Assembly: GCA_964439085.1 (NCBI GenBank)
Contig: CAYTNB010000002.1
Span: 1 to 61,523, forward strand
Length of the DNA: 61,523 bases
Direction: 5' to 3'
Source of the DNA: an uncultured Desulfobulbia bacterium
GTDB lineage: Bacteria > Desulfobacterota > Desulfobulbia > Desulfobulbales > VMSU01
Positions within the stretch are counted from its first letter, which is position 1. The number at the start of each line of letters is the position of its first letter. The notes beneath the pieces are model-generated. The model made no database searches, was not told the DNA's origin, and was given only the letters and a program-made list of their open reading frames with translations. This document shows, piece by piece, positions 1 to 61,523 of this stretch. The translations under genes and the position numbers were made by a program.

Positions 1-417
1 ATGGAATATCAACCCCATTCCATAATTAGCCTTTGCGTGGTTGGGAGCAATTGCAAGTATTTTTTGGAGCGGCTCAGCAGCCTTATGCGGTAGATTCAAG
101 TAAAAATAGGACGCCGCCAAACGATACAGCGCCCCGATCTTTTCCGGATTCAAGTCAATGGCTCGCAGTAAGACGTTTACCGCATCCTGATAACGCTGTA
201 ATTTTATATAACAATGCCCCAAGAGACTGAAGGAGCCTGCCCGATCCGGCTCTTCAGCCACAATTTTTTCAAAGGCCGCAGCTGCCTCCTGCCAGTGCCC
301 CAGCTTTCCCTTACAGAAGCCAATATCATACCAATATGCAGGGTTTTGCGGCTCCTCATGGACAGCCTTCCTGAAAAAAGCCAGCACCTTTTTGTATTCT
401 TCTGCTGATAATCCCAT
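1..417 (-). CDS. TPR-repeat protein, runs off the window edge (not in ORF track)
   Basis: Manual translation from ATG 417 (in-frame ATG also at 519): MGLSAEEYKKVLAFFRKAVHEEPQNPAYWYDIGFCKGKLGHWQEAAAAFEK...LGHCYIKLQRYQDAVNVLLRAIDLNP...; typical TPR pattern, no stop before base 1. Confidence 0.8.
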   Translation of the reverse strand, partial: MGLSAEEYKKVLAFFRKAVHEEPQNPAYWYDIGFCKGKLGHWQEAAAAFEKIVAEEPDRAGSFSLLGHCYIKLQRYQDAVNVLLRAIDLNPEKIGALYRLAASYFYLNLPHKAAEPLQKILAIAPNHAKANYGMGLIFH

Positions 418-553
418 AAATTTGATCCGCTGCCCACAAACGCAAAAAATTAGCCCTTCGACAATAAGCGAACGATTGTTTTCGGTACTTGATGCCGCCC
501 CCCAACAGTTTACCGACATGATATAAAGTAGTGGGCCAGCCAGCCCCCTGGTT

Positions 554-952
554 TTAGGGGATCAGCAGTAGCAGCTTGCCATATTTAGCGCGCAGCCAAT
601 TAATGGGCGCATGTACCCTTGGGCGACGGATAAGATTTATCTCCAGCCGCCGTTTGCCAGGAAAATCTAGCAATGACATGCCGACTAAAATAGTCAGAAT
701 CCCCTGGCCCGGCGTAAACAGCATAATAAACCCAATTACCAGAAAAACGAATCCCAGAAGATTCTTACCAATCAAAACAATCAAGGATGACCGTAAACCA
801 TCTTCCTTAACCGTATCTTTGAGAAAATAATCGGCAGGAATTTTTACCAGAATAAGCGGAACAGCAACAAGAGTTCCAACAAAAGAAACAACTGAAAATA
901 TTCCCAGCCACAATAAATTATAATTTGCAATGCCCAGAAAGCTCAAAGGCAA
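554..952 (-). CDS. PGPGW-type small membrane protein
   Basis: Two hydrophobic helices plus MLFTPGQGILTIL...DFPGKRRLE motif. Confidence 0.7.
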   Translation of the reverse strand: MPLSFLGIANYNLLWLGIFSVVSFVGTLVAVPLILVKIPADYFLKDTVKEDGLRSSLIVLIGKNLLGFVFLVIGFIMLFTPGQGILTILVGMSLLDFPGKRRLEINLIRRPRVHAPINWLRAKYGKLLLLIP

Positions 953-973
953 TTTTTCACTTTCAGACTTTTT

Positions 974-1519
974 TTATTCACGATTCACCCGTATGCCAAC
1001 CGCGAAGTAATGGACGCCTGACCAAAAGGTCAAAATGGCTGTAATAATGACAAATAATGATCGCCAGTCCAGTAGTAAGCCCTGTAATGCTCCGACATCG
1101 AAGAAAAGGCAAACAGTGATAATTTGCATTAGAGTCGTGGCCTTGCCCACCAGAGCCGGTTTTATATTTAGTCGATTCCCCTTAAATTTCAGGATCACTG
1201 CTCCTGCAAGTAAAATCAAGTCCCGCAGCCAGACAAGAGCTGCCAACCAAATTGGCAGCCAACCCATAATGGCCAACATCGCATAGGTGGAGTTCAGCAG
1301 TAATTTATCGGCCACGGGGTCAAGATATGTCCCAAACTTACTGGTAAGATTAAATAATTTGGCAATAAATCCATCCAGGGCGTCAGTAATTGCCGCTATC
1401 ACAAAAATATAAAACCCTTGTTGATGCTCGCCAATCCACAGAAAGTAGATAATAACCGGGATTAGCAGGATTCGTATAATTGTCAGAATATTAGGAATTT
1501 GAGCTAAAACTTTACGCAA
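974..1519 (-). CDS. pgsA: CDP-alcohol phosphatidyltransferase (PgsA family)
   Basis: IPNILTIIR, TDALDGFIAK...GTYLDPVADK motif; start moved to TTG 1519 just after the serS stop. Confidence 0.8.
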   Translation of the reverse strand: MRKVLAQIPNILTIIRILLIPVIIYFLWIGEHQQGFYIFVIAAITDALDGFIAKLFNLTSKFGTYLDPVADKLLLNSTYAMLAIMGWLPIWLAALVWLRDLILLAGAVILKFKGNRLNIKPALVGKATTLMQIITVCLFFDVGALQGLLLDWRSLFVIITAILTFWSGVHYFAVGIRVNRE

Positions 1520-1523
1520 AATT

Positions 1524-2789
1524 CTAAAACCTGTTTTGGAAATAGGGCTGCAAGATAGCCGGGATGGCCACAGAGCCGTCTTCCTGCTGATAATTTTCAA
1601 AGATGGCGGCCAGGGTTCGACCAACTGCCAGGCCGCTGCCATTTAGGGTGTGCACCAGGGCACTTTTCTTCTGACCGGGCGGTCGATAACGGATGCCGCC
1701 GCGCCGAGCCTGAAAATCAAGAAAATTACTACAAGATGAAATTTCCCTGTATTTGTCCTGCCCCGGCAGCCAGACCTCAATATCATAAGTCTTGCTGGAC
1801 GAAAATCCTAAATCACCGCTGCACAGTGTCACCACACGATACGGCAGTTCCAGGAGCTGCAAAACCTCCTCGGCATCAGCCAGCAAAGACTCTAATTCAG
1901 CCTCGGAGGTCTCCGGAGTAGTAAACTTCACCAATTCTACCTTATCAAATTGGTGCTGGCGGATGAGCCCCTTGGTATCCCTGCCGTAGGAGCCAGCCTC
2001 AGAACGAAAGCAGGGGGTGTATGCCACGTATTTAATCGGCAGCTCCCTGGCCGCCAAGGTCTCCTGGCGATGTAAATTGGTGATGGGCACTTCGGCGGTG
2101 GGGATCAGGTAAAGATCCCAGCCCTTAGCCCGAAAAAGATCTTCCTCAAATTTGGGAAGCTGGCCGGTAGCGGTCATTGTAGCGGTATTGACCAAAAAAG
2201 GCGGCAAGACCTCTTCATAGCCGTGTTTTTGGGTATGTAAATCAAGCATGAAATTGATCAAAGCCCGTTCCATCCGAGAGGCCATGCCCTTTAATACGGC
2301 AAATCTGGCCCCTGATAATTTGGCGGCCCGTTCAAAATCAATTATGCCCAGGTCTTCGCCAATTTCCCAATGCTGCCTGGGTTTAAAGGTAAATTGCCGA
2401 GGCTCGCCGTGGATGCGCAGCTCCTGATTTTCGCAGTCGTCTTTACCGTGCGGCACGGAATCCTGGCAGAGATTAGGAATCTCCATGACAATATCCCGCA
2501 GCTCCTCATCCACCTGCGCCAACCGGGCATCCAACTCCTTAATGCGGCTGCCTACCTGCCGCATATCCGCCATCATCTCTTCGGTATCTTCCTGTTTCTT
2601 CTTGCGCTTGGCGATCTCCTGCGAAACGGTCTTACGCCTATTCCGCAACCCCTCTACTTCCGAGAGAAGCTGTCGACGTTCTTCATCAAGTTCCACAAAG
2701 CGGTCTATCTTGCTGCTATCCATATTGCGATAGGCCATTTTTTCTTTCACTAATTCAGTATTTTCTCTAATAAAACGTAGTTCTAGCAT
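1524..2789 (-). CDS. serS: Seryl-tRNA synthetase
   Basis: [53 protein letters not shown]. Confidence 0.98.
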
Positions 2790-2842
2790 GATTTTCCTTC
2801 TTTAATTTGTAAATAAGTGCCTCGACAAGCTTAGTGAACTTT

Positions 2843-3106
2843 GACGGTCTCGTAAAAAGTACCCAAAGGGGGCATAGCAATCCAATCTACTGCGTTGTAG
2901 CAATTTTTTAGGTGCGAGGCTATACATATGGCATGCCTCGTGCCTAAAAAATTGCTACGCCTCGGAGTCTCACTCCGTTCGCTTACCTGTATATCAAACT
3001 TTTCGCAGTCTACGCTCAGCTATTGCCCCGGTGGTTAAATATCCAAAAGATACAGCCTGTATGACAGCAAAAAAACAGCCTTCCTGAGACTTTTTACGAG
3101 TATATC
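2843..3106. mobile_element. Family A MITE copy A1 (holds one micro-module and a ~50 bp D-like insert)
   Basis: Ends gacggtctcgtaaaaagt / actttttacgagtatatc; flanks aacttt / aatttt. Confidence 0.85.
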
Positions 3107-3137
3107 AATTTTTAATTACCTGTTTTTATGATATTTT

Positions 3138-4340
3138 TCAAGCGGGATTCAGATATACCGTCACCTTTTCGCCACATTTAAGGCATCGGCGACGGGCCGG
3201 AATGACCAGCAGGGCGTCAGAGGGCTCCAGGTCATGGACGAGACGTACCGTGCGCCGGAATCCCCGATGCGAGAGTCTGGCCTCTTTAAGTCGCATAACG
3301 CCTGGTTTACGTATTTTAATATCCTCAGCAAGAATAGCCTGACCCTGATACGGTTTTGCGTGCCGCACCCCTTGTTGACGTAAGATGGCGGGAGTAATAA
3401 GCAGCGGAAACAGGGCGGCAATGGCGGGCGGCGGGCCAGGCAAGGCAAAATAGAGAAGGTTGGGCAGACGCCCCAGCAGGGTAGATTGGCCGGGCCTGAT
3501 CGCAAGGGTATTATAGATTATTTCACCACCTATCTCGGCAAAAGCTCTGGCCACCAAATCATATTTCCCCGGCCCCATACCACCAGTACTGACGATGATC
3601 TGCTGACCACCTTTTTTTGCAGCCCCTTCTTGACAATCCACAAGCAGCCTTTTTATGTCCTGCAAACTGTCCACCACCCGCCCCAGATTAATGGGTCTGC
3701 CTCCAGCCTGGTGAATCAGGCGGCTTAATAAATAGACGTTACTGCCAATTTTCTGGCCAGCCAGTGGCGTGCTGTTAATCTCCACAAGTTCACTGCCGGT
3801 ACAAAAAAACCACACCTCTGGCCGCTTGAATACACTAAGTTCTGCGAAACCATTGGCCACCAGAGCAGAAAGATGGCAGAGGGCGACACGTTCCCCGGTA
3901 TGGAGGATTACCTGCCCAATTTTCATCTCCGATCCCCGGCGGCGAATAAAGGACTTAGAGGGCAGGGGATATGGAATTTTTACCCGGCCAGCTACCTCCT
4001 GACATATTTCAAATGGTACAACTCGATCCGCCCCTTCTGGCACTGCGGCCCCGGTCATGATTCGTATTGCCTCTCCAGGCGTAATACGTGGTATTATCGT
4101 ATCACCAGCGGCCAATTCAGCAATAATATTAAAATTAAGCTCCCCGCCAAACTCAGTGCTGCCAGCTTGATTGGCAATGGCATATCCATCCATGCTGGCA
4201 TAATTAAAATGGGGTATGGGTCGGCAGCACTTGCTCGGTGCAGCACTGACCCTGCCCATGACCTGTTGCAAAGGGATGGTTTCGACAGCGCCGCTTCTCA
4301 CAAGGCGCAGTATTTCATTTTGAGCCGCATCAAGCTTCAT
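3138..4340 (-). CDS. moeA: Molybdopterin molybdotransferase MoeA family
   Basis: SMDGYA, RIMTGAAVPEGADRVVPFE, TGSEL, STGGMGPGKYDLV. Confidence 0.85.
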   Translation of the reverse strand: MKLDAAQNEILRLVRSGAVETIPLQQVMGRVSAAPSKCCRPIPHFNYASMDGYAIANQAGSTEFGGELNFNIIAELAAGDTIIPRITPGEAIRIMTGAAVPEGADRVVPFEICQEVAGRVKIPYPLPSKSFIRRRGSEMKIGQVILHTGERVALCHLSALVANGFAELSVFKRPEVWFFCTGSELVEINSTPLAGQKIGSNVYLLSRLIHQAGGRPINLGRVVDSLQDIKRLLVDCQEGAAKKGGQQIIVSTGGMGPGKYDLVARAFAEIGGEIIYNTLAIRPGQSTLLGRLPNLLYFALPGPPPAIAALFPLLITPAILRQQGVRHAKPYQGQAILAEDIKIRKPGVMRLKEARLSHRGFRRTVRLVHDLEPSDALLVIPARRRCLKCGEKVTVYLNPA

Positions 4341-4349
4341 GAATCGGTC

Positions 4350-4688
4350 TCAGCCTGGAGGCCAGCTCATTGAGCGGCCTCCCAAGACATGCAGATGAAA
4401 ATGGAAGACCGTTTGTCCGGCCTCCTCGCCGTTATTGACCACAAAGCGAAATTGCTCAATACCGTTTTCAGCCGCCAAATGCGCCCCAGTCCGTAACAAC
4501 TTGCCAATAAGAATGTCATCCACTTCTCCGGCATCGCCAGGACCTGCCAGATGTTTTTTAGGAATCACCAAAAAGTGCTTTGGGGCCTGAGGATTCAAAT
4601 CCCAAAAGGCCAACACCTCATCGTCTTCGTAGAGTTTATTGGCCGGAATATCTCCAGATGCAATTTTACAAAAAATGCAGTCGTTCAT
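4350..4688 (-). CDS. hinT: HIT family nucleotide-binding protein
   Basis: DCIFCKI N-terminus, GQTVFHFHLHVLGGR histidine triad, WPPG end. Confidence 0.93.
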   Translation of the reverse strand: MNDCIFCKIASGDIPANKLYEDDEVLAFWDLNPQAPKHFLVIPKKHLAGPGDAGEVDDILIGKLLRTGAHLAAENGIEQFRFVVNNGEEAGQTVFHFHLHVLGGRSMSWPPG

Positions 4689-4767
4689 AATTTCTCCTAG
4701 TATTTTTTTACTGCAGGAACAATTCAGAAAAAGCCAAAAACACTTCTAATTCATCATTCCCAAGCTT

Positions 4768-4930
4768 GATGGACTCGTAAAAAGCCCATCACACTCTAAG
4801 AGATGGCTAAGTAAAAAAATCGATATACAAGGCGTGGTGATTTCGCAAGGGTTTGACCCCATACATATGGTATGTCAAACGTTTGCGAAATCACCACAAC
4901 GCAGTAGATCGGACTTTTTACGACGCCATC
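4768..4930. mobile_element. Family A MITE copy A2 (no micro-module)
   Basis: gatggactcgtaaaaag ... ctttttacgacgccatc, perfect 6-bp flanking repeat aagctt. Confidence 0.9.
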
Positions 4931-5142
4931 AAGCTTAATAAAACGCAACTATTGGCAAAGCCTGCTTTTTCCAGGTCTTTTATTAACTGGCAAATTTTTC
5001 TAGGCATAACACCATAGTACTACTTTGGTACCACTCGATCAAATGGAGTAATGCAATATCAAAAAACGAATTTTTGGGGGGGGAATTAACTTATCCAAAA
5101 GTTACGAGATATTTTTCTAACTTATCGGTACAATAAGTTATC

Positions 5143-5257
5143 AGTACCTTACTGATTGTTTTCTCGGAGTCTACGCTTCGCTTACCTGTTTTTTAGAAAA
5201 GAATTTATAAGGTACCTAGGTAAGCGTAGACTCCCACACCCCCCTTGCGGGGTGTTA
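5143..5257 (+). repeat. Family B hairpin element copy B1
   Basis: agtaccttac..gattgttttct[module]gttttttagaaaagaatttataaggtac[module]...ggggtgttag; matches other copies. Confidence 0.9.
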
Positions 5258-5396
5258 GAAAATACACCAAGGCCGTTACGAAGAAAATATTTATTTTTAT
5301 GTATTAGAAAATCAAGATTTTCGGAGTTTCACTTACCTGTGTTTTTTGCAGTTAATTATTTTTTTCCGAGATCCTAAAAACAGTTAGGAGTGCAGC

Positions 5397-6647
5397 ATGT
5401 TCCAATTTATTCACGCCGCTGATATCCATTTAGATAGTCCATTACGGGGCCTGGAAACCCACGAAGACGCCCCGGTTCGAGAGATTCGGGCAGCTTGCCG
5501 CAGGGCCTTTGATAATCTTATCGAGATGGCCATTGACGAGGAAGTAAATTTTGTGCTTCTGGCGGGCGATGTTTATGACGGCGACTGGCGGGATTATAAT
5601 ACGGGCCTGTTCTTCGTCGACCGGATGGCAAGATTGATGCGGGCAGGTATTCAGGTTTTTATGATATCCGGAAATCACGATGCCGCCAGCCAAATCAGTA
5701 AATCCTTGCAGCTACCTGATAATGTAAAGGTTCTCTCAACCAAAACCCCAGAGACCATCCTGCTGAATGATCTCGGCGTGGCCATTCATGGCCAGGGTTA
5801 CAATTCCAGAGCGGTAAAGGAAAATTTGGCCGCCCAATATCCCTCTGCCCTACCGAATTATTACAATATCGGCCTTCTGCACACGGCACTGACCGGTCGG
5901 GCGGGGCATGAACCCTACGCCCCCTGCTCAGTGGATGACCTGTTGGCCAGGGGCTATGATTATTGGGCCTTGGGGCATGTGCATCAAAGTGAAATTATCC
6001 ACCAGGCCCCCTATGTCGTTTTCAGCGGCAATTTACAAGGCCGCCACATCCGGGAAACTGGCCCAAAAGGGGCGATCCTGGTAACGGTAGACGACGGTGT
6101 GATGAGCCTTGAGCAGCGGGAACTAGATGTAGTACGCTGGTCACTTTGCCCCCTGAACGTGGCCGAGTGCCGTGAAGTGGATGAGGTATATGAACTTATC
6201 CGAACAGCCTTTTCTGACATCAGTACAACTGGCCTGGCCGCCGACCATATCATGGCCGTGCGCCTGCAATTATTGGGTGAAACATCATTGCATACAGATC
6301 TGCGGGCCAATTTGGCGCATGTAATTGAAGAGTGCCGGGCCTTGGCCGTTGCGGCCGGAATTTGGCTGGAAAAGGTGAAATTTGCAACCAGCCGTCCGTC
6401 TACGTTAACGGTAGACCATGATTCACCCCTGGCACTATTGTTCCAAAAGATTGACAGCTTTGAAACCGATGGCGAACACTTACTGGAATTAGTGCCAGAG
6501 CTTGCCGCTTTGCGAAATCGCTTACCAACGGCACTCATCGATGCCCAAAAATTTTCACTGAACAATGAAAATAATGTCGCTGAATTATTGACCGATGTGA
6601 AAGAACTACTGTTATCACGGCTTCTCAATCCTGGAGTAAAGCAATGA
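5397..6647 (+). CDS. Mre11/SbcD-like metallophosphoesterase nuclease (YhaO-like)
   Basis: HAADIHLDSP, AGDVYD, GNHD, LLHT, YWALGHVH motifs; GGAG RBS. Confidence 0.9.
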   Translation: MFQFIHAADIHLDSPLRGLETHEDAPVREIRAACRRAFDNLIEMAIDEEVNFVLLAGDVYDGDWRDYNTGLFFVDRMARLMRAGIQVFMISGNHDAASQISKSLQLPDNVKVLSTKTPETILLNDLGVAIHGQGYNSRAVKENLAAQYPSALPNYYNIGLLHTALTGRAGHEPYAPCSVDDLLARGYDYWALGHVHQSEIIHQAPYVVFSGNLQGRHIRETGPKGAILVTVDDGVMSLEQRELDVVRWSLCPLNVAECREVDEVYELIRTAFSDISTTGLAADHIMAVRLQLLGETSLHTDLRANLAHVIEECRALAVAAGIWLEKVKFATSRPSTLTVDHDSPLALLFQKIDSFETDGEHLLELVPELAALRNRLPTALIDAQKFSLNNENNVAELLTDVKELLLSRLLNPGVKQ

Positions 6648-9600
6648 GAATCAGGTATCTTGACTTACAAGCCTTCGGCCCCTTTACGGACAAACACCTC
6701 GATCTGGATAAGGCATCCCTCCACATTATCTACGGCCCCAATGAAGCAGGTAAAAGTAGTGCCTTGCGGGGCTTAAAGGCCCTGCTCTACGGTTTTCCGG
6801 AACGTACTACCGATAATTTTATTCACACAAACGATAAACTCCTGGTAGGCGGCTGTCTACAATTGAGTGATGGCCAGGAGCTTAGCTTTATGCGCCGGAA
6901 GAAACGACTCGCCAATCTGCTTGATGCTGACGGCAATATCCTGGCGGCCAACGCCCTTGCCCCCTATCTGGGCGGCATAGCCCCGGACGTATTTGCGGCA
7001 TTATACGGTATTACCCATGCGGAATTGGTGCGGGGTGGAGAGGAGATTCTGGCCCAGAAGGGCGAAGTAGGCCAGGCCCTCTTTGCAGCAGGCTCCGGCC
7101 TGTCATCATTGAAAGAGGTGTTGGATAATCTCCAGGTGGAAGCCGATGAATTATTCAAGCCCAAAGGCAGTAAACCTAAAATCAACCAATTATTGGCAGA
7201 GTATAAAAAGCTCCGCAAAAAGGCTAGAGAGGCGGCACTGCCAAGTCGCCAATGGCACGACCATCAACGAGCCTTGACCACCGCCGAAGATAAATTAAAA
7301 GCCCTGGAAGAGGAGCGACGTGCCCTTGAAAAACAACGGCATGGACTCGAACGTCTGCATCGTGCCCTGCCACAATTGGGTAGACGCCAAGCTCTGCTGG
7401 CCGAGCTGGCAGGGCTTGGTGAGGTTATGATCTTACCTGCTGATTTTAGTGAACGGCGACAGACCGTTGAAAAGGAGATACATGCCGTTGTCCGCCAGCA
7501 GGAAATGGGACGTGGGCGGCTGCGGGAACTTGAAAAGAATGAAAAGACCGTTTCCTCGCCCTCTTTGATTTTGACTCAAGCCCTGGCAATAGAAGAGTTA
7601 TACCAGGGGCTGGATCGTTACCGTAAAGACCGCCGGGACAGGGATAAGCTGGACGGTTTACGAGTGGGTTATCGTATCGAAGCAGTTGATTTGTTACGGC
7701 AAATTCGTCAGGACATCTCTCTGCAGAATATAGAGCAATTACGACCATTTTTAAATCGCCGTCGAGCCATGCAGCGTTTGGCTGGGCAAGCCCCGGCTAT
7801 AGCTCAAGGTAAGAAGATGGCAGAACAACGTCTGGCCAATCTTAAAAAAGAGCTGGAGGCAAGTAAAACCGCTGCCGCCACAATGCCCGAGACGGAAGAC
7901 ATGGAGGCCCTGCGTTTGGCCTGTCGCCTGGCGCAGCGGGCAGGCAGTATTGATGAGGATTTGGCCGAAAGAACGCAAATCCTCACGACATTAAAGAAAA
8001 ACAGCCAAAGAGATTTAGATCGTCTGGGCCTATGGACTGGCAAAATTGCCGATATTGGCAAGGTACATTTGCCGCTGCCTGAGACCATTGAGCGTTTTGA
8101 TCGTAAATTCCAGGCTTTGGCTGAGCGAGAACGCCTGCATCGCCTGGCATCAGAGAAGGCGTCAGAGGACATCCGCACCAGAGAGACGGGGCGTAAGACC
8201 CTGCAAATGGGTGGTCAGGTTCCTACCGAAAAGGATTTGCAGAAAGTGCGCCTAAATCGCAACGAAGATTGGCAAAAACTGCGAGAATGTCTCCTGAAGC
8301 GGGAAAAGTCCACCTTTGACGAGCCTGTTATGAACGATATGACCATAATTTATGAGGATAAAGTTTTAACAGCGGATACCCTTGCCGATCGGCTACGGCG
8401 CGAGGCCGACAGGGTACATACATACGCGCTTTTGCAGAATGAAATTTTGAGTCTTCGGCAAAGCCTGGCTGATTTGGCGGCCCAGACCGATGACCTGACA
8501 ACAGATCGCCAAACATTGGAGAAGGAATGGCAGCGACAATGGCGCACATCCGGCATTTCTCCCCTGGGAACAAAGGAAATGCTGGCCTGGGCCACTGGAT
8601 TTGACAAACTCCGTTTTCAAATAGCAGAAATAGAGAACCGAAGCGACGAGCTACTGAGACGCAGCGCACTAAGAAGACGGCTGATATCCGATCTTTTGGC
8701 AGAGTTAGAGAGATACAACTACACCGGAGCACGAGAGGAGTTACAGGCTCCGTTACTCTTCGCTGAGGGTATTCTGGCCGAACACGATAAGCTGGCCGGA
8801 GAGAGACATCGATTAAAGATAAAAATCATTGAACTTACAACTGAAGTTGAGCAAGCTGTCGGAAATAACCACACAGCATCCCAGGAGTTGGAAAAGTGGC
8901 AACAGGAATGGCAGGGCATGGCAGGCGACTGGCAAAACGGGACTCCCCCGCAGCCCGCAGATGTTAATGATATACTGGAAACGCTGCGCGATTGTTTTGA
9001 TAAGATAAAGGAGGCCGATACCCTTGAGAAGCGCATAAAGGGTATTGATCGTGATCTGGAAACTTTCTCACAGGCAGTTACCAAATTAGCAACCACGGCT
9101 GAAGCACATCTACCTTGTGAGCAGGTGGTGCGGGGCCTCATGGCTGCTCTATCCGAGGCACGGGAGAATAAGGCTTTACTGGACAAATGCACGAAAGAGC
9201 TGGCGGCGGCGCAAAAGGAGATGAATCAGCTTGATATCCGTTTGCACAGCCTTTACGAGCTGCGGGCGGAGCTTCTTAAAATTGCGGACTGCCAGCCTGA
9301 CGAGGTCTTGGCGGCAGAGCGCCGGTCGACGGATCTTTTGCAGATTAAAGACAAACTTGAATCAGTACAGACAAGTCTGATTGAACTTGCCCAGGGGCGA
9401 ACTATTGCAGCACTTGAGGAGGAGGCCAAGGCCGTTAACCCTGATGATTTACCCGGCATGATAAGTGCCGCCAGCCGCAGGATTGGGCAGGAGATAGAGC
9501 CAGAAATTAAGCGGCTATCCGAGGCTGTCTGGGAAGGTAAGAAAACCCTCTCTCTCATGGATGGTAGGTCGAAGGCGGCAGAGCTTGGGGAGATAATTCA

Positions 9601-10129
9601 GAGCCGATTGGCCCAAATTCAACGTCTGGCCGAACAATATATCCGCATAAAGACCGCAGCCGGTATTTTACGGCAGCAGATTGAAAGCTATAGAGCCGCT
9701 AACCAGGATCCCGTTTTGGCAATTGCCTCAAAGCATTTTGTCACCTTGTCAAGAGGGTCATTTGCGGGCCTTAAAACTGATGAAAATAACAAGGGACTCC
9801 CGATGCTGATCGGTTTGCGAGGCGATAATGATCGGCTGCCAGTTGAGAGTATGAGCTCCGGCACCAGAGACCAGTTATACCTGGCACTACGCCTGGCATC
9901 TCTGCAATGGCGCTTGCGTGACGGTGAGCCCATGCCATTTATTGTTGATGACATTCTGATAAATTTTGATGACGAACGTTCCAAGGCCACGCTGGAAGTA
10001 TTGGCAGAGTTAGCAAAATTGACCCAGGTAATTGTTTTTACGCATCACCGCCAGATTGTCACCAATGCCCAACAGCTTAAAAATAACAATTTAATTCAAA
10101 TTCATACTCTAGTGCCTCGTAAACCTTGA
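6644..10129 (+). CDS. Rad50/SMC-like coiled-coil ATPase (YhaN-like)
   Basis: Walker A GPNEAGKS, long coiled coil, MSSGTRDQLYLALRLA, IVDDILINFDDER, FTHH; ATGA overlap with the nuclease gene. Confidence 0.9.
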   Translation: MRIRYLDLQAFGPFTDKHLDLDKASLHIIYGPNEAGKSSALRGLKALLYGFPERTTDNFIHTNDKLLVGGCLQLSDGQELSFMRRKKRLANLLDADGNILAANALAPYLGGIAPDVFAALYGITHAELVRGGEEILAQKGEVGQALFAAGSGLSSLKEVLDNLQVEADELFKPKGSKPKINQLLAEYKKLRKKAREAALPSRQWHDHQRALTTAEDKLKALEEERRALEKQRHGLERLHRALPQLGRRQALLAELAGLGEVMILPADFSERRQTVEKEIHAVVRQQEMGRGRLRELEKNEKTVSSPSLILTQALAIEELYQGLDRYRKDRRDRDKLDGLRVGYRIEAVDLLRQIRQDISLQNIEQLRPFLNRRRAMQRLAGQAPAIAQGKKMAEQRLANLKKELEASKTAAATMPETEDMEALRLACRLAQRAGSIDEDLAERTQILTTLKKNSQRDLDRLGLWTGKIADIGKVHLPLPETIERFDRKFQALAERERLHRLASEKASEDIRTRETGRKTLQMGGQVPTEKDLQKVRLNRNEDWQKLRECLLKREKSTFDEPVMNDMTIIYEDKVLTADTLADRLRREADRVHTYALLQNEILSLRQSLADLAAQTDDLTTDRQTLEKEWQRQWRTSGISPLGTKEMLAWATGFDKLRFQIAEIENRSDELLRRSALRRRLISDLLAELERYNYTGAREELQAPLLFAEGILAEHDKLAGERHRLKIKIIELTTEVEQAVGNNHTASQELEKWQQEWQGMAGDWQNGTPPQPADVNDILETLRDCFDKIKEADTLEKRIKGIDRDLETFSQAVTKLATTAEAHLPCEQVVRGLMAALSEARENKALLDKCTKELAAAQKEMNQLDIRLHSLYELRAELLKIADCQPDEVLAAERRSTDLLQIKDKLESVQTSLIELAQGRTIAALEEEAKAVNPDDLPGMISAASRRIGQEIEPEIKRLSEAVWEGKKTLSLMDGRSKAAELGEIIQSRLAQIQRLAEQYIRIKTAAGILRQQIESYRAANQDPVLAIASKHFVTLSRGSFAGLKTDENNKGLPMLIGLRGDNDRLPVESMSSGTRDQLYLALRLASLQWRLRDGEPMPFIVDDILINFDDERSKATLEVLAELAKLTQVIVFTHHRQIVTNAQQLKNNNLIQIHTLVPRKP

Positions 10130-10397
10130 TGGACTCGTAAAAAATCCCCAATCCCGTCATCCCCGCACAGGCGGGGACCCATAACATATTGAAACTACTG
10201 GATTCCCGCTTCTGCGGGAATGACGAAGAATAAGAGAATTATAGTTTTTACGAGATCATCAACCTTAAAGTGTCGCAAGATTACGAAGTGATTTGGCACG
10301 ACTGGCGGCACATAGCAGCGCTATGTAACGGAAGTCGTAACGCCATTGGTGCGTCAAATGATAAGTAAGATGCGACACTTTAAGGTTGATGAGGCAC
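10112..10397. mobile_element. Family C MITE copy C1, interrupted by A3
   Basis: Ends gtgcctcgtaaacctt..aaagtgtcgca / tgcgacactttaaggttgatgaggcac; TA on both flanks; body matches 21394-21552. Confidence 0.88.
10128..10260. mobile_element. Family A MITE copy A3 with a dRS3/REP-like double hairpin cargo
   Basis: TSD aacctt at 10122-10127 and 10261-10266; interior cgtcatccccgcacaggcgggg...ggattcccgcttctgcgggaatgacg. Confidence 0.9.
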
Positions 10398-10446
10398 TAA
10401 GTACAAATCAACCGAGCCAGGATTCGTAATAAGGCTAAACTTTTTT

Positions 10447-10474
10447 ATTGCACAATACTCGTTTATTGTGCAAT
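10447..10474. promoter_or_regulatory. Operator-like palindrome upstream of the MshEN gene
   Basis: attgcacaata-N6-tattgtgcaat, perfect 11-bp inverted repeat. Confidence 0.45.
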
Positions 10475-10581
10475 GATATAGAGATACGATAGTTTTTATA
10501 TCGAAGATGAAATGTAACTATTCAGCTAGGGGCTAAAATGGCCCGTAACTCCGTATCATCACTGTTTATGGGAGGAGAGTC

Positions 10582-11385
10582 ATGGAAAAGACAATGCGTC
10601 TGGGCGAAATTCTGGTCCAGAAGAGCTTGGCCAATGCCGAGCAGATTGAAGAGGCTGTCCGTATCCAAGTGGGCGGTAACCGTCGCCTGGGGTATATTCT
10701 CATAAAAATGGGGGTGATCAGTGATGATCAGCTCATGGACGTTCTATCCGGCCAGTTGGATGTGCCGATTATCAAGATTGATGACGAGTTTTCGCCAGAT
10801 GTCAAAAGACTCATTCCCCGATATCTTTGCCAAAAATATACAGTCGCTCCCATAATCAAAGAAGACCACAATATTTTAAATCTAGCCATGGTCGACCCCT
10901 CTGACGATCATGCAATAGCCGATATCGAGGGCTACACAGGGCTGGTGGTTAAGCCCATGTTGGCCAGAGAAAAGGACATCTCTGCGGCCATTAAAAATCA
11001 CATCCCCTTTTCAATAAGGGATCTTTTTAACCCGCAGGTCTATGGCCGTGCTGCTAAAATTACTTCTCTTGTCGCCGTTGTCCTGCTTGTGGTAATTGGT
11101 ATCGCTTCATACCAATACATAAAGACGGAAAAATATGGCACAATTTCTGTTATTGGGGATTCTCAAACCTTTAAAAATCATGATTTAATGATTGGTGTTG
11201 AAGGTAGCGGCAAGATTTCATTCCTGGGCCATGGGGCCTACTCCAAAGGGTTTTATTCCGTCACCTTTAATTCAAGTGCCGCCCTAAAATCTTTTCTTGA
11301 CCAAAAACGAAAAAACTTCTCCGACAAACAGTATTATTGGCTGACGTGGGTGATTGACAATCAATTATCAAAGCCCAGACACTAA
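10582..11385 (+). CDS. Stand-alone MshEN (GspE/PilB N-terminal) domain membrane protein
   Basis: Tandem RLGEILVQK...IQ and RLGYILIKMG...GQ motifs, LAMVDP motif, one TM helix, no Walker A. Confidence 0.8.
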   Translation: MEKTMRLGEILVQKSLANAEQIEEAVRIQVGGNRRLGYILIKMGVISDDQLMDVLSGQLDVPIIKIDDEFSPDVKRLIPRYLCQKYTVAPIIKEDHNILNLAMVDPSDDHAIADIEGYTGLVVKPMLAREKDISAAIKNHIPFSIRDLFNPQVYGRAAKITSLVAVVLLVVIGIASYQYIKTEKYGTISVIGDSQTFKNHDLMIGVEGSGKISFLGHGAYSKGFYSVTFNSSAALKSFLDQKRKNFSDKQYYWLTWVIDNQLSKPRH

Positions 11386-11388
11386 GCT

Positions 11389-12888
11389 TTGAGTCCCAGA
11401 CAGTTCAGACATGACAACCAGCTACCGCCAGAAAAATTGGCAGCCACCGGGTTTACAAAGGCACTTTGGCAGCGCTTATGGCCCCGGCCAGAGGCAGAAT
11501 CTTCTTCGTTTCGACAATTTTTTTGGGCGCTTTTCCGAATTGTTGCGGTTTTCTGCCGTGAATTCCAACGTAATAATATACCACTGCGCTCCAGTGCCCT
11601 CACTTTTACCATCGTTCTTTCTCTCGTTCCTACTCTGGCCCTTGGCACCGCCGTCTTAAAGGGCCTGGGGGCCGGGAATCAAATGCGTGAGGCCGCCTAT
11701 CGTTTTGTTGATCAAATTGAAGGAACCTCCCCTCAATCTATCGCTCGCCAGGAACCAAAAGCGTCGGCTGCGAGTACAGCAGATAGCGGCCTAACGCCAT
11801 CACCAGAGGCAAATAACGAGAGCAACGCTCCCCTCTCCACCAATACCAAGATACAGGGCCATCTCCATTTGGCCGTTACCAAAATTTTCGACTACGTTGA
11901 ACGTACTGATTTCGCTGCCTTGGGCGCCTTTGGAATTATTGGCCTGGTGATCGCAGTTTTGAGCGTTTTAACCAGAATAGAACAGGCGATGAACGTTATC
12001 TGGCGAGCCACTGCCGGTCGTCCCATGGGTCGAAAATTGATGGATTACCTGGCCTTGATGATCTTGTTGCCCATCTGCGTGAATCTTGGTTTTGCGGCTG
12101 AGGCAATGCTCAGGAATAAGGCCATGCTTAAAATTGTGCATGAGCTTTTGCCTATAACCCAATTGTCGCAGTTCTTCTTCAGTATACTCCCCATGCTTAT
12201 TATCATTACCACCTTCTCTGTTTTGTACCGTTTTTTACCTAATATTAAAGTGCGATTGCTGCCCGCCCTGGCCGGGGGGATAGTCGGTGGTATAAGCTGG
12301 TTTTTGATCCAAGCCATTTATGTTAAATTACAGATTGGCGTTGCGAAATATAATGCGATTTATGGCTCTTTTGCCACGCTGCCTCTTTTTCTACTCTGGC
12401 TGAATATCGCCTGGCTGGTCTTCCTGTCCGGGGCCGAGGTTTCATTCGCCTGCCAGGTTTTCAAGGACTACGAGTGGCAGCCCCCCAAACTTAGCTCCTA
12501 TAACCGTTTGGCCCTGGCCTTCGATCTGCTGGATGATATTTTCATTGATTTTAAAGAACGACACTTGACCACCTTAGCCGATTTGAGAGTTCGGTACAGT
12601 CAATACAACTACCGTTCCATCACTACCGTACTGACCTTATTGGTCGAAGGCGGTCTCCTGCGTCAAGTTGAAGGCACAAGCGACAGCTATGTGCCAGGCG
12701 CACCCGTAGCCAGTTTCACCCCTGCCGATGTAATTAAGCTCGTTTGGGGCGGAGAACACAACGGGCATCATGCCTTGGTTGATCAAGCCTTGAACCACGC
12801 CTCCACAGGGCTCACCTGGCCGCGCCTGGACAGTGGTTATGCTTCTAACGATGGTGGCGATGCCCCTCTTGATACTGAGCTCTGCTAG
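11389..12888 (+). CDS. YihY/BrkB family membrane protein with C-terminal extension
   Basis: SALTFTIVLSLVP, IEQAMNVIW, YNAIYGSFATLPLFLLWL. Confidence 0.88.
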   Translation: MSPRQFRHDNQLPPEKLAATGFTKALWQRLWPRPEAESSSFRQFFWALFRIVAVFCREFQRNNIPLRSSALTFTIVLSLVPTLALGTAVLKGLGAGNQMREAAYRFVDQIEGTSPQSIARQEPKASAASTADSGLTPSPEANNESNAPLSTNTKIQGHLHLAVTKIFDYVERTDFAALGAFGIIGLVIAVLSVLTRIEQAMNVIWRATAGRPMGRKLMDYLALMILLPICVNLGFAAEAMLRNKAMLKIVHELLPITQLSQFFFSILPMLIIITTFSVLYRFLPNIKVRLLPALAGGIVGGISWFLIQAIYVKLQIGVAKYNAIYGSFATLPLFLLWLNIAWLVFLSGAEVSFACQVFKDYEWQPPKLSSYNRLALAFDLLDDIFIDFKERHLTTLADLRVRYSQYNYRSITTVLTLLVEGGLLRQVEGTSDSYVPGAPVASFTPADVIKLVWGGEHNGHHALVDQALNHASTGLTWPRLDSGYASNDGGDAPLDTELC

Positions 12889-12890
12889 CG

Positions 12891-15605
12891 ATGGAACTTA
12901 TAACCACCCACCTACACGCCGATTTCGATGCCCTGGCTGCTATGGTAGCTGTTCACAAACTCTACCCCGAAGCGGTTCTCGCTTTTCCCGGTTCACAAGA
13001 AAAGAATGTGCGGGATTTTCTCGATCAAGGCCGACAGTATGAGTTTCAGCGTCTAAAAAATATCCCCATTGCCCAAATAACCAAGCTTATTGTGGTTGAC
13101 ACCCGCCAGCAGAGCCGCATTGGCAAGTTTGCGGAATGTCTTAAGAACCCCGATCTGGAAATCCATCTCTTTGACCATCATCCCGATGCGCCAGGCGATA
13201 TAAGCGGCGATCATGAAGTTGTACGAAGTGTCGGTTCCACCACCACCATTCTGGTGGATATATTCCAACGTCGTAATATAGAAATAAGCGTTGATGAAGC
13301 CACTTTGCTGCTCATGGCCATTCATGAGGATACCGGATCATTCACCTTTGATTCTACCACCCCGGATGATCTAGACGCCGCCGTCTGGCTCATGCGGCAT
13401 GGGGCACAAATCAATCTGCTCAGCCAATTCATTGCCCAGGAGCTATCGGTCTATGAACTTGGTTTGCTGAATGATATGATTAATGGCGCTGCAACTTATA
13501 CTATTCAGGGCGTCGATCTGGTGATTGCCAAACTGAGCGTCAAGGACTATGTCAACGAGTTTGCCAGACTGGTACGGAAATTCATGGTCATGGAGAATCT
13601 TAATGCCCTGTTCGCCCTGGCTCGGATGGGTGACCGCATTTACCTGATTGCCCGCAGCCGGATACCAGAGGTGAATGTAGGTAATATTGCCCAGGAATTC
13701 GGCGGCGGCGGCCATGCCTCAGCCGCTTCGGCTACCATTAAGGGGATGACCCTGGTGGAGGTGGAAGATAAACTTGTGCAGGCCCTCCATAAATGCGTCC
13801 TGCCCGTAAGCCGGGCCTTTGATCTAATGTCGGCGCCGGTTATTTCATCCGGGCCAAAAATCAGCATTAATCAGGCCCATGAAATTCTGACTCGTTACAG
13901 CATAACCGTTCTGCCAATTGTAGAAGATGAACAGCGAGTAGTCGGTCTAATCTCCAGACGGGTAGTGGAAAAGGCAATTTTTCACGGCCTTGGCGAACTG
14001 GCGGCTGGCGATTATATGAGCACCGATTTTGCCACTTTACCCTCCACTGCCACCTTGGCAGATATTCAAGAAGTGATAATCGGACACCGACAGCGTTTCA
14101 TTCCCGTAGTAGAAAATGACAAAATGCTGGGGGTAATTACCCGTACCGATTTGTTAAATATCCTGATTAAAGATCCATCCCACTCACCCGCCTCATTTCA
14201 CCAGGACGGCCAACCTTCAATCGAGCGCAATCGTAATTTACAGAATCAGCTGGTCGACGGGCTGTCTGACCGAATGATGAAATTACTCCGCGTTATCGGC
14301 GAGGTTGCCCAGGAATATAATTACACCGCTTACGCAGTGGGTGGTTTTGTCCGCGATTTGTTACTGAAGGTTCGTAATTTGGATCTGGATGTCGTTATTG
14401 AAGGCGAGGGCATTAATTTTGCCAGACAATTAGCCAAACGTCTGCGCGGCAAGGTGCGAGCCCATGAAAAATTTAATACCGCAGTGGTGAAGTTGGCTGA
14501 CGGCTTTAAGGTGGATGTGGCCACCGCCCGCCTTGAGTATTATGAGTATCCCGCTGCCATGCCAATAGTGGAGTTGAGTTCCATTAAACTTGATCTATTT
14601 CGTCGTGATTTTACGATTAACGCCATGGCCATCCATCTAAATCCGGATAAATTTGGCATTTTGGTAGATTTCTTCAATTGCCAGAACGATCTCCGGGACC
14701 GGCAAATCAGAATTTTACATAATTTAAGTTTTGTAGAGGATCCGACCCGAATATTCAGGGCAATCCGCTTCGAACAGCGCATGGGATTCAGCCTGGGCAA
14801 ATTAACCAGCAAGCTCATGAAAAACGCCATAAAAATGAAGATGTATGGCCGTTTCACCGCTGGCCGCTTTTTCCACGAATTAAAAATGATTCTCTCTGAA
14901 GAAAATCCCCAACCTGCCATTTACAGGTTGCAGCAATTTAAATTGCTAAAATTTCTCCACCCGGCCCTGATCCTCGATCAGAGGCTGAAGAATATCCTGC
15001 GAGAAACCCACCGCAGTCTGGCCTGGTATAAACGGCTCTATCTGGATAAACCTTGCCGGCAATGGCAGGTCTTCTTATTGGCCTTAACCGCCCACCTGAA
15101 TGCTCGGCAAGTTGCGGAATTTTTCAAGAAATTTGAGGTGCTGGAACGCTGTCAACTAAGCCTTATGCGAGATAAGGTAGAGGCCAAAAAGGTGTTAGTT
15201 GCACTACAAAAGCGTAACCTGTTGGCTGCACCGCCCAAAGAGGGTAAATTCGGCCATTCAGCCCGGGGTAAACGCAACATCAGGACAGAACAACCTAACC
15301 CCGCCCAGATGAAGCCAAGTGAGATATACACCATCCTGCACGGCCTAAGCACCGAGGGACTACTGTATTTAATGGGAGCAGGCACGGATAAGAACTGCCA
15401 CCAGATAGTCTCGCTATATGTCACCAAATTACGAAGTATAAAAACCATCCTTAACGGCGATGACCTGCTGAAAATGGGCTACAAGGCCGGGCCCCAATTT
15501 ACCATTATCCTGACTGGCCTGCTGGAAGCAAAACTGGATGGACTCCTGGAAACAAAAGAGGCCGAAGAAAACTTTGTAAGGAGCCATTTTAAAAAAGATA
15601 CATAA
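12891..15605 (+). CDS. DHH/DHHA1-CBS-nucleotidyltransferase fusion (A-adding type tRNA nucleotidyltransferase)
   Basis: HADFDA, DHH, GGGGH; two CBS domains; VGGFVRD, DLDV, RRDFTINA, EDPTRIFRAIRF. Confidence 0.88.
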   Translation: MELITTHLHADFDALAAMVAVHKLYPEAVLAFPGSQEKNVRDFLDQGRQYEFQRLKNIPIAQITKLIVVDTRQQSRIGKFAECLKNPDLEIHLFDHHPDAPGDISGDHEVVRSVGSTTTILVDIFQRRNIEISVDEATLLLMAIHEDTGSFTFDSTTPDDLDAAVWLMRHGAQINLLSQFIAQELSVYELGLLNDMINGAATYTIQGVDLVIAKLSVKDYVNEFARLVRKFMVMENLNALFALARMGDRIYLIARSRIPEVNVGNIAQEFGGGGHASAASATIKGMTLVEVEDKLVQALHKCVLPVSRAFDLMSAPVISSGPKISINQAHEILTRYSITVLPIVEDEQRVVGLISRRVVEKAIFHGLGELAAGDYMSTDFATLPSTATLADIQEVIIGHRQRFIPVVENDKMLGVITRTDLLNILIKDPSHSPASFHQDGQPSIERNRNLQNQLVDGLSDRMMKLLRVIGEVAQEYNYTAYAVGGFVRDLLLKVRNLDLDVVIEGEGINFARQLAKRLRGKVRAHEKFNTAVVKLADGFKVDVATARLEYYEYPAAMPIVELSSIKLDLFRRDFTINAMAIHLNPDKFGILVDFFNCQNDLRDRQIRILHNLSFVEDPTRIFRAIRFEQRMGFSLGKLTSKLMKNAIKMKMYGRFTAGRFFHELKMILSEENPQPAIYRLQQFKLLKFLHPALILDQRLKNILRETHRSLAWYKRLYLDKPCRQWQVFLLALTAHLNARQVAEFFKKFEVLERCQLSLMRDKVEAKKVLVALQKRNLLAAPPKEGKFGHSARGKRNIRTEQPNPAQMKPSEIYTILHGLSTEGLLYLMGAGTDKNCHQIVSLYVTKLRSIKTILNGDDLLKMGYKAGPQFTIILTGLLEAKLDGLLETKEAEENFVRSHFKKDT

Positions 15606-15630
15606 CGACACTTTAAGGTTTACGAGGCAC
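15606..15630. repeat. Solo family C terminal repeat
   Basis: cgacactttaaggtttacgaggcac followed by tag. Confidence 0.75.
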
Positions 15631-15699
15631 TAGAAGCTTTTTCAGAATTTAACAAGAAAATATCACCAGATGTTGGGTTCTTTTGAAAATATCAGTTAT

Positions 15700-15822
15700 C
15701 TAACACCCCACGAGGGGGTATCGGAGTCTACGCTTACCTACGTGCACCTTATAAATTATTTTCTAAAAAACAGGTAAGCGGAGCGAAGCGTAGACTCCGA
15801 GAAAACAATCTGTAAGGTGCTA
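15700..15822 (-). repeat. Family B copy B2
   Basis: Near reverse complement of B3. Confidence 0.9.
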
Positions 15823-15869
15823 AACTCAAATTTATTTTTCACAAAAAACCAATAAAATTGAAAATTTAC

Positions 15870-15900
15870 TTGACAAATAGCCATAAAAATCAAATATAAT
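15870..15900 (+). promoter_or_regulatory. Candidate sigma70 promoter of the porin gene
   Basis: TTGACA-19 nt-TATAAT; consensus hexamers, long spacer. Confidence 0.5.
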
Positions 15901-16149
15901 GTTCTTTATCCTGTGTCCAGGTTCTGTATAGGAGCAGATTCTGAGGCAGGACGTTTTGGGGACGGCATCTGAAATGGTTGAAAAGATAGACTTTTCTATT
16001 CAGATGCTGAAACGTGTAGGCGAAATTTAGCTGGGAGGCCCCATTTTTCAGACCTTATTTTATGTAAGTAATGGATCGGAAGGATGGAACTTTTTGGGCT
16101 GACTTTTACCTGTCGTTAATTTTTTAAATTGGAAAAGGAGTAAAGAGTT

Positions 16150-17517
16150 ATGAAAAAGACTTTAAGCATTACCGCATTGAGTACCGTATTGGTATTGGGC
16201 ATGGCCGCTGGTGCCTTGGCTGACCACCTCCAAACACCGGCTGAAACAGCCGTATCTTCCGCTGGCGCAGCCAAACTGACCATTGATGGAGCCATTCGTC
16301 ATCGTGGCATGATTGACAAGTCTAATTCTTCTAAAGATACTCCTGCGAATAGCAGCTATAACAGCCGCGCTCGTTTAGGAGTTAAAGCCAAAGCGGATCA
16401 TGTTACTGGTTATTTGCAGCTTGAAACTGGTGCTGGCACCAATGATAACTATAATTGGGGCACTGGTTCTGCCGCAGGACTGCATGTGGGTGGTTACAAG
16501 ACCCCTGGCACAATGACTCTTCTGCAGTCTTGGGTTCAGTATCAGCCTGGTGACTGGGGTGTTAAAGTAGGTCATATGCCTTTGGCTCTCGGGAATAAGG
16601 TATTCTTTGATCACACGGGTTCAGGTGATGATGCCATAATGGCCTATAAGGCCATGGGCGACACCCATGTTGCCGGTATCCTGATCAAGTTTGATGAGCA
16701 AAACACAAAGGACAGTACCGATGATCTGGACGGTTATGTAGCTCTGGCTACCCATAAGTTCAGTGATAATCTGGATGCCGGGATTAACTGGACTTATTTG
16801 AAAGGTGCTGCCAAAACAGGAGATAATGCTAGCCCATATATTTTGGCAGCTGCCACTGCTGGCATGTCCATGAGCAATGTAGGCATGAATGCCAATTATC
16901 GTCAGGATAATCTGTCGTTCCTGGCCGACCTGGAATTACAGTTTGGTGATGTCTCTGACAATGGCACAACTAAAGTAGATGCTGGCGGTTGGGCCCTGAA
17001 GCTGGCTGCTAATATGGATCTTGGCACTGCCAAGGTTGGTCTGCTTTATGGTTATGGTTCAGGTGATGATGGTACCGATGCAACCAGTAATGATAACTTT
17101 TTGACCTTCGTAACTGATACCAACTACGACACACTGATTGCTAATTATCGGGCTACCACTCCTGGCTCATTTGTCAAATATTCTGGATTATCAAATCTAT
17201 CCGAATACCAGATCAACGTGGCCACTAAAACAATCTGCCCCATGACTGGCAAGCAGCTCTCCATCAAGGCTTCTGCAACCTATCTACAGGTGAATGAAGA
17301 AGCTGCTGCAACTGCTGGCGGTTATCTTGGTACAGATAGTGATATAGGTACCGAGTTGGATGCAATTGCTTCCTGGTCCCTGGCTCCTGGCTTGGTTTAC
17401 AAGGTTGAGGCTGCGTATATGTTTGTTGGCGATGCCTGGAACACTGCTACAACCGGGAACGGCGCAAATCCTGATGATTTGTACTTCTTGCGTCATCGTA
17501 TAGAGTACTCATTCTAA
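16150..17517 (+). CDS. Outer-membrane beta-barrel porin, deltaproteobacterial type
   Basis: Signal peptide, alternating beta-strand pattern, C-terminal IEYSF, strong RBS AAGGAG. Confidence 0.8.
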   Translation: MKKTLSITALSTVLVLGMAAGALADHLQTPAETAVSSAGAAKLTIDGAIRHRGMIDKSNSSKDTPANSSYNSRARLGVKAKADHVTGYLQLETGAGTNDNYNWGTGSAAGLHVGGYKTPGTMTLLQSWVQYQPGDWGVKVGHMPLALGNKVFFDHTGSGDDAIMAYKAMGDTHVAGILIKFDEQNTKDSTDDLDGYVALATHKFSDNLDAGINWTYLKGAAKTGDNASPYILAAATAGMSMSNVGMNANYRQDNLSFLADLELQFGDVSDNGTTKVDAGGWALKLAANMDLGTAKVGLLYGYGSGDDGTDATSNDNFLTFVTDTNYDTLIANYRATTPGSFVKYSGLSNLSEYQINVATKTICPMTGKQLSIKASATYLQVNEEAAATAGGYLGTDSDIGTELDAIASWSLAPGLVYKVEAAYMFVGDAWNTATTGNGANPDDLYFLRHRIEYSF

Positions 17518-17519
17518 TT

Positions 17520-17639
17520 TAGTACCTTATAGATTGTTTTCTCGGAGTCTACGCTTCGCTCCGCTTACCTGTTTTTTAGAAAAGAATTTATAAAGTACTA
17601 GGTAAGCGTAGACTCCGATACCCCCTCGTGGGGTGTTGG
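17520..17639 (+). repeat. Family B copy B3
   Basis: Full-length match to B1/B9, directly after the porin stop. Confidence 0.9.
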
Positions 17640-17704
17640 TTTTTTTAAGTTATAACAGGGGCGCATATTATGATATAGTAAAGCCCCGCATATCCAGTAT
17701 ACAA

Positions 17705-17743
17705 GCCCGTTCAGGTTAATTCCTGGGCGGGCCTTTTTGTTTT
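17705..17743 (+). terminator. Rho-independent terminator after the porin
   Basis: gcccgttcagg-ttaatt-cctgggcgggc then T-rich tract. Confidence 0.8.
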
Positions 17744-18029
17744 AATGTTCTGAGCCAGAACGAAAAAGAAGGCAAAGTGGATAAACTTTATTCTTTAAGG
17801 ATACCGGGGTACCTGGCGCCTGTCTCTTCTGCCTGACATTGCATAAAATATATCGGCATTACATATTTTGTTACTTGTGGGAACTTATTTGGAGTATACT
17901 GTTGATCCGTCAAGGTTCGCTCACAATTTTGCGCCCTTGTAACCAAATACGATTATCCACGTTCACTTGAATCCATGAGCAAATTTTTATAAAATATTCC
18001 ATAAATAACGGGAATGATGCCAATCCTAC

Positions 18030-18057
18030 TTGCAATACGTGAAATCGTGAATATAAT
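18030..18057 (+). promoter_or_regulatory. Candidate sigma70 promoter
   Basis: TTGCAA-16 nt-TATAAT about 50 bp upstream of ATG 18106. Confidence 0.5.
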
Positions 18058-18105
18058 CGTCGAAAATGTTAACCAAAGTCAATAAAACACTAACCAACGA
18101 AACCA

Positions 18106-19758
18106 ATGCTTAATAAAACCATACACTTATTCGTCTTTTTGGCCGTCTTTGTCTCATCTTCCTCTTTTGCGGCCCAGCCCCCCGCTACCCTGGCCTTGCT
18201 TCCATTTCAGTTGCATGCCGCCAAAGACCTTTCGTATCTTGGTAGTGGCATTCAATCCATGCTGGCTAGTCGTTTAACGGCTAACGCCGGAGTTCGGATC
18301 GTTAAACAGTCAGCTGGAGCCGATTATGTCTTAAACGGCAGCCTTACCTCCCTGGGTGGCGCTCTCTCCATTGATGCGGTCTTGACCGCTGCCAAGGGCG
18401 GTGCACCTCAGAATTTTTATGCAACGGCCCCCAAAGAAGATGCCATCATTCGGGCCATTAATTTAATGTCTTGGGATATAGCAGTAAAGTCATTCGGCAA
18501 GAAAAGACCGGCAAACACCACATCTATTCAACAACAAGTGGCTTCTATTCCGGCAGCCTCTGCACCTGCTCCCGCTTATCGCACAGCCAATCCGGAACGG
18601 GCCTTCAGGAGCAGCTACCAGGGCGGTTATGGTATGGGTAATCTGGCTCAACCTGTCGGTGTTGCCAATACCCCTTTTGGCTTCACTAAGAGCCAAAACT
18701 TCCGGATGGGTCTCACGGCTATGGATGTAGGTGATGTTGACGGTGACGGCCAGGCTGAATATGTATTGGCTGCCAAACATGAATTAAGGATTTATCGCGG
18801 CCATGGCTCACGTTTTGAAAAAATTGCCCAGCTTTCCACATCAGAGCGCTATGCCATCCACGCCGTCACCCTGGCAGATCTGAATAACAATGGCCGGATG
18901 GAGATATATGTCAGTGCTGCCGACGCCAAACGACCCAACTCCTTTGTCCTGGAGTGGGATGGTAAACAATTTGCAAAGTTGGCTGATAATCAGAAATTTT
19001 ATATACGGGTAATTGACATCCCAGGTGAGGGGCCGGTTCTGGCTGGCCAGAAAGATGGTTTTGGTAATCTGCTGTCTCCGGGCATATTCCGTCTATCACT
19101 CAAGAACGGGAACCTTGTGAAGGGAGCTAAAGTACCAGTAAATGGTGTTAATCTCTTTGATTTCAGTATAGCAGATCTTGATGGTAATGGTACCAACGAG
19201 GTGATAGCCATCAGCCATGGCAACAAAATCCTGGTTCTGCGTCCCAATGGTACCGTAAAATGGGTTAGTGATGATTATTATGGCGGAACCACGAAATATT
19301 TGGGTGGTATCGGCTTCGACGATATAGATAAAGATGTGGAAAACGGTTCCTTCGATCCAGAAAGGATTTATGTCCCGGCTCGCATCCTCATCCGAGATGT
19401 TAACGGTGACGGCCAACCAGACGTAATTATCAATAAAAATTTATCAAGCGCTTCTCGTCTATTGGCCAGGCACAAAAGTTTTCCAAGCGGCGAAATTCAC
19501 GCCCTGACTTGGAACGGCATAGGTTTAACTGAATTATGGCATACCCGTAAAATCGACGGTTATATTGCCGATTATAATCTTGGCCCCATACACAAGGTAA
19601 AAGTTGACGATGGCAAAGGTGGCAAAGGGACAGTGAATGGCGCAGAATTATATGTTGGACTGGTTTTACGCAGTGGCGGACTAAATATTTTGAAGAATTC
19701 CGATAGTACCATTCTTACTTTTCCACTGCAATTACCCGAGTCCAAGCCCCTGAAGTAG
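18106..19758 (+). CDS. Exported FG-GAP/VCBS repeat protein
   Basis: Signal peptide; GDVDGDG, ADLNNNG, ADLDGNG, DVNGDG repeats. Confidence 0.85.
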   Translation: MLNKTIHLFVFLAVFVSSSSFAAQPPATLALLPFQLHAAKDLSYLGSGIQSMLASRLTANAGVRIVKQSAGADYVLNGSLTSLGGALSIDAVLTAAKGGAPQNFYATAPKEDAIIRAINLMSWDIAVKSFGKKRPANTTSIQQQVASIPAASAPAPAYRTANPERAFRSSYQGGYGMGNLAQPVGVANTPFGFTKSQNFRMGLTAMDVGDVDGDGQAEYVLAAKHELRIYRGHGSRFEKIAQLSTSERYAIHAVTLADLNNNGRMEIYVSAADAKRPNSFVLEWDGKQFAKLADNQKFYIRVIDIPGEGPVLAGQKDGFGNLLSPGIFRLSLKNGNLVKGAKVPVNGVNLFDFSIADLDGNGTNEVIAISHGNKILVLRPNGTVKWVSDDYYGGTTKYLGGIGFDDIDKDVENGSFDPERIYVPARILIRDVNGDGQPDVIINKNLSSASRLLARHKSFPSGEIHALTWNGIGLTELWHTRKIDGYIADYNLGPIHKVKVDDGKGGKGTVNGAELYVGLVLRSGGLNILKNSDSTILTFPLQLPESKPLK

Positions 19759-19875
19759 TAAATTAGTAAGATCAGTATTGTGTTTATCACACATATTATC
19801 TTGACAGACCACTTGGTGACGGATTAATATAAATAAGGAGAGTTTGTGTATTATTAATTTTTTTGACCTTTAAAA

Positions 19876-20583
19876 TTGACGATGAAGCCAATTACAAAGT
19901 TAACCACTTTTTTAGGAGCCATTTTTATTGCCTCCAGTGCTGCTGCTGCGCCAGCTTCCGGGGGGACGGCTTTGCATTTTTCCTTGACCGTGCAGCCTGT
20001 TCAGTCAAATCAACTTGCTCTTTCCCCTGCATCCACATTATCTGTGCTTAATGGCAGTAATATTGTCGCCCCATCAGGTGGGATCAAGGTCGATACGGCT
20101 TTAACTGCCGGTAACATAAGTGGCGGCGTTACCTTTTTGCAGGGTGATGCCTTACAGGGAGATTCATTTTCCAATTGGTATGAGGCCTCACCAAAAGCCG
20201 ACCTCGGACTACAGCCCGTATTTATTCTACCCTGTGAATATCTTGATTCGTACACCACCTTAAACGTGCCTTCCAACTCCCATAGTAATTCTGAGGGAAT
20301 TGCGATTCATGGCGGTTATGAGCTCAGCCCCAATTTGCAGATTAACGGCGCTTTTCTGGTTGCCAAATCAACAAAGCTAACCAAGGTAGATGAGCTTCAG
20401 GTTACATCCGAAAAAACTAATTGGCAGCTTAATCTGGGTGGCGCATATAAGTTTAAAGATAATCTGGTTTACAGTGTAAATTTTGGTTATCTGGACGGCG
20501 GTAACATTTTCCAGAAAAATAACGCCGATCTTTCGCAGGGCCATTCATATGTAGTGAAACATCAATTGAATATGAGTTTTTAA
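19876..20583 (+). CDS. Exported protein with porin-like C-terminal beta strands
   Basis: Signal peptide; WQLNLGGAYKFKDNLVYSVNFGY...KHQLNMSF resembles the end of the 16150 porin. Confidence 0.6.
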   Translation: MTMKPITKLTTFLGAIFIASSAAAAPASGGTALHFSLTVQPVQSNQLALSPASTLSVLNGSNIVAPSGGIKVDTALTAGNISGGVTFLQGDALQGDSFSNWYEASPKADLGLQPVFILPCEYLDSYTTLNVPSNSHSNSEGIAIHGGYELSPNLQINGAFLVAKSTKLTKVDELQVTSEKTNWQLNLGGAYKFKDNLVYSVNFGYLDGGNIFQKNNADLSQGHSYVVKHQLNMSF

Positions 20584-20628
20584 AAGTTGCAGCTATTCGG
20601 TTACAACTCATCTTGAGTCCCTTTTTTT

Positions 20629-21279
20629 CTATTCCATCAATTCATTAAAATATATAATCGACTCAAAACTGCTGGATTTTTTTGTGACTTTCGTGCTGCT
20701 TGGGCGGGCAACATAGATAAGATGTTCGATGCCGTATGTTTGAGCAGAGTGAAGAATTTTTTCTGTGTCTTCCGCCAACATAGTCGTTTGGCGCGAAAAC
20801 GGGATAATTTTCTTTAATCCAGGCCAGAATGCTGCATCCTCCTTTGGCAGTCCCACCTCAGCCGCACATATTATACGGTCAAAATAGCCATTTAAGACGG
20901 TTTTGTTCATTTTAATGTCTAGAGTCTTGCTATGGGCGTTTGTTACCAGGAAGACTCGTTTTGAGGCCTTTGCCAAAAACTTAAGAAAATCAACAACATA
21001 GGGATGTACTTGAATTAAATGGTCAACCTTAACCTTTAAAGCCGGGATATCCAGCTCCAATTGGTCTGACCAATAATCCAGATCAGTCCAATCCAACGTT
21101 CCCTCCTTAGCCTTGTAGATTGCCAGAAGTTTCTTACCAGCCTCGTCTGCATTAAGACCATTTTGCTTCGCGTAGATTTCCGGGACATATTCTTCCCAGA
21201 AATAATCATCATAATGTTTATCCAGCAAAGTACCGTCCATGTCCAACAAAACGGTTTCTATTTTTGACCAATCAAACAT
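20629..21279 (-). CDS. yrfG: HAD hydrolase, YrfG-like nucleotidase
   Basis: DWSKIETVLLDMDGTLLD, LVTNAH, GLPKE motifs. Confidence 0.8.
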   Translation of the reverse strand: MFDWSKIETVLLDMDGTLLDKHYDDYFWEEYVPEIYAKQNGLNADEAGKKLLAIYKAKEGTLDWTDLDYWSDQLELDIPALKVKVDHLIQVHPYVVDFLKFLAKASKRVFLVTNAHSKTLDIKMNKTVLNGYFDRIICAAEVGLPKEDAAFWPGLKKIIPFSRQTTMLAEDTEKILHSAQTYGIEHLIYVARPSSTKVTKKSSSFESIIYFNELME

Positions 21280-21300
21280 ATTTATTAAACCTTTAAGGGT

Positions 21301-21671
21301 GATGCACTCGTAAAAAGTCTCGGGATGGCTAAGTAGATAAGCATAGACTGCGAAAAATTTGATATACAGGTAAGCGAAAAGAGTGAGACTCTAGTGCCTC
21401 ATAAACCTTAAAGTGTCGCAAGATTACGAAGTGATTTGGCGTGCCAACAAGGCACGACTGGCGGCGCATAGCAGCGCTATGTAACAGAAGTCGTAACGCC
21501 GTTGGTGCGTCAAATGACAAGCAAGATGCGATACTTTAAGGTTTAGAGGCACTAGGGCGTAGTAATTTTTTAGGTGCGAGGCCGTACTTACGGAGGTCGT
21601 GTCTAAAAAATTGCCACAACGCAGTAGATCGGATTGCCATGCCCCTTCTGGGTACTTTTTACGACACCATC
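21301..21671. mobile_element. Family A MITE copy A4, containing C2
   Basis: gatgcactcgtaaaaagt ... actttttacgacaccatc; flanks not duplicated. Confidence 0.85.
21394..21552. mobile_element. Family C MITE copy C2 (intact)
   Basis: ~26-bp TIRs gtgcctcataaaccttaaagtgtcgca / tgcgatactttaaggtttagaggcac; ctag reads across both junctions. Confidence 0.9.
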
Positions 21672-22582
21672 ATCTTTGCCTTGCCAATCAATTCTTGCAA
21701 ATCGTCTATCTTGTTTTCCACTAAATAATCAGTTATGCCAAGGCGTATTTCATCAACTGATTTCGGGTTAACGAAATTTGCCGTGCCAACCTGAACAGCA
21801 CTTGCGCCAGCCAGAATAAACTCTATTGCATCCTGCCAGGTAGTGATGCCACCAATGCCGATAACAGGTATATTTACTGCCGATGAAGCCTGCCATACCA
21901 TTCGCAATGCGACAGGCTTGATAGCCGGGCCAGATAGCCCCCCTGTGATATTGGCGAGTACCGGCCTTTGCCTTGTAATATCAATGGCCATTCCGATTAG
22001 CGTATTAATTAATGAAACGGCATCGGCACCACCTGCCTCAGCCGCCCTGGCCATAATTGCAATATCGGTGACATTGGGGGACAACTTAACAATCAACGGA
22101 AGTTGGGTAATTTCCCGAACAGCTGTTGTCAGTTCATAAGTAAGTTCGTCATTAGCGCCGAAGGCTGCACCGCCCTTCTTAACATTGGGACAGGATATAT
22201 TTAACTCTAAGGCATCAATACCTTTTTCCTTGCCAAGCTCCCTGGCTAGCTGGCAGTACTCTTCAATGCTGTCTCCCAGAATATTAACAATTAGCGGGCA
22301 TTTTATTTTTCTGAGATAAAGCAGTTTATCACTTATGAATTTGGCGGCCCCGACATTTTCCAGGCCAATGGCGTTTAACATACCGCAAGCGGTCTCAACA
22401 ATGCGTGGCGGAGGATTTCCCGCCCTGGGACGTAGCGAAATCCCTTTGACCACCATCGCCCCCAGTCTGTCTAAATCGACAAAAGGCTCAAACTCCTTCC
22501 CGTAGCCAAAAGTACCAGAGGCAGTCATGACAGGATTGCGCAAGGTCAGAGAGCCAATTTTTATGCTTTGCCTGGGGCTCAT
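21659..22582 (-). CDS. pyrD: Dihydroorotate dehydrogenase B, catalytic subunit
   Basis: NPVMTASGTFG, NISCPN, KLSPNVTD, GGLSGPAIKP; start at ATG 22582 overlapping the pyrK stop. Confidence 0.95.
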   Translation of the reverse strand: MSPRQSIKIGSLTLRNPVMTASGTFGYGKEFEPFVDLDRLGAMVVKGISLRPRAGNPPPRIVETACGMLNAIGLENVGAAKFISDKLLYLRKIKCPLIVNILGDSIEEYCQLARELGKEKGIDALELNISCPNVKKGGAAFGANDELTYELTTAVREITQLPLIVKLSPNVTDIAIMARAAEAGGADAVSLINTLIGMAIDITRQRPVLANITGGLSGPAIKPVALRMVWQASSAVNIPVIGIGGITTWQDAIEFILAGASAVQVGTANFVNPKSVDEIRLGITDYLVENKIDDLQELIGKAKMMVS

Positions 22583-23370
22583 TGTTTCCACCGAATTTGT
22601 TCTGCCGGAAACACCGGCCCGTCCTGGCATATATGTAGATAGTTGCCACCCTTCTGATTGGCCTGGCTTGCCTCTATTGTACAACCCAGACAAGCAGATA
22701 TGCCACAAGCCATCATGGTTTCCATGGAAACCTGGCAGGGCCAGTTATTATGTCGGCAAAGTTCTGCTATGCCCTGCAACATTGGATATGGCCCACATGA
22801 AAATACATGCCACTTTTCATCCTTCTTCATCGTACTCTCGGCGCATTCAATTATATACCCCTTATGCCCCATGCTGCCATCATCCGTGGTGTAGGTTAGC
22901 GGGCACGACAACTCTTCAAATTTTGGAAGTATGGCCTCTAGTTCTGACTTATTTCTGGCTCCCAACATTATATGTGGCTCAATATCATCCTTGAGCATCT
23001 CTTGAGCCAAAAATAAAAGTGGGGCCGCACCCATTCCTCCGCCAATAAGGCATTTTCTTCCATTTTTCCCCTGCCATTCAAACTGGTTGCCCAAAGGGCC
23101 AAGAAGGTCAATCTGTACCCCTGCCTGTAATTTAGACATTAGGGCAGTTCCCTTCCCTATTTGTTTGTAAAGTATAGCCAGATTATCAGCCTTTCTCTGA
23201 TGAATTGAGAATGGGCGGCGCAATAGCGGATCAAGACCGTTGACTCGCACCATCACAAATTGTCCAGGATTGGCATTAGCTGAAATTTCCGGTACCTTCA
23301 TGGTCATCCGGTATATATCCGGGCTCAATTGGTCATTTGTTATTATCAGTCCCTTTACCTGTTCCATCAT
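22579..23370 (-). CDS. pyrK: Dihydroorotate dehydrogenase electron-transfer subunit
   Basis: LRRPFS, GPLGN, CGPYPM, MACGISACLGC...CQDGPVF. Confidence 0.93.
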   Translation of the reverse strand: MMEQVKGLIITNDQLSPDIYRMTMKVPEISANANPGQFVMVRVNGLDPLLRRPFSIHQRKADNLAILYKQIGKGTALMSKLQAGVQIDLLGPLGNQFEWQGKNGRKCLIGGGMGAAPLLFLAQEMLKDDIEPHIMLGARNKSELEAILPKFEELSCPLTYTTDDGSMGHKGYIIECAESTMKKDEKWHVFSCGPYPMLQGIAELCRHNNWPCQVSMETMMACGISACLGCTIEASQANQKGGNYLHICQDGPVFPAEQIRWKQ

Positions 23371-24287
23371 TTACCACCCACCATAAGATTCATAATTCGA
23401 TCCAAATCTTCTGGAGAGGCGTAGGTGATCTCAATTTTGCCCTTTTTACCGTATTGCTTAATCCTACTTTTGACCCCCAAAAATGAGTCAAGATTTTTGG
23501 TTATATCCTGGCAACAGATCGCATTAATAGCCATGGGAGGAGCTTTTTTATGGGGCTTTATTTTTTTTAGCACGCCGTTTTTTATATCTTTGGCAATTAT
23601 TTCAGCCTCCCTTACCGAAATTTTCCGGGTAACCATCACATCGTGCAGGTTACGAATATCTTCATCCTTTTCCAGACTCAACAATACCCTGGCATGGCCT
23701 GCCGAGATATCTCCCTTGCCAAGACTCACTTTGGCAAATTCCGGTAACTGCAATATACGCAGATTATTAGCAACCGCAGAGCGACTTTTGCCAACCCGCT
23801 TGGCAATGCTGTCCTGCGTAAGACCAAAGTCTTCTACCAACTGAGCGTAGGCTGAAGCTTCGTCAAGGGGGTTCAGGTTTTCCCGCTGAATATTTTCAAT
23901 GAGCGCCAACTCCAGGCGATCAGAGATAGAGATATCTTTAACTATCACCGGCACCTTTTCCTGTTCAGCTAGCCGGGATGCTCGCAACCGCCTCTCCCCT
24001 GCAATTAGTTCATATTTATTTTTAGCCAGTCGCCTAACCACTAGGGGCTGCAGAACGCCCTTTTCTTTAATTGATGCGCTCAAGCCTGCCAGCTCTGCCT
24101 GATCAAACGTTTTTCGGGGCTGGTATGGGTTTGGGATAATAAAGTCAACGGGACATAGAAAATAATCAGACTGTATACCGTCGTTGGCATCACCCCAAGT
24201 ATCGGGGTTGTAATTTAAGTCTCCATTATCTGATACCGGTAGTAATGCCTTTAGCCCTTTGCCTAATCCTGATAATTTATTTGCCAT
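23367..24287 (-). CDS. parB: Chromosome partition protein ParB
   Basis: PNPYQPRK, IAGERRLRA, ALIENIQRENL, HTH region. Confidence 0.96.
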   Translation of the reverse strand: MANKLSGLGKGLKALLPVSDNGDLNYNPDTWGDANDGIQSDYFLCPVDFIIPNPYQPRKTFDQAELAGLSASIKEKGVLQPLVVRRLAKNKYELIAGERRLRASRLAEQEKVPVIVKDISISDRLELALIENIQRENLNPLDEASAYAQLVEDFGLTQDSIAKRVGKSRSAVANNLRILQLPEFAKVSLGKGDISAGHARVLLSLEKDEDIRNLHDVMVTRKISVREAEIIAKDIKNGVLKKIKPHKKAPPMAINAICCQDITKNLDSFLGVKSRIKQYGKKGKIEITYASPEDLDRIMNLMVGGK

Positions 24288-24290
24288 AAT

Positions 24291-25097
24291 CTAGCCCCAG
24301 TTCTCTTGTCTTTGCATTAGTTCTTGCCCCAGGTTCATGTAGCTTAATGCGCCGGCGGAACGATTGTCGTAGAGATGAATAGGCAATCCGTGGCTTGGGC
24401 TTTCGCTGAGTCGCACATTGCGTGGAATCACCACATCATAAACCTGTTTTTTAAAATGCTGTTTGACCTCCTTGGCGACCTGATGCGTTAGACGATTTCG
24501 CCTGTCATACATGGTCAACACAATGCCCTCTATGTACAGGGAGCTGTTATACGAATTTTTAACCAGTCTAATAGTTCTTACTAATTGGCTTAGTCCTTCC
24601 AACGCATAATATTCGCACTGTAAGGGGATAACAACTGCATCTGCGGCTGTCAGTGCATTTATAGTAAGTAGACCCAAAGATGGCGGGCAGTCAATCAGGA
24701 TAAGATCGTATGAATCAAGTAAGGGAGCCAGGAGGTCGGCCAGAAAGCATTCTCTTTTGACAGCCGTAACCAACTCGACCTCAATCCCGATCAGGTCTAT
24801 ATGCGTTGGAAGAACAAAAAGGCTATCATAATTATCTACCTTTCTAATTGCTTGTCCTACATCCGCCTCATTCATAAAACAATGATAAAGATGATGCTCC
24901 ATTTTAAGGGTGTTTACTCCCAGTCCACTTGAGGCATTACCCTGCGGATCAGAGTCGACCACAAGTACTTTCTGCCCCAAAAGGGCCAGTGCCGAAGCCA
25001 GGTTCACCGTTGTAGTTGTTTTGCCCACCCCACCCTTCTGGTTGGCCAAAGCGATTATCTTGCCGTTTTTTTTGCTAGTCATCTTAGCCGCCCCCAC
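24291..25097 (-). CDS. parA: Chromosome partition ATPase ParA/Soj
   Basis: NQKGGVGKTTT, DPQGNA, IDCPPSLG, QCEYYALEGL; start may be ATG 25082. Confidence 0.96.
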   Translation of the reverse strand: MGAAKMTSKKNGKIIALANQKGGVGKTTTTVNLASALALLGQKVLVVDSDPQGNASSGLGVNTLKMEHHLYHCFMNEADVGQAIRKVDNYDSLFVLPTHIDLIGIEVELVTAVKRECFLADLLAPLLDSYDLILIDCPPSLGLLTINALTAADAVVIPLQCEYYALEGLSQLVRTIRLVKNSYNSSLYIEGIVLTMYDRRNRLTHQVAKEVKQHFKKQVYDVVIPRNVRLSESPSHGLPIHLYDNRSAGALSYMNLGQELMQRQENWG

Positions 25098-25208
25098 TCC
25101 AATTTCTATATCAATGCACTTTCGCCGCCACTTTACACTTTTACTTCAGTACTCAGGTGCTGTTAAAAAACCATAGCAACAGTTTCTTGTCAAGGAGATG
25201 TTTGCAAT

Positions 25209-25224
25209 TGTTTCACGTGAAACA
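25209..25224. promoter_or_regulatory. parS centromere site
   Basis: Exact consensus TGTTTCACGTGAAACA just upstream of parA. Confidence 0.95.
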
Positions 25225-25471
25225 ATTGCAAAGTTTGAGGTAATTATTTAACAGAATGAGCCTTCGCAAGAGACAAAAAGGGGAAATGGTGAAAAAAGTC
25301 AACCCTTGTCGTATGTAACTGAAATCACAGACTTTATAAAAATAACGACAGGCGTTAAACCTAATTACCCAGAAGCACTAAAGAGTGCCAGGGGGCTATC
25401 CGGGAATAGCAACGATAACAAGAGGTTAGAGGATCAAGACGTAACTTCTCCAAAACTGTTGGTGAAACTCT

Positions 25472-25502
25472 TGGATTCCGGCATGTAGTAAGCCGGAATC
25501 CA
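25472..25502. repeat. REP-like hairpin
   Basis: tggattccggc-N9-gccggaatcca, related to the A3 cargo. Confidence 0.6.
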
Positions 25503-25504
25503 GT

Positions 25505-25569
25505 GTTGCTTCTTTAATGATATGAAATAACGGTATTTAAAATTAACTATTTAAAATACCGAAGCAATA
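25505..25569. repeat. Family D element copy D1
   Basis: gttgcttctttaatgatatgaaataacggtatt...ccgaagcaata; second copy at 28006. Confidence 0.8.
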
Positions 25570-25695
25570 TGAGGAGAAATTAGCGAGAAAAAAAGACAAT
25601 CGGTAAGCCCCGCAAGAGGCTCTTTATTCTCGGTCGCCCCTAATGGGGGGGGGCTTAACCAGAGCACCAAATTTAAACTGAAAAGTCATAAACCC

Positions 25696-25730
25696 AAAAA
25701 AAAAGCACCTACCTCAAAAGAGATAAGTGC
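25696..25730 (-). terminator. Terminator of tRNA-Leu
   Basis: Minus strand gcacttatctc-tttt-gaggtaggtgc plus T run. Confidence 0.8.
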
Positions 25731-25742
25731 ATTTTTATAATA

Positions 25743-25829
25743 TGGTGCCGGAGCTCGGGGTCGAACCGAGACGGAGTTGCCCCCGCGGGATTTTGAGTCC
25801 CGTGCGTCTACCAATTTCACCACTCCGGC
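25743..25829 (-). tRNA. tRNA-Leu(CAA)
   Basis: GCCGGAGTGGTGAAATTGGTAGAC...GGGACTCAAAATCCC...GGTTCGACCC...CTCCGGCACCA; long variable arm, encoded CCA. Confidence 0.97.
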
Positions 25830-25905
25830 GTTAAACAAAACCGATCAACGACTAATCATGAAAAAAAACATAAAACATCCATTAACAGACGAGAATGTGA
25901 AAAGG

Positions 25906-25934
25906 AATATAGAAGGGCAGCACAAGGATGTCAA
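25906..25934 (-). promoter_or_regulatory. sigma70 promoter of tRNA-Leu
   Basis: Minus strand TTGACA-17 nt-TATATT. Confidence 0.7.
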
Positions 25935-25946
25935 GATTAAATTTTC

Positions 25947-26567
25947 TCAAAAAGATGATTTTTTGTATCGATTATAATATTGTCGGACAACTTTAACAAA
26001 ACGTTTTGTCTCTCTAATATCAGGGATTGTTCTAGTTTCCATAACTCTGTCGGGGCCAGCATTATAAGATGCAAGAATAAGATCAAGATCACCTGCAAAT
26101 ATTTTGGAAAGGCGCTTTAAATACCTGCTGCCCCCAAATATGTTTTCACGGGGATCATAGCGGTCGGTAACATTCATATCGAGAGCAGTGTCAGGCATTA
26201 ATTGCATAAGCCCAACTGCGCCTTTGGCAGACACTGCATGGGGATTAAAATTAGATTCTCTTTTGATTACAGCCTTAATTAGAGAGGGATCAAGATCAAA
26301 AAGCCGAGCCGCATCGTTGATGTGCGAATCATAAATATATTCCTGCCGAGAAAGAGACGATTGATGAGACTTCCCCCAAATGGGTTTGTATTTAGGGTTG
26401 GTAGGCACATTTGTAAAATGGACAACACCGGAACTATCAATAAAAGAATACATGGCTGCCTGACAATTAGCGGCATTCACACAAAACAATAGCAGACAAC
26501 TTACAAGAATGTAGGGAATAATCGGACGCATAAAAACTATTGTAATGCTTGAAAAGTTGATAGGCAA
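25947..26567 (-). CDS. Lytic transglycosylase (SLT) with DUF4124-like N-domain
   Basis: YSFIDSSGVVHFTNVP; RESNFNP, GAVGLMQLMP, ASYNAG, ETKRFV. Confidence 0.9.
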   Translation of the reverse strand: MPINFSSITIVFMRPIIPYILVSCLLLFCVNAANCQAAMYSFIDSSGVVHFTNVPTNPKYKPIWGKSHQSSLSRQEYIYDSHINDAARLFDLDPSLIKAVIKRESNFNPHAVSAKGAVGLMQLMPDTALDMNVTDRYDPRENIFGGSRYLKRLSKIFAGDLDLILASYNAGPDRVMETRTIPDIRETKRFVKVVRQYYNRYKKSSF

Positions 26568-26570
26568 ATA

Positions 26571-27671
26571 CTAAATATCTAAAAAAGTGACATTTCGATT
26601 AAAATTCTCGTGGCCATACCTGGTAACGAGCACCATGTTTTCGAACCGAACACCGCCCCAATCAGGTATATAAATACCTGGCTCAACAGTAACAATCATA
26701 CCAGATTGCAATTTATTAAGACATCTGGGGCCAATTCGGGGTTTTTCATGTACGGCAACACCAACACCATGCCCCAGACTATGCCCAAAACAGGAACTAA
26801 AGCCCGCATCTGAGATAATAGACCGAGCGGCGCTGTCAACATCCTTACAAATAGCACCAGCCTTGATTGACTCCATCCCGGCAAGTTGGGCCTTACGAAC
26901 AATCCGGAATATATTAATTGTTTTCGGCGTGGGCGATCCCAAAACGATACTGCGGGTCATGTCGGAACAATAACCTGCGAGAATCAAACCCATATCAATG
27001 ATAAGTGGTAAACCGGGGATAATCCTGGTTCGACCAGGAACGGCATGAGGTTTGGCTCCATTTGGGCCAGTAGCAACGATGGTGTCGAAACCAGGCCTTT
27101 CAGAGCCATGAAAACGCATGGCATTTTCGAGACGCAGTGCTATGTCAATTTCTGTGTCGTTTGAACAAATGCTAGGATAAACTTCTTGAAAAACATGCTC
27201 ATTCAGTTGAACAGAGCGTTTAATTAAATCGATCTCATGACTTGTTTTAATCAAACGAATTTTTTCAATGAGATTACTTGTAGGAATGAGCTTCACATGA
27301 TGATTTTGGCAAATAAGCCGCAACTCCTCGGCCTGATTAAATAAAAAATAATGCGCCTCAAAGGCCAGAGAATGTATGCCCAAAGATTTAAGCAATCTTT
27401 CAAGTAGATTAAATAGCCCCCGTTTATAAATAAGGACATCAAAAAAACCAGCCTCCTGTTCAGCCTGAATCTGATAACGAAAATCAGTCAACAATAGAGG
27501 AGTGCCTGACCTAGGAATCAAAAGATACCCGGATGATTCGGAAATGCTGTGGTCAAGAGCGCTAAAATTGCTCAGATAAAAACGATTATCAGGCTGACTG
27601 ACGAGCAATGCGTCAATCTTTCGACGTCGCAGGCGCTTCTGAATAGTATTGATTATATGCATAGTCATCAA
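26571..27671 (-). CDS. Xaa-Pro aminopeptidase (M24B)
   Basis: PHA, IDMG..GYCSDMTRS, GHSLGHGVG..VHE, TVEPGIY, GGVRFE. Confidence 0.92.
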   Translation of the reverse strand: MMTMHIINTIQKRLRRRKIDALLVSQPDNRFYLSNFSALDHSISESSGYLLIPRSGTPLLLTDFRYQIQAEQEAGFFDVLIYKRGLFNLLERLLKSLGIHSLAFEAHYFLFNQAEELRLICQNHHVKLIPTSNLIEKIRLIKTSHEIDLIKRSVQLNEHVFQEVYPSICSNDTEIDIALRLENAMRFHGSERPGFDTIVATGPNGAKPHAVPGRTRIIPGLPLIIDMGLILAGYCSDMTRSIVLGSPTPKTINIFRIVRKAQLAGMESIKAGAICKDVDSAARSIISDAGFSSCFGHSLGHGVGVAVHEKPRIGPRCLNKLQSGMIVTVEPGIYIPDWGGVRFENMVLVTRYGHENFNRNVTFLDI

Positions 27672-27928
27672 TAAATAAAATGGCAGAAAACCTTGACACC
27701 CAGGTTACGAAGGCGGGCATGAAGATTACGAAATGAAGTTATAGGGTCGGCGTATCCCAAATCAATCAAAAAATGATTGGGCCGATTGAGGTATGTAAGA
27801 CTCGAGAAGCTGACCTTGTTCGGCCTAACCTCAGCGCCTTCATCGAACCAACGTTTAAAACAGGGTTCGATTTTAGCGAGATTATCGGGAGAAACTTCCT
27901 CACAGTCTAAAAAGATTTCGACATCCAT
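27668..27928 (-). CDS. Small hypothetical protein
   Basis: Stop overlaps the peptidase start; MDVEIFLD start preferred over 27997. Confidence 0.5.
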   Translation of the reverse strand: MDVEIFLDCEEVSPDNLAKIEPCFKRWFDEGAEVRPNKVSFSSLTYLNRPNHFLIDLGYADPITSFRNLHARLRNLGVKVFCHFIY

Positions 27929-28005
27929 GGCACAAAAAACAAATAATCCAAAAGTTAAGTTAACGATACCCGATAGCGCATAAGAGCGAAAATCCAAAAT
28001 ACAAA

Positions 28006-28069
28006 GTTGCTTTTTTAATGATATGAAATAACGGTATTTTAAATTAACTATTCAAACACCGAAGCAATA
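28006..28069. repeat. Family D copy D2
   Basis: Near-identical to 25505-25569; abuts truncated A5. Confidence 0.8.
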
Positions 28070-28188
28070 CAAGGCGTAGCGATTTTTTAGGTGCGAGGCC
28101 AAGCATATGGAGGTCGTGCCTAAAAAATTGCTACAACGCAGTAGATCGGATTGCTATGCCCCTTTTGGGTACTTTTCGCGAGACCATC
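28067..28188. mobile_element. Family A copy A5, left end missing, no micro-module
   Basis: atacaaggcgtagc...acttttcgcgagaccatc. Confidence 0.8.
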
Positions 28189-28290
28189 AAATATGCAATT
28201 ATGTTACATAAAATAAGTTCAGGCTTGAGATAAAACGACACTTAGGATACATTTTAACGCTTAAATGAAACAACTGTAAAGGATATAATT

Positions 28291-29322
28291 ATGCGTGCGG
28301 CAATGTACTATAATAACAGCGACATACGGCTGGAAGAAGTAGCAAGGCCCAAGATTCGTTCGGGTGAACTTTTAGTCAAAATACACGCAAGTGGTATTTG
28401 TGGCAGTGATGTTATGGAATGGTACCGGATAGACAAGGCACCATTGGTCTTGGGGCACGAAATTGCGGGAGAAGTTGTAGAGACAGGTTCTGGGGTTACG
28501 AAGTTCCAAAATGGGGATCGGGTTACGGCAACACATCACGTTCCCTGTCAGGCTTGTCATATGTGCTTATCCGGCCATGAAACGGTGTGTGACATGCTGC
28601 TAGGCGGCACGCATTTCGAGCCGGGTGGGTTCTGCGAATATGTGCGGCTGGCTGCTGTTAATGTCGAGCGGGGAACCTGGAAAATTCCTGACAGCGTGAG
28701 TTATGAGGCGGCAACATTTGTGGAGCCTCTGGCCTGTGTATTGAGAGGACAGCGAAGAGCGGGTATACAGGCAGGTGCCAGCGTTTTGGTATTGGGAAGT
28801 GGAATATCAGGACTTTTGCATGTACATCTAGCTTCAATAAGCGGAGCTGGGTTTGTAGCGGCCACAGATATTAACCCATATAGGCTAAAGGCCGCCAAAA
28901 TATTTGGAGCGAACAAGTCCTTTAAAGCCACAGATGATGTCCCCACCCTGTTCAGAGAATATAACCATGGTCGGGGGGCCGATGTAGTTATTGTATGCGC
29001 CAGTGCTGAGGCCGCTTTTGAGCAGGCCATGTCAGTAGTGGGCCGAGGCGGGGTTATTCTGCTGTTCGCCCCCACTATGGACGGAGTAACACTGCCTTTA
29101 TCAGTCAATAACCTATTCTGGCGGCGGGATGTATCAATTACAACCACATATGCAGGCGGCCCTCGTGATTGCCAGGCAGCGCTAGAACTTATCAGCCATG
29201 GACGACTGCGAGTCGAGGAGATGATAACTCACCGTTTTGGCCTGGCTGATACAGTGCAAGGATCAAAATTAGTGGCGGCAGGCGGTGATTCGATAAAGGT
29301 AATCATTCAACCACAAAATTAA
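28291..29322 (+). CDS. Zn-dependent medium-chain dehydrogenase (polyol/threonine DH-like)
   Basis: GICGSD, GHE, CQACHMC..C, EPLAC, GSGISG. Confidence 0.9.
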   Translation: MRAAMYYNNSDIRLEEVARPKIRSGELLVKIHASGICGSDVMEWYRIDKAPLVLGHEIAGEVVETGSGVTKFQNGDRVTATHHVPCQACHMCLSGHETVCDMLLGGTHFEPGGFCEYVRLAAVNVERGTWKIPDSVSYEAATFVEPLACVLRGQRRAGIQAGASVLVLGSGISGLLHVHLASISGAGFVAATDINPYRLKAAKIFGANKSFKATDDVPTLFREYNHGRGADVVIVCASAEAAFEQAMSVVGRGGVILLFAPTMDGVTLPLSVNNLFWRRDVSITTTYAGGPRDCQAALELISHGRLRVEEMITHRFGLADTVQGSKLVAAGGDSIKVIIQPQN

Positions 29323-29494
29323 ATATAGGACCGGTTTTAAGGACAGACGTTTAAAATAGTCACACATAGGGATTAGGTTCCGTCAACCCAGGGCCACTCC
29401 CATGGTGAGACGGATTTAAAGAGGAAATCGCTTTGCACTAACTATTTACCAAAAAAATACACGATTATTATAACTGAGCTAAAAGGGGAACATT

Positions 29495-30370
29495 ATGCCA
29501 GAACCAGATAAAGAAGGAAAACAATTTCACCAGGATGTACCCATGAAGACCGAGGGGTTTTTTCTGAAGGGCTGTAATTCTCTGGATTGGGGAATGAAGA
29601 ACCGGCTTAGTCGGATTTTCAATCCCAAGAGCGGTCGGACTGTAATGCTTGCCGTCGACCACGGATATTTTCAGGGGCCTACCACTGGACTGGAACGTAT
29701 TGACCTGAACATAGTTCCCATTGCCCCATACGCCGATACCTTGATGCTGACCCGTGGAATTTTGCGGTCGTCAGTACCGCCTTCATATACCAAGGGCATA
29801 GTACTTAGAGCCAGTGGCGGGCCGAGTATCCTGAAAGAATTATCCAATGAACATCTAGCTGTCGACATGGAAGAGGCTATAAGGCTCAATGTAGCAGCTC
29901 TGGCTGTACAAGTATTTATTGGCGGCGAATATGAAACGCAGTCTGTCCACAATATGACCCGCCTGGTTGATAAAGGAACACGATACGGAATTCCGACGCT
30001 GGCGGTCACCGCTGTCGGCAAGGATATGAATCGTGATGCAAGATATTTCCGCTTGGCATGTCGTATGTGTGCGGAATTAGGGGCAAATTATATCAAGACC
30101 TATTATATCCCCAAAGGGTTTGATACCGTTGCGGCCAGCTGTCCAGTGCCTGTAGTCATGGCAGGCGGCAAGAAAATTCCGGAAAAAGATGCGCTAACGA
30201 TGGCCTATAGAGCCGTACAAGAAGGGGCCGCCGGAGTGGACATGGGCCGTAATATTTTTCAGTCCGAATACCCGGCGGCAATGATTCAGGCCGTAGGTAA
30301 GGTTGTCCATGAAGACATGCCGCCTAATGAGGCATATCAGTTTTATTTGGAGCTCAGCAAGGGGAGTTGA
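29495..30370 (+). CDS. lsrF: LsrF-family thiolase/aldolase
   Basis: [56 protein letters not shown]. Confidence 0.92.
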
Positions 30371-30422
30371 GTGGACAAAGGAGGAGGCGGAAGGGGAACA
30401 ACCTTGTGCCTTCCAGCTAAAT

Positions 30423-31385
30423 TCAACTCAAAAGAAAAATATAGGCGGCATAGGCGGTCAAAAGCAATATACCGTGAAGGCGGGTGACGGTATGAAGTTT
30501 CAACATAGAAATGGGAAGTATAACCAGGGTGAACACAGTCATGATCGGCAGGTCACGATATAAGGCCGTGTCAGGCATATTAAATGGCTTAATGGTACCA
30601 GTGCAACCCATAACCATCAGGAGGTTAAAAAGGTTGCTGCCCATGATATTACCTACCAGCATGTCCCCATTATGACGGCGAATAGCTGAGATACTGGAGG
30701 CCAATTCCGGTAGTGAAGTACCTACGGCAGCGACTGTTAGCCCTATAACAAGTTCAGACAGGCCAAAAAAACGGGCTATATCCACAGCGCCATTTATGAA
30801 ATATTTTGACCCAAACCACATGCATATAAGGCCGCCAATACAAAGGCTCACGATATAAAAGATTGAGGATTTAGACGCTGAGCCACGGGCCTTTGGAAAA
30901 TCAGGATGCTTGGCAGACTCCGCCCGACAGGCGAAAATAGTATAGCCAACCAGCAGAAACACGAAGATTATTCCCAAAAATCTTGGAAATACACCCAAAT
31001 AAGCCGATACAAGCAACGCGGCACAAGCCCCGGCTAACAGATAAACCACTCTGGAGAGTCGCTTAAAATTAACCACCAGGGGGTAGATGAGCGCCGAAAT
31101 AGCCAGAACCAGGCCAATATTCGCAATATTTGAGCCGATAATATTACCCAGCATGATATGCGGGTGCCCGTCCAAAGCAGCGGTTAGGCTGACAAATAGC
31201 TCTGGCATTGAGGTGCCAAAAGCCACCACCGTCAGTCCAATAAGTAATGAACTCATGCCCAATCGAGCAGCAAGTTTTACAGCCCCGGAGATTAAAAGAT
31301 CCCCACCTGCGACCAATACCGCCAGCCCACCGGCCAAGGCAAGAAAAGCCACGCCGAGAGAAGAAAAATTAGCAACAGATTGCAC
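30423..31385 (-). CDS. Ca2+/Na+ antiporter (YrbG family)
   Basis: Two alpha repeats GTSMPE / GTSLPE, GNIIGSNIANI. Confidence 0.92.
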   Translation of the reverse strand: MQSVANFSSLGVAFLALAGGLAVLVAGGDLLISGAVKLAARLGMSSLLIGLTVVAFGTSMPELFVSLTAALDGHPHIMLGNIIGSNIANIGLVLAISALIYPLVVNFKRLSRVVYLLAGACAALLVSAYLGVFPRFLGIIFVFLLVGYTIFACRAESAKHPDFPKARGSASKSSIFYIVSLCIGGLICMWFGSKYFINGAVDIARFFGLSELVIGLTVAAVGTSLPELASSISAIRRHNGDMLVGNIMGSNLFNLLMVMGCTGTIKPFNMPDTALYRDLPIMTVFTLVILPISMLKLHTVTRLHGILLLTAYAAYIFLLS

Positions 31386-31408
31386 TTCAATTCACCATTA
31401 AAAAAATT

Positions 31409-33211
31409 ATGACCTTTTATGACGAAGATACTGTCCAGGCCGTTAAGGATGCGGCCGATATTGTAGAGATAGTCGGAGAAGTTGTTAGTCTAAAGAAAAC
31501 CGGGGTTAATTACAAGGGACTTTGTCCATTTCATTCCGAAAAAACTCCTTCTTTTACTGTCAATCCGGCTCGACAATATTTCCATTGTTTTGGCTGTTCA
31601 GAGGGCGGCAATGCCCTGACCTTCGTAATGAAGAGCCAGAACATGACCTTTGTTGAAGCCATTAAGCACCTTGCCGGGCGATATAATATTATTTTACCTG
31701 AAAGGGTTTTGTCATCCAAAGAGCAGGAAAAATCTCGCAAAAAAGAGATCATTTACGAAATTAACCGCTTGGCCGCTAAGAGTTTCCATGAGTTCCTGCT
31801 TAATTCACCAAAAGCGGCTCAGGCCCGACAATACATAAGAAAAAGAGCTATTCCCGATGAGATTGTTAAAGACTTCGAGTTGGGCTACGCACCGGAAGGC
31901 TGGGATTTTGTAAAGCGAGCTCTGCGAGACTTTAGCGAAGAGGACATTCTGCAGGCAGGCTTGGTGGTTCAGGGGCAGCGTGGTACATATGACCGTTTTC
32001 GTGATCGTATTGTCTCTCCCATATTCAGCCACAATGGCAAGCATATTGGTTTCAGCGGTCGTATTTTAGGGGAAGGACAGCCCAAATATCTTAATACTCA
32101 AGATTCACTTGTCTTTAATAAAAGCAACGTACTTCTGGGTCTGTATCAAAATAAGGCGGCGATACGAGCCGCCAGAAAATGCCTGTTGGTGGAGGGTAAT
32201 TTTGACCTCCTGGCCCTGGCCTCACAGGGAATAAGAAATGTGGCGGCCCCTATGGGCACGGCCATGACCGCCCAGCATGTTCGAGGCCTAAAGGGATATA
32301 TAGAAGAGGCGATCCTTCTGTTTGACGGTGACCAAGCGGGCGTCAAGGCGACCATGCGAGCGGTTCCCTTATTCTTAAGTGCTCGTCTTGACGCAAAGGT
32401 TGTTGTCTTACCACCAGAACATGACCCCGACACCTTTGTGAGGAAATATGGCGCAGAGGGACTGGAAAAGAAAGTGCGGACAGCCGCTACTCTGCCAGAT
32501 TTTATCTTTGAGCATTTGGAAAACAAGTATGGCCTATCCCTTGAGGGGAAAGGCCGGATTATTGAAGACTTAAAACCGGTTATCAGTGCTATTTCAGATG
32601 ATTCCTTGCAACGTACCCTTTTTGTCTCTCATTTCAGCCAGAAATTGGGGCTTCTTCCAGAACAACTCATGGGTCAATTTTCAAAGCCGGCCCCAAGGCC
32701 TCGGCCCAAACAAAGCAGACCGCCTTGGGAGGAAGAAACTGAGGAGACAGAAGGAAATAAAAAATCAAATATCAGTCAGAAATTTTATCTCACCAAAGTA
32801 GAAAGGCAATTATTAGAATTTTTGATTGTTTATCCAGAGTATCTCAATAGGCTGGTCGATGCGGGTATTGATAAAGCGGTCAATAGTCCATCGGGACAAA
32901 TAATCCTGGCCCAGATTCAAAAAATGAATGAGGAGAACCTTGGAGGGCCAGAGCGACTCATGGATCTAGTGCAAGGCCCAGAGAGAATATTTGTTTCGGA
33001 GCAGTTAATCTCTGCGCCTTCCTCCAAAGAAAAGGATATTGAGGAGGAAGCAGTAGAAAAAATTCGATGGCTAAATGAAAATAACTTGCGCTGTCAGATG
33101 AAAGAACTTACCGCCCAAATTAATGAGGCTCAGAGACTAGGAGACGAAGAATTATTGATGACTTTATTGAACTCAAAAAATGAAATACCTAAAAAAATGC
33201 AAGAAAAATAA
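31409..33211 (+). CDS. dnaG: DNA primase
   Basis: CPFHSEKTPSF, CFGC, PKYLN, VEGNFD, FDGDQAG, DPD. Confidence 0.97.
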   Translation: MTFYDEDTVQAVKDAADIVEIVGEVVSLKKTGVNYKGLCPFHSEKTPSFTVNPARQYFHCFGCSEGGNALTFVMKSQNMTFVEAIKHLAGRYNIILPERVLSSKEQEKSRKKEIIYEINRLAAKSFHEFLLNSPKAAQARQYIRKRAIPDEIVKDFELGYAPEGWDFVKRALRDFSEEDILQAGLVVQGQRGTYDRFRDRIVSPIFSHNGKHIGFSGRILGEGQPKYLNTQDSLVFNKSNVLLGLYQNKAAIRAARKCLLVEGNFDLLALASQGIRNVAAPMGTAMTAQHVRGLKGYIEEAILLFDGDQAGVKATMRAVPLFLSARLDAKVVVLPPEHDPDTFVRKYGAEGLEKKVRTAATLPDFIFEHLENKYGLSLEGKGRIIEDLKPVISAISDDSLQRTLFVSHFSQKLGLLPEQLMGQFSKPAPRPRPKQSRPPWEEETEETEGNKKSNISQKFYLTKVERQLLEFLIVYPEYLNRLVDAGIDKAVNSPSGQIILAQIQKMNEENLGGPERLMDLVQGPERIFVSEQLISAPSSKEKDIEEEAVEKIRWLNENNLRCQMKELTAQINEAQRLGDEELLMTLLNSKNEIPKKMQEK

Positions 33212-33340
33212 TTATTTACTAGTAAAATTCTTATAAATTGAATATTTATTTACTGCACAAATCAAGATAATTATTCTCAGGCGTCCTCCTGGAGATTTCG
33301 AGGTTTCATCTTTCTTTTAAATAGTGTTTTTTGTTAAACG

Positions 33341-34915
33341 ATGACGGCTAAAAAGAAAAAAATACCTAAAAAATCCACCCGTATAACAACATCCTCTTCT
33401 GAACTGATACAGGATTCATTGTCTCATGATGAGTCTACTCCAGATGACCTGATGACGATGTTTGATCAAGATCAGGACGAGGTATTCACAAAGTCAAATA
33501 ACAGGAAAAAGGTTATTGGTGCTTGTGGCAGTGACAGCAGCGATGCCATTGGCAGTAAAATTTGCGAGAATCTGGATCCAGTCAAAACATATTTACGGGA
33601 AATGGGGGCAGCCAGCCTCCTTTCTTCAGCAGAAGAGACCAAAATTTCCCAACAAATAGAGCTTGGCGACAAGCATCTCCAAAACATTTTTTTGTCCTTA
33701 CCCACAGCCGTACAGTTTTTGACTCAATTACGAGATAAATTGCAGAGTGGTCGTTTGCCTGTAACCAAGCTCATCAGGGGGCTTGACGAAACAGATTTAG
33801 ACAGTCTACAACAAGCCAAAGAGGCTTTTATCTGGAAAGTTGCCGAAACCCAGCGGATCGAAAACGAACGGCAGGCCTTATATGCCGATTTACAGAGCCC
33901 GGATTTGGATAAGGACTCCGCCGTTCACCTGATGGTGCGTATAGAGCGCAACAGCCACGCCATCGCCGCCCTTTTTGATGAATTTCGCTTAAAGAACAGG
34001 CACTTAAACAGTATGTGCGATAAACTAAAATCTTTGCACGAGAAGATGACTATGGCCCAAGCAGCTATAGAAGATGGAACCTCAAAGCATGCAGCCAATT
34101 TTTTAAAAGATTTGGAATCTGATAGTGGAATGGATTTTGAGACTGCAAACCAGGCCTATATTGCCCAATGTCAAGCTGAAGCCTTTGGCGGCACAGCGAA
34201 GAAACGCTTGATTCAGGCAAACCTCCGGCTGGTGGTAAATGTTGCGAAGAAATACGCCAATCGAGGCATGCAACTTCTTGATCTGATTCAGGAAGGTAAT
34301 ATTGGTTTAATGAAGGCCGTGGATAAGTTCGAGTATAGACGCGGCTATAAATTCAGTACTTACGCTACCTGGTGGATTCGACAGGCCATTAATCGGGCCA
34401 TTGCCGATCAGGGCAGAACTATTCGTATTCCGGTGCATATGATTGACACCATTAATCGGCTGCGGAAGGATGCCAAGGATTTTTCCAGAGAATTTGGCCG
34501 TGAACCGAATTCTGAAGAAATGGCTGAGAGAACCGGTATCGACGTTGGCAAGGTCAAGAGTATTTTAAAGGTCTCCATGGAACCAATGTCTCTCGATGCG
34601 CCAATTGGTGACGGCGAGGATTCGTTTCTGGCAGATTTTATCGAAGACGTAAATTCAGAGGCCCCCGACGAAGCAACAATCAAAAAAAGTTTACGAAATA
34701 ATTTGGAAAAGGTATTGTCGACTCTTTCCGCCAGAGAGGAGCGGGTATTGCGTATGCGCTTTGGCATTGATACCGCCGTTGATTTAACCCTTGAAGAAGT
34801 TGGCCGTAATTTTGCGGTTACTCGTGAACGTATTAGGCAAATTGAGGCCAAAGCCCTGAAGAAATTGAAGCATCCATCACGTAAAAATCAACTTTCCAGT
34901 TTCATGATAGATTAA
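33341..34915 (+). CDS. rpoD: RNA polymerase sigma-70 factor RpoD
   Basis: [45 protein letters not shown]; follows dnaG. Confidence 0.92.
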
Positions 34916-35039
34916 TTAAGTTGCAAAAAAAAGGTTGACCGCTGATTATCCCTTCCTTTATAGTCCATCTCTAATTTTCCCCCATCGTTTTTTATTACCT
35001 AATTAATGAGTACGTTGACAAGCTCAGTGTATTATTATA

Positions 35040-35115
35040 CTAACACACCACGAGGGGGTATAAATACCTTATAAATTATTTTCTAAAAAACACGAAAACA
35101 ATCTGTAAGGTACTA
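35040..35115 (-). repeat. Family B short form B4 lacking both micro-modules
   Basis: ctaacacaccacgagggggtataaataccttataaattattttctaaaaaacacgaaaacaatctgtaaggtacta. Confidence 0.88.
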
Positions 35116-35230
35116 AAGATGAACCGATAAAACGCCCCTAAAGCAATGAAAGAGGGCCAGGCTGAGGGAAACATTTTTCCCAATACATTTAAATTAACCC
35201 CGCGATTCCGGGTTACAAATAATAGTTGGT

Positions 35231-36361
35231 ATGGATACTATGGATCCTCTTCGGGACTGGCTTACCCTGCATCTGGTTCCCGGACTTGGCTCGGTGGGTT
35301 GTCGGGCATTGATTGATGAATTTAAGGAGCCGGCTAAGGTGCTGAACGCTAGCCCAAGGGTTTTATCCCAGGTTCCCGGTATTCGGCCCGGGGTTATAGA
35401 TATAATTTCTTCCCATCCCCCTTATAAAGAGGCAGAAGAGGAGCTTGTACGGGCCAGTAAGGGAAAGGTTACAATTTTAAGCTGGGATAATCCAGCTTAT
35501 CCAAAAGCCTTGCGCAGCATTTACAATCCTCCAATGCTTTTGTTCGTCAAAGGAGATGCCTCACAGCTTAACAGACCGGCACTTGCCGTAGTCGGCTCCA
35601 GGGCCGCCACCAGTTATGGACTAAAAATTGCCCGGCGGTTAGGCAGAGAGCTAGCGGGGCACGGCTTAACGGTGGTTAGCGGTCTGGCACTGGGAATTGA
35701 TGCAGCCGCCCACGCCGGAGCCTTGGAGACACAAGGTTCAACCGTGGCCGTTCTGGGGTGTGGAGTTGATGTGCCCTACCCCAGACGCAATATGGCTCTA
35801 GCAGGTAAAATAGCTGCCAACGGCGCAGTTATAAGCGAATATCCCCTGGGAACACAGCCCGAGGCCTTCAGATTCCCGGCCCGAAATCGTATTATCAGTG
35901 GCCTGGCACTTGGAGTTATAGTAGTAGAAGCCGCCGCCCGTTCTGGCTCACTGATTACAGCCCGTCTTGCCGTGGAGGAGGGGCGGGAGGTCTTTGCCGT
36001 CCCGGGGCGAGTGGATTCCAGTAAGAGTGCCGGAGCGCATAAACTCTTGCAGGATGGCGCCAAACTGGTGTATCGAGTAGAAGACATATTTGAGGAATTA
36101 TCAATACCGCTGGCCTCCTTTGCCGCTACGAATAGTGATGAGTCTACCAAAAGGCCTGATGATCTGATTTCAAAGGTTCTAAGCCTGGAAGAGTCAAAAA
36201 TTATGACTGTTCTCGATGAATATCCTCAGAATATTGAAATAATTATCGATAAGGCTGGAATTAGTGCCCAGAAGGTCAACGAGGCTCTACTATTATTAGA
36301 GTTGCAAGGACAGGTTGAGTCGTTACCGGGACAGCAATATAGGGCAAAAACAAAGCTTTAG
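35231..36361 (+). CDS. dprA: DNA processing protein DprA
   Basis: AVVGSR, VSGLALGIDAAAH, FPARNRIISG, SGSLITA, VFAVPG. Confidence 0.96.
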   Translation: MDTMDPLRDWLTLHLVPGLGSVGCRALIDEFKEPAKVLNASPRVLSQVPGIRPGVIDIISSHPPYKEAEEELVRASKGKVTILSWDNPAYPKALRSIYNPPMLLFVKGDASQLNRPALAVVGSRAATSYGLKIARRLGRELAGHGLTVVSGLALGIDAAAHAGALETQGSTVAVLGCGVDVPYPRRNMALAGKIAANGAVISEYPLGTQPEAFRFPARNRIISGLALGVIVVEAAARSGSLITARLAVEEGREVFAVPGRVDSSKSAGAHKLLQDGAKLVYRVEDIFEELSIPLASFAATNSDESTKRPDDLISKVLSLEESKIMTVLDEYPQNIEIIIDKAGISAQKVNEALLLLELQGQVESLPGQQYRAKTKL

Positions 36362-36380
36362 TTCTGGCAGGTTAAATATT

Positions 36381-36613
36381 GGTGGATCGTAAAAAGTACC
36401 CAAAAGGGGTATAGCAATCAGATCGACTGCGTTGTAGCAATTTTTTAGGCACGACCTCCACATGTATGGCCTCACGCACGAAAAATCACTACGCCTCGGA
36501 GTCTCACTTCGTTTGCTTACCTGGAGTCTCACTCCGTCTGCGTACCTGTATATCAAACTTTTCGCAGTCTACGCTTAGCGACCTAGCCATCCCGAGATTT
36601 TTACGAGCACATC
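36381..36613. mobile_element. Family A copy A6 with tandem micro-modules
   Basis: ggtggatcgtaaaaagtacc ... tttttacgagcacatc. Confidence 0.88.
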
Positions 36614-36656
36614 AAGAATTAACCAAAATTTAATTTAAAGAGGTTTTAAAGAAGTT

Positions 36657-38918
36657 ATGGCAAAGGCATTAATTATTGTGGAATCACCAGCTAAATCACG
36701 GACATTACAGCGCTATCTCGGTAAGGATTTTGTGGTTAAGGCATCCGTGGGCCATATTCGTGATTTACCGGTCAAAACCCTGGGAGTTGATGTTGAGAAT
36801 AATTTTGCTCCTCAATATGAAACTATTCGCGGCAAGGGCAACATTATTACCGACCTGCGTAAAGCGGCCAAGACCGTCGATAAAATATACCTGGCACCAG
36901 ATCCTGACCGTGAGGGTGAAGCCATTGCCTATCATATCGGTGAGAGTTTAAAATCCACCAAAAAGCCATTCTTTCGGGTTCTCTTTCACGAGCTGACAAA
37001 AAAGGCAATTTTAAAGGCAATTGAGGAGGCTTCCAGTATTAATCAGCGTCTCTTTGAAGCCCAGCAAACTAGACGTATCCTGGATAGACTAGTGGGGTAT
37101 CAAATTTCACCGCTACTTTGGGATAAGGTGCGGCGCGGCTTAAGCGCCGGGCGAGTACAATCAGTGGCGGTACGTATGGTCTGTGAGCGGGAGGAGGAAA
37201 TTTGCGCCTTTACCCCGGAGGAATATTGGAGCTTCCGCACTGATTTGGAAGGTAAGATACCACCACCATTTGAGGCTCAGCTAGATAAAATTTCCGGCAA
37301 GAAAGCCAAGATAGACAACAGGGCTGAAGCCGACAAAATTACGGAGGAATTAAGAGCCGCCGCTTACACCATTTCCAAAATAGACAAAAAACAGAAAAAA
37401 CGAAATTCAGCCCCACCGTTTATAACCAGCTCCATGCAGATTGATGCAAACCGCAAACTACGATTTTCCGCCAAACGCTCCATGATGCTGGCCCAAAAGC
37501 TATATGAAGGCCTTGACGTTGGCGGTGATGGCCCAACAGGCTTAATCACCTATATGAGGACAGACTCGATTCGCATCAATGATGATGCCCTGGCTGAGGT
37601 CAGGAGCTTTATTGGTAATAATTACGGGCCTGATTTTCTACCAGCAAAACCAAATACCTATAAGACAAAGAAGTCAGCTCAGGATGCCCATGAGGCAATT
37701 CGTCCCACCAATGTAGAATTAACCCCGGAAAAACTGACCGCTCACTTAGATAAGGATATGTTGCGACTTTATACCTTGATCTGGAAGAGATTTGTGGCCA
37801 GTCAGATGGCCCCGGCCATTTATGACCAAACCACAATTTTAATTACAGCCGGGAAATATCAATTAAAGGCAGTTGGCTCCATTATCCGCTTTCAGGGCTT
37901 TATGTCATTATATACCGAAGCTGTTGCTGGCTCAACGGACGACAAAAAGGAGAAGAAGGAAGATAAAATTCTCCCCAATCTGGAAAGCGGGGCTCTGCTG
38001 AAGCTACTGAAAATTGAGCAGGGCCAACATTTTACCCAGCCACCACCCCGCTATACAGAGGCCTCGCTGGTTAAGGCCCTGGAAGACAATGGCGTTGGTC
38101 GACCAAGTACGTATGCCGCCATCATCTCGACCATCCAGGAAAAAGAATATGTTCGGATGGATCAACGCAAGTTCTTTCCAACAGAACTCGGTATTCTGAT
38201 TAACGGCTTGTTGTTGGAACATTTCCCGGCCATTATGAATGTTGAGTTTACTGCCGAGATGGAGCAAAATCTCGATAAGATTGAGGAAGGCAAGGTCAAT
38301 TGGCTAAAAATTCTACAGGATTTTTATGGGCCATTTAATGACGCCCTGCAACTGGCCAAAAAGGAAATGAAATCGGTAAAGAGCAGTATTACACCCACCG
38401 ATATACCCTGTGAAAGTTGTGAGGGTAAAATGGTAATCAGATGGGGGAGAAATGGTGAATTTCTGGCCTGCGAAAATTACCCGGATTGCCGCCACACCCT
38501 CGATTTCAAGCGGGAGGCAGATGGTAAAGTTGTGCCAGTTGCCAGAGAAGAGCCTAAAGAGACAAACGAGGTTTGCGAGAAGTGCGGAAAGCCCATGGTC
38601 TATAAACGGGGGAAATTTGGTCAGTTTCTAGCCTGCTCCGGCTATCCAGATTGTAAAAATATCAAGGCAGAGGGTACTGGGGTAAAATGCCAGGAAGCGG
38701 AATGTGACGGTGAGTTAGTAAAAAAAATATCCAAAAGAGGTAAGGTCTTTTACGCCTGCAATAAATATCCAAAATGCACTTTTGCCCTCTGGGATAAACC
38801 AATACCAGAGGCATGCCCGGATTGCGGTGCCACTTACCTGGTAGAAAAAACAACCAAGAAATCCGGAACCAGACTGCAATGCGCCGATAAGCAATGCGGC
38901 TATGTAAAGCTGGAGTAA
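36657..38918 (+). CDS. topA: DNA topoisomerase I
   Basis: IVESPAK, DPDREGE, SAGRVQS, ITYMRTDS, C-terminal Zn ribbons. Confidence 0.98.
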   Translation: MAKALIIVESPAKSRTLQRYLGKDFVVKASVGHIRDLPVKTLGVDVENNFAPQYETIRGKGNIITDLRKAAKTVDKIYLAPDPDREGEAIAYHIGESLKSTKKPFFRVLFHELTKKAILKAIEEASSINQRLFEAQQTRRILDRLVGYQISPLLWDKVRRGLSAGRVQSVAVRMVCEREEEICAFTPEEYWSFRTDLEGKIPPPFEAQLDKISGKKAKIDNRAEADKITEELRAAAYTISKIDKKQKKRNSAPPFITSSMQIDANRKLRFSAKRSMMLAQKLYEGLDVGGDGPTGLITYMRTDSIRINDDALAEVRSFIGNNYGPDFLPAKPNTYKTKKSAQDAHEAIRPTNVELTPEKLTAHLDKDMLRLYTLIWKRFVASQMAPAIYDQTTILITAGKYQLKAVGSIIRFQGFMSLYTEAVAGSTDDKKEKKEDKILPNLESGALLKLLKIEQGQHFTQPPPRYTEASLVKALEDNGVGRPSTYAAIISTIQEKEYVRMDQRKFFPTELGILINGLLLEHFPAIMNVEFTAEMEQNLDKIEEGKVNWLKILQDFYGPFNDALQLAKKEMKSVKSSITPTDIPCESCEGKMVIRWGRNGEFLACENYPDCRHTLDFKREADGKVVPVAREEPKETNEVCEKCGKPMVYKRGKFGQFLACSGYPDCKNIKAEGTGVKCQEAECDGELVKKISKRGKVFYACNKYPKCTFALWDKPIPEACPDCGATYLVEKTTKKSGTRLQCADKQCGYVKLE

Positions 38919-39046
38919 GGGAAAGCTGATTGCATTTAAATCTTGTCTGCGCTAAAGAAGATGCTTAGAATCATAAATGTGGCTGTGATGACTTGAAAAT
39001 AACCTTCGTCGTATAACAGCGAAACCACTACCTGACAGGTGCTCTT

Positions 39047-39406
39047 ATGATTTCTGGAATTTACTCAGGCCTTTCGGCCCTGAACGCTATTCAGACCAAG
39101 ACCAATTCCATCGCCAATAATACCGCTAACGTCAACACGGATGGCTTTAAGAAAACCAGAGTTACTTTAAATGAAGGGACACCTGATAAAGCAGGCGTGA
39201 CTGCCCATGTACAGAGAATTGAAACTCCCGGCCCCAAAGTTTATGAACAGACTCAAAAAGGTGAGGCATTGGTTGAGAAATCTAATGTTGATCTAACTGA
39301 AGAGTTGCCGCAGATGATGATTAGCCGCCGTAATTTTCAGGCCAATATCAAGTCTATCCAAATCCAAGATGAAATGCTGGGTAGCTTACTGGATATCAAA
39401 GGATAA
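39047..39406 (+). CDS. Small flagellar rod/hook-like protein (N- and C-terminal axial motifs only)
   Basis: IANNTANVNTDGFKK and SNVDLTEEL..MMISRRNFQANIKSI. Confidence 0.8.
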   Translation: MISGIYSGLSALNAIQTKTNSIANNTANVNTDGFKKTRVTLNEGTPDKAGVTAHVQRIETPGPKVYEQTQKGEALVEKSNVDLTEELPQMMISRRNFQANIKSIQIQDEMLGSLLDIKG

Positions 39407-39443
39407 ATATACACCGCCCTCCCCTGCTTTCCAGACCCCACAG

Positions 39444-39470
39444 CCACAAGGGGGTAAATACCTTATAAAT
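39444..39470 (-). repeat. Family B fragment, module-free
   Basis: ccacaagggggtaaataccttataaat. Confidence 0.6.
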
Positions 39471-39561
39471 GAGTCTGTTGATTTAGTCGGATTTTTTGTC
39501 AAGATCGAGGCATACGCAAAAAATAACCGGACACTGCGGACTTTTAAGGCCATCACAATTG

Positions 39562-40836
39562 TTACAGGTCGTTATACACAATTCGACCATCCACAAGAGT
39601 CAGCACCGCTTTCCCTTTGAACTGCCAGCCGATAAAGGGTGTGTTATGGCTCTTGGAAACGATCATCTCTCGGGTGTAGGTAAATTCGAGGAGTGGATCA
39701 ATTACAGTGATATCCGCCAAGCCTCCATCTAGCAACGAGCCACCCTCTACGCCAATGATTATAGCCGGGTTGCTGGACAATAATTCCACCAGCCTGTTTT
39801 CATCAATAATCCCCTCTTCTACTAAACGTAACGCCAGCGGCACCGCCGTTTCCAAACCGATTATGCCATTGGCTGCCGAACTGAACTCGACCTCCTTTTC
39901 TTGAGCACTGTGCGGAGCATGGTCGGTGGCAATAGCGTCCAAAGTACCGTCTCGCAGTCCTTCCTTGATCGCAGCCACATCATCTGCAGTACGGAGTGGC
40001 GGGTTCATTTTAGCCGAAGTATCGTAAAGACCGATGGCATCCTCGGTAAGGGAAAAATAATGGGGGGCAGTTTCAGCGGTTACTAAACAACCTTTAGCCT
40101 TGGCCCTTCTAATCAAATCCACCGATTCTCTGGTGCTGATATGAGCTAGGTGGAGACGTTGACCAGTATATGCGGCCAGCGATAAATCGCGATAGACCAT
40201 AATCTCTTCAGCGGCTCTCGGTATCCCTCGCAGCCCCAAACGGGTTGCCAGGGGGCCTTCATTCATTGCCCCATCTTTACTCAGGGCCATTTCCTCAGAG
40301 TGAGAAATGATTGGCTTCCCGTAATTACTGGCGTAATCCAAGGCCTGCCGCATGAGCTGACTATCTGTAACCGGATGGCCGTCATCGGAAAAACCCACCG
40401 CACCAGCCTTTTGCATTTCGCCAAATTCGGCAATTTCCTTCCCCCTACTACCCTTGCTGATGGCCCCTACCGGGTACACCTTCGCCAATTTCGCTTTACG
40501 AGCCTTGCCCAAAACAAAATCAATACCCTGCTCAGAGTCAATGGTTGGCGTGGTATTAGGCATACAGGTTAGGGCCGTAAAGCCCCCGGCAACGGCGGCG
40601 GCACTACCAGTGGCAACAGTTTCCTTATATTCCTCGCCTGGTTCCCGCAAATGAACGTGGAGGTCAATAAAACCAGGCATGAGCCACTTGCCAGTCACAT
40701 CAATTTCCTGAACATCAGAGGGAAGATCAACGGCAGCATAACAACGCCCCCGCCTGATTAACAAGTCACCAATGTGGTCAATATTGTTGACGGGATCAAG
40801 CAAACGACCATTTTTTAGTAAGATTGATTTGGACAT
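39562..40836 (-). CDS. pyrC: Dihydroorotase
   Basis: DLHVHLREPG, MPNT, KMNPPLR, ATDHAPH. Confidence 0.96.
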   Translation of the reverse strand: MSKSILLKNGRLLDPVNNIDHIGDLLIRRGRCYAAVDLPSDVQEIDVTGKWLMPGFIDLHVHLREPGEEYKETVATGSAAAVAGGFTALTCMPNTTPTIDSEQGIDFVLGKARKAKLAKVYPVGAISKGSRGKEIAEFGEMQKAGAVGFSDDGHPVTDSQLMRQALDYASNYGKPIISHSEEMALSKDGAMNEGPLATRLGLRGIPRAAEEIMVYRDLSLAAYTGQRLHLAHISTRESVDLIRRAKAKGCLVTAETAPHYFSLTEDAIGLYDTSAKMNPPLRTADDVAAIKEGLRDGTLDAIATDHAPHSAQEKEVEFSSAANGIIGLETAVPLALRLVEEGIIDENRLVELLSSNPAIIIGVEGGSLLDGGLADITVIDPLLEFTYTREMIVSKSHNTPFIGWQFKGKAVLTLVDGRIVYNDL

Positions 40837-40900
40837 ATCGATTAGTATTTTGGATTAGCCTCCGAATATGGGGACGTTAAGCATTTAAAACTACTTTTGG

Positions 40901-41059
40901 GCCACAGACACAAAAACGTGTGCTCTAGTAATTTAGTCAAGTACAGGAGCCTGCCTATAGGCAATCTTTGTTTGAATGCACACTGTTCACTGTGAACAGC
41001 GGCCCAAAAAACAAAAGTCTGTGTGGATCCGGAGTCTCACAGGCTCGCTTACCTGTGGC
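40901..41059. repeat. Family H element (gccacaga...tgtggc) with a micro-module in the right arm
   Basis: gccacagacaca ... tctgtgtggatc[module]tgtggc. Confidence 0.6.
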
Positions 41060-41066
41060 AAAAAAA

Positions 41067-41996
41067 TCACGCCCCCAATATCAGATACAATAAGGCCATA
41101 CGCACAGCCACACCATTTGTTACCTGATCCATGATAACAGATTGTTCACTATCTACCAGATCTGTTGTGAGCTCAACGTTACGATTTAATGGACCAGGGT
41201 GCATGATAATGGCATCAGGTTTGGCTAATTTGCTAATCTCACGGTTGATACCAAAAAACTCCGCATATTCGCGCACAGATGGCAGGAGAGGATCATGCAG
41301 ACGTTCTTTTTGAATACGCAGAGCCATGATCACATCGGCATCTTTTACTGCTTCCTGGATATTAAGATGCTGCACCGCCCCTAATTCTTTAAGCCCTTTG
41401 GGCATCATCGTGGCTGGCCCGCTTACATGCACCTCAGAGCCCATTTTGGTGAAGCCTATAATATCTGAGTGGGCCACTCTGCTATGAGCAATATCGCCAA
41501 TGATGGCGATTTTTAACCCGGACAAGGTCTGTTTTTTTTCATAAACCGTCATCATGTCAAGCAGTCCCTGAGTGGGGTGCTCGTGGGTTCCGTCTCCGGC
41601 ATTAATAATGGATGCTTTAATATATTTGGTGAGTAGATGAGGCGTGCCAGAGGCTGAGTGGCGGATGATAATAGCATCCGGGTTCATGGCCTGTAGATTT
41701 CTGGCTGTATCAATGAGAGTTTCGCCCTTGGTTGCAGAACTGGTAGCGGCCGAAATATTGAAGGTATCGGCACTCATTCGTTTCGCCGCTATTTCAAAGG
41801 AGAGCTTGGTGCGGGTACTGGGCTCAAAGAACAGGTTGATAACGGTCTTGCCACGTAGTGTCGGCACCTTTTTTATCGCCCTGGTTGAAATCTCTTTAAG
41901 CGATTTAGATGTTTGCAGAATATACTCGATATCTTGCCTGGATAAATCTTCCAGGCTTAAGATATGTTTATGAGTGAAATGATAATCTGTATCCAT
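41067..41996 (-). CDS. pyrB: Aspartate carbamoyltransferase
   Basis: FFEPSTRT, NAGDG.HEHPTQ, RIQKER, MHPGP. Confidence 0.97.
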   Translation of the reverse strand: MDTDYHFTHKHILSLEDLSRQDIEYILQTSKSLKEISTRAIKKVPTLRGKTVINLFFEPSTRTKLSFEIAAKRMSADTFNISAATSSATKGETLIDTARNLQAMNPDAIIIRHSASGTPHLLTKYIKASIINAGDGTHEHPTQGLLDMMTVYEKKQTLSGLKIAIIGDIAHSRVAHSDIIGFTKMGSEVHVSGPATMMPKGLKELGAVQHLNIQEAVKDADVIMALRIQKERLHDPLLPSVREYAEFFGINREISKLAKPDAIIMHPGPLNRNVELTTDLVDSEQSVIMDQVTNGVAVRMALLYLILGA

Positions 41997-42040
41997 AGTT
42001 TACACGAAGTAAAAAAGCTGCCTTGGGGACTCGGAAAATA

Positions 42041-42152
42041 CCAACACCCCACGGGGAGGGGTATCGGAGTCTGAGCTTACCTAGTACCTTATAAATTCTT
42101 TTCTAAAAAACAGGTAAGCGCAGACTCCGAGAAAACAATCTGTAAGGTACTA
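42041..42152 (-). repeat. Family B copy B6
   Basis: Full-length match. Confidence 0.9.
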
Positions 42153-42197
42153 AATGTGCCGAGATGCAGGATGGTATATTAGTATTTTCTGCGTCCC

Positions 42198-42818
42198 TTA
42201 ATGCAATAGTTTGAAAAATCGACGCCAACGTACAGAAAATCTTTCTTTATCCCAAGACCAATAAAGGATAAAAGCCTTTCCCTTGACACTCTTTAATTTA
42301 ACAAATTTCCAGAAGCGGCTATCGTAACTATTATCCCGATTATCACCCATGACAAAGAGTGAATTATTAGGCACTGTCACCGGGCCAAAATTATCTCTGG
42401 GTTTTATATCACCTGGGATTATATTGGGATCTAAATGCACTGCGCCCTTAACCTTGAAGGGCTTGCCATTCACAAAGACCTCTTTATTTATCACCTTGAT
42501 TCGATCTCCCGCCACCCCAACAACCCGCTTAATAAAATCCTGACTAGGGTTTAAGGGAAACTTAAAAACAACAATGTCCCGGCGGTGCGGTTTACTGATT
42601 GACACCCAGGTTGAGCCAGTAAAGGGATTTTTTATGCCGTAAATAAATTTATTGACTAGGAGATGATCCCCGATAAGGAGGGTAGGCTCCATGGATCCTG
42701 ACGGGATCTTAAATGCCTGAACAATAAAGGAACGAATAAAAAGGGCCAAAACCAAAGCAATTATAATGGCCTCAGCGTATTCTCTAAAGGTGGATTTTTT
42801 CTTGATATCGGCTTGCAA
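42198..42818 (-). CDS. lepB: Signal peptidase I
   Basis: IPSGSMEPTL, FIKRVVG, MGDNRDNSYDSR. Confidence 0.96.
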   Translation of the reverse strand: MQADIKKKSTFREYAEAIIIALVLALFIRSFIVQAFKIPSGSMEPTLLIGDHLLVNKFIYGIKNPFTGSTWVSISKPHRRDIVVFKFPLNPSQDFIKRVVGVAGDRIKVINKEVFVNGKPFKVKGAVHLDPNIIPGDIKPRDNFGPVTVPNNSLFVMGDNRDNSYDSRFWKFVKLKSVKGKAFILYWSWDKERFSVRWRRFFKLLH

Positions 42819-42890
42819 AATTTTTCCTTGGCATGAATGAGTAAAGATATTAAATGGTAACTATTCAGGTAGGGGTTAAGAAAATACCCT

Positions 42891-43002
42891 CTAACACCCC
42901 ACAAGGGGGTATCGGAGTCTTAGCTTACCTACTGTACCTTATAAATTCTTTTCTAAAAAACAGGTAGGCGCAGACTCCGAGAAAACAATCTGTAAGGTAC
43001 TA
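42891..43002 (-). repeat. Family B copy B7
   Basis: Full-length match. Confidence 0.9.
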
Positions 43003-43296
43003 AACTCGTAAGAGCAACTGCTCAGAGGTACTCCGCATTTCCGTTTGGGCTTCGAAGCATACTCGTTGTGTTCGAAAAGACCAAGATTGGCAAAGAAGAT
43101 GCAACCGGAACAATTACATTAAGTGTTATATATTTCAAACAGGGAATTAGTATCCCAAAACGCCATAAAACTCAAGGAAGATTAATTTTATTCGTTTTTT
43201 TGCTAAAAAATTAAAAAAAACAATATGTTGTGTCATTTGTCGATTACAACACACAAGATATGTCAATACGAGCAAAATCTTATAGAAATAAAAACC

Positions 43297-43334
43297 GTAA
43301 AAAGGCAAAATAATCAATTATTTTGCCTTTTTAC
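43297..43334. promoter_or_regulatory. 18-bp perfect inverted repeat upstream of pilM
   Basis: gtaaaaaggcaaaataat-ca-attattttgcctttttac; TTGACA at 43347. Confidence 0.5.
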
Positions 43335-43429
43335 AATGGCCATTGCTTGACAAACAATTTTTTTTATGAATTAATTTGTTTAGTCAAATTATTTTAGGAA
43401 TAATTTTCTAAATTGGAATCATTACATTT

Positions 43430-44533
43430 TTGATAAAACCGATGAGTAAATTTAAGTTACCAATAAAATTCAAGATACCACTTCCGGGGGGCAGTAAACA
43501 AAAAGCCCTGACATTGGGACTGGATATTGGCTCATACTCCGTAAAATTATGCGAGATGGCTAATACTGATAACAGCTATAAATTGCTAAATTTGGGGAGT
43601 GCCAAGCTGCCTGCCGGAGCAGTAGAAGATGGAGTCTTACAAGATCCAGACGCCGTAGGAGCAGTCATTGCCGAGTTATTAAAAAACGCCAAGACCAAGC
43701 AGAAAAAGGTCGCTATTTCGATGTCCGGTTATTCTGTTATTGTGAAGAAAATCAATTTGGCTGTTATGGAGGAAGAGCAATTAGAGGCCCATATTCAGTC
43801 AGAGGCCGAACAATATATTCCCTTTGACATCAATGATGTTTATTTGGATTATCAAGATTTAAAGACCAACACTGAAGAGTCTGATTTTACGGATGTAATG
43901 CTGGTGGCCGCCAAAAAGGATGTTGTGAATGCCTATTTGGATATGTTGAGTAAAATTGGCCTGCAGGTGGTCGTGGTTGATGTGGACGCCTTTGCCCTCG
44001 AAAACTCCTTCGAGATTAATGCCGTTAGTAATCAAAATGTGGTGCTGGTCGATATAGGGGCATCGAAGATGAGTATTAATATAATCTCCCATGGCGCATC
44101 GATTTTGGCCAGAGACGTGGTGATGGGCAGCCGGCAGATTACTGAGCAGATGCAAAGCCAGCTGGAAATTGATTATGACGAAGCGGAATCCGTTAAAATC
44201 GGTAGTCTGCCCGCCGAGGAGAAGCGAACGGTTATTGGAGATATCTTTGTCAATAACTGTAGCCAGTGGATTTTGGAGATCAAAAAAGCCATAGACTTTT
44301 ATGTTTCAAACTATCCTAATGATGAAATTAATCGCCTTGTGTTAAGCGGCGGTGGTGCAAAGATTAACGGTTTTGATAAATTGTTGAGTCAGGAAATCGG
44401 TTTGGCAACAGAAATCTTTAATCCTTTCGCCGAAACCGATATAGATAATAATATTGATCCAGACTATTTGGCAAATATAGCTCCAGAGATGGCAATTTCT
44501 ACCGGCTTGGCAATCAGGCTCGCAATTTTATAA
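43430..44533 (+). CDS. pilM: Type IV pilus assembly protein PilM
   Basis: GLDIGS, EAEQYIPF, VDVDAFAL, LSGGG; start may be ATG 43442. Confidence 0.95.
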   Translation: MIKPMSKFKLPIKFKIPLPGGSKQKALTLGLDIGSYSVKLCEMANTDNSYKLLNLGSAKLPAGAVEDGVLQDPDAVGAVIAELLKNAKTKQKKVAISMSGYSVIVKKINLAVMEEEQLEAHIQSEAEQYIPFDINDVYLDYQDLKTNTEESDFTDVMLVAAKKDVVNAYLDMLSKIGLQVVVVDVDAFALENSFEINAVSNQNVVLVDIGASKMSINIISHGASILARDVVMGSRQITEQMQSQLEIDYDEAESVKIGSLPAEEKRTVIGDIFVNNCSQWILEIKKAIDFYVSNYPNDEINRLVLSGGGAKINGFDKLLSQEIGLATEIFNPFAETDIDNNIDPDYLANIAPEMAISTGLAIRLAIL

Positions 44534-44537
44534 TCTA

Positions 44538-45083
44538 ATGATAACAATCAATTTACTGCCTGTACGGCAAATAAAACAAAAAATAAGGGCCCGTAATGAG
44601 TTTTTTGCACTCATTGGCGGCTTTGTACTTCTTCTGCTAGTTATTTTCCTCGTCAGCTATAACCAGTCTGCGCAAATCAGCCGCTTACAGACGAAAAAAA
44701 ATGTTCTACAGGCCGAGAAGACAAAATATGATGTCGTTATCGCCAAAATTAAAAAGCTAAAAAGAGAACAGAATATATTAAAACACAAGCTTGCGACAAT
44801 TGAAAAATTAAAGGTCAACTCACAATTATCTGTCCGTGTTTTGGCCGAAATAGCCAATTTGACGTCCTCCAATCGTATGTGGTTAAAGTCATTAAAAATG
44901 GCTGGTAATTCCATCAATCTGACGGGAATAGCCTTAGACAACGCCACTATTGCCCAATACATGGAGAAAATTAAGGCCTCACCATTTTTTGGTGTTGCAG
45001 AACTTCGCAGCTCATCAATGATCAAGATTGCGAACCAGAAGCTAAAGGCATTTACTTTGTCCTTACAACAAATTCACCCCTGA
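44538..45083 (+). CDS. pilN: PilN
   Basis: INLLP motif, TM helix, coiled coil. Confidence 0.92.
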   Translation: MITINLLPVRQIKQKIRARNEFFALIGGFVLLLLVIFLVSYNQSAQISRLQTKKNVLQAEKTKYDVVIAKIKKLKREQNILKHKLATIEKLKVNSQLSVRVLAEIANLTSSNRMWLKSLKMAGNSINLTGIALDNATIAQYMEKIKASPFFGVAELRSSSMIKIANQKLKAFTLSLQQIHP

Positions 45084-45121
45084 AAATCGTCATTGTGCGA
45101 TGTTACTAACGGAAGACCCTA

Positions 45122-45757
45122 GTGAATATTGATACTTCCTCAATCAAAATTGCCCTGGATGCCTTTTTAGAAAATAAGGTGGCAAAATTAAAGACGAACC
45201 ACAAGCTGATGATCTGTGCAGCTACGGTTTTGGTGCCGGTAATCGCCTTTTACTTGCTGTCCTATTCCCCCAAGAACGATCAGGTTGCCGGATTGGAGAA
45301 AAACATTGTCAGCCTGCAAAATCAAATAGCAACAGCTAAAATTGCGGCTGCCAAGTTTGCCGAACAAGAGAGAATAATGGCTGAAATTGAGAAAAAATTC
45401 AAAGAGGCCTCATTAGTAATTCCAGATAATAAGGAAATACCCTCCTTATTGACCAGTATCTCCAGTGAAGGGACGGGGGCCGGTTTGGATATACTATCAT
45501 TCAAACCGGGCCAGGAAAGGCCCAAGGAGTTTTATGCAGAGATTCCGGTCTCACTTTCGGTCAACGGTTCATTCAATAATATTGGTCATTTTCTGGACAC
45601 GGTTAGCAAATTACCGAGAATTGTTAATCTGGCAAATATTAATTTATCTTCCCCCAAAATGCAGGATGGTAAGATGATACTAGGATCGTCAATTAATCTG
45701 GTGACATACAAGTTTATCGAGCCAGATAAGGGGGCTAAAAAACGTGGTAGGAAATAA
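45122..45757 (+). CDS. pilO: PilO
   Basis: EIPSLL, EFYAEIPV, LPRIVN. Confidence 0.92.
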   Translation: MNIDTSSIKIALDAFLENKVAKLKTNHKLMICAATVLVPVIAFYLLSYSPKNDQVAGLEKNIVSLQNQIATAKIAAAKFAEQERIMAEIEKKFKEASLVIPDNKEIPSLLTSISSEGTGAGLDILSFKPGQERPKEFYAEIPVSLSVNGSFNNIGHFLDTVSKLPRIVNLANINLSSPKMQDGKMILGSSINLVTYKFIEPDKGAKKRGRK

Positions 45758-46265
45758 TCTAAAAGGAACGCATTTTCGCTGGTTATGGGCTTTTGTGGTT
45801 TTTACAGGCTTGTTGCCGTCGGCGGCTTATGCGGCGAAGAACGTAGCGGCGGGGCCCGGTAATAAAGTTTCGACAGCGACCGATGAACTTAAAAAGTTGC
45901 TGCAAGAGCCTTTTACCTTTGGCGTTAGTAGTTCAGATCCCTTTATGCCGTTCATCTCCGATCAAATGATTAAAGATCAGGCTGATAAAGAGGTCAAATC
46001 CTTAACTGGCATGCAATTGTTTGAACCTGGTCAGTTGAATTTGGTGGCTATTTTGTTTAGCGGAAAAAAGGCCTTAGCCATGGTGCAGGATTCCACCGGC
46101 AAGGGTTATATTATTAAAAAAGGTACCAAAATTGGCCGCCGTGGGCAGGTTGCTGAGATCATGCCAAATGCCGTGGTTGTTAAGGAGTGGTTTCGGGGCT
46201 CCAGCGGTAAAAAACTCTATAAAGACAATGAAATGGTATTGAGAAAAGAAGGGGGTAACAAGTGA
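45744..46265 (+). CDS. pilP: PilP
   Basis: DPFMP, LVAI, AMVQDSTGKGYIIKKGTKIG; operon position. Confidence 0.85.
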   Translation: MVGNNLKGTHFRWLWAFVVFTGLLPSAAYAAKNVAAGPGNKVSTATDELKKLLQEPFTFGVSSSDPFMPFISDQMIKDQADKEVKSLTGMQLFEPGQLNLVAILFSGKKALAMVQDSTGKGYIIKKGTKIGRRGQVAEIMPNAVVVKEWFRGSSGKKLYKDNEMVLRKEGGNK

Positions 46266-48220
46266 AGACCCTGATTAAACAATGTGTTAGTCTGACCATG
46301 CTGCTTTTTTGGGGATGGACAGTGTGCTGGGCGGGAGATACCGCCAGCTATCAGGTATCCAATCTCGCTTTTGAGAAAACCGATCAATCTTTTACGATAA
46401 CGGTAAAAGGTGATGGTGTGCCGACATTTACAACCTATCAACTTTTTGACCCTTTGCGGGTGGTTGTTGATATTGCTAATGCTTCATTCGCAGATAGCCT
46501 GAAAGTACCCATGGCGGTAAATCAGAACCCGGTTGTCAATATCACTGGCAAGGTACTTACCGATAAAAAGCCTTTTATTGCCAAATTGGAAATTATGCTG
46601 TCTGAGGACTGGCCCTACAAGATTGAACGGCAGGGCAATGATATTGTAATTAAATTGTCGGGAGTAAATAATTCGCTTAAACAGACTACTGTAAATTCGG
46701 TGAATGATAAAATTTCGCATCCCCCCGTAAGGCATCAAATAAAGAGTGTTGATGTTGAAAAAACGGGCGACGGTCTGAGCATATTGTTAGCAGCAGATAA
46801 ACCGATAAGCAAGTTCACCAGGGTTGAACTGCCAAAGGGGCACGGGCGGCCCGATAGATTTTATCTTGATATACCAGGAATTACGGCCTCAGGCCTAAAG
46901 CCCGTCAGAAAGATCCGTTCCGGCCCCCTGGCCCGGATTCGCATGGCTAAACGCCAGAATGGACTACGAGTAGTCTTTGATTCTGCCGAAGATGTAATGT
47001 TCCGATATAAGGTTACTACGGTGCCGGAAGGGCTATTGATTAATATCAAGCCAGTTTTGCATAAAGATTCGTCAGTTCAGGAGCTTGCCGACAAGACTAC
47101 GGTTCCAGAACAGGATGCGGTTAGTAACTTACTGGCTAAATTATCTGATAACAATAATACTATCCCGGCAAAACAGTCTGCCCTGGAGCCAAAAGCGGCC
47201 CCCCAGAAACCAGAATCGGTTGTAACTTCCGAATCATCACCAGCAAGCACAATAAAATCGCAGCTTAAAAATGTCGGAATTACCGGCGATGCTTTTGGTG
47301 ATGCCGGCTATGACAAACAAAAGATTAGCGTTGATTTTTATAAAATTGACTTGCATAACGTCTTTCGACTCATTGGTGAGATAAGCGGCTCAAATATTGT
47401 CGTTGATGATTCCGTGCATGGCTCATTGACTTTGGCCTTGAATGATGTGCCCTGGGATTTTGTTTTGGATGTGGTTATGAATCTGAAGGATCTCCAAAAA
47501 GAGGAGCGTTATAATACCATTGTTATTTCACCCAAATCCAAGAATTTTACCTGGCCGCAGAGCAAAACTAAACAGGCTCTTGAAATGGAGGTACCTGGTA
47601 ATCAACTACAAGTAAACATAGATAAGCAGTTGGCCCAGCCGCCCGAGGCCCTTGCTGCAAATTTGATTATTCAACGTGCCGATGCTCTGGTTAAAGACGG
47701 TAAATTGAAAGCAGCTCTACAACAGTATGAAGATGCCTATGATAAATGGCCGCACAATGCCGACTTGGCCAAGCAGATTGCCAATATATGCCTGGTGGAT
47801 CTGGGCTATAATCAAAAAGCGGTGGATTATGCCAAAAATGCTCTGGCAATGAATCGCCAGGACGGAGACGCGGCCTTATTAGTTGCAGTTGGTTTAGCAA
47901 ATATGCACCAGGCTGGCGCTGGTAAGTATTTTGAGCAGGCGGTGAGCGGTGAGCGACCGACACGGGCAGCCCTGGTAAGTTATGCCAGCTATTTGGAAAA
48001 TAAACCGGATTTAAGCAAAAGCATGAATATTTTAGGACGTTATGAGGCGTTGTATGGCTCTGATTTGAATACGATGATCGCCAAAGCACGAGTCTATGAT
48101 AAACTAAAACAACCTAATAAAGCCATGGCTGAATATAAGGCCATCCTATACTCCGGTTATGGGCTTGACCAGGATTTGGCCAAGTATATCAAGGGTCGTA
48201 TAGCCACAGGTGTTAAGTGA
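46262..48220 (+). CDS. PilQ-like N-terminal half (AMIN x2 + N0/STN) fused to TPRs, no secretin pore domain
   Basis: DPLRVVVDI and PDRFYLDI AMIN motifs; ISVDFYKIDLHNVFRLIG..LNDVPWD N0; helical TPR-like C-terminus. Confidence 0.75.
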   Translation: MKTLIKQCVSLTMLLFWGWTVCWAGDTASYQVSNLAFEKTDQSFTITVKGDGVPTFTTYQLFDPLRVVVDIANASFADSLKVPMAVNQNPVVNITGKVLTDKKPFIAKLEIMLSEDWPYKIERQGNDIVIKLSGVNNSLKQTTVNSVNDKISHPPVRHQIKSVDVEKTGDGLSILLAADKPISKFTRVELPKGHGRPDRFYLDIPGITASGLKPVRKIRSGPLARIRMAKRQNGLRVVFDSAEDVMFRYKVTTVPEGLLINIKPVLHKDSSVQELADKTTVPEQDAVSNLLAKLSDNNNTIPAKQSALEPKAAPQKPESVVTSESSPASTIKSQLKNVGITGDAFGDAGYDKQKISVDFYKIDLHNVFRLIGEISGSNIVVDDSVHGSLTLALNDVPWDFVLDVVMNLKDLQKEERYNTIVISPKSKNFTWPQSKTKQALEMEVPGNQLQVNIDKQLAQPPEALAANLIIQRADALVKDGKLKAALQQYEDAYDKWPHNADLAKQIANICLVDLGYNQKAVDYAKNALAMNRQDGDAALLVAVGLANMHQAGAGKYFEQAVSGERPTRAALVSYASYLENKPDLSKSMNILGRYEALYGSDLNTMIAKARVYDKLKQPNKAMAEYKAILYSGYGLDQDLAKYIKGRIATGVK

Positions 48221-48223
48221 GTA

Positions 48224-48300
48224 GTAACTGTTCATGTGCATCCCTGTGCAGTTACACTACAGTATTCATGGTATTTTCTAGCCCATCCGTGAATGGTTAC
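48224..48300. mobile_element. Family E 77-bp MITE
   Basis: TIRs gtaactgttca / tgaatggttac; perfect 8-bp TSD agtgagta. Confidence 0.85.
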
Positions 48301-48332
48301 AGTGAGTAAAAAATATTTTGGAGTGAAAAGCG

Positions 48333-50009
48333 ATGACAGATACTACAATTAGGTACGAGAATTCTAACACAAGAATCATGTTTAGTATTCTTTGTGTGTT
48401 AAGTCTCGGAGCAATGCTTTTTTTGGGGGGTTGTGTTACAGCCACGCCCACTCCTGAGGAGCAGGCTGCTAAATTTATAGCCGAACAAACTAAAGGGGCT
48501 ATAGATGGCAAAGCGACCCTAAAAACAGTGCCTGAAAAATCAACGGCTCAGCTCCCGATCCGTTTTCAGAGACCCTCTTATTTGCTGTCGGGGGGTGAAG
48601 ACGTTAAGGCTGGTTTGGCCAATAAAATGACGCTGCCAGTTGGAGCCAGGATTACACCTGCGGGGCCTAAGCCTTTACGAGTGGTAATGCAGGAACTGGC
48701 CAAATTAAAGTCTATGAATATAAGCTGGGCCAGTGACGTGGACAGAAACGCCTCTGTTAATGTTACTATCATGCCCGAAGAAGATTTTTTTGAGGCCATT
48801 TCTAATTTATTGCGGCAGGTAGACTATTTTTACGAGATACATGGCACTACCATCATAATTAAGCATAAGGAGACCAAACGGTTTCATATCGCCATGCCTT
48901 TTATGGCAACAACTTATTCTACTGGAGTGGGTGGTGATGTACTAGGGAGTACAGAAGGCTCTAACATGAGCGGCACACTGAATATGACCAGTACTGATAA
49001 TAGATTTGATATCTGGAAGAATATTCAGGGAAATCTGGATAAGATTTTGGAAATATGGTCGGTGCCAACTCCAACAAGTCAGCCGAATACGCCCGCTTCG
49101 GCAACGCCAGGTACAGCGGCAACAACGACTGCCCCTGCGGCGCCAGCAATAACCTACACTCCATCGCCAGATTCAGGTAAGGGATACTACACCATTGATC
49201 GGCCTATCGGTCTTATAACGGTTACGGCGCCAAAATCGTTATTGATAAAAATAACAAATTATCTCGATAACCTGAAGAAAGAACTGTACCGTCAAATTAC
49301 CATTGAGGCCAAGATTGTCGAGGTAACTCTGACCAATGACAATAGCACCGGTATCAACTGGGATGATTTATTGAACAGTAGTCTCGGTTTTAACGTTGAT
49401 TTTCAGAAAATGTCTTCTTCCTCCACTCACGCCCAGTTTCTTACCATCAATAATAAGAGCTTTTCTGCACTACTGGATGCAATGAAGCAGCAGGGCCATG
49501 TTGAGGTATTGTCCAATCCTAAAATAAGCGTTATGAATGGCCAGCCTGCCATGATAAGCGTGGGAGACAACGTAAAATATGTTGATAGTGTTAGCTCCAC
49601 TACAGATGGCACAACGGGCAGTGTAACTTATACGGTTAATACTGCCTCCATTATGTCTGGGCTTGGTATGGGCGTGATTGCAACTATCGGAGAAGATAAC
49701 GAGATTATTTTAAGTTTGACGCCGGTAACATCAAAGTTGACTACACCAATTGAGTACAAAGTCTTTGGCGCCAATCAGGTTGGCCTGCCACAGGTAAGTC
49801 TGCGGGAAATGAATACCATTGTCCGTGTAAAGGACGGAGAAATGCTTATCGTCGGCGGTCTGATAGATAACTCGTCGAGTTATGCAGATAACCATGTTTC
49901 CGGGTTGGGTAAAATCCCAGGAATTGGTAAATTATTTAGAAATGATGGCACTAATTCAACTAGAAAAGAACTAATCATTCTCTTGCGACCCCACATTATC
50001 TCACAATAG
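48333..50009 (+). CDS. Lipoprotein secretin, MshL-like
   Basis: Lipobox LGGC; QITIEAKIVEV, GINW, VLSNPKI..NGQPA, VGGLI, IPGIGKLF, RKELIILLRP. Confidence 0.9.
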   Translation: MTDTTIRYENSNTRIMFSILCVLSLGAMLFLGGCVTATPTPEEQAAKFIAEQTKGAIDGKATLKTVPEKSTAQLPIRFQRPSYLLSGGEDVKAGLANKMTLPVGARITPAGPKPLRVVMQELAKLKSMNISWASDVDRNASVNVTIMPEEDFFEAISNLLRQVDYFYEIHGTTIIIKHKETKRFHIAMPFMATTYSTGVGGDVLGSTEGSNMSGTLNMTSTDNRFDIWKNIQGNLDKILEIWSVPTPTSQPNTPASATPGTAATTTAPAAPAITYTPSPDSGKGYYTIDRPIGLITVTAPKSLLIKITNYLDNLKKELYRQITIEAKIVEVTLTNDNSTGINWDDLLNSSLGFNVDFQKMSSSSTHAQFLTINNKSFSALLDAMKQQGHVEVLSNPKISVMNGQPAMISVGDNVKYVDSVSSTTDGTTGSVTYTVNTASIMSGLGMGVIATIGEDNEIILSLTPVTSKLTTPIEYKVFGANQVGLPQVSLREMNTIVRVKDGEMLIVGGLIDNSSSYADNHVSGLGKIPGIGKLFRNDGTNSTRKELIILLRPHIISQ

Positions 50010-50059
50010 TTATAAGGGAGGCGGTTTAGTCCAGCCAGTTTTCCCCATATTTTTTTCTT

Positions 50060-50106
50060 GAAAACAGATGCCTCAGGTTGTATTGAGCATCTGTTTTCTT
50101 TTTTTG
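50060..50106 (+). terminator. Terminator of the pil operon
   Basis: gaaaacagatgc..ctca..tgag..catctgttttc plus T run. Confidence 0.7.
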
Positions 50107-50177
50107 TGGAGGTACCTTCTTAATGGGTGCCCAAAATACGATAAGTGTGACGATTTACAAATAAAAAGGCCAGCAAA

Positions 50178-51059
50178 ATGAATAAAGGAATGAAAAAGGC
50201 GAAGATTTTAATAGAATCGCTGCCCTATATCAAAAAATTTGCCAATAAAACCGTGGTTATCAAGTACGGTGGTCATGCCATGGTGGATGAAGAACTGAAA
50301 AAAAATTTCGCCCTGGATATCGTCCTGCTGAAATATATCGGTATCAATCCGGTTGTCGTGCACGGCGGCGGCCCGCAGATTAATAAATTCCTGGGAAAAA
50401 TGAATATTAAATCAAATTATATTCAGGGGATGCGGGTTACCGATGGCGAGACCATGGATGTCGTGGAAATGGTTCTGGTTGGTAAGGTAAACAAGGAAAT
50501 TGTCAGTCTGATCAATTTGCACGGTGGCAAGGCCGTGGGACTCTCCGGCAGGGATGGTGACTTGATTAAGGCCAAAAAATTGAACCTGACCAGCAATATA
50601 AAAGATACTCCTCCTGAATTAATTGATTTGGGAAGGGTAGGTCAAGTTACATCCGTCAACCCCGAGGTTCTGATTACCCTGGATAGGCATAACTTCATTC
50701 CGGTTATCGCCCCGGTGGGTGTTGGAGAGAATGGCCAGTCATTTAATATAAATGCCGATTTGGTGGCCGGGGCAATTGCCTCCCATCTCAAGGCGGAGAA
50801 GCTGGTTTTGCTCACCGATGTTGAAGGAGTTCTGGATAACAATAACCAATTGATTCCCTCAATTAACAGCCAGCAAATTGATGACTATATCGCCTCGGGA
50901 CTAATCGCCGGCGGCATGATCCCCAAGGTAAAATGCTGCCAGGATGCCGTGAAATCCGGGGTCGGTAAAGCCCATATTATTGATGGTCGGCTTGAACATT
51001 CCCTCTTACTGGAAATATTTACCAAACAGGGAATTGGCACGGAGATTATTGATGAATAA
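50178..51059 (+). CDS. argB: Acetylglutamate kinase
   Basis: [25 protein letters not shown]. Confidence 0.97.
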
Positions 51060-52269
51060 TAAAGATTTAATTTCACAAAGTGAAGCCGCCTTTATTGGCA
51101 CATACAACCGTTTTCCCACCGCCATGGTGGAAGGCCGAGGCTGTTGGCTCACTGATGCCGACGGTAAGCGGTATCTCGATTTTCTGTCGGGGATTGCGGT
51201 ATGCAGTTTGGGCCATTGTCATCCGGCAGTTACCAAGGCGATCTGTGAACAGGCCAGCCGCCTAATCCATGTTTCAAACCTCTTTTATACAGAGCCGCAA
51301 ACCAGGCTTGCCACGATGCTGCTGGAAAATTCCTTCGCCGACCGGGTATTTTTTGCCAATTCCGGGGCCGAAGCCAATGAAGCAGCTATAAAACTTGCCC
51401 GTATCTACAGTCCGGCGGAGCGTTACGAGATAATTAGCCTGGAGGGGTCATTTCATGGCCGTACTTTGGCTACGGTGGCAGCCACCGGCCAGCCCAAATT
51501 CCATGTCGGTTTTGAGCCAATGCCGCAAGGTTTTAAGACAGCGCCCTTCACATACGATCAGAATCACATCGCAAGCGACCTTGCCGCTTTAGAAGAGATG
51601 ATCAGCCCGCATACCTGCGCCATTCTCTGTGAACCACTACAGGGCGAGAGCGGTGTTCGGCCCTTAAGCAAAGAATATTTGCAAGGAATCCGCAATCTAT
51701 GCGACAAGCATAGCTTATTGCTTATCTATGATGAGATACAGGTTGGCCTAGGCCGCACAGGGTCGCTATTTGCCTATGAACAGCTTGGTGTTACCCCCGA
51801 TATTATGACTCTGGCCAAGGCCCTCGGCAATGGTCTGCCATTGGGCGCCATGCTGACAGTAAACAAGATAGCTGCCGCCTTTTCCCCAGGTACCCATGCC
51901 TCGACCTTTGGTGGCAATCCCGTGGCTTGTGCTGCCGGGGTGGCAGTGATGGAAACCATGCTGCAAGCAGATTTTATGCCTAAAGTGGTCGCAAAAGGGG
52001 CATATTTGGCGGCAGGTCTTGATCGACTTGTCAAAAAATATCCAATATTGGCCACCGGAGTCAGGGGGGCTGGCCTGATTCAGGCCCTGGTACTAAGCGA
52101 TATTGGCATTAAGCAGGGGACGACCATAATTAATAGCTTATTCGAGCAAGGAATACTGGCTAATTTTGCCGGTAATGCGGTATTGCGGTTTATTCCCCCC
52201 CTCATTATAAGCAACGCAGAAATTGACCAAATGCTAACCGTGTTGGATCAGGTATTGACAGAATCATAA
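51052..52269 (+). CDS. argD: Acetylornithine aminotransferase
   Basis: [28 protein letters not shown]; start ATG 51052. Confidence 0.95.
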
Positions 52270-52504
52270 CTCATAAATCCTAACACCTTCGTCTATAGGG
52301 GAAAGCACATATGGCTACGCTTGCGTCGGGTCATAACCCAATTGCTAACGTTATACTCCAGCATCGAATCAGTATTTTTATGCTGAATCTTGCAAAAAAA
52401 GTTTGCAAAAATTTTTTTTTTTTGTATTCATTAGCGTTTGGCTCAATCATCTTGGCAAGTGCTGAGTGCGTGATTGGGCCTGAATTATTTATGGTATCAG
52501 CAAA

Positions 52505-53419
52505 ATGACCACACATTTAACTTCCATTTGGGATTTTGACCGCCACCAGCTCATGACCTTTATAGATAGAGCTAGGCAGCTCAAATCCGAGTCTGAGCGT
52601 GGAATGCGACACAGCAGCCTGGCCGGTAAAACAATTGGCCTTATATTTGAAAAACCATCCACTCGTACCAGGGTTTCCTTTGAAACGGCAATGTATGGCA
52701 TGGGCGGCCAGGTAATTTACCTGCCGGGCCGGGACACACAGTTATCCCGAAACGAACCGCTGAAGGATATGGCCAGGGTAATGTCGAGATATGTGGATGG
52801 CCTGGTGGTCAGGACATTCGGCCAAAAAATTATCGATGAGCTGGCCTCCTACGCCTCTGTACCGGTAATTAACGCCTTAACTGACCTGCATCATCCCTGT
52901 CAGATATTAAGTGACGTGATGACCGTTATCGAAAAGAAAGGCTCCATCGCCGATCTGCATATTGCCTGGGTGGGTGATGGCAACAACATGGCAAATTCGT
53001 GGATCCACGCCGCCAGCCGTCTGGGCTTTCATCTTACCCTGGCCTGTCCAGAGGGATACGAACCAGATGCCAATATCATGGCCCAGGCAAGCGATAAGGC
53101 GGAAAAGCCCATAACTCTCTGCAAAGACCCCTATGAGGCAGTTAAGGGCGCCGATGTAATTAACGTTGATGTTTGGGCCAGCATGGGCCAGGAAGAGGAA
53201 GCTAATTCCCGCCTAAAGGTTTTTCGCCCCTATCAAATGAACAGCAACTTGCTGAATGCCGCCAATATTGAGGCCATTGTCCTGCACTGCCTTCCCGCCC
53301 ACAGAGAAGAGGAAATAACCGAGGAAGTGCTTGAAGGCCCACAATGCGTGGCCTTTGACCAAGCAGAGAATAAAATGCACATCCATAAGGCAATTCTGGA
53401 AAGTTTGCTGCTTTCTTAA
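52505..53419 (+). CDS. argF: Ornithine carbamoyltransferase
   Basis: STRTR, HPCQ, WASMG, HCLP. Confidence 0.97.
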   Translation: MTTHLTSIWDFDRHQLMTFIDRARQLKSESERGMRHSSLAGKTIGLIFEKPSTRTRVSFETAMYGMGGQVIYLPGRDTQLSRNEPLKDMARVMSRYVDGLVVRTFGQKIIDELASYASVPVINALTDLHHPCQILSDVMTVIEKKGSIADLHIAWVGDGNNMANSWIHAASRLGFHLTLACPEGYEPDANIMAQASDKAEKPITLCKDPYEAVKGADVINVDVWASMGQEEEANSRLKVFRPYQMNSNLLNAANIEAIVLHCLPAHREEEITEEVLEGPQCVAFDQAENKMHIHKAILESLLLS

Positions 53420-53424
53420 TTTTG

Positions 53425-53611
53425 TAACCAGAAGTAAGCGAGCCTGCGAGACTCCGGAAGCACACAGAAAAAATGGCATAAGGTTATTACTTTTGTAGTT
53501 TCTGGTGACTTTGGCACTATTCCAATATAAAAAACCACCATAGTTTGCCGCCACAAAAAAAAGAAAGCAATAGTTGCTTTTTCAGTGTGGTTCTGGGTGG
53601 TTCTGTGACTA
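53425..53611. repeat. Degenerate family H-like element with a micro-module
   Basis: taacca..[module]gaagcacacaga ... gtgtggttct..ggttctgtgac. Confidence 0.5.
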
Positions 53612-53637
53612 ATACAATTTAAATAAAGAGAAAACCT

Positions 53638-54846
53638 ATGAACTCAAAGATAAAGAAAATTGTGCTGGCCTATTCCGGCGGCCTGGATACCTCCGTAATT
53701 TTAAAATGGCTCTCAGAGGAGTATCAATGTCCCGTGGTGGCTTTTGCGGCTGACGTCGGGCAGACTGAGGACTGGCAGGCGGTACGGGACAAAGGGATGG
53801 CAACTGGCGCAGAGAAGGTGGTAATTTCCGATCTGCGGGAGGAATTTGTACGTGATTATGTCTTTCCTGCCTTTCGAGCCAATGCCATCTACGAAGGCTC
53901 ATATTTATTGGGAACCTCTTTGGCGCGCCCGGTTATTGCCAAGGAACAGGTACGAGTTGCCGCTGAAAACGGCGCCGATGCCGTGAGTCACGGCGCTACT
54001 GGTAAGGGTAACGATCAGGTGCGCTTTGAAATGACCTACTTGGCCTTAAACCCGCAGCTTAAGATAATTGCCCCGTGGCGTATCTGGGATCTTAATTCTC
54101 GCACTAAATTAATGGATTATGCCAAAAGAAATGGTATTCCGGTACCGGTTACCAAGAAAAACCCCTATAGCTCCGATGAAAATCTGCTCCATATCAGTTT
54201 TGAAGGCGGTATTCTGGAAGACCCTTGGAATGAGCCTGATGAGGCCATGTTTAAGCTCAGCAAATCTCCTGAATCTGCTCCAGACAAGGCTACCTATATC
54301 GAATTGGAATTTAAGCAGGGTAATCCGGTGGCCATTGACGGCGAATCTTTAACAGCCGCCGCCATGCTGACCCGTCTCAATCAATTGGGCGGCGAAAACG
54401 CCATCGGGCGGCTGGATATGGTAGAGAATCGTTTTGTGGGCATGAAGTCAAGAGGGGTCTATGAGACTCCGGGCGGCACAATTTTGCGGATCGCCCACCG
54501 GGACTTAGAAACGATAACCCTGGATCGGGAGGTAATGAAGATTCGTGACAGTCTAACTCCCAAATATAGCGAAATGGTCTATAACGGTTTCTGGTTTGCC
54601 CCGGAAATGGAGCTTATGCAAAAAACCATGGACACGGCCCAGGCAACAGTCAACGGTGTTGTTCGCCTGAAACTATATAAGGGTAATTGCATTCCAATAG
54701 GTCGTAAATCGGATAATTCTCTTTATCAGGAGAGCTTTGCTACCTTTGAGGAAGACGATGTCTATACCCAGTCAGATGCGGCAGGTTTTATTCGTTTAAA
54801 TGCCTTGCGCCTCACGATTCAGGCTTTAAATAAAAAAGGTAATTAA
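53638..54846 (+). CDS. argG: Argininosuccinate synthase
   Basis: [33 protein letters not shown]. Confidence 0.98.
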
Positions 54847-54848
54847 TA

Positions 54849-56249
54849 ATGAGTAAATCCACAGACGGGGCGACCAAGCTTTGGGGCGGACGTTTTCAGG
54901 AACGAACTGCTGCTTCGGTGGAGGCCTTTACCGCCTCTATTCAATATGATTCAAGACTTTACCGGTATGATATTGCTGGAAGTCAAGCCCACGCCAGGAT
55001 GTTAGCCCGTCAGGGACTGATAACCGAGGTGGAATGTGAGTCTATTGTTAAGGGACTTAATGAGATTGAGCGTGAGATTGAGCGTGGTGATTTTGTCTTC
55101 AAATCTGAGCTGGAAGATATTCATATGAATATCGAAAAGGCCCTGGCAGATAAAATTGGCTCTGCCGGGGAGCGCCTGCATACCGCCCGCAGCCGCAACG
55201 ATCAGGTTGCCCTGGATATTCGGCTTTACCTGCGAGCCGAAACGCACCATTTTCAAAATCTGTTGGTGGAATTGCAACGTAGCCTGGTTCGTCTGGCCCG
55301 TAAATATCAGCATACCGTGATGCCGGGCTATACCCATATGCAACGAGCCCAACCAGTATTGGCTGCCCACCATCTTCTGGCCTATTACGAGATGTTTGGA
55401 CGCGATCGACAGCGCTTGGCCGATGGCCTGGTGCGGATCAATGTCATGCCCCTTGGCTCTGCCGCTTTGGCTGGCACCGGCCTCCCCATTGATCGACATT
55501 ATGTGGCAGAACTGCTTGGTTTTCCGACGGTATCTGCTAACAGTATGGACTCAGTGGCGGATCGTGATTTTGTGATTGAATTTCTAGCCACAGCAGCCAT
55601 GATTCAAGTGCACCTGAGCCGCCTGTCTGAAGAGCTGGTGCTGTGGGCAAGTGAGGAATTTTCCTTTATTAGCCTGGCCGATAGTTTTTGTACTGGTAGC
55701 AGCATAATGCCCCAAAAAAAGAATCCGGATATTCCAGAATTGATCCGTGGAAAGACTGGCCGGGTTACCGGCAATTTAATGGCCCTGCTCACCCTAATGA
55801 AGGGGCTGCCCATGACCTATAACCGGGATTTGCAGGAGGACAAGGAACCTCTATTTGATACCATTGATACTGTAGGGCCAAGCATTGGTATTATGACTGA
55901 ACTCCTGGCCCACCTCGAATTCAACCGGGAACGTTTGGCACAGGCCACTACTGGCGGTTATATGACGGCTACTGATTTGGCTGATTATCTGGTGCGACAA
56001 AATATTCCCTTCCGGCAGGCGCATGCCATTGTGGGCCGAACTGTAGCTTACGGACTTGAGCAAGGGAAAGAGTTACACGAAATGAGCCTTGATGATTTGC
56101 GGCAGTTTTCTGACCAAATTGCCGATGATGTCTTTACCGTACTATCTGCCGCCGGCTCGGTGAATAGTCGGGTATCGATAGGCGGCACCTCCGGGCAAAG
56201 CGTGGCTATCGCTCTGGCAAAAGCCGAAAAAGAGTTGGAGTTGCAGTGA
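54849..56249 (+). CDS. argH: Argininosuccinate lyase
   Basis: LWGGRF, RSRNDQ, GSSIMPQKKNPD. Confidence 0.98.
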   Translation: MSKSTDGATKLWGGRFQERTAASVEAFTASIQYDSRLYRYDIAGSQAHARMLARQGLITEVECESIVKGLNEIEREIERGDFVFKSELEDIHMNIEKALADKIGSAGERLHTARSRNDQVALDIRLYLRAETHHFQNLLVELQRSLVRLARKYQHTVMPGYTHMQRAQPVLAAHHLLAYYEMFGRDRQRLADGLVRINVMPLGSAALAGTGLPIDRHYVAELLGFPTVSANSMDSVADRDFVIEFLATAAMIQVHLSRLSEELVLWASEEFSFISLADSFCTGSSIMPQKKNPDIPELIRGKTGRVTGNLMALLTLMKGLPMTYNRDLQEDKEPLFDTIDTVGPSIGIMTELLAHLEFNRERLAQATTGGYMTATDLADYLVRQNIPFRQAHAIVGRTVAYGLEQGKELHEMSLDDLRQFSDQIADDVFTVLSAAGSVNSRVSIGGTSGQSVAIALAKAEKELELQ

Positions 56250-56273
56250 AGCAAGTGCGCATTACATTGAGAC

Positions 56274-56473
56274 CTAACGCCCCACGAGGGGATACCGGAG
56301 TCTACGCTTACCAAGTGCCTCGTAAACCTTAATTAAAAAAATGAACATCGAACATCGAATTGCGGAAGTCGCTGCACCCCATCTGTTTAATGCCAAAAAC
56401 ACCTTATTCGACGTTCAATATCAGAGGATTTCGCTTACCTCAATGTTGAATATCGAAGGCTTTCGCTTACCTG
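56274..56473. repeat. Composite repeat remnant: B fragment, C left end, aacatcgaa-type repeats, two partial modules
   Basis: ctaacgccccacgagggg..cggagtctacgcttacc, gtgcctcgtaaaccttaa, aacatcgaacatcgaa, ttcgcttacct twice. Confidence 0.7.
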
Positions 56474-57540
56474 AACTTTGCTCTTTTAAACCCAGTCGTA
56501 ATCTACTGACCATTTCTCTCCTCTGCCTATTCTTTTCGATGCTGTGTGGCTGTGGCCGTAAAACTCTACCCATCCCCCCCCAAGATGCGGTTCCTGCCCC
56601 CATTACCGATCTAAGCGCTCATCAAGACGGTAATAAAATTGTCCTGAACTGGACGATTCCCAAGCGTACCACTGTAGGCTCCAGGCTACCGCAGATCAAG
56701 GCCTTTCAATTATTGAGAGCAGTAGTGACAGAGGATGCCTGTCTAACTTGCCCTGTATCTTTTACCAGCACGATTGAATTACCCCTAGATCAGGTCACAC
56801 AAAACTTTAAGGCCAAGATAGGCCAATATTCCGAAACCCTTTTGCGGCCGGAACATCGATACATCTATAAAATAAGAACCAGGGCAGGTTGGCGTTTAAT
56901 CAGCGACGATTCTAACCAGGTTGCCTTTCTCTGGCTCTCCCCCCCGGAGGCCCCCAGGGAACTTCAGGTCACGGCGGGAGATCAACAAATTAGTTTAAAA
57001 TGGCAGGCAGCAACCAGGATGGTCAATGGCAATCCGCTGACTGGCGACCTGCGTTACCGGGTATACCGCGGCCTGAATAACAAAGATCTACAAGCCATTA
57101 GTGAGCCTGTCGCTACCCCCTCTTATGAGGATATCGGACTTTTAAATGGCCGCCATTATTATTATAAGGTCACCGCCGAATTACAACGTGATAATGCCCG
57201 GATTGAAGGACTGGCAAGCCCCATTGCCTCTGCCACCCCACACGACTTAACGGCTCCGCCTCCACCTCGAAATCTTGTTGTGGTCAAAATGGCAACAGGT
57301 ATCAAAATATTATGGGAACGGACAACCAGCTCCGATTTAGCGGGATACCGGGTCTATCGGCGTCTGGCCGATGGTAAATTGACCAAAATAGGCGAGGCGG
57401 ATGCCAGCGGCAATGCCTTTGTCGATCAAAAACCGCCCACTGGCCCTACCTCATGGTATTACGCCGTTACATCCTTTGACCGGGCCCAGCCTGCCAACGA
57501 AAGCACATACTCTCAGGAGATTATATATGAATCATTTTGA
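56443..57540 (+). CDS. Lipoprotein with fibronectin type III repeats and LptM/LppL-like N-terminal motif
   Basis: Lipobox LCGC then GRKTLPIPP; Fn3-like units (LNW, LKW..YRVYR..YYYKV, LW..GYRVYR..YYAV); start uncertain (56341 or 56443). Confidence 0.8.
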   Translation: MLNIEGFRLPELCSFKPSRNLLTISLLCLFFSMLCGCGRKTLPIPPQDAVPAPITDLSAHQDGNKIVLNWTIPKRTTVGSRLPQIKAFQLLRAVVTEDACLTCPVSFTSTIELPLDQVTQNFKAKIGQYSETLLRPEHRYIYKIRTRAGWRLISDDSNQVAFLWLSPPEAPRELQVTAGDQQISLKWQAATRMVNGNPLTGDLRYRVYRGLNNKDLQAISEPVATPSYEDIGLLNGRHYYYKVTAELQRDNARIEGLASPIASATPHDLTAPPPPRNLVVVKMATGIKILWERTTSSDLAGYRVYRRLADGKLTKIGEADASGNAFVDQKPPTGPTSWYYAVTSFDRAQPANESTYSQEIIYESF

Positions 57541-58780
57541 TTATCGGAAAGGTTTGCTACACGCCGAGGACGTGCCGGTAACAGCTATCGCTGAAGCCAT
57601 TGGCACCCCTTTTTATCTCTATAGCTCTGCCACCCTGACCAAACATTTTAAGGCCGTTGACCAGGCCTTTGCAAATATTTCTCACATTACCTGTTTCGCC
57701 GTAAAATCATGCTCCAACCTCTCCATTTTGGGAATGTTTGGGAGCATGGGCGGCGGCGCAGATATAGTGTCAGGCGGCGAATTGTTCCGGGCAGTCAAGG
57801 CCAGGATTGATCCCAAAAAAATTGTCTATTCCGGCGTAGGTAAAACAACAGAGGAGTTGCACTACGCCCTCACTACCGGCATCTTGATGTTTAATGTAGA
57901 ATCGTTACAGGAATTGGAAAAATTGCAGGAAGTAGCAGCCAAACTTGACCTGCAGGCACCCATCGCCCTGCGGATTAATCCGGATGTCGATCCCAAGACA
58001 CATGCCTATATTTCTACCGGTCTGGCCAAGAATAAATTTGGCATTCCCATCGAGCAGGCAGCGGAGATTTATCAGGCGGCGCAGAAAATGACCTATATTG
58101 AGGTTATTGGCGTGAGCTGCCATATCGGCTCCCAATTAACCACGGTAGCACCTTTTATAGAGTCCATGCACAAAGTGATTGCCTTCATCAAAGAATTGGC
58201 AAAATCTGGCATTCAGATTAAATATCTCGATATGGGCGGCGGCCTGGGAATTAAATATGATCAGGAAGAACCACCACAACCAGACGAGTATGCTGCCGCT
58301 CTTAAGGAACTAACGGCAGAGCTAAATGACTGCATCTTGATAATCGAACCAGGACGAGTTATAGTTGGAAACGCCGGTATTCTGGTGACCAAGGTTATTT
58401 ATACCAAATCCGGCCAGAAAAAATTTATCATTGTCGATGCCGGAATGAATGATCTGGCTCGGCCAAGTTTGTATGATTCCTATCACGAGATATTGCCCGT
58501 ACTTGAAACACAGAACGGCCTCCAGGAGGCAGATATTGTCGGGCCAATTTGTGAGACGGGAGATTTTCTGGCCAAGGGCCGCATGGCACCAATCTGTGAG
58601 CAAGGTGACCTACTGGCAGTTATGAGTGCGGGGGCCTACGGTTTTTCCATGTCATCCAATTATAATTCCCGGCCCAGGGTGGCCGAGGTCATGGTTAATG
58701 GTTCGGAATTTCAGGTTATCAGAAAAAGAGAGACCTTTGCGGATTTGATCAGAGGCGAGGCGGGGCCAGAGGACAAATAA
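57527..58780 (+). CDS. lysA: Diaminopimelate decarboxylase
   Basis: FAVKS, HIGSQ, EPGR, VGPICETGD, SNYNSRP; start ATG 57527. Confidence 0.97.
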   Translation: MNHFDYRKGLLHAEDVPVTAIAEAIGTPFYLYSSATLTKHFKAVDQAFANISHITCFAVKSCSNLSILGMFGSMGGGADIVSGGELFRAVKARIDPKKIVYSGVGKTTEELHYALTTGILMFNVESLQELEKLQEVAAKLDLQAPIALRINPDVDPKTHAYISTGLAKNKFGIPIEQAAEIYQAAQKMTYIEVIGVSCHIGSQLTTVAPFIESMHKVIAFIKELAKSGIQIKYLDMGGGLGIKYDQEEPPQPDEYAAALKELTAELNDCILIIEPGRVIVGNAGILVTKVIYTKSGQKKFIIVDAGMNDLARPSLYDSYHEILPVLETQNGLQEADIVGPICETGDFLAKGRMAPICEQGDLLAVMSAGAYGFSMSSNYNSRPRVAEVMVNGSEFQVIRKRETFADLIRGEAGPEDK

Positions 58781-58819
58781 AGGTCTGTAAGGAAATAACC
58801 GGGCTAATATTACGCCTAG

Positions 58820-58994
58820 GAGGCTGTCCGAGAATAGAAGCCGTGCGAAAAATTAGAGAATTGAGACCAGTTTATCGATCATTTCCAGGCAATAACAGCG
58901 CTATTAGACGAAAATTAGCAAAAAACTGGGCCAATTTCTCCGGCTTCGATGTCTGCGCTTATCTGCAGCAAGCTCCCTATTCTCGGACAGCCTC
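58820..58994. mobile_element. Family G MITE
   Basis: Perfect TIR gaggctgtccgagaatag / ctattctcggacagcctc; flanks ctag / ccag. Confidence 0.88.
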
Positions 58995-59081
58995 CCAGAT
59001 TCAAACCTGGCCCGAAGATAAGATGTAAGATTGGCCAGGTTTTTTTTACAGGATCTAAGTATAGTGTAGCGGAGACTTCAG

Positions 59082-59936
59082 ATGGCAGAGAACAAAAAAC
59101 AACTTTGGCCATTACCCATACCATTTACCAAGATGAGTGGGGCGGGGAATGACTTTATTATTTGTGATCACCGCAAGCCCTTTTTGGCTGAGAATGAGAT
59201 GGCGGAATTGGCCAGACTGATCTGCCGCCGCAAGTTTTCTGTTGGGGCCGATGGTCTTATATTGATCGAGAATGATCCACAGGTGGATTTTCTCTGGCAC
59301 TTCTATAATGCCGATGGTAGTTTGGCGGAAATGTGCGGGAATGGGGCACGTTGTGCGGCCCGTTTTGCCTATGATTTAGGTATTGCCCCGGCATCAATGC
59401 GTTTTAAGACGGTGGCTGGGGTGATTGAGGCTGAAATTATCGAAGCGGCAGTGAAGCTTAAAATGACAACGCCTGTTGACTTACGGCTTGATCAGCAAAT
59501 TACCATAAACTCTAAAGAAATCTCGGGCCACCACATAAATACTGGTGTGCCCCATGTGGTTATCTTTGTTGATGACATCACCAAAGTACCAATAATCGAG
59601 CAGGGACGTGCGGTTCGTAATCACGCCGTTTATCAGCCTGCCGGAGCCAATGTAAATTTTGTGGAGATGCGAGGGGCTCAAGAGCTGTACGTTCGAACCT
59701 ATGAACGCGGCGTAGAAGGAGAAACCATGGCTTGCGGCACCGGAGCTGTGGCAGCTGCTCTTATTGCCGCCCGGATCAGACGCGCTGTGTCACCGGTGCG
59801 TATAATTACCTCGGGCGGCGACTCTCTGTATATTCATTTTCGCCTGGACACAGATAAGGATGTCCACGAAGTGTATCTTGAGGGCCCAGCCCATACTATT
59901 TATAGCGGACAACTGCGAGAAGACTCCTTAAAATGA
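59082..59936 (+). CDS. dapF: Diaminopimelate epimerase
   Basis: GAGNDF, EMCGNGARC, GVPH, ERG..ETMACGTG. Confidence 0.97.
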   Translation: MAENKKQLWPLPIPFTKMSGAGNDFIICDHRKPFLAENEMAELARLICRRKFSVGADGLILIENDPQVDFLWHFYNADGSLAEMCGNGARCAARFAYDLGIAPASMRFKTVAGVIEAEIIEAAVKLKMTTPVDLRLDQQITINSKEISGHHINTGVPHVVIFVDDITKVPIIEQGRAVRNHAVYQPAGANVNFVEMRGAQELYVRTYERGVEGETMACGTGAVAAALIAARIRRAVSPVRIITSGGDSLYIHFRLDTDKDVHEVYLEGPAHTIYSGQLREDSLK

Positions 59937-59944
59937 GTAACTTT

Positions 59945-60170
59945 GATGCACTCGTAAAAAGTCTCGGAATGGCTAAGTAGCTAAGCGTAGACTGCGAAAA
60001 GTTTGATATACAGGTAAGCGAACGGAGTGAGACTCCAGGTAAGCAAACGAAGTGAGACTCCGAGGCGTAGTGATTTTTTAGGTGCAAGGCCATACATATG
60101 GTATACCTCTTGTTACAACGCAGTAGATCGGATTGCTATACCCCTTTTGGGTACTTATTACGAGACCATC
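59945..60170. mobile_element. Family A copy A7 with tandem micro-modules
   Basis: Perfect TSD aacttt at 59939-59944 and 60171-60176. Confidence 0.92.
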
Positions 60171-60307
60171 AACTTTGGTTAACAATTTTATCGAATGGAG
60201 CGTTTTAAATCGTGTAGGGTGTTTTGTGTTTACACATTTTAATAATGTTTCTCTGAACAGAATAATAAACAGATTTAGTAACGATAAACCAAATGAGGAA
60301 GAAAAAA

Positions 60308-61192
60308 ATGACTGAATTTAAAGGAGCATATGTAGCCATCGTGACACCATTTGCAGATGGCAAGCTGGATGAGCAGGGGTTATGTGACCTTGTAGATTTT
60401 CAGGTGACAAATGGTACTAATGGCATCGTGCCTTGCGGCACTACCGGTGAATCCGCTACCCTTAGTCATGAGGAACACCATAAGGTGGTGGAATTAACCA
60501 TCAAAACGGTAAATGGGCGTACTCCGGTTCTGGCCGGCACCGGCTCCAACAGTACTAGCGAGACCATTGAGCTCACGAAACATGCCAAAGCGGCGGGCGC
60601 CGACGGTTCGCTAATAATTACACCCTATTATAACCGTCCTTCTCAGAATGGTTTATATCAGCATTTTAAGGCGGCTGCTGAGGCGGTGGATATTCCCATT
60701 ATTATGTACAATGTTCCATCGCGCACAGGAATAAACATGTTGCCGGAGACGGTGTCTCGCTGCGCCCAGATTGAAAATATTGTCGGAATCAAGGAGGCAA
60801 CAGCCGATCTGAACCAGATAAGCGAGATTATCCGCCTCTGCCCAGATGATTTTTCTGTTCTGTCTGGTGATGATTTTACCTCAATGGCCACCGTTGCTAT
60901 TGGCGGCAAGGGACTGATTTCAGTAACCTCAAATGTAGCGCCCAAGGATGTGGCGGATATGATCAATCTGGCCCTGGCTGGTGATTTTACCAAGGCTAAG
61001 GATTTGCATTATAAACTGTTCCCCTTGATGCAGGCCATGTTTTATGAGTGCAACCCGGTGCCGGCCAAGGCCACCCTGGAATTGATGGGTAAGATTAAAT
61101 CGGGATCGCCAAGATTACCATTGGCTCCCATAAGTGCCGTGAATTTTGAGAGATTGAAGAAGGCTATTTCCGAATATGGGTTATTGGCCTAG
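60308..61192 (+). CDS. dapA: 4-hydroxy-tetrahydrodipicolinate synthase
   Basis: GTTGES, PYYN, YNVPSRT, GIKEA. Confidence 0.97.
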   Translation: MTEFKGAYVAIVTPFADGKLDEQGLCDLVDFQVTNGTNGIVPCGTTGESATLSHEEHHKVVELTIKTVNGRTPVLAGTGSNSTSETIELTKHAKAAGADGSLIITPYYNRPSQNGLYQHFKAAAEAVDIPIIMYNVPSRTGINMLPETVSRCAQIENIVGIKEATADLNQISEIIRLCPDDFSVLSGDDFTSMATVAIGGKGLISVTSNVAPKDVADMINLALAGDFTKAKDLHYKLFPLMQAMFYECNPVPAKATLELMGKIKSGSPRLPLAPISAVNFERLKKAISEYGLLA

Positions 61193-61201
61193 AAACTATT
61201 T

Positions 61202-61311
61202 TAGTAACTTACAGATTGTTTTTTCGGAGTCTGCGCTTACCTGTTTTTTAGAAAATAATTTATAAGGTACTAGGTAAGCGTAGACTCCGATACCCCCTCT
61301 TGGGGTGTTAG
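61202..61311 (+). repeat. Family B copy B9
   Basis: Full-length match. Confidence 0.9.
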
Positions 61312-61338
61312 TAACTATTCAGCTAAGAGATATAAAAT

Positions 61339-61523
61339 ATGACTAGAGTTATTATTGCCGGAGCAGCCGGTCGGATGGGGCGAAGAATTGTCTGTATGGT
61401 AAACGAGCATAAAGATCTGCAGGTTGTGGGCGGCTTTGAGCGGCCCGGCTCTCCTGAGATTGGCCAGGATTTAGGTGAGATTGGCGGTTACGGCCAGTCC
61501 GGTATCAAAATTGTTGACGATCC
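61339..61523 (+). CDS. dapB: 4-hydroxy-tetrahydrodipicolinate reductase, 5' part
   Basis: MTRVIIAGAAGRMGRRI Rossmann start, follows dapA; truncated by the window. Confidence 0.9.
   Translation, partial: MTRVIIAGAAGRMGRRIVCMVNEHKDLQVVGGFERPGSPEIGQDLGEIGGYGQSGIKIVDD

Follow-up and report, generated by a model that had tools for sequence, protein, structure and literature searches.

The window, i.e. the whole stretch of 61,523 nucleotides analyzed here, which comes from a sulfur-cycle bacterium, contains 27 copies, variants included, of a short module without genes, hereafter M, with the pattern G-N-TAAGCG...AGAC-W-N'-CG and a length of 17 to 27 nt; the strict form of the pattern gives 16 matches. 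An earlier note on this DNA, made from the sequence alone, had counted about 20 copies. Every copy it placed was found again upon re-examination of the window, but five copies belonging to two covarying variants had been overlooked. It had also described empty sites, and these are indeed seen in family A (4821-4834, 28066-28078) and in family B (about 35040-35115). Five full family-B copies are present, each with two M modules. The copies and empty sites are the following:

2963..2987, reverse strand: M, 25-nt form, site A2 of the MITE-like family A
3004..3020, reverse strand: M, 17-nt C2/G15 variant (GCT...TGCG type), site A1 of family A; missed earlier
4769..4934, forward strand: family A copy lacking M at either site (empty A site at 4821-4834)
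5165..5186, reverse strand: M, 22-nt form, site B1
5219..5235, forward strand: M, 17 nt, ending in C, site B2; an additional A stands to its left
5322..5337, reverse strand: M, 16 nt, decayed, within another host repeat
15722..15738, reverse strand: M, 17 nt, site B2
15773..15799, forward strand: M, 27-nt form, site B1
17543..17569, reverse strand: M, 27-nt form, site B1
17601..17617, forward strand: M, 17-nt type copy, site B2
21336..21352, forward strand: M, decayed mixed 17-nt variant, site A1; missed earlier
21369..21393, forward strand: M, 25-nt form with a decayed end, site A2
28066..28078, forward strand: A2 site, empty, of an incomplete family A copy
35040..35115 (approximate), forward strand: family B copy lacking M at either site
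36497..36546, reverse strand: two 25-nt M in tandem, site A2; the first unit ends in A
36563..36579, reverse strand: M, 17-nt C2/G15 variant (GCT...TGCG type), site A1; missed earlier
41030..41053, reverse strand: M, 24-nt form, host H
42065..42081, reverse strand: M, 17 nt, site B2
42113..42129, forward strand: M, 17 nt, site B1
42913..42929, reverse strand: M, 17 nt, site B2
42963..42979, forward strand: M, 17 nt, one base substituted, site B1
53433..53456, forward strand: M, 24-nt form, host H; starts with A, not G
56296..56312, reverse strand: M, 17 nt, partial B2-type context
58947..58963, reverse strand: M, 17-nt A2/T15 variant (GAT...ATCG type), host family C; missed earlier
59980..59996, forward strand: M, 17-nt C2/G15 variant (GCT...TGCG type), site A1; missed earlier
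60013..60062, forward strand: two 25-nt M in tandem, site A2
61225..61241, reverse strand: M, 17 nt, site B1
61273..61289, forward strand: M, 17 nt, site B2

The genome scan proposed in the earlier note returned 346 matches to the strict pattern, whereas two simulations under an order-4 Markov model gave 10 and 15. Amplified host repeats carry most copies along; among approximately 470 copies in the genome of the window (G000), 139 lie in B1, 102 in B2, 58 in A2, 36 in A1 and 31 in C. M was found in 158 of 201 genomes, with 0 to 356 copies per genome and, within single genera, a range from near 0 to more than 200. Its range is a single order, likely the Desulfobulbales. In GTDB, where 2 of 64 parts were scanned, 115 of 120 matches are labeled Desulfobacterota or delta or plain Proteobacteria, and none is cyanobacterial. 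Cultured carriers include Desulfogranum marinum DSM 2058, Desulfobulbus rhabdoformis DSM 8777, Hydrosulfovibrio ferrireducens CB1MN and strain B35. As regards metagenomes, 29 of 142 matches had non-canonical middles and were excluded as probable chance matches, and one locus was excluded from every count.

We distinguished 194 contexts of M, and 16 contexts in G000 have unique flanks. The hosts comprise MITE-like repeats, heptamer repeats, DNA that we take to be group II intron-like (L132, L269, L345) and M itself. These contexts, together with pairs of filled and empty sites, bear out the proposal that a tiny element inserted many times independently into unrelated repeats; a common ancestor of families A, B and H, considered in the earlier note, is not supported, the hosts being unrelated. 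The enrichment in repeats that it had suggested examining is apparent (47 of 61 contexts compared with 174 of 400 control sites). Comparison of filled and empty sites indicates that insertion is base-exact and occurs without target duplication. When near-exact empty sites were considered (at most two mismatches in 26 nt), 13 out of 15 joined at gap 0, three of these 13 opposing single and tandem M, and CA^G sites, where a duplication is impossible, provided 16 and 14 empty copies. The duplication-free insertion claimed previously holds at most sites, but some filled B2 copies carry one extra A: filled B2 junctions read TTA in 7 cases and TA in 26, and empty ones TT in 12, CT in 3 and TA in 3. 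The target is a loose CA^A-type site, B-A^R, with A at base -1 in 138 of 155 G-variant contexts, C at base -2 in 133 and A at base +1 in 143 of the 194 contexts, and no conservation at positions -4 and -3; it is slightly unpaired at the cut (0.36 vs 0.42 overall). An alternative register, with M starting with A and a C^G target, was rejected because empty sites mostly retain A at -1.

Both backbones of family A exist empty and filled at A2, one with a 25-mer and the other with a 17-mer, and one repeat of the genome G061 is either empty or filled, a single site carrying differing M variants. In the closed genome G377, an A2/T15 variant is nested in the reverse strand of a 24-mer M, at whose left junction a different 25-mer is present at L441 and L449 and absent at L427 and L451. 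Tandem arrays count 2 to 5 units, mostly of identical rare variants (L223-L227, L249, L387), and mixed-variant tandems also occur (G377). Single extra bases separate tandem units at L227 and L229, and a G-to-A change is seen at some tandem junctions. Between related populations, polymorphism was found at the level of the host, the entire family-A copy being missing at the locus 60013..60062. In congeners and related-population contigs we saw no unique orthologous site that was polymorphic for M only; the orthologous sites of congeners were too diverged for comparison (about 65-80% identity in genes).

Compensatory base changes support a one-strand hairpin with a DNA-type fold, predicted to be capped by a GNA triloop or by tandem G.A pairs. 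In covariation counts that take in related copies, an A-T or C-G pair stands at positions 2 and 15 in 146 of the 150 cases listed out of 243 non-G2, non-C15 matches, and G.T shows no clear excess over A.C (8 vs 5 of 445). Among 27 distinct forms of the 25-mers, likewise counted with related copies, the first inner pair is Watson-Crick in 21 (8.1 when shuffled), the second in 24 (16.4 when shuffled), and the loop is GNA in 16. The middle base of the 17-mer loop is free (T 127, C 97, A 59, G 9). The conserved AA lies outside the covarying pairs, and its partner differs from the AA-GC bulge of REP. ViennaRNA gave no stable fold for the 17-, 22- and 24-mers and paired the 25- and 27-mers in a register other than the proposed one; as the program lacks sheared G.A pairs, the fold rests on covariation. 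Passages of PMC13037366 give a rule for DNA mini-hairpins that allows any middle base in GNA, the RNA analogs being much less stable. The predicted fold of M shares with the GCGNAGC mini-hairpin described there a GNA triloop that a C-G pair closes and whose middle base is free, but in M a bulged A breaks up the second G-C pair.

No enzyme could be linked to M. The families compared, Y1, RT, GIY-YIG, IVP and IS110, do not track it. Between M-rich and M-poor genomes, 20 of each, the numbers of genomes with a match are 13 vs 12 for RT, 11 vs 7 for extra GIY-YIG, 12 vs 9 for IVP and 8 vs 5 for IS110, the two groups having been picked by M count among mostly fragmented MAGs whose kin are not independent. 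Y1 occurs in 182 of 201 genomes, M-free ones included; none turned up in G412 (one contig, 21 M), G354 (13 M) and G384 (34 M), absences that are soft because at least two weak Y1 genes of G000 (C38, C247) escaped the family search. Strict M lies within 1.5 kb of Y1 at none of 30 loci in five M-rich genomes, and no M array flanks 15 further Y1 loci. No mobility enzyme was seen among 87 proteins neighboring M at metagenome loci (out of 113 candidate ORFs, short or M-overlapping ones having been dropped), and by eye none of the 41 ORFs with M on both sides in G000, out of 2397, resembles one. Two earlier ideas fared accordingly: no RAYT adjoins M, so that a catalogued REP beside its RAYT is not what was found, and the footprint of a larger excised element finds no support, there being no long parent copy in G000 and the IS110 ends, mapped at 12 of 20 fetched loci, being unlike those of M, which also speaks against an IS110/IS1111 derivative. 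Orphan halves of M in G000 (29 5' and 31 3') look like chance or truncation.

We propose, with a probability of about 45%, that M moves as a folded single strand, cut and joined by a trans-acting HUH-type (tyrosine) enzyme; HUH insertion of single strands was among the ideas of the earlier note. Against this stand the want of a linked enzyme, of a GTAG foot, of a C|T cut on the folded strand, of a strand bias and of support from ViennaRNA folding, as well as the junction exceptions. The folded strand, reading GGTAAG...CTCCG, would adopt a small irregular hairpin with pairs G1-C16 and N2-N15, an unpaired AA, G6-C13, a bulged A and C7-G11, capped by a sheared G.A that would either close a GNA triloop or begin a tandem-G.A extension. 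The enzyme would read the hairpin shape rather than the variable tip, cut the hairpin foot on both sides and join M into the A^R step of exposed single-stranded DNA. As the left junction CA^G can itself serve as a target, this would build M arrays. Most genome copies would then spread passively within amplifying host repeats, and selection likely clears insertions from genes. According to passages of PMC8266576, group-2 TnpA-REP joins single-stranded hairpins with an AA bulge in a TSD-free manner. If a new single-strand recombinase acts here, it would add a mechanism of scar-free insertion. Since M occurs in cultured strains, the enzyme could be sought with a synthetic 17-mer, as bait or as substrate. 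M is likely among the smallest mobile DNAs. A bolder proposal, which we regard as doubtful, is that M is a 17-base self-propagating DNA shape, smaller than any mobile element seen so far, and that an undescribed single-strand recombinase reads this mini-hairpin whatever its tip; if true, a cross-phylum class of micro-elements, including the small dispersed repeats (SDRs), would have in M its most tractable member, as well as a minimal scar-free insertion tag with possible cargo in the loop.

It is unlikely that M moves via RNA instead, as a short structured transcript copied by template-jumping reverse transcription, by a group II intron or another RT, and then placed into nicks. Elhai et al. 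are said to have proposed an RNA route for SDRs, and the arrays of mostly identical rare variants, the stray single bases at junctions, the copies inside group II intron-like DNA and the 48 RT matches of the closed, M-rich G377 would suit it; the RT counts in M-rich and M-poor genomes, the GNA triloop with its free middle base, a DNA-type motif, the lack of a clear G.T excess and the zero Rfam matches in the window at gathering score argue against it. More doubtful still is an origin in host replication or repair, in which a primase or polymerase would read the GNA mini-hairpin and make a short single strand that is sealed into nicks or loops of other hairpin repeats. This would dispense with a dedicated mobility gene, in agreement with none tracking M, with the repeat-enriched and slightly unpaired targets and with the GNA mini-hairpins among primase and phage polymerase signals (passages of PMC13037366). 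However, repair would rarely be expected to give base-exact ends on both sides and the same target step throughout about 190 contexts, and the copy-number range within genera suggests a factor gained and lost.

A very improbable reading is that an IS110/IS1111 or other site-specific recombinase moves M as a minimal donor. IS110 elements leave no duplication and here enter the same host repeats as M. The two M-rich genomes with the best assemblies (G328, G377) hold several copies each, while six near-closed M-poor genomes have none or marginal matches. Nevertheless, they were found in only 8 of 20 M-rich compared with 5 of 20 M-poor genomes, their mapped ends are unlike M, RNA-guided reading of a duplex leaves the covarying pairs within M unexplained, and DNA stiffness makes a 17-bp double-stranded circle implausible. 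We give least credence to M being immobile by itself, with a few old insertions spread by host repeats and inter-repeat recombination and with deletions as empty sites. The concentration of G000 copies in B1, B2, A2, A1 and C, the coming and going of a whole family-A copy and the want of an M-only polymorphism would fit, but not the number of distinct contexts, the unique flanks in G000 alone, the opposite-orientation nesting and the mixed-variant tandems; exact loss without flanking repeats would need an enzyme too.

Movement of a folded single strand by an HUH-type enzyme, the reading we prefer, has partial parallels. Like the group-2 REP/TnpA-REP (RAYT) system of Escherichia coli, as described in passages of PMC8266576, M would be a strand-specific extragenic single-strand hairpin with a predicted unpaired AA in the stem, and HUH chemistry would leave no duplication; it differs in having no GTAG foot 5' of the hairpin, no cut between C and T on the folded strand (the junctions are A^G, G^A and A^R), no adjoining REPtron, no paired inverted (BIME/REPIN) layout and half the size. 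On the opposite strand of M, one junction reads C^T. Non-autonomous IS200/IS605 derivatives (TnpA Y1 peel-and-paste) insert 3' of a short motif without duplication, restore the empty site exactly and involve hairpin recognition, with insertion favoring the lagging template (PMC6006769). M, in contrast, has a single hairpin in place of two ends and prefers a target of 3 bases; neither G000 nor the Y1 flanks searched yielded an autonomous parent, and there is no leading/lagging strand bias (188 vs 199 in G000; p 0.74 in G377). Host re-mobilization could erase any such bias. A MITE was rejected, M having no duplication and only 2-3 terminal pairs.

The closest known kind is the cyanobacterial SDR of Nostocaceae, compared here by description and with a mover likewise unexplained. 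SDRs reportedly measure 21-27 nt and show compensatory structure, nesting, and heptamer-repeat and mini-transposon hosts. M is also very small (17-27 nt, below about 30), gene-less, dispersed and precisely inserted in other repeats, with filled and empty sites (the extra A at B2 being an exception), and it matches these traits by nesting in itself (G377) and in heptamer and MITE-like hosts and by its covariation. It differs in belonging to another phylum and not being confined to Nostocaceae, in a 17-nt core below the reported SDR sizes, in fixed ends, exchangeable tips and a loose B-A^R target, and in a DNA-type GNA/tandem-GA fold, the route said to be proposed for SDRs being RNA. SDRs were reported by Elhai et al. 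2008 (Genome Res 18:1484), as cited in passages of PMC5861425, PMC4390886 and PMC3116915, according to which SDR5 inserts between bases 3 and 4 of HIP1. The earlier note had not recognized M as a described element; our literature search indeed found no published description of the family, but its kind is known. The movement of elements of about 20 bases has been an open question since 2008, to which M brings a smaller case whose ends are sharp, whose target follows a rule, whose fold covaries and whose tips can be exchanged. M also explains the modular build-up of intergenic repeats in this order.

M, a module of 17–27 nt with the form G-N-TAAGCG...AGAC-W-N'-CG, has fixed ends and a variable tip. 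A pattern scan with GGTAAG-(0-20)-GACTCC[GA] gave 16 matches in the window, or 27 M in total once decayed and variant copies were counted, and these bear out the positions at which the earlier note had placed the module. All of them lie outside annotated-length genes, except one in a gene start region. A similar pattern gave 346 matches in the whole of G000, the genome carrying the window (2.78 Mb, 275 contigs), whereas two order-4 Markov simulations gave 10 and 15; the match lengths peak at 17 (195 copies), 27 (55), 25 (47), 24 (18) and 22 nt (11). Start-anchored ORFs of at least 150 aa, which make up 80% of G000, contain 2 of 495 relaxed modules, and the looser stop-to-stop frames of 100 aa (89% of the genome) cover 12 of 61 independent contexts. 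M contexts are enriched in repeats: a repeated flank, which may itself include another M, was found in 47 of the 61, versus 174 of 400 random intergenic sites with the loose target step B-A^R (^ marking the insertion cut). Outside the five main host sites of G000, M between co-oriented genes is antisense in 36 cases and sense in 15, as raw counts with host clustering included.

Insertion of M is precise and repeated. When 161 deduplicated flank pairs were searched against G000 for empty sites, allowing at most 5 mismatches over 26 nt, 93 had a joined match, with gap 0 as the best in 48. At 2 mismatches or fewer, the gap was 0 in 13 of 15 pairs, three of these 13 being single versus tandem; the two other gaps were -1 at B2, a site of host family B, and +1 at one A2 site of the MITE-like family A. 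CA^G sites, where a duplication could not hide, have 16 and 14 empty copies at two hosts. Among 194 distinct contexts from G000 and all fetched loci, the commonest steps are CA^A (92), CA^G (20), TA^A (19) and GA^A (18); of 155 G-variant contexts, 138 have A at -1, a base that part of the fetching of A and C variants already required. Family A has two backbones, each seen both empty and filled at A2, one with a 25-mer and the other with a 17-mer. A repeat of genome G061 has one site that loci L230, L232 and L241 show filled and L231 shows empty; two other sites carry differing M variants among copies. The closed genome G377 has a 24-mer whose reverse strand carries an inserted A2/T15 17-mer; ahead of that 24-mer, two copies have a different 25-mer and two lack it. 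A further host there bears one, two or three 25-mers. Tandem arrays of two to five units are recurrent. The bulk of the copy number is passive: five host sites hold 366 of the ~470 copies in G000, and one family A copy of the window is missing entirely from related populations. From all the sequence evidence we conclude that M is real and appears to be mobile (probability near 0.9).

Some junctions depart from this scheme. Filled copies of B2 have TTA before M in 7 cases and TA in 26, and empty copies have TT (12), CT (3) or TA (3). Single extra bases stand between tandem units in loci L227 and L229, and the first unit ends with A instead of G at some tandem junctions (family A, contig C180 of G000, locus L225). 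Two routes would fit these exceptions: a mutation creating a CA^A step that is then targeted, and non-templated addition.

The variation within M is structured. Position 2 covaries with the third-last base (G-C, A-T, C-G): 243 order-wide matches have position 2 other than G and position 15 other than C, and 146 of the 150 listed have A-T or C-G, covariation counts being inflated by related copies. Every length form keeps C-G-...-A-G around the tip. The loop of the 17-mer is GNA with a free middle base, and the 23-, 24- and 25-mers are lengthened by GA/GA and then by one or two pairs. Among 27 distinct 25-mers, 21 have a Watson-Crick first pair (C-G 9, A-T 7, G-C 5; shuffled mean 8.1, with 0 of 5000 shuffles reaching 21), 24 a Watson-Crick second pair (shuffled mean 16.4) and 16 a GNA loop. 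Of the 24-mers, 12 of 14 keep the first pair (p 0.04), and the second is unsupported (7 of 14, p 0.8). PMC13037366 describes GCGNAGC as a DNA hairpin of unusual stability that has a sheared G.A whatever the base N, and cites an RNA analogue of far lower stability. The hairpin would form on the GGT...CCG strand and act as single-stranded DNA, and M is probably recognized in this form. ViennaRNA speaks against such a hairpin: it returned no fold for 17-, 22- and 24-mers and folded the 25- and 27-mers in another register.

An exact 17-mer scan of GTDB, covering 2 of its 64 parts, yielded at least 120 loci, and the estimated total is ~4100 stretches. Cultured M-rich strains include B35 and D. marinum DSM 2058. 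Among the 120 matches listed, 115 bear Desulfobacterota, delta or plain Proteobacteria labels, and because they are mostly from Desulfobulbaceae, Desulfocapsaceae and Desulfurivibrionaceae, G000 likely belongs to Desulfobulbales. Within the order, the variable-length pattern occurs in 158 of 201 genomes (0 to 356 copies each; at most 10 matches in reversed-pattern controls). Beyond it, 242 genomes of the same phylum gave 0–5 matches, approximately the control level. Nineteen viral loci match the pattern, most within heptamer-like repeats.

On the tests applied, the Rfam one covering the window, M belongs with neither REPs nor MITEs nor an Rfam family, and the REP survey PMC3733652, as far as its main text goes, makes no mention of Desulfo-, delta or GGTAAG. 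No description of the family was found in the freely accessible literature. M comes closest to the SDR elements reported from Nostocaceae (Elhai 2008) and shares their reported behavioural features; it differs in its phylum and its smaller core, the comparison being one of behaviour and not of sequence. M would belong to a known but unexplained kind.

We tentatively propose, at somewhat less than even odds, that M would be moved by HUH single-strand cut-and-join, because its exact ends, the lack of duplication and the short target at the cut match this mechanism, as do a hairpin that is irregular and strand-specific and a left junction that can itself serve as a target. Such a reaction is known for TnpA-REP (PMC8266576) and IS200/IS605 TnpA (PMC6006769), in the available text of both. 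No enzyme could be linked to M among the Y1, RT, GIY-YIG, IVP, IS110 and neighbouring genes examined. The earlier note had suggested looking for long copies with M ends and for RAYT/TnpA, IS110 or RT genes nearby; G000 holds no long copy, none of the Y1 loci examined is flanked by M, and the 87 neighbouring proteins are housekeeping or unassigned, plus one IVP protein. M orientation has no replichore bias. Y1 was detected in 182 of 201 genomes, and three of those lacking it have 13–34 M copies, the Pfam genome search having missed two more Y1-like genes in G000 (contigs C38:15679-16314 and C247). Y1 subclass 2.1, listed for delta-proteobacteria without associated REPs in the published text available, looks present in M-rich genomes and is a candidate mover. 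In loci L073, L108 and L422, M lies inside short inverted repeats of the kind bordering subclass-2.1-like genes.

Other routes were weighed against HUH cut-and-join. RT, GIY-YIG, IVP and IS110 were each tried as the mover and none separates 20 M-rich from 20 M-poor genomes; passage through RNA and a reverse transcriptase is unlikely, and movement by an IS110-type recombinase very improbable, IS110 ends being unlike M. Copying by host primase or repair is distinctly unlikely. That M does nothing but hitch-hike on host repeats is hardly probable at all.

Family A, MITE-like and with inverted ends, is a mobile element in its own right; its copy at window 59940-60180 is wholly absent from the corresponding locus of related populations, and one of these also has an A copy empty at both sites. 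In genome G328 (loci L461, L462 and L464-L468), IS110/IS1111-type elements insert at other positions of a MITE-like repeat hosting M. Loci L132, L269 and L345 carry M at two different sites, one with different variants, of what we take to be a group II intron 5' region. Most of the 48 reverse-transcriptase matches in the 3.6-Mb G377 are multicopy, and they are likely group II introns. Further features of the window are as follows.

10153-10224: palindromic repeat of another family within a family-A-type shell; it bears M in other genomes (loci L030, L249, L292).
10263-10390 and 21406-21545: further repeat of 93+ nt, copies 94% identical; the second interrupts a family A copy beside a decayed M.
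25746-25830, minus strand: tRNA-like sequence, with no Rfam report at gathering score.
56341-56480: heptamer-like repeats and two M-like 5' halves (minus strand) where ORF 56341-57540 begins, although translation of this ORF probably starts farther downstream.
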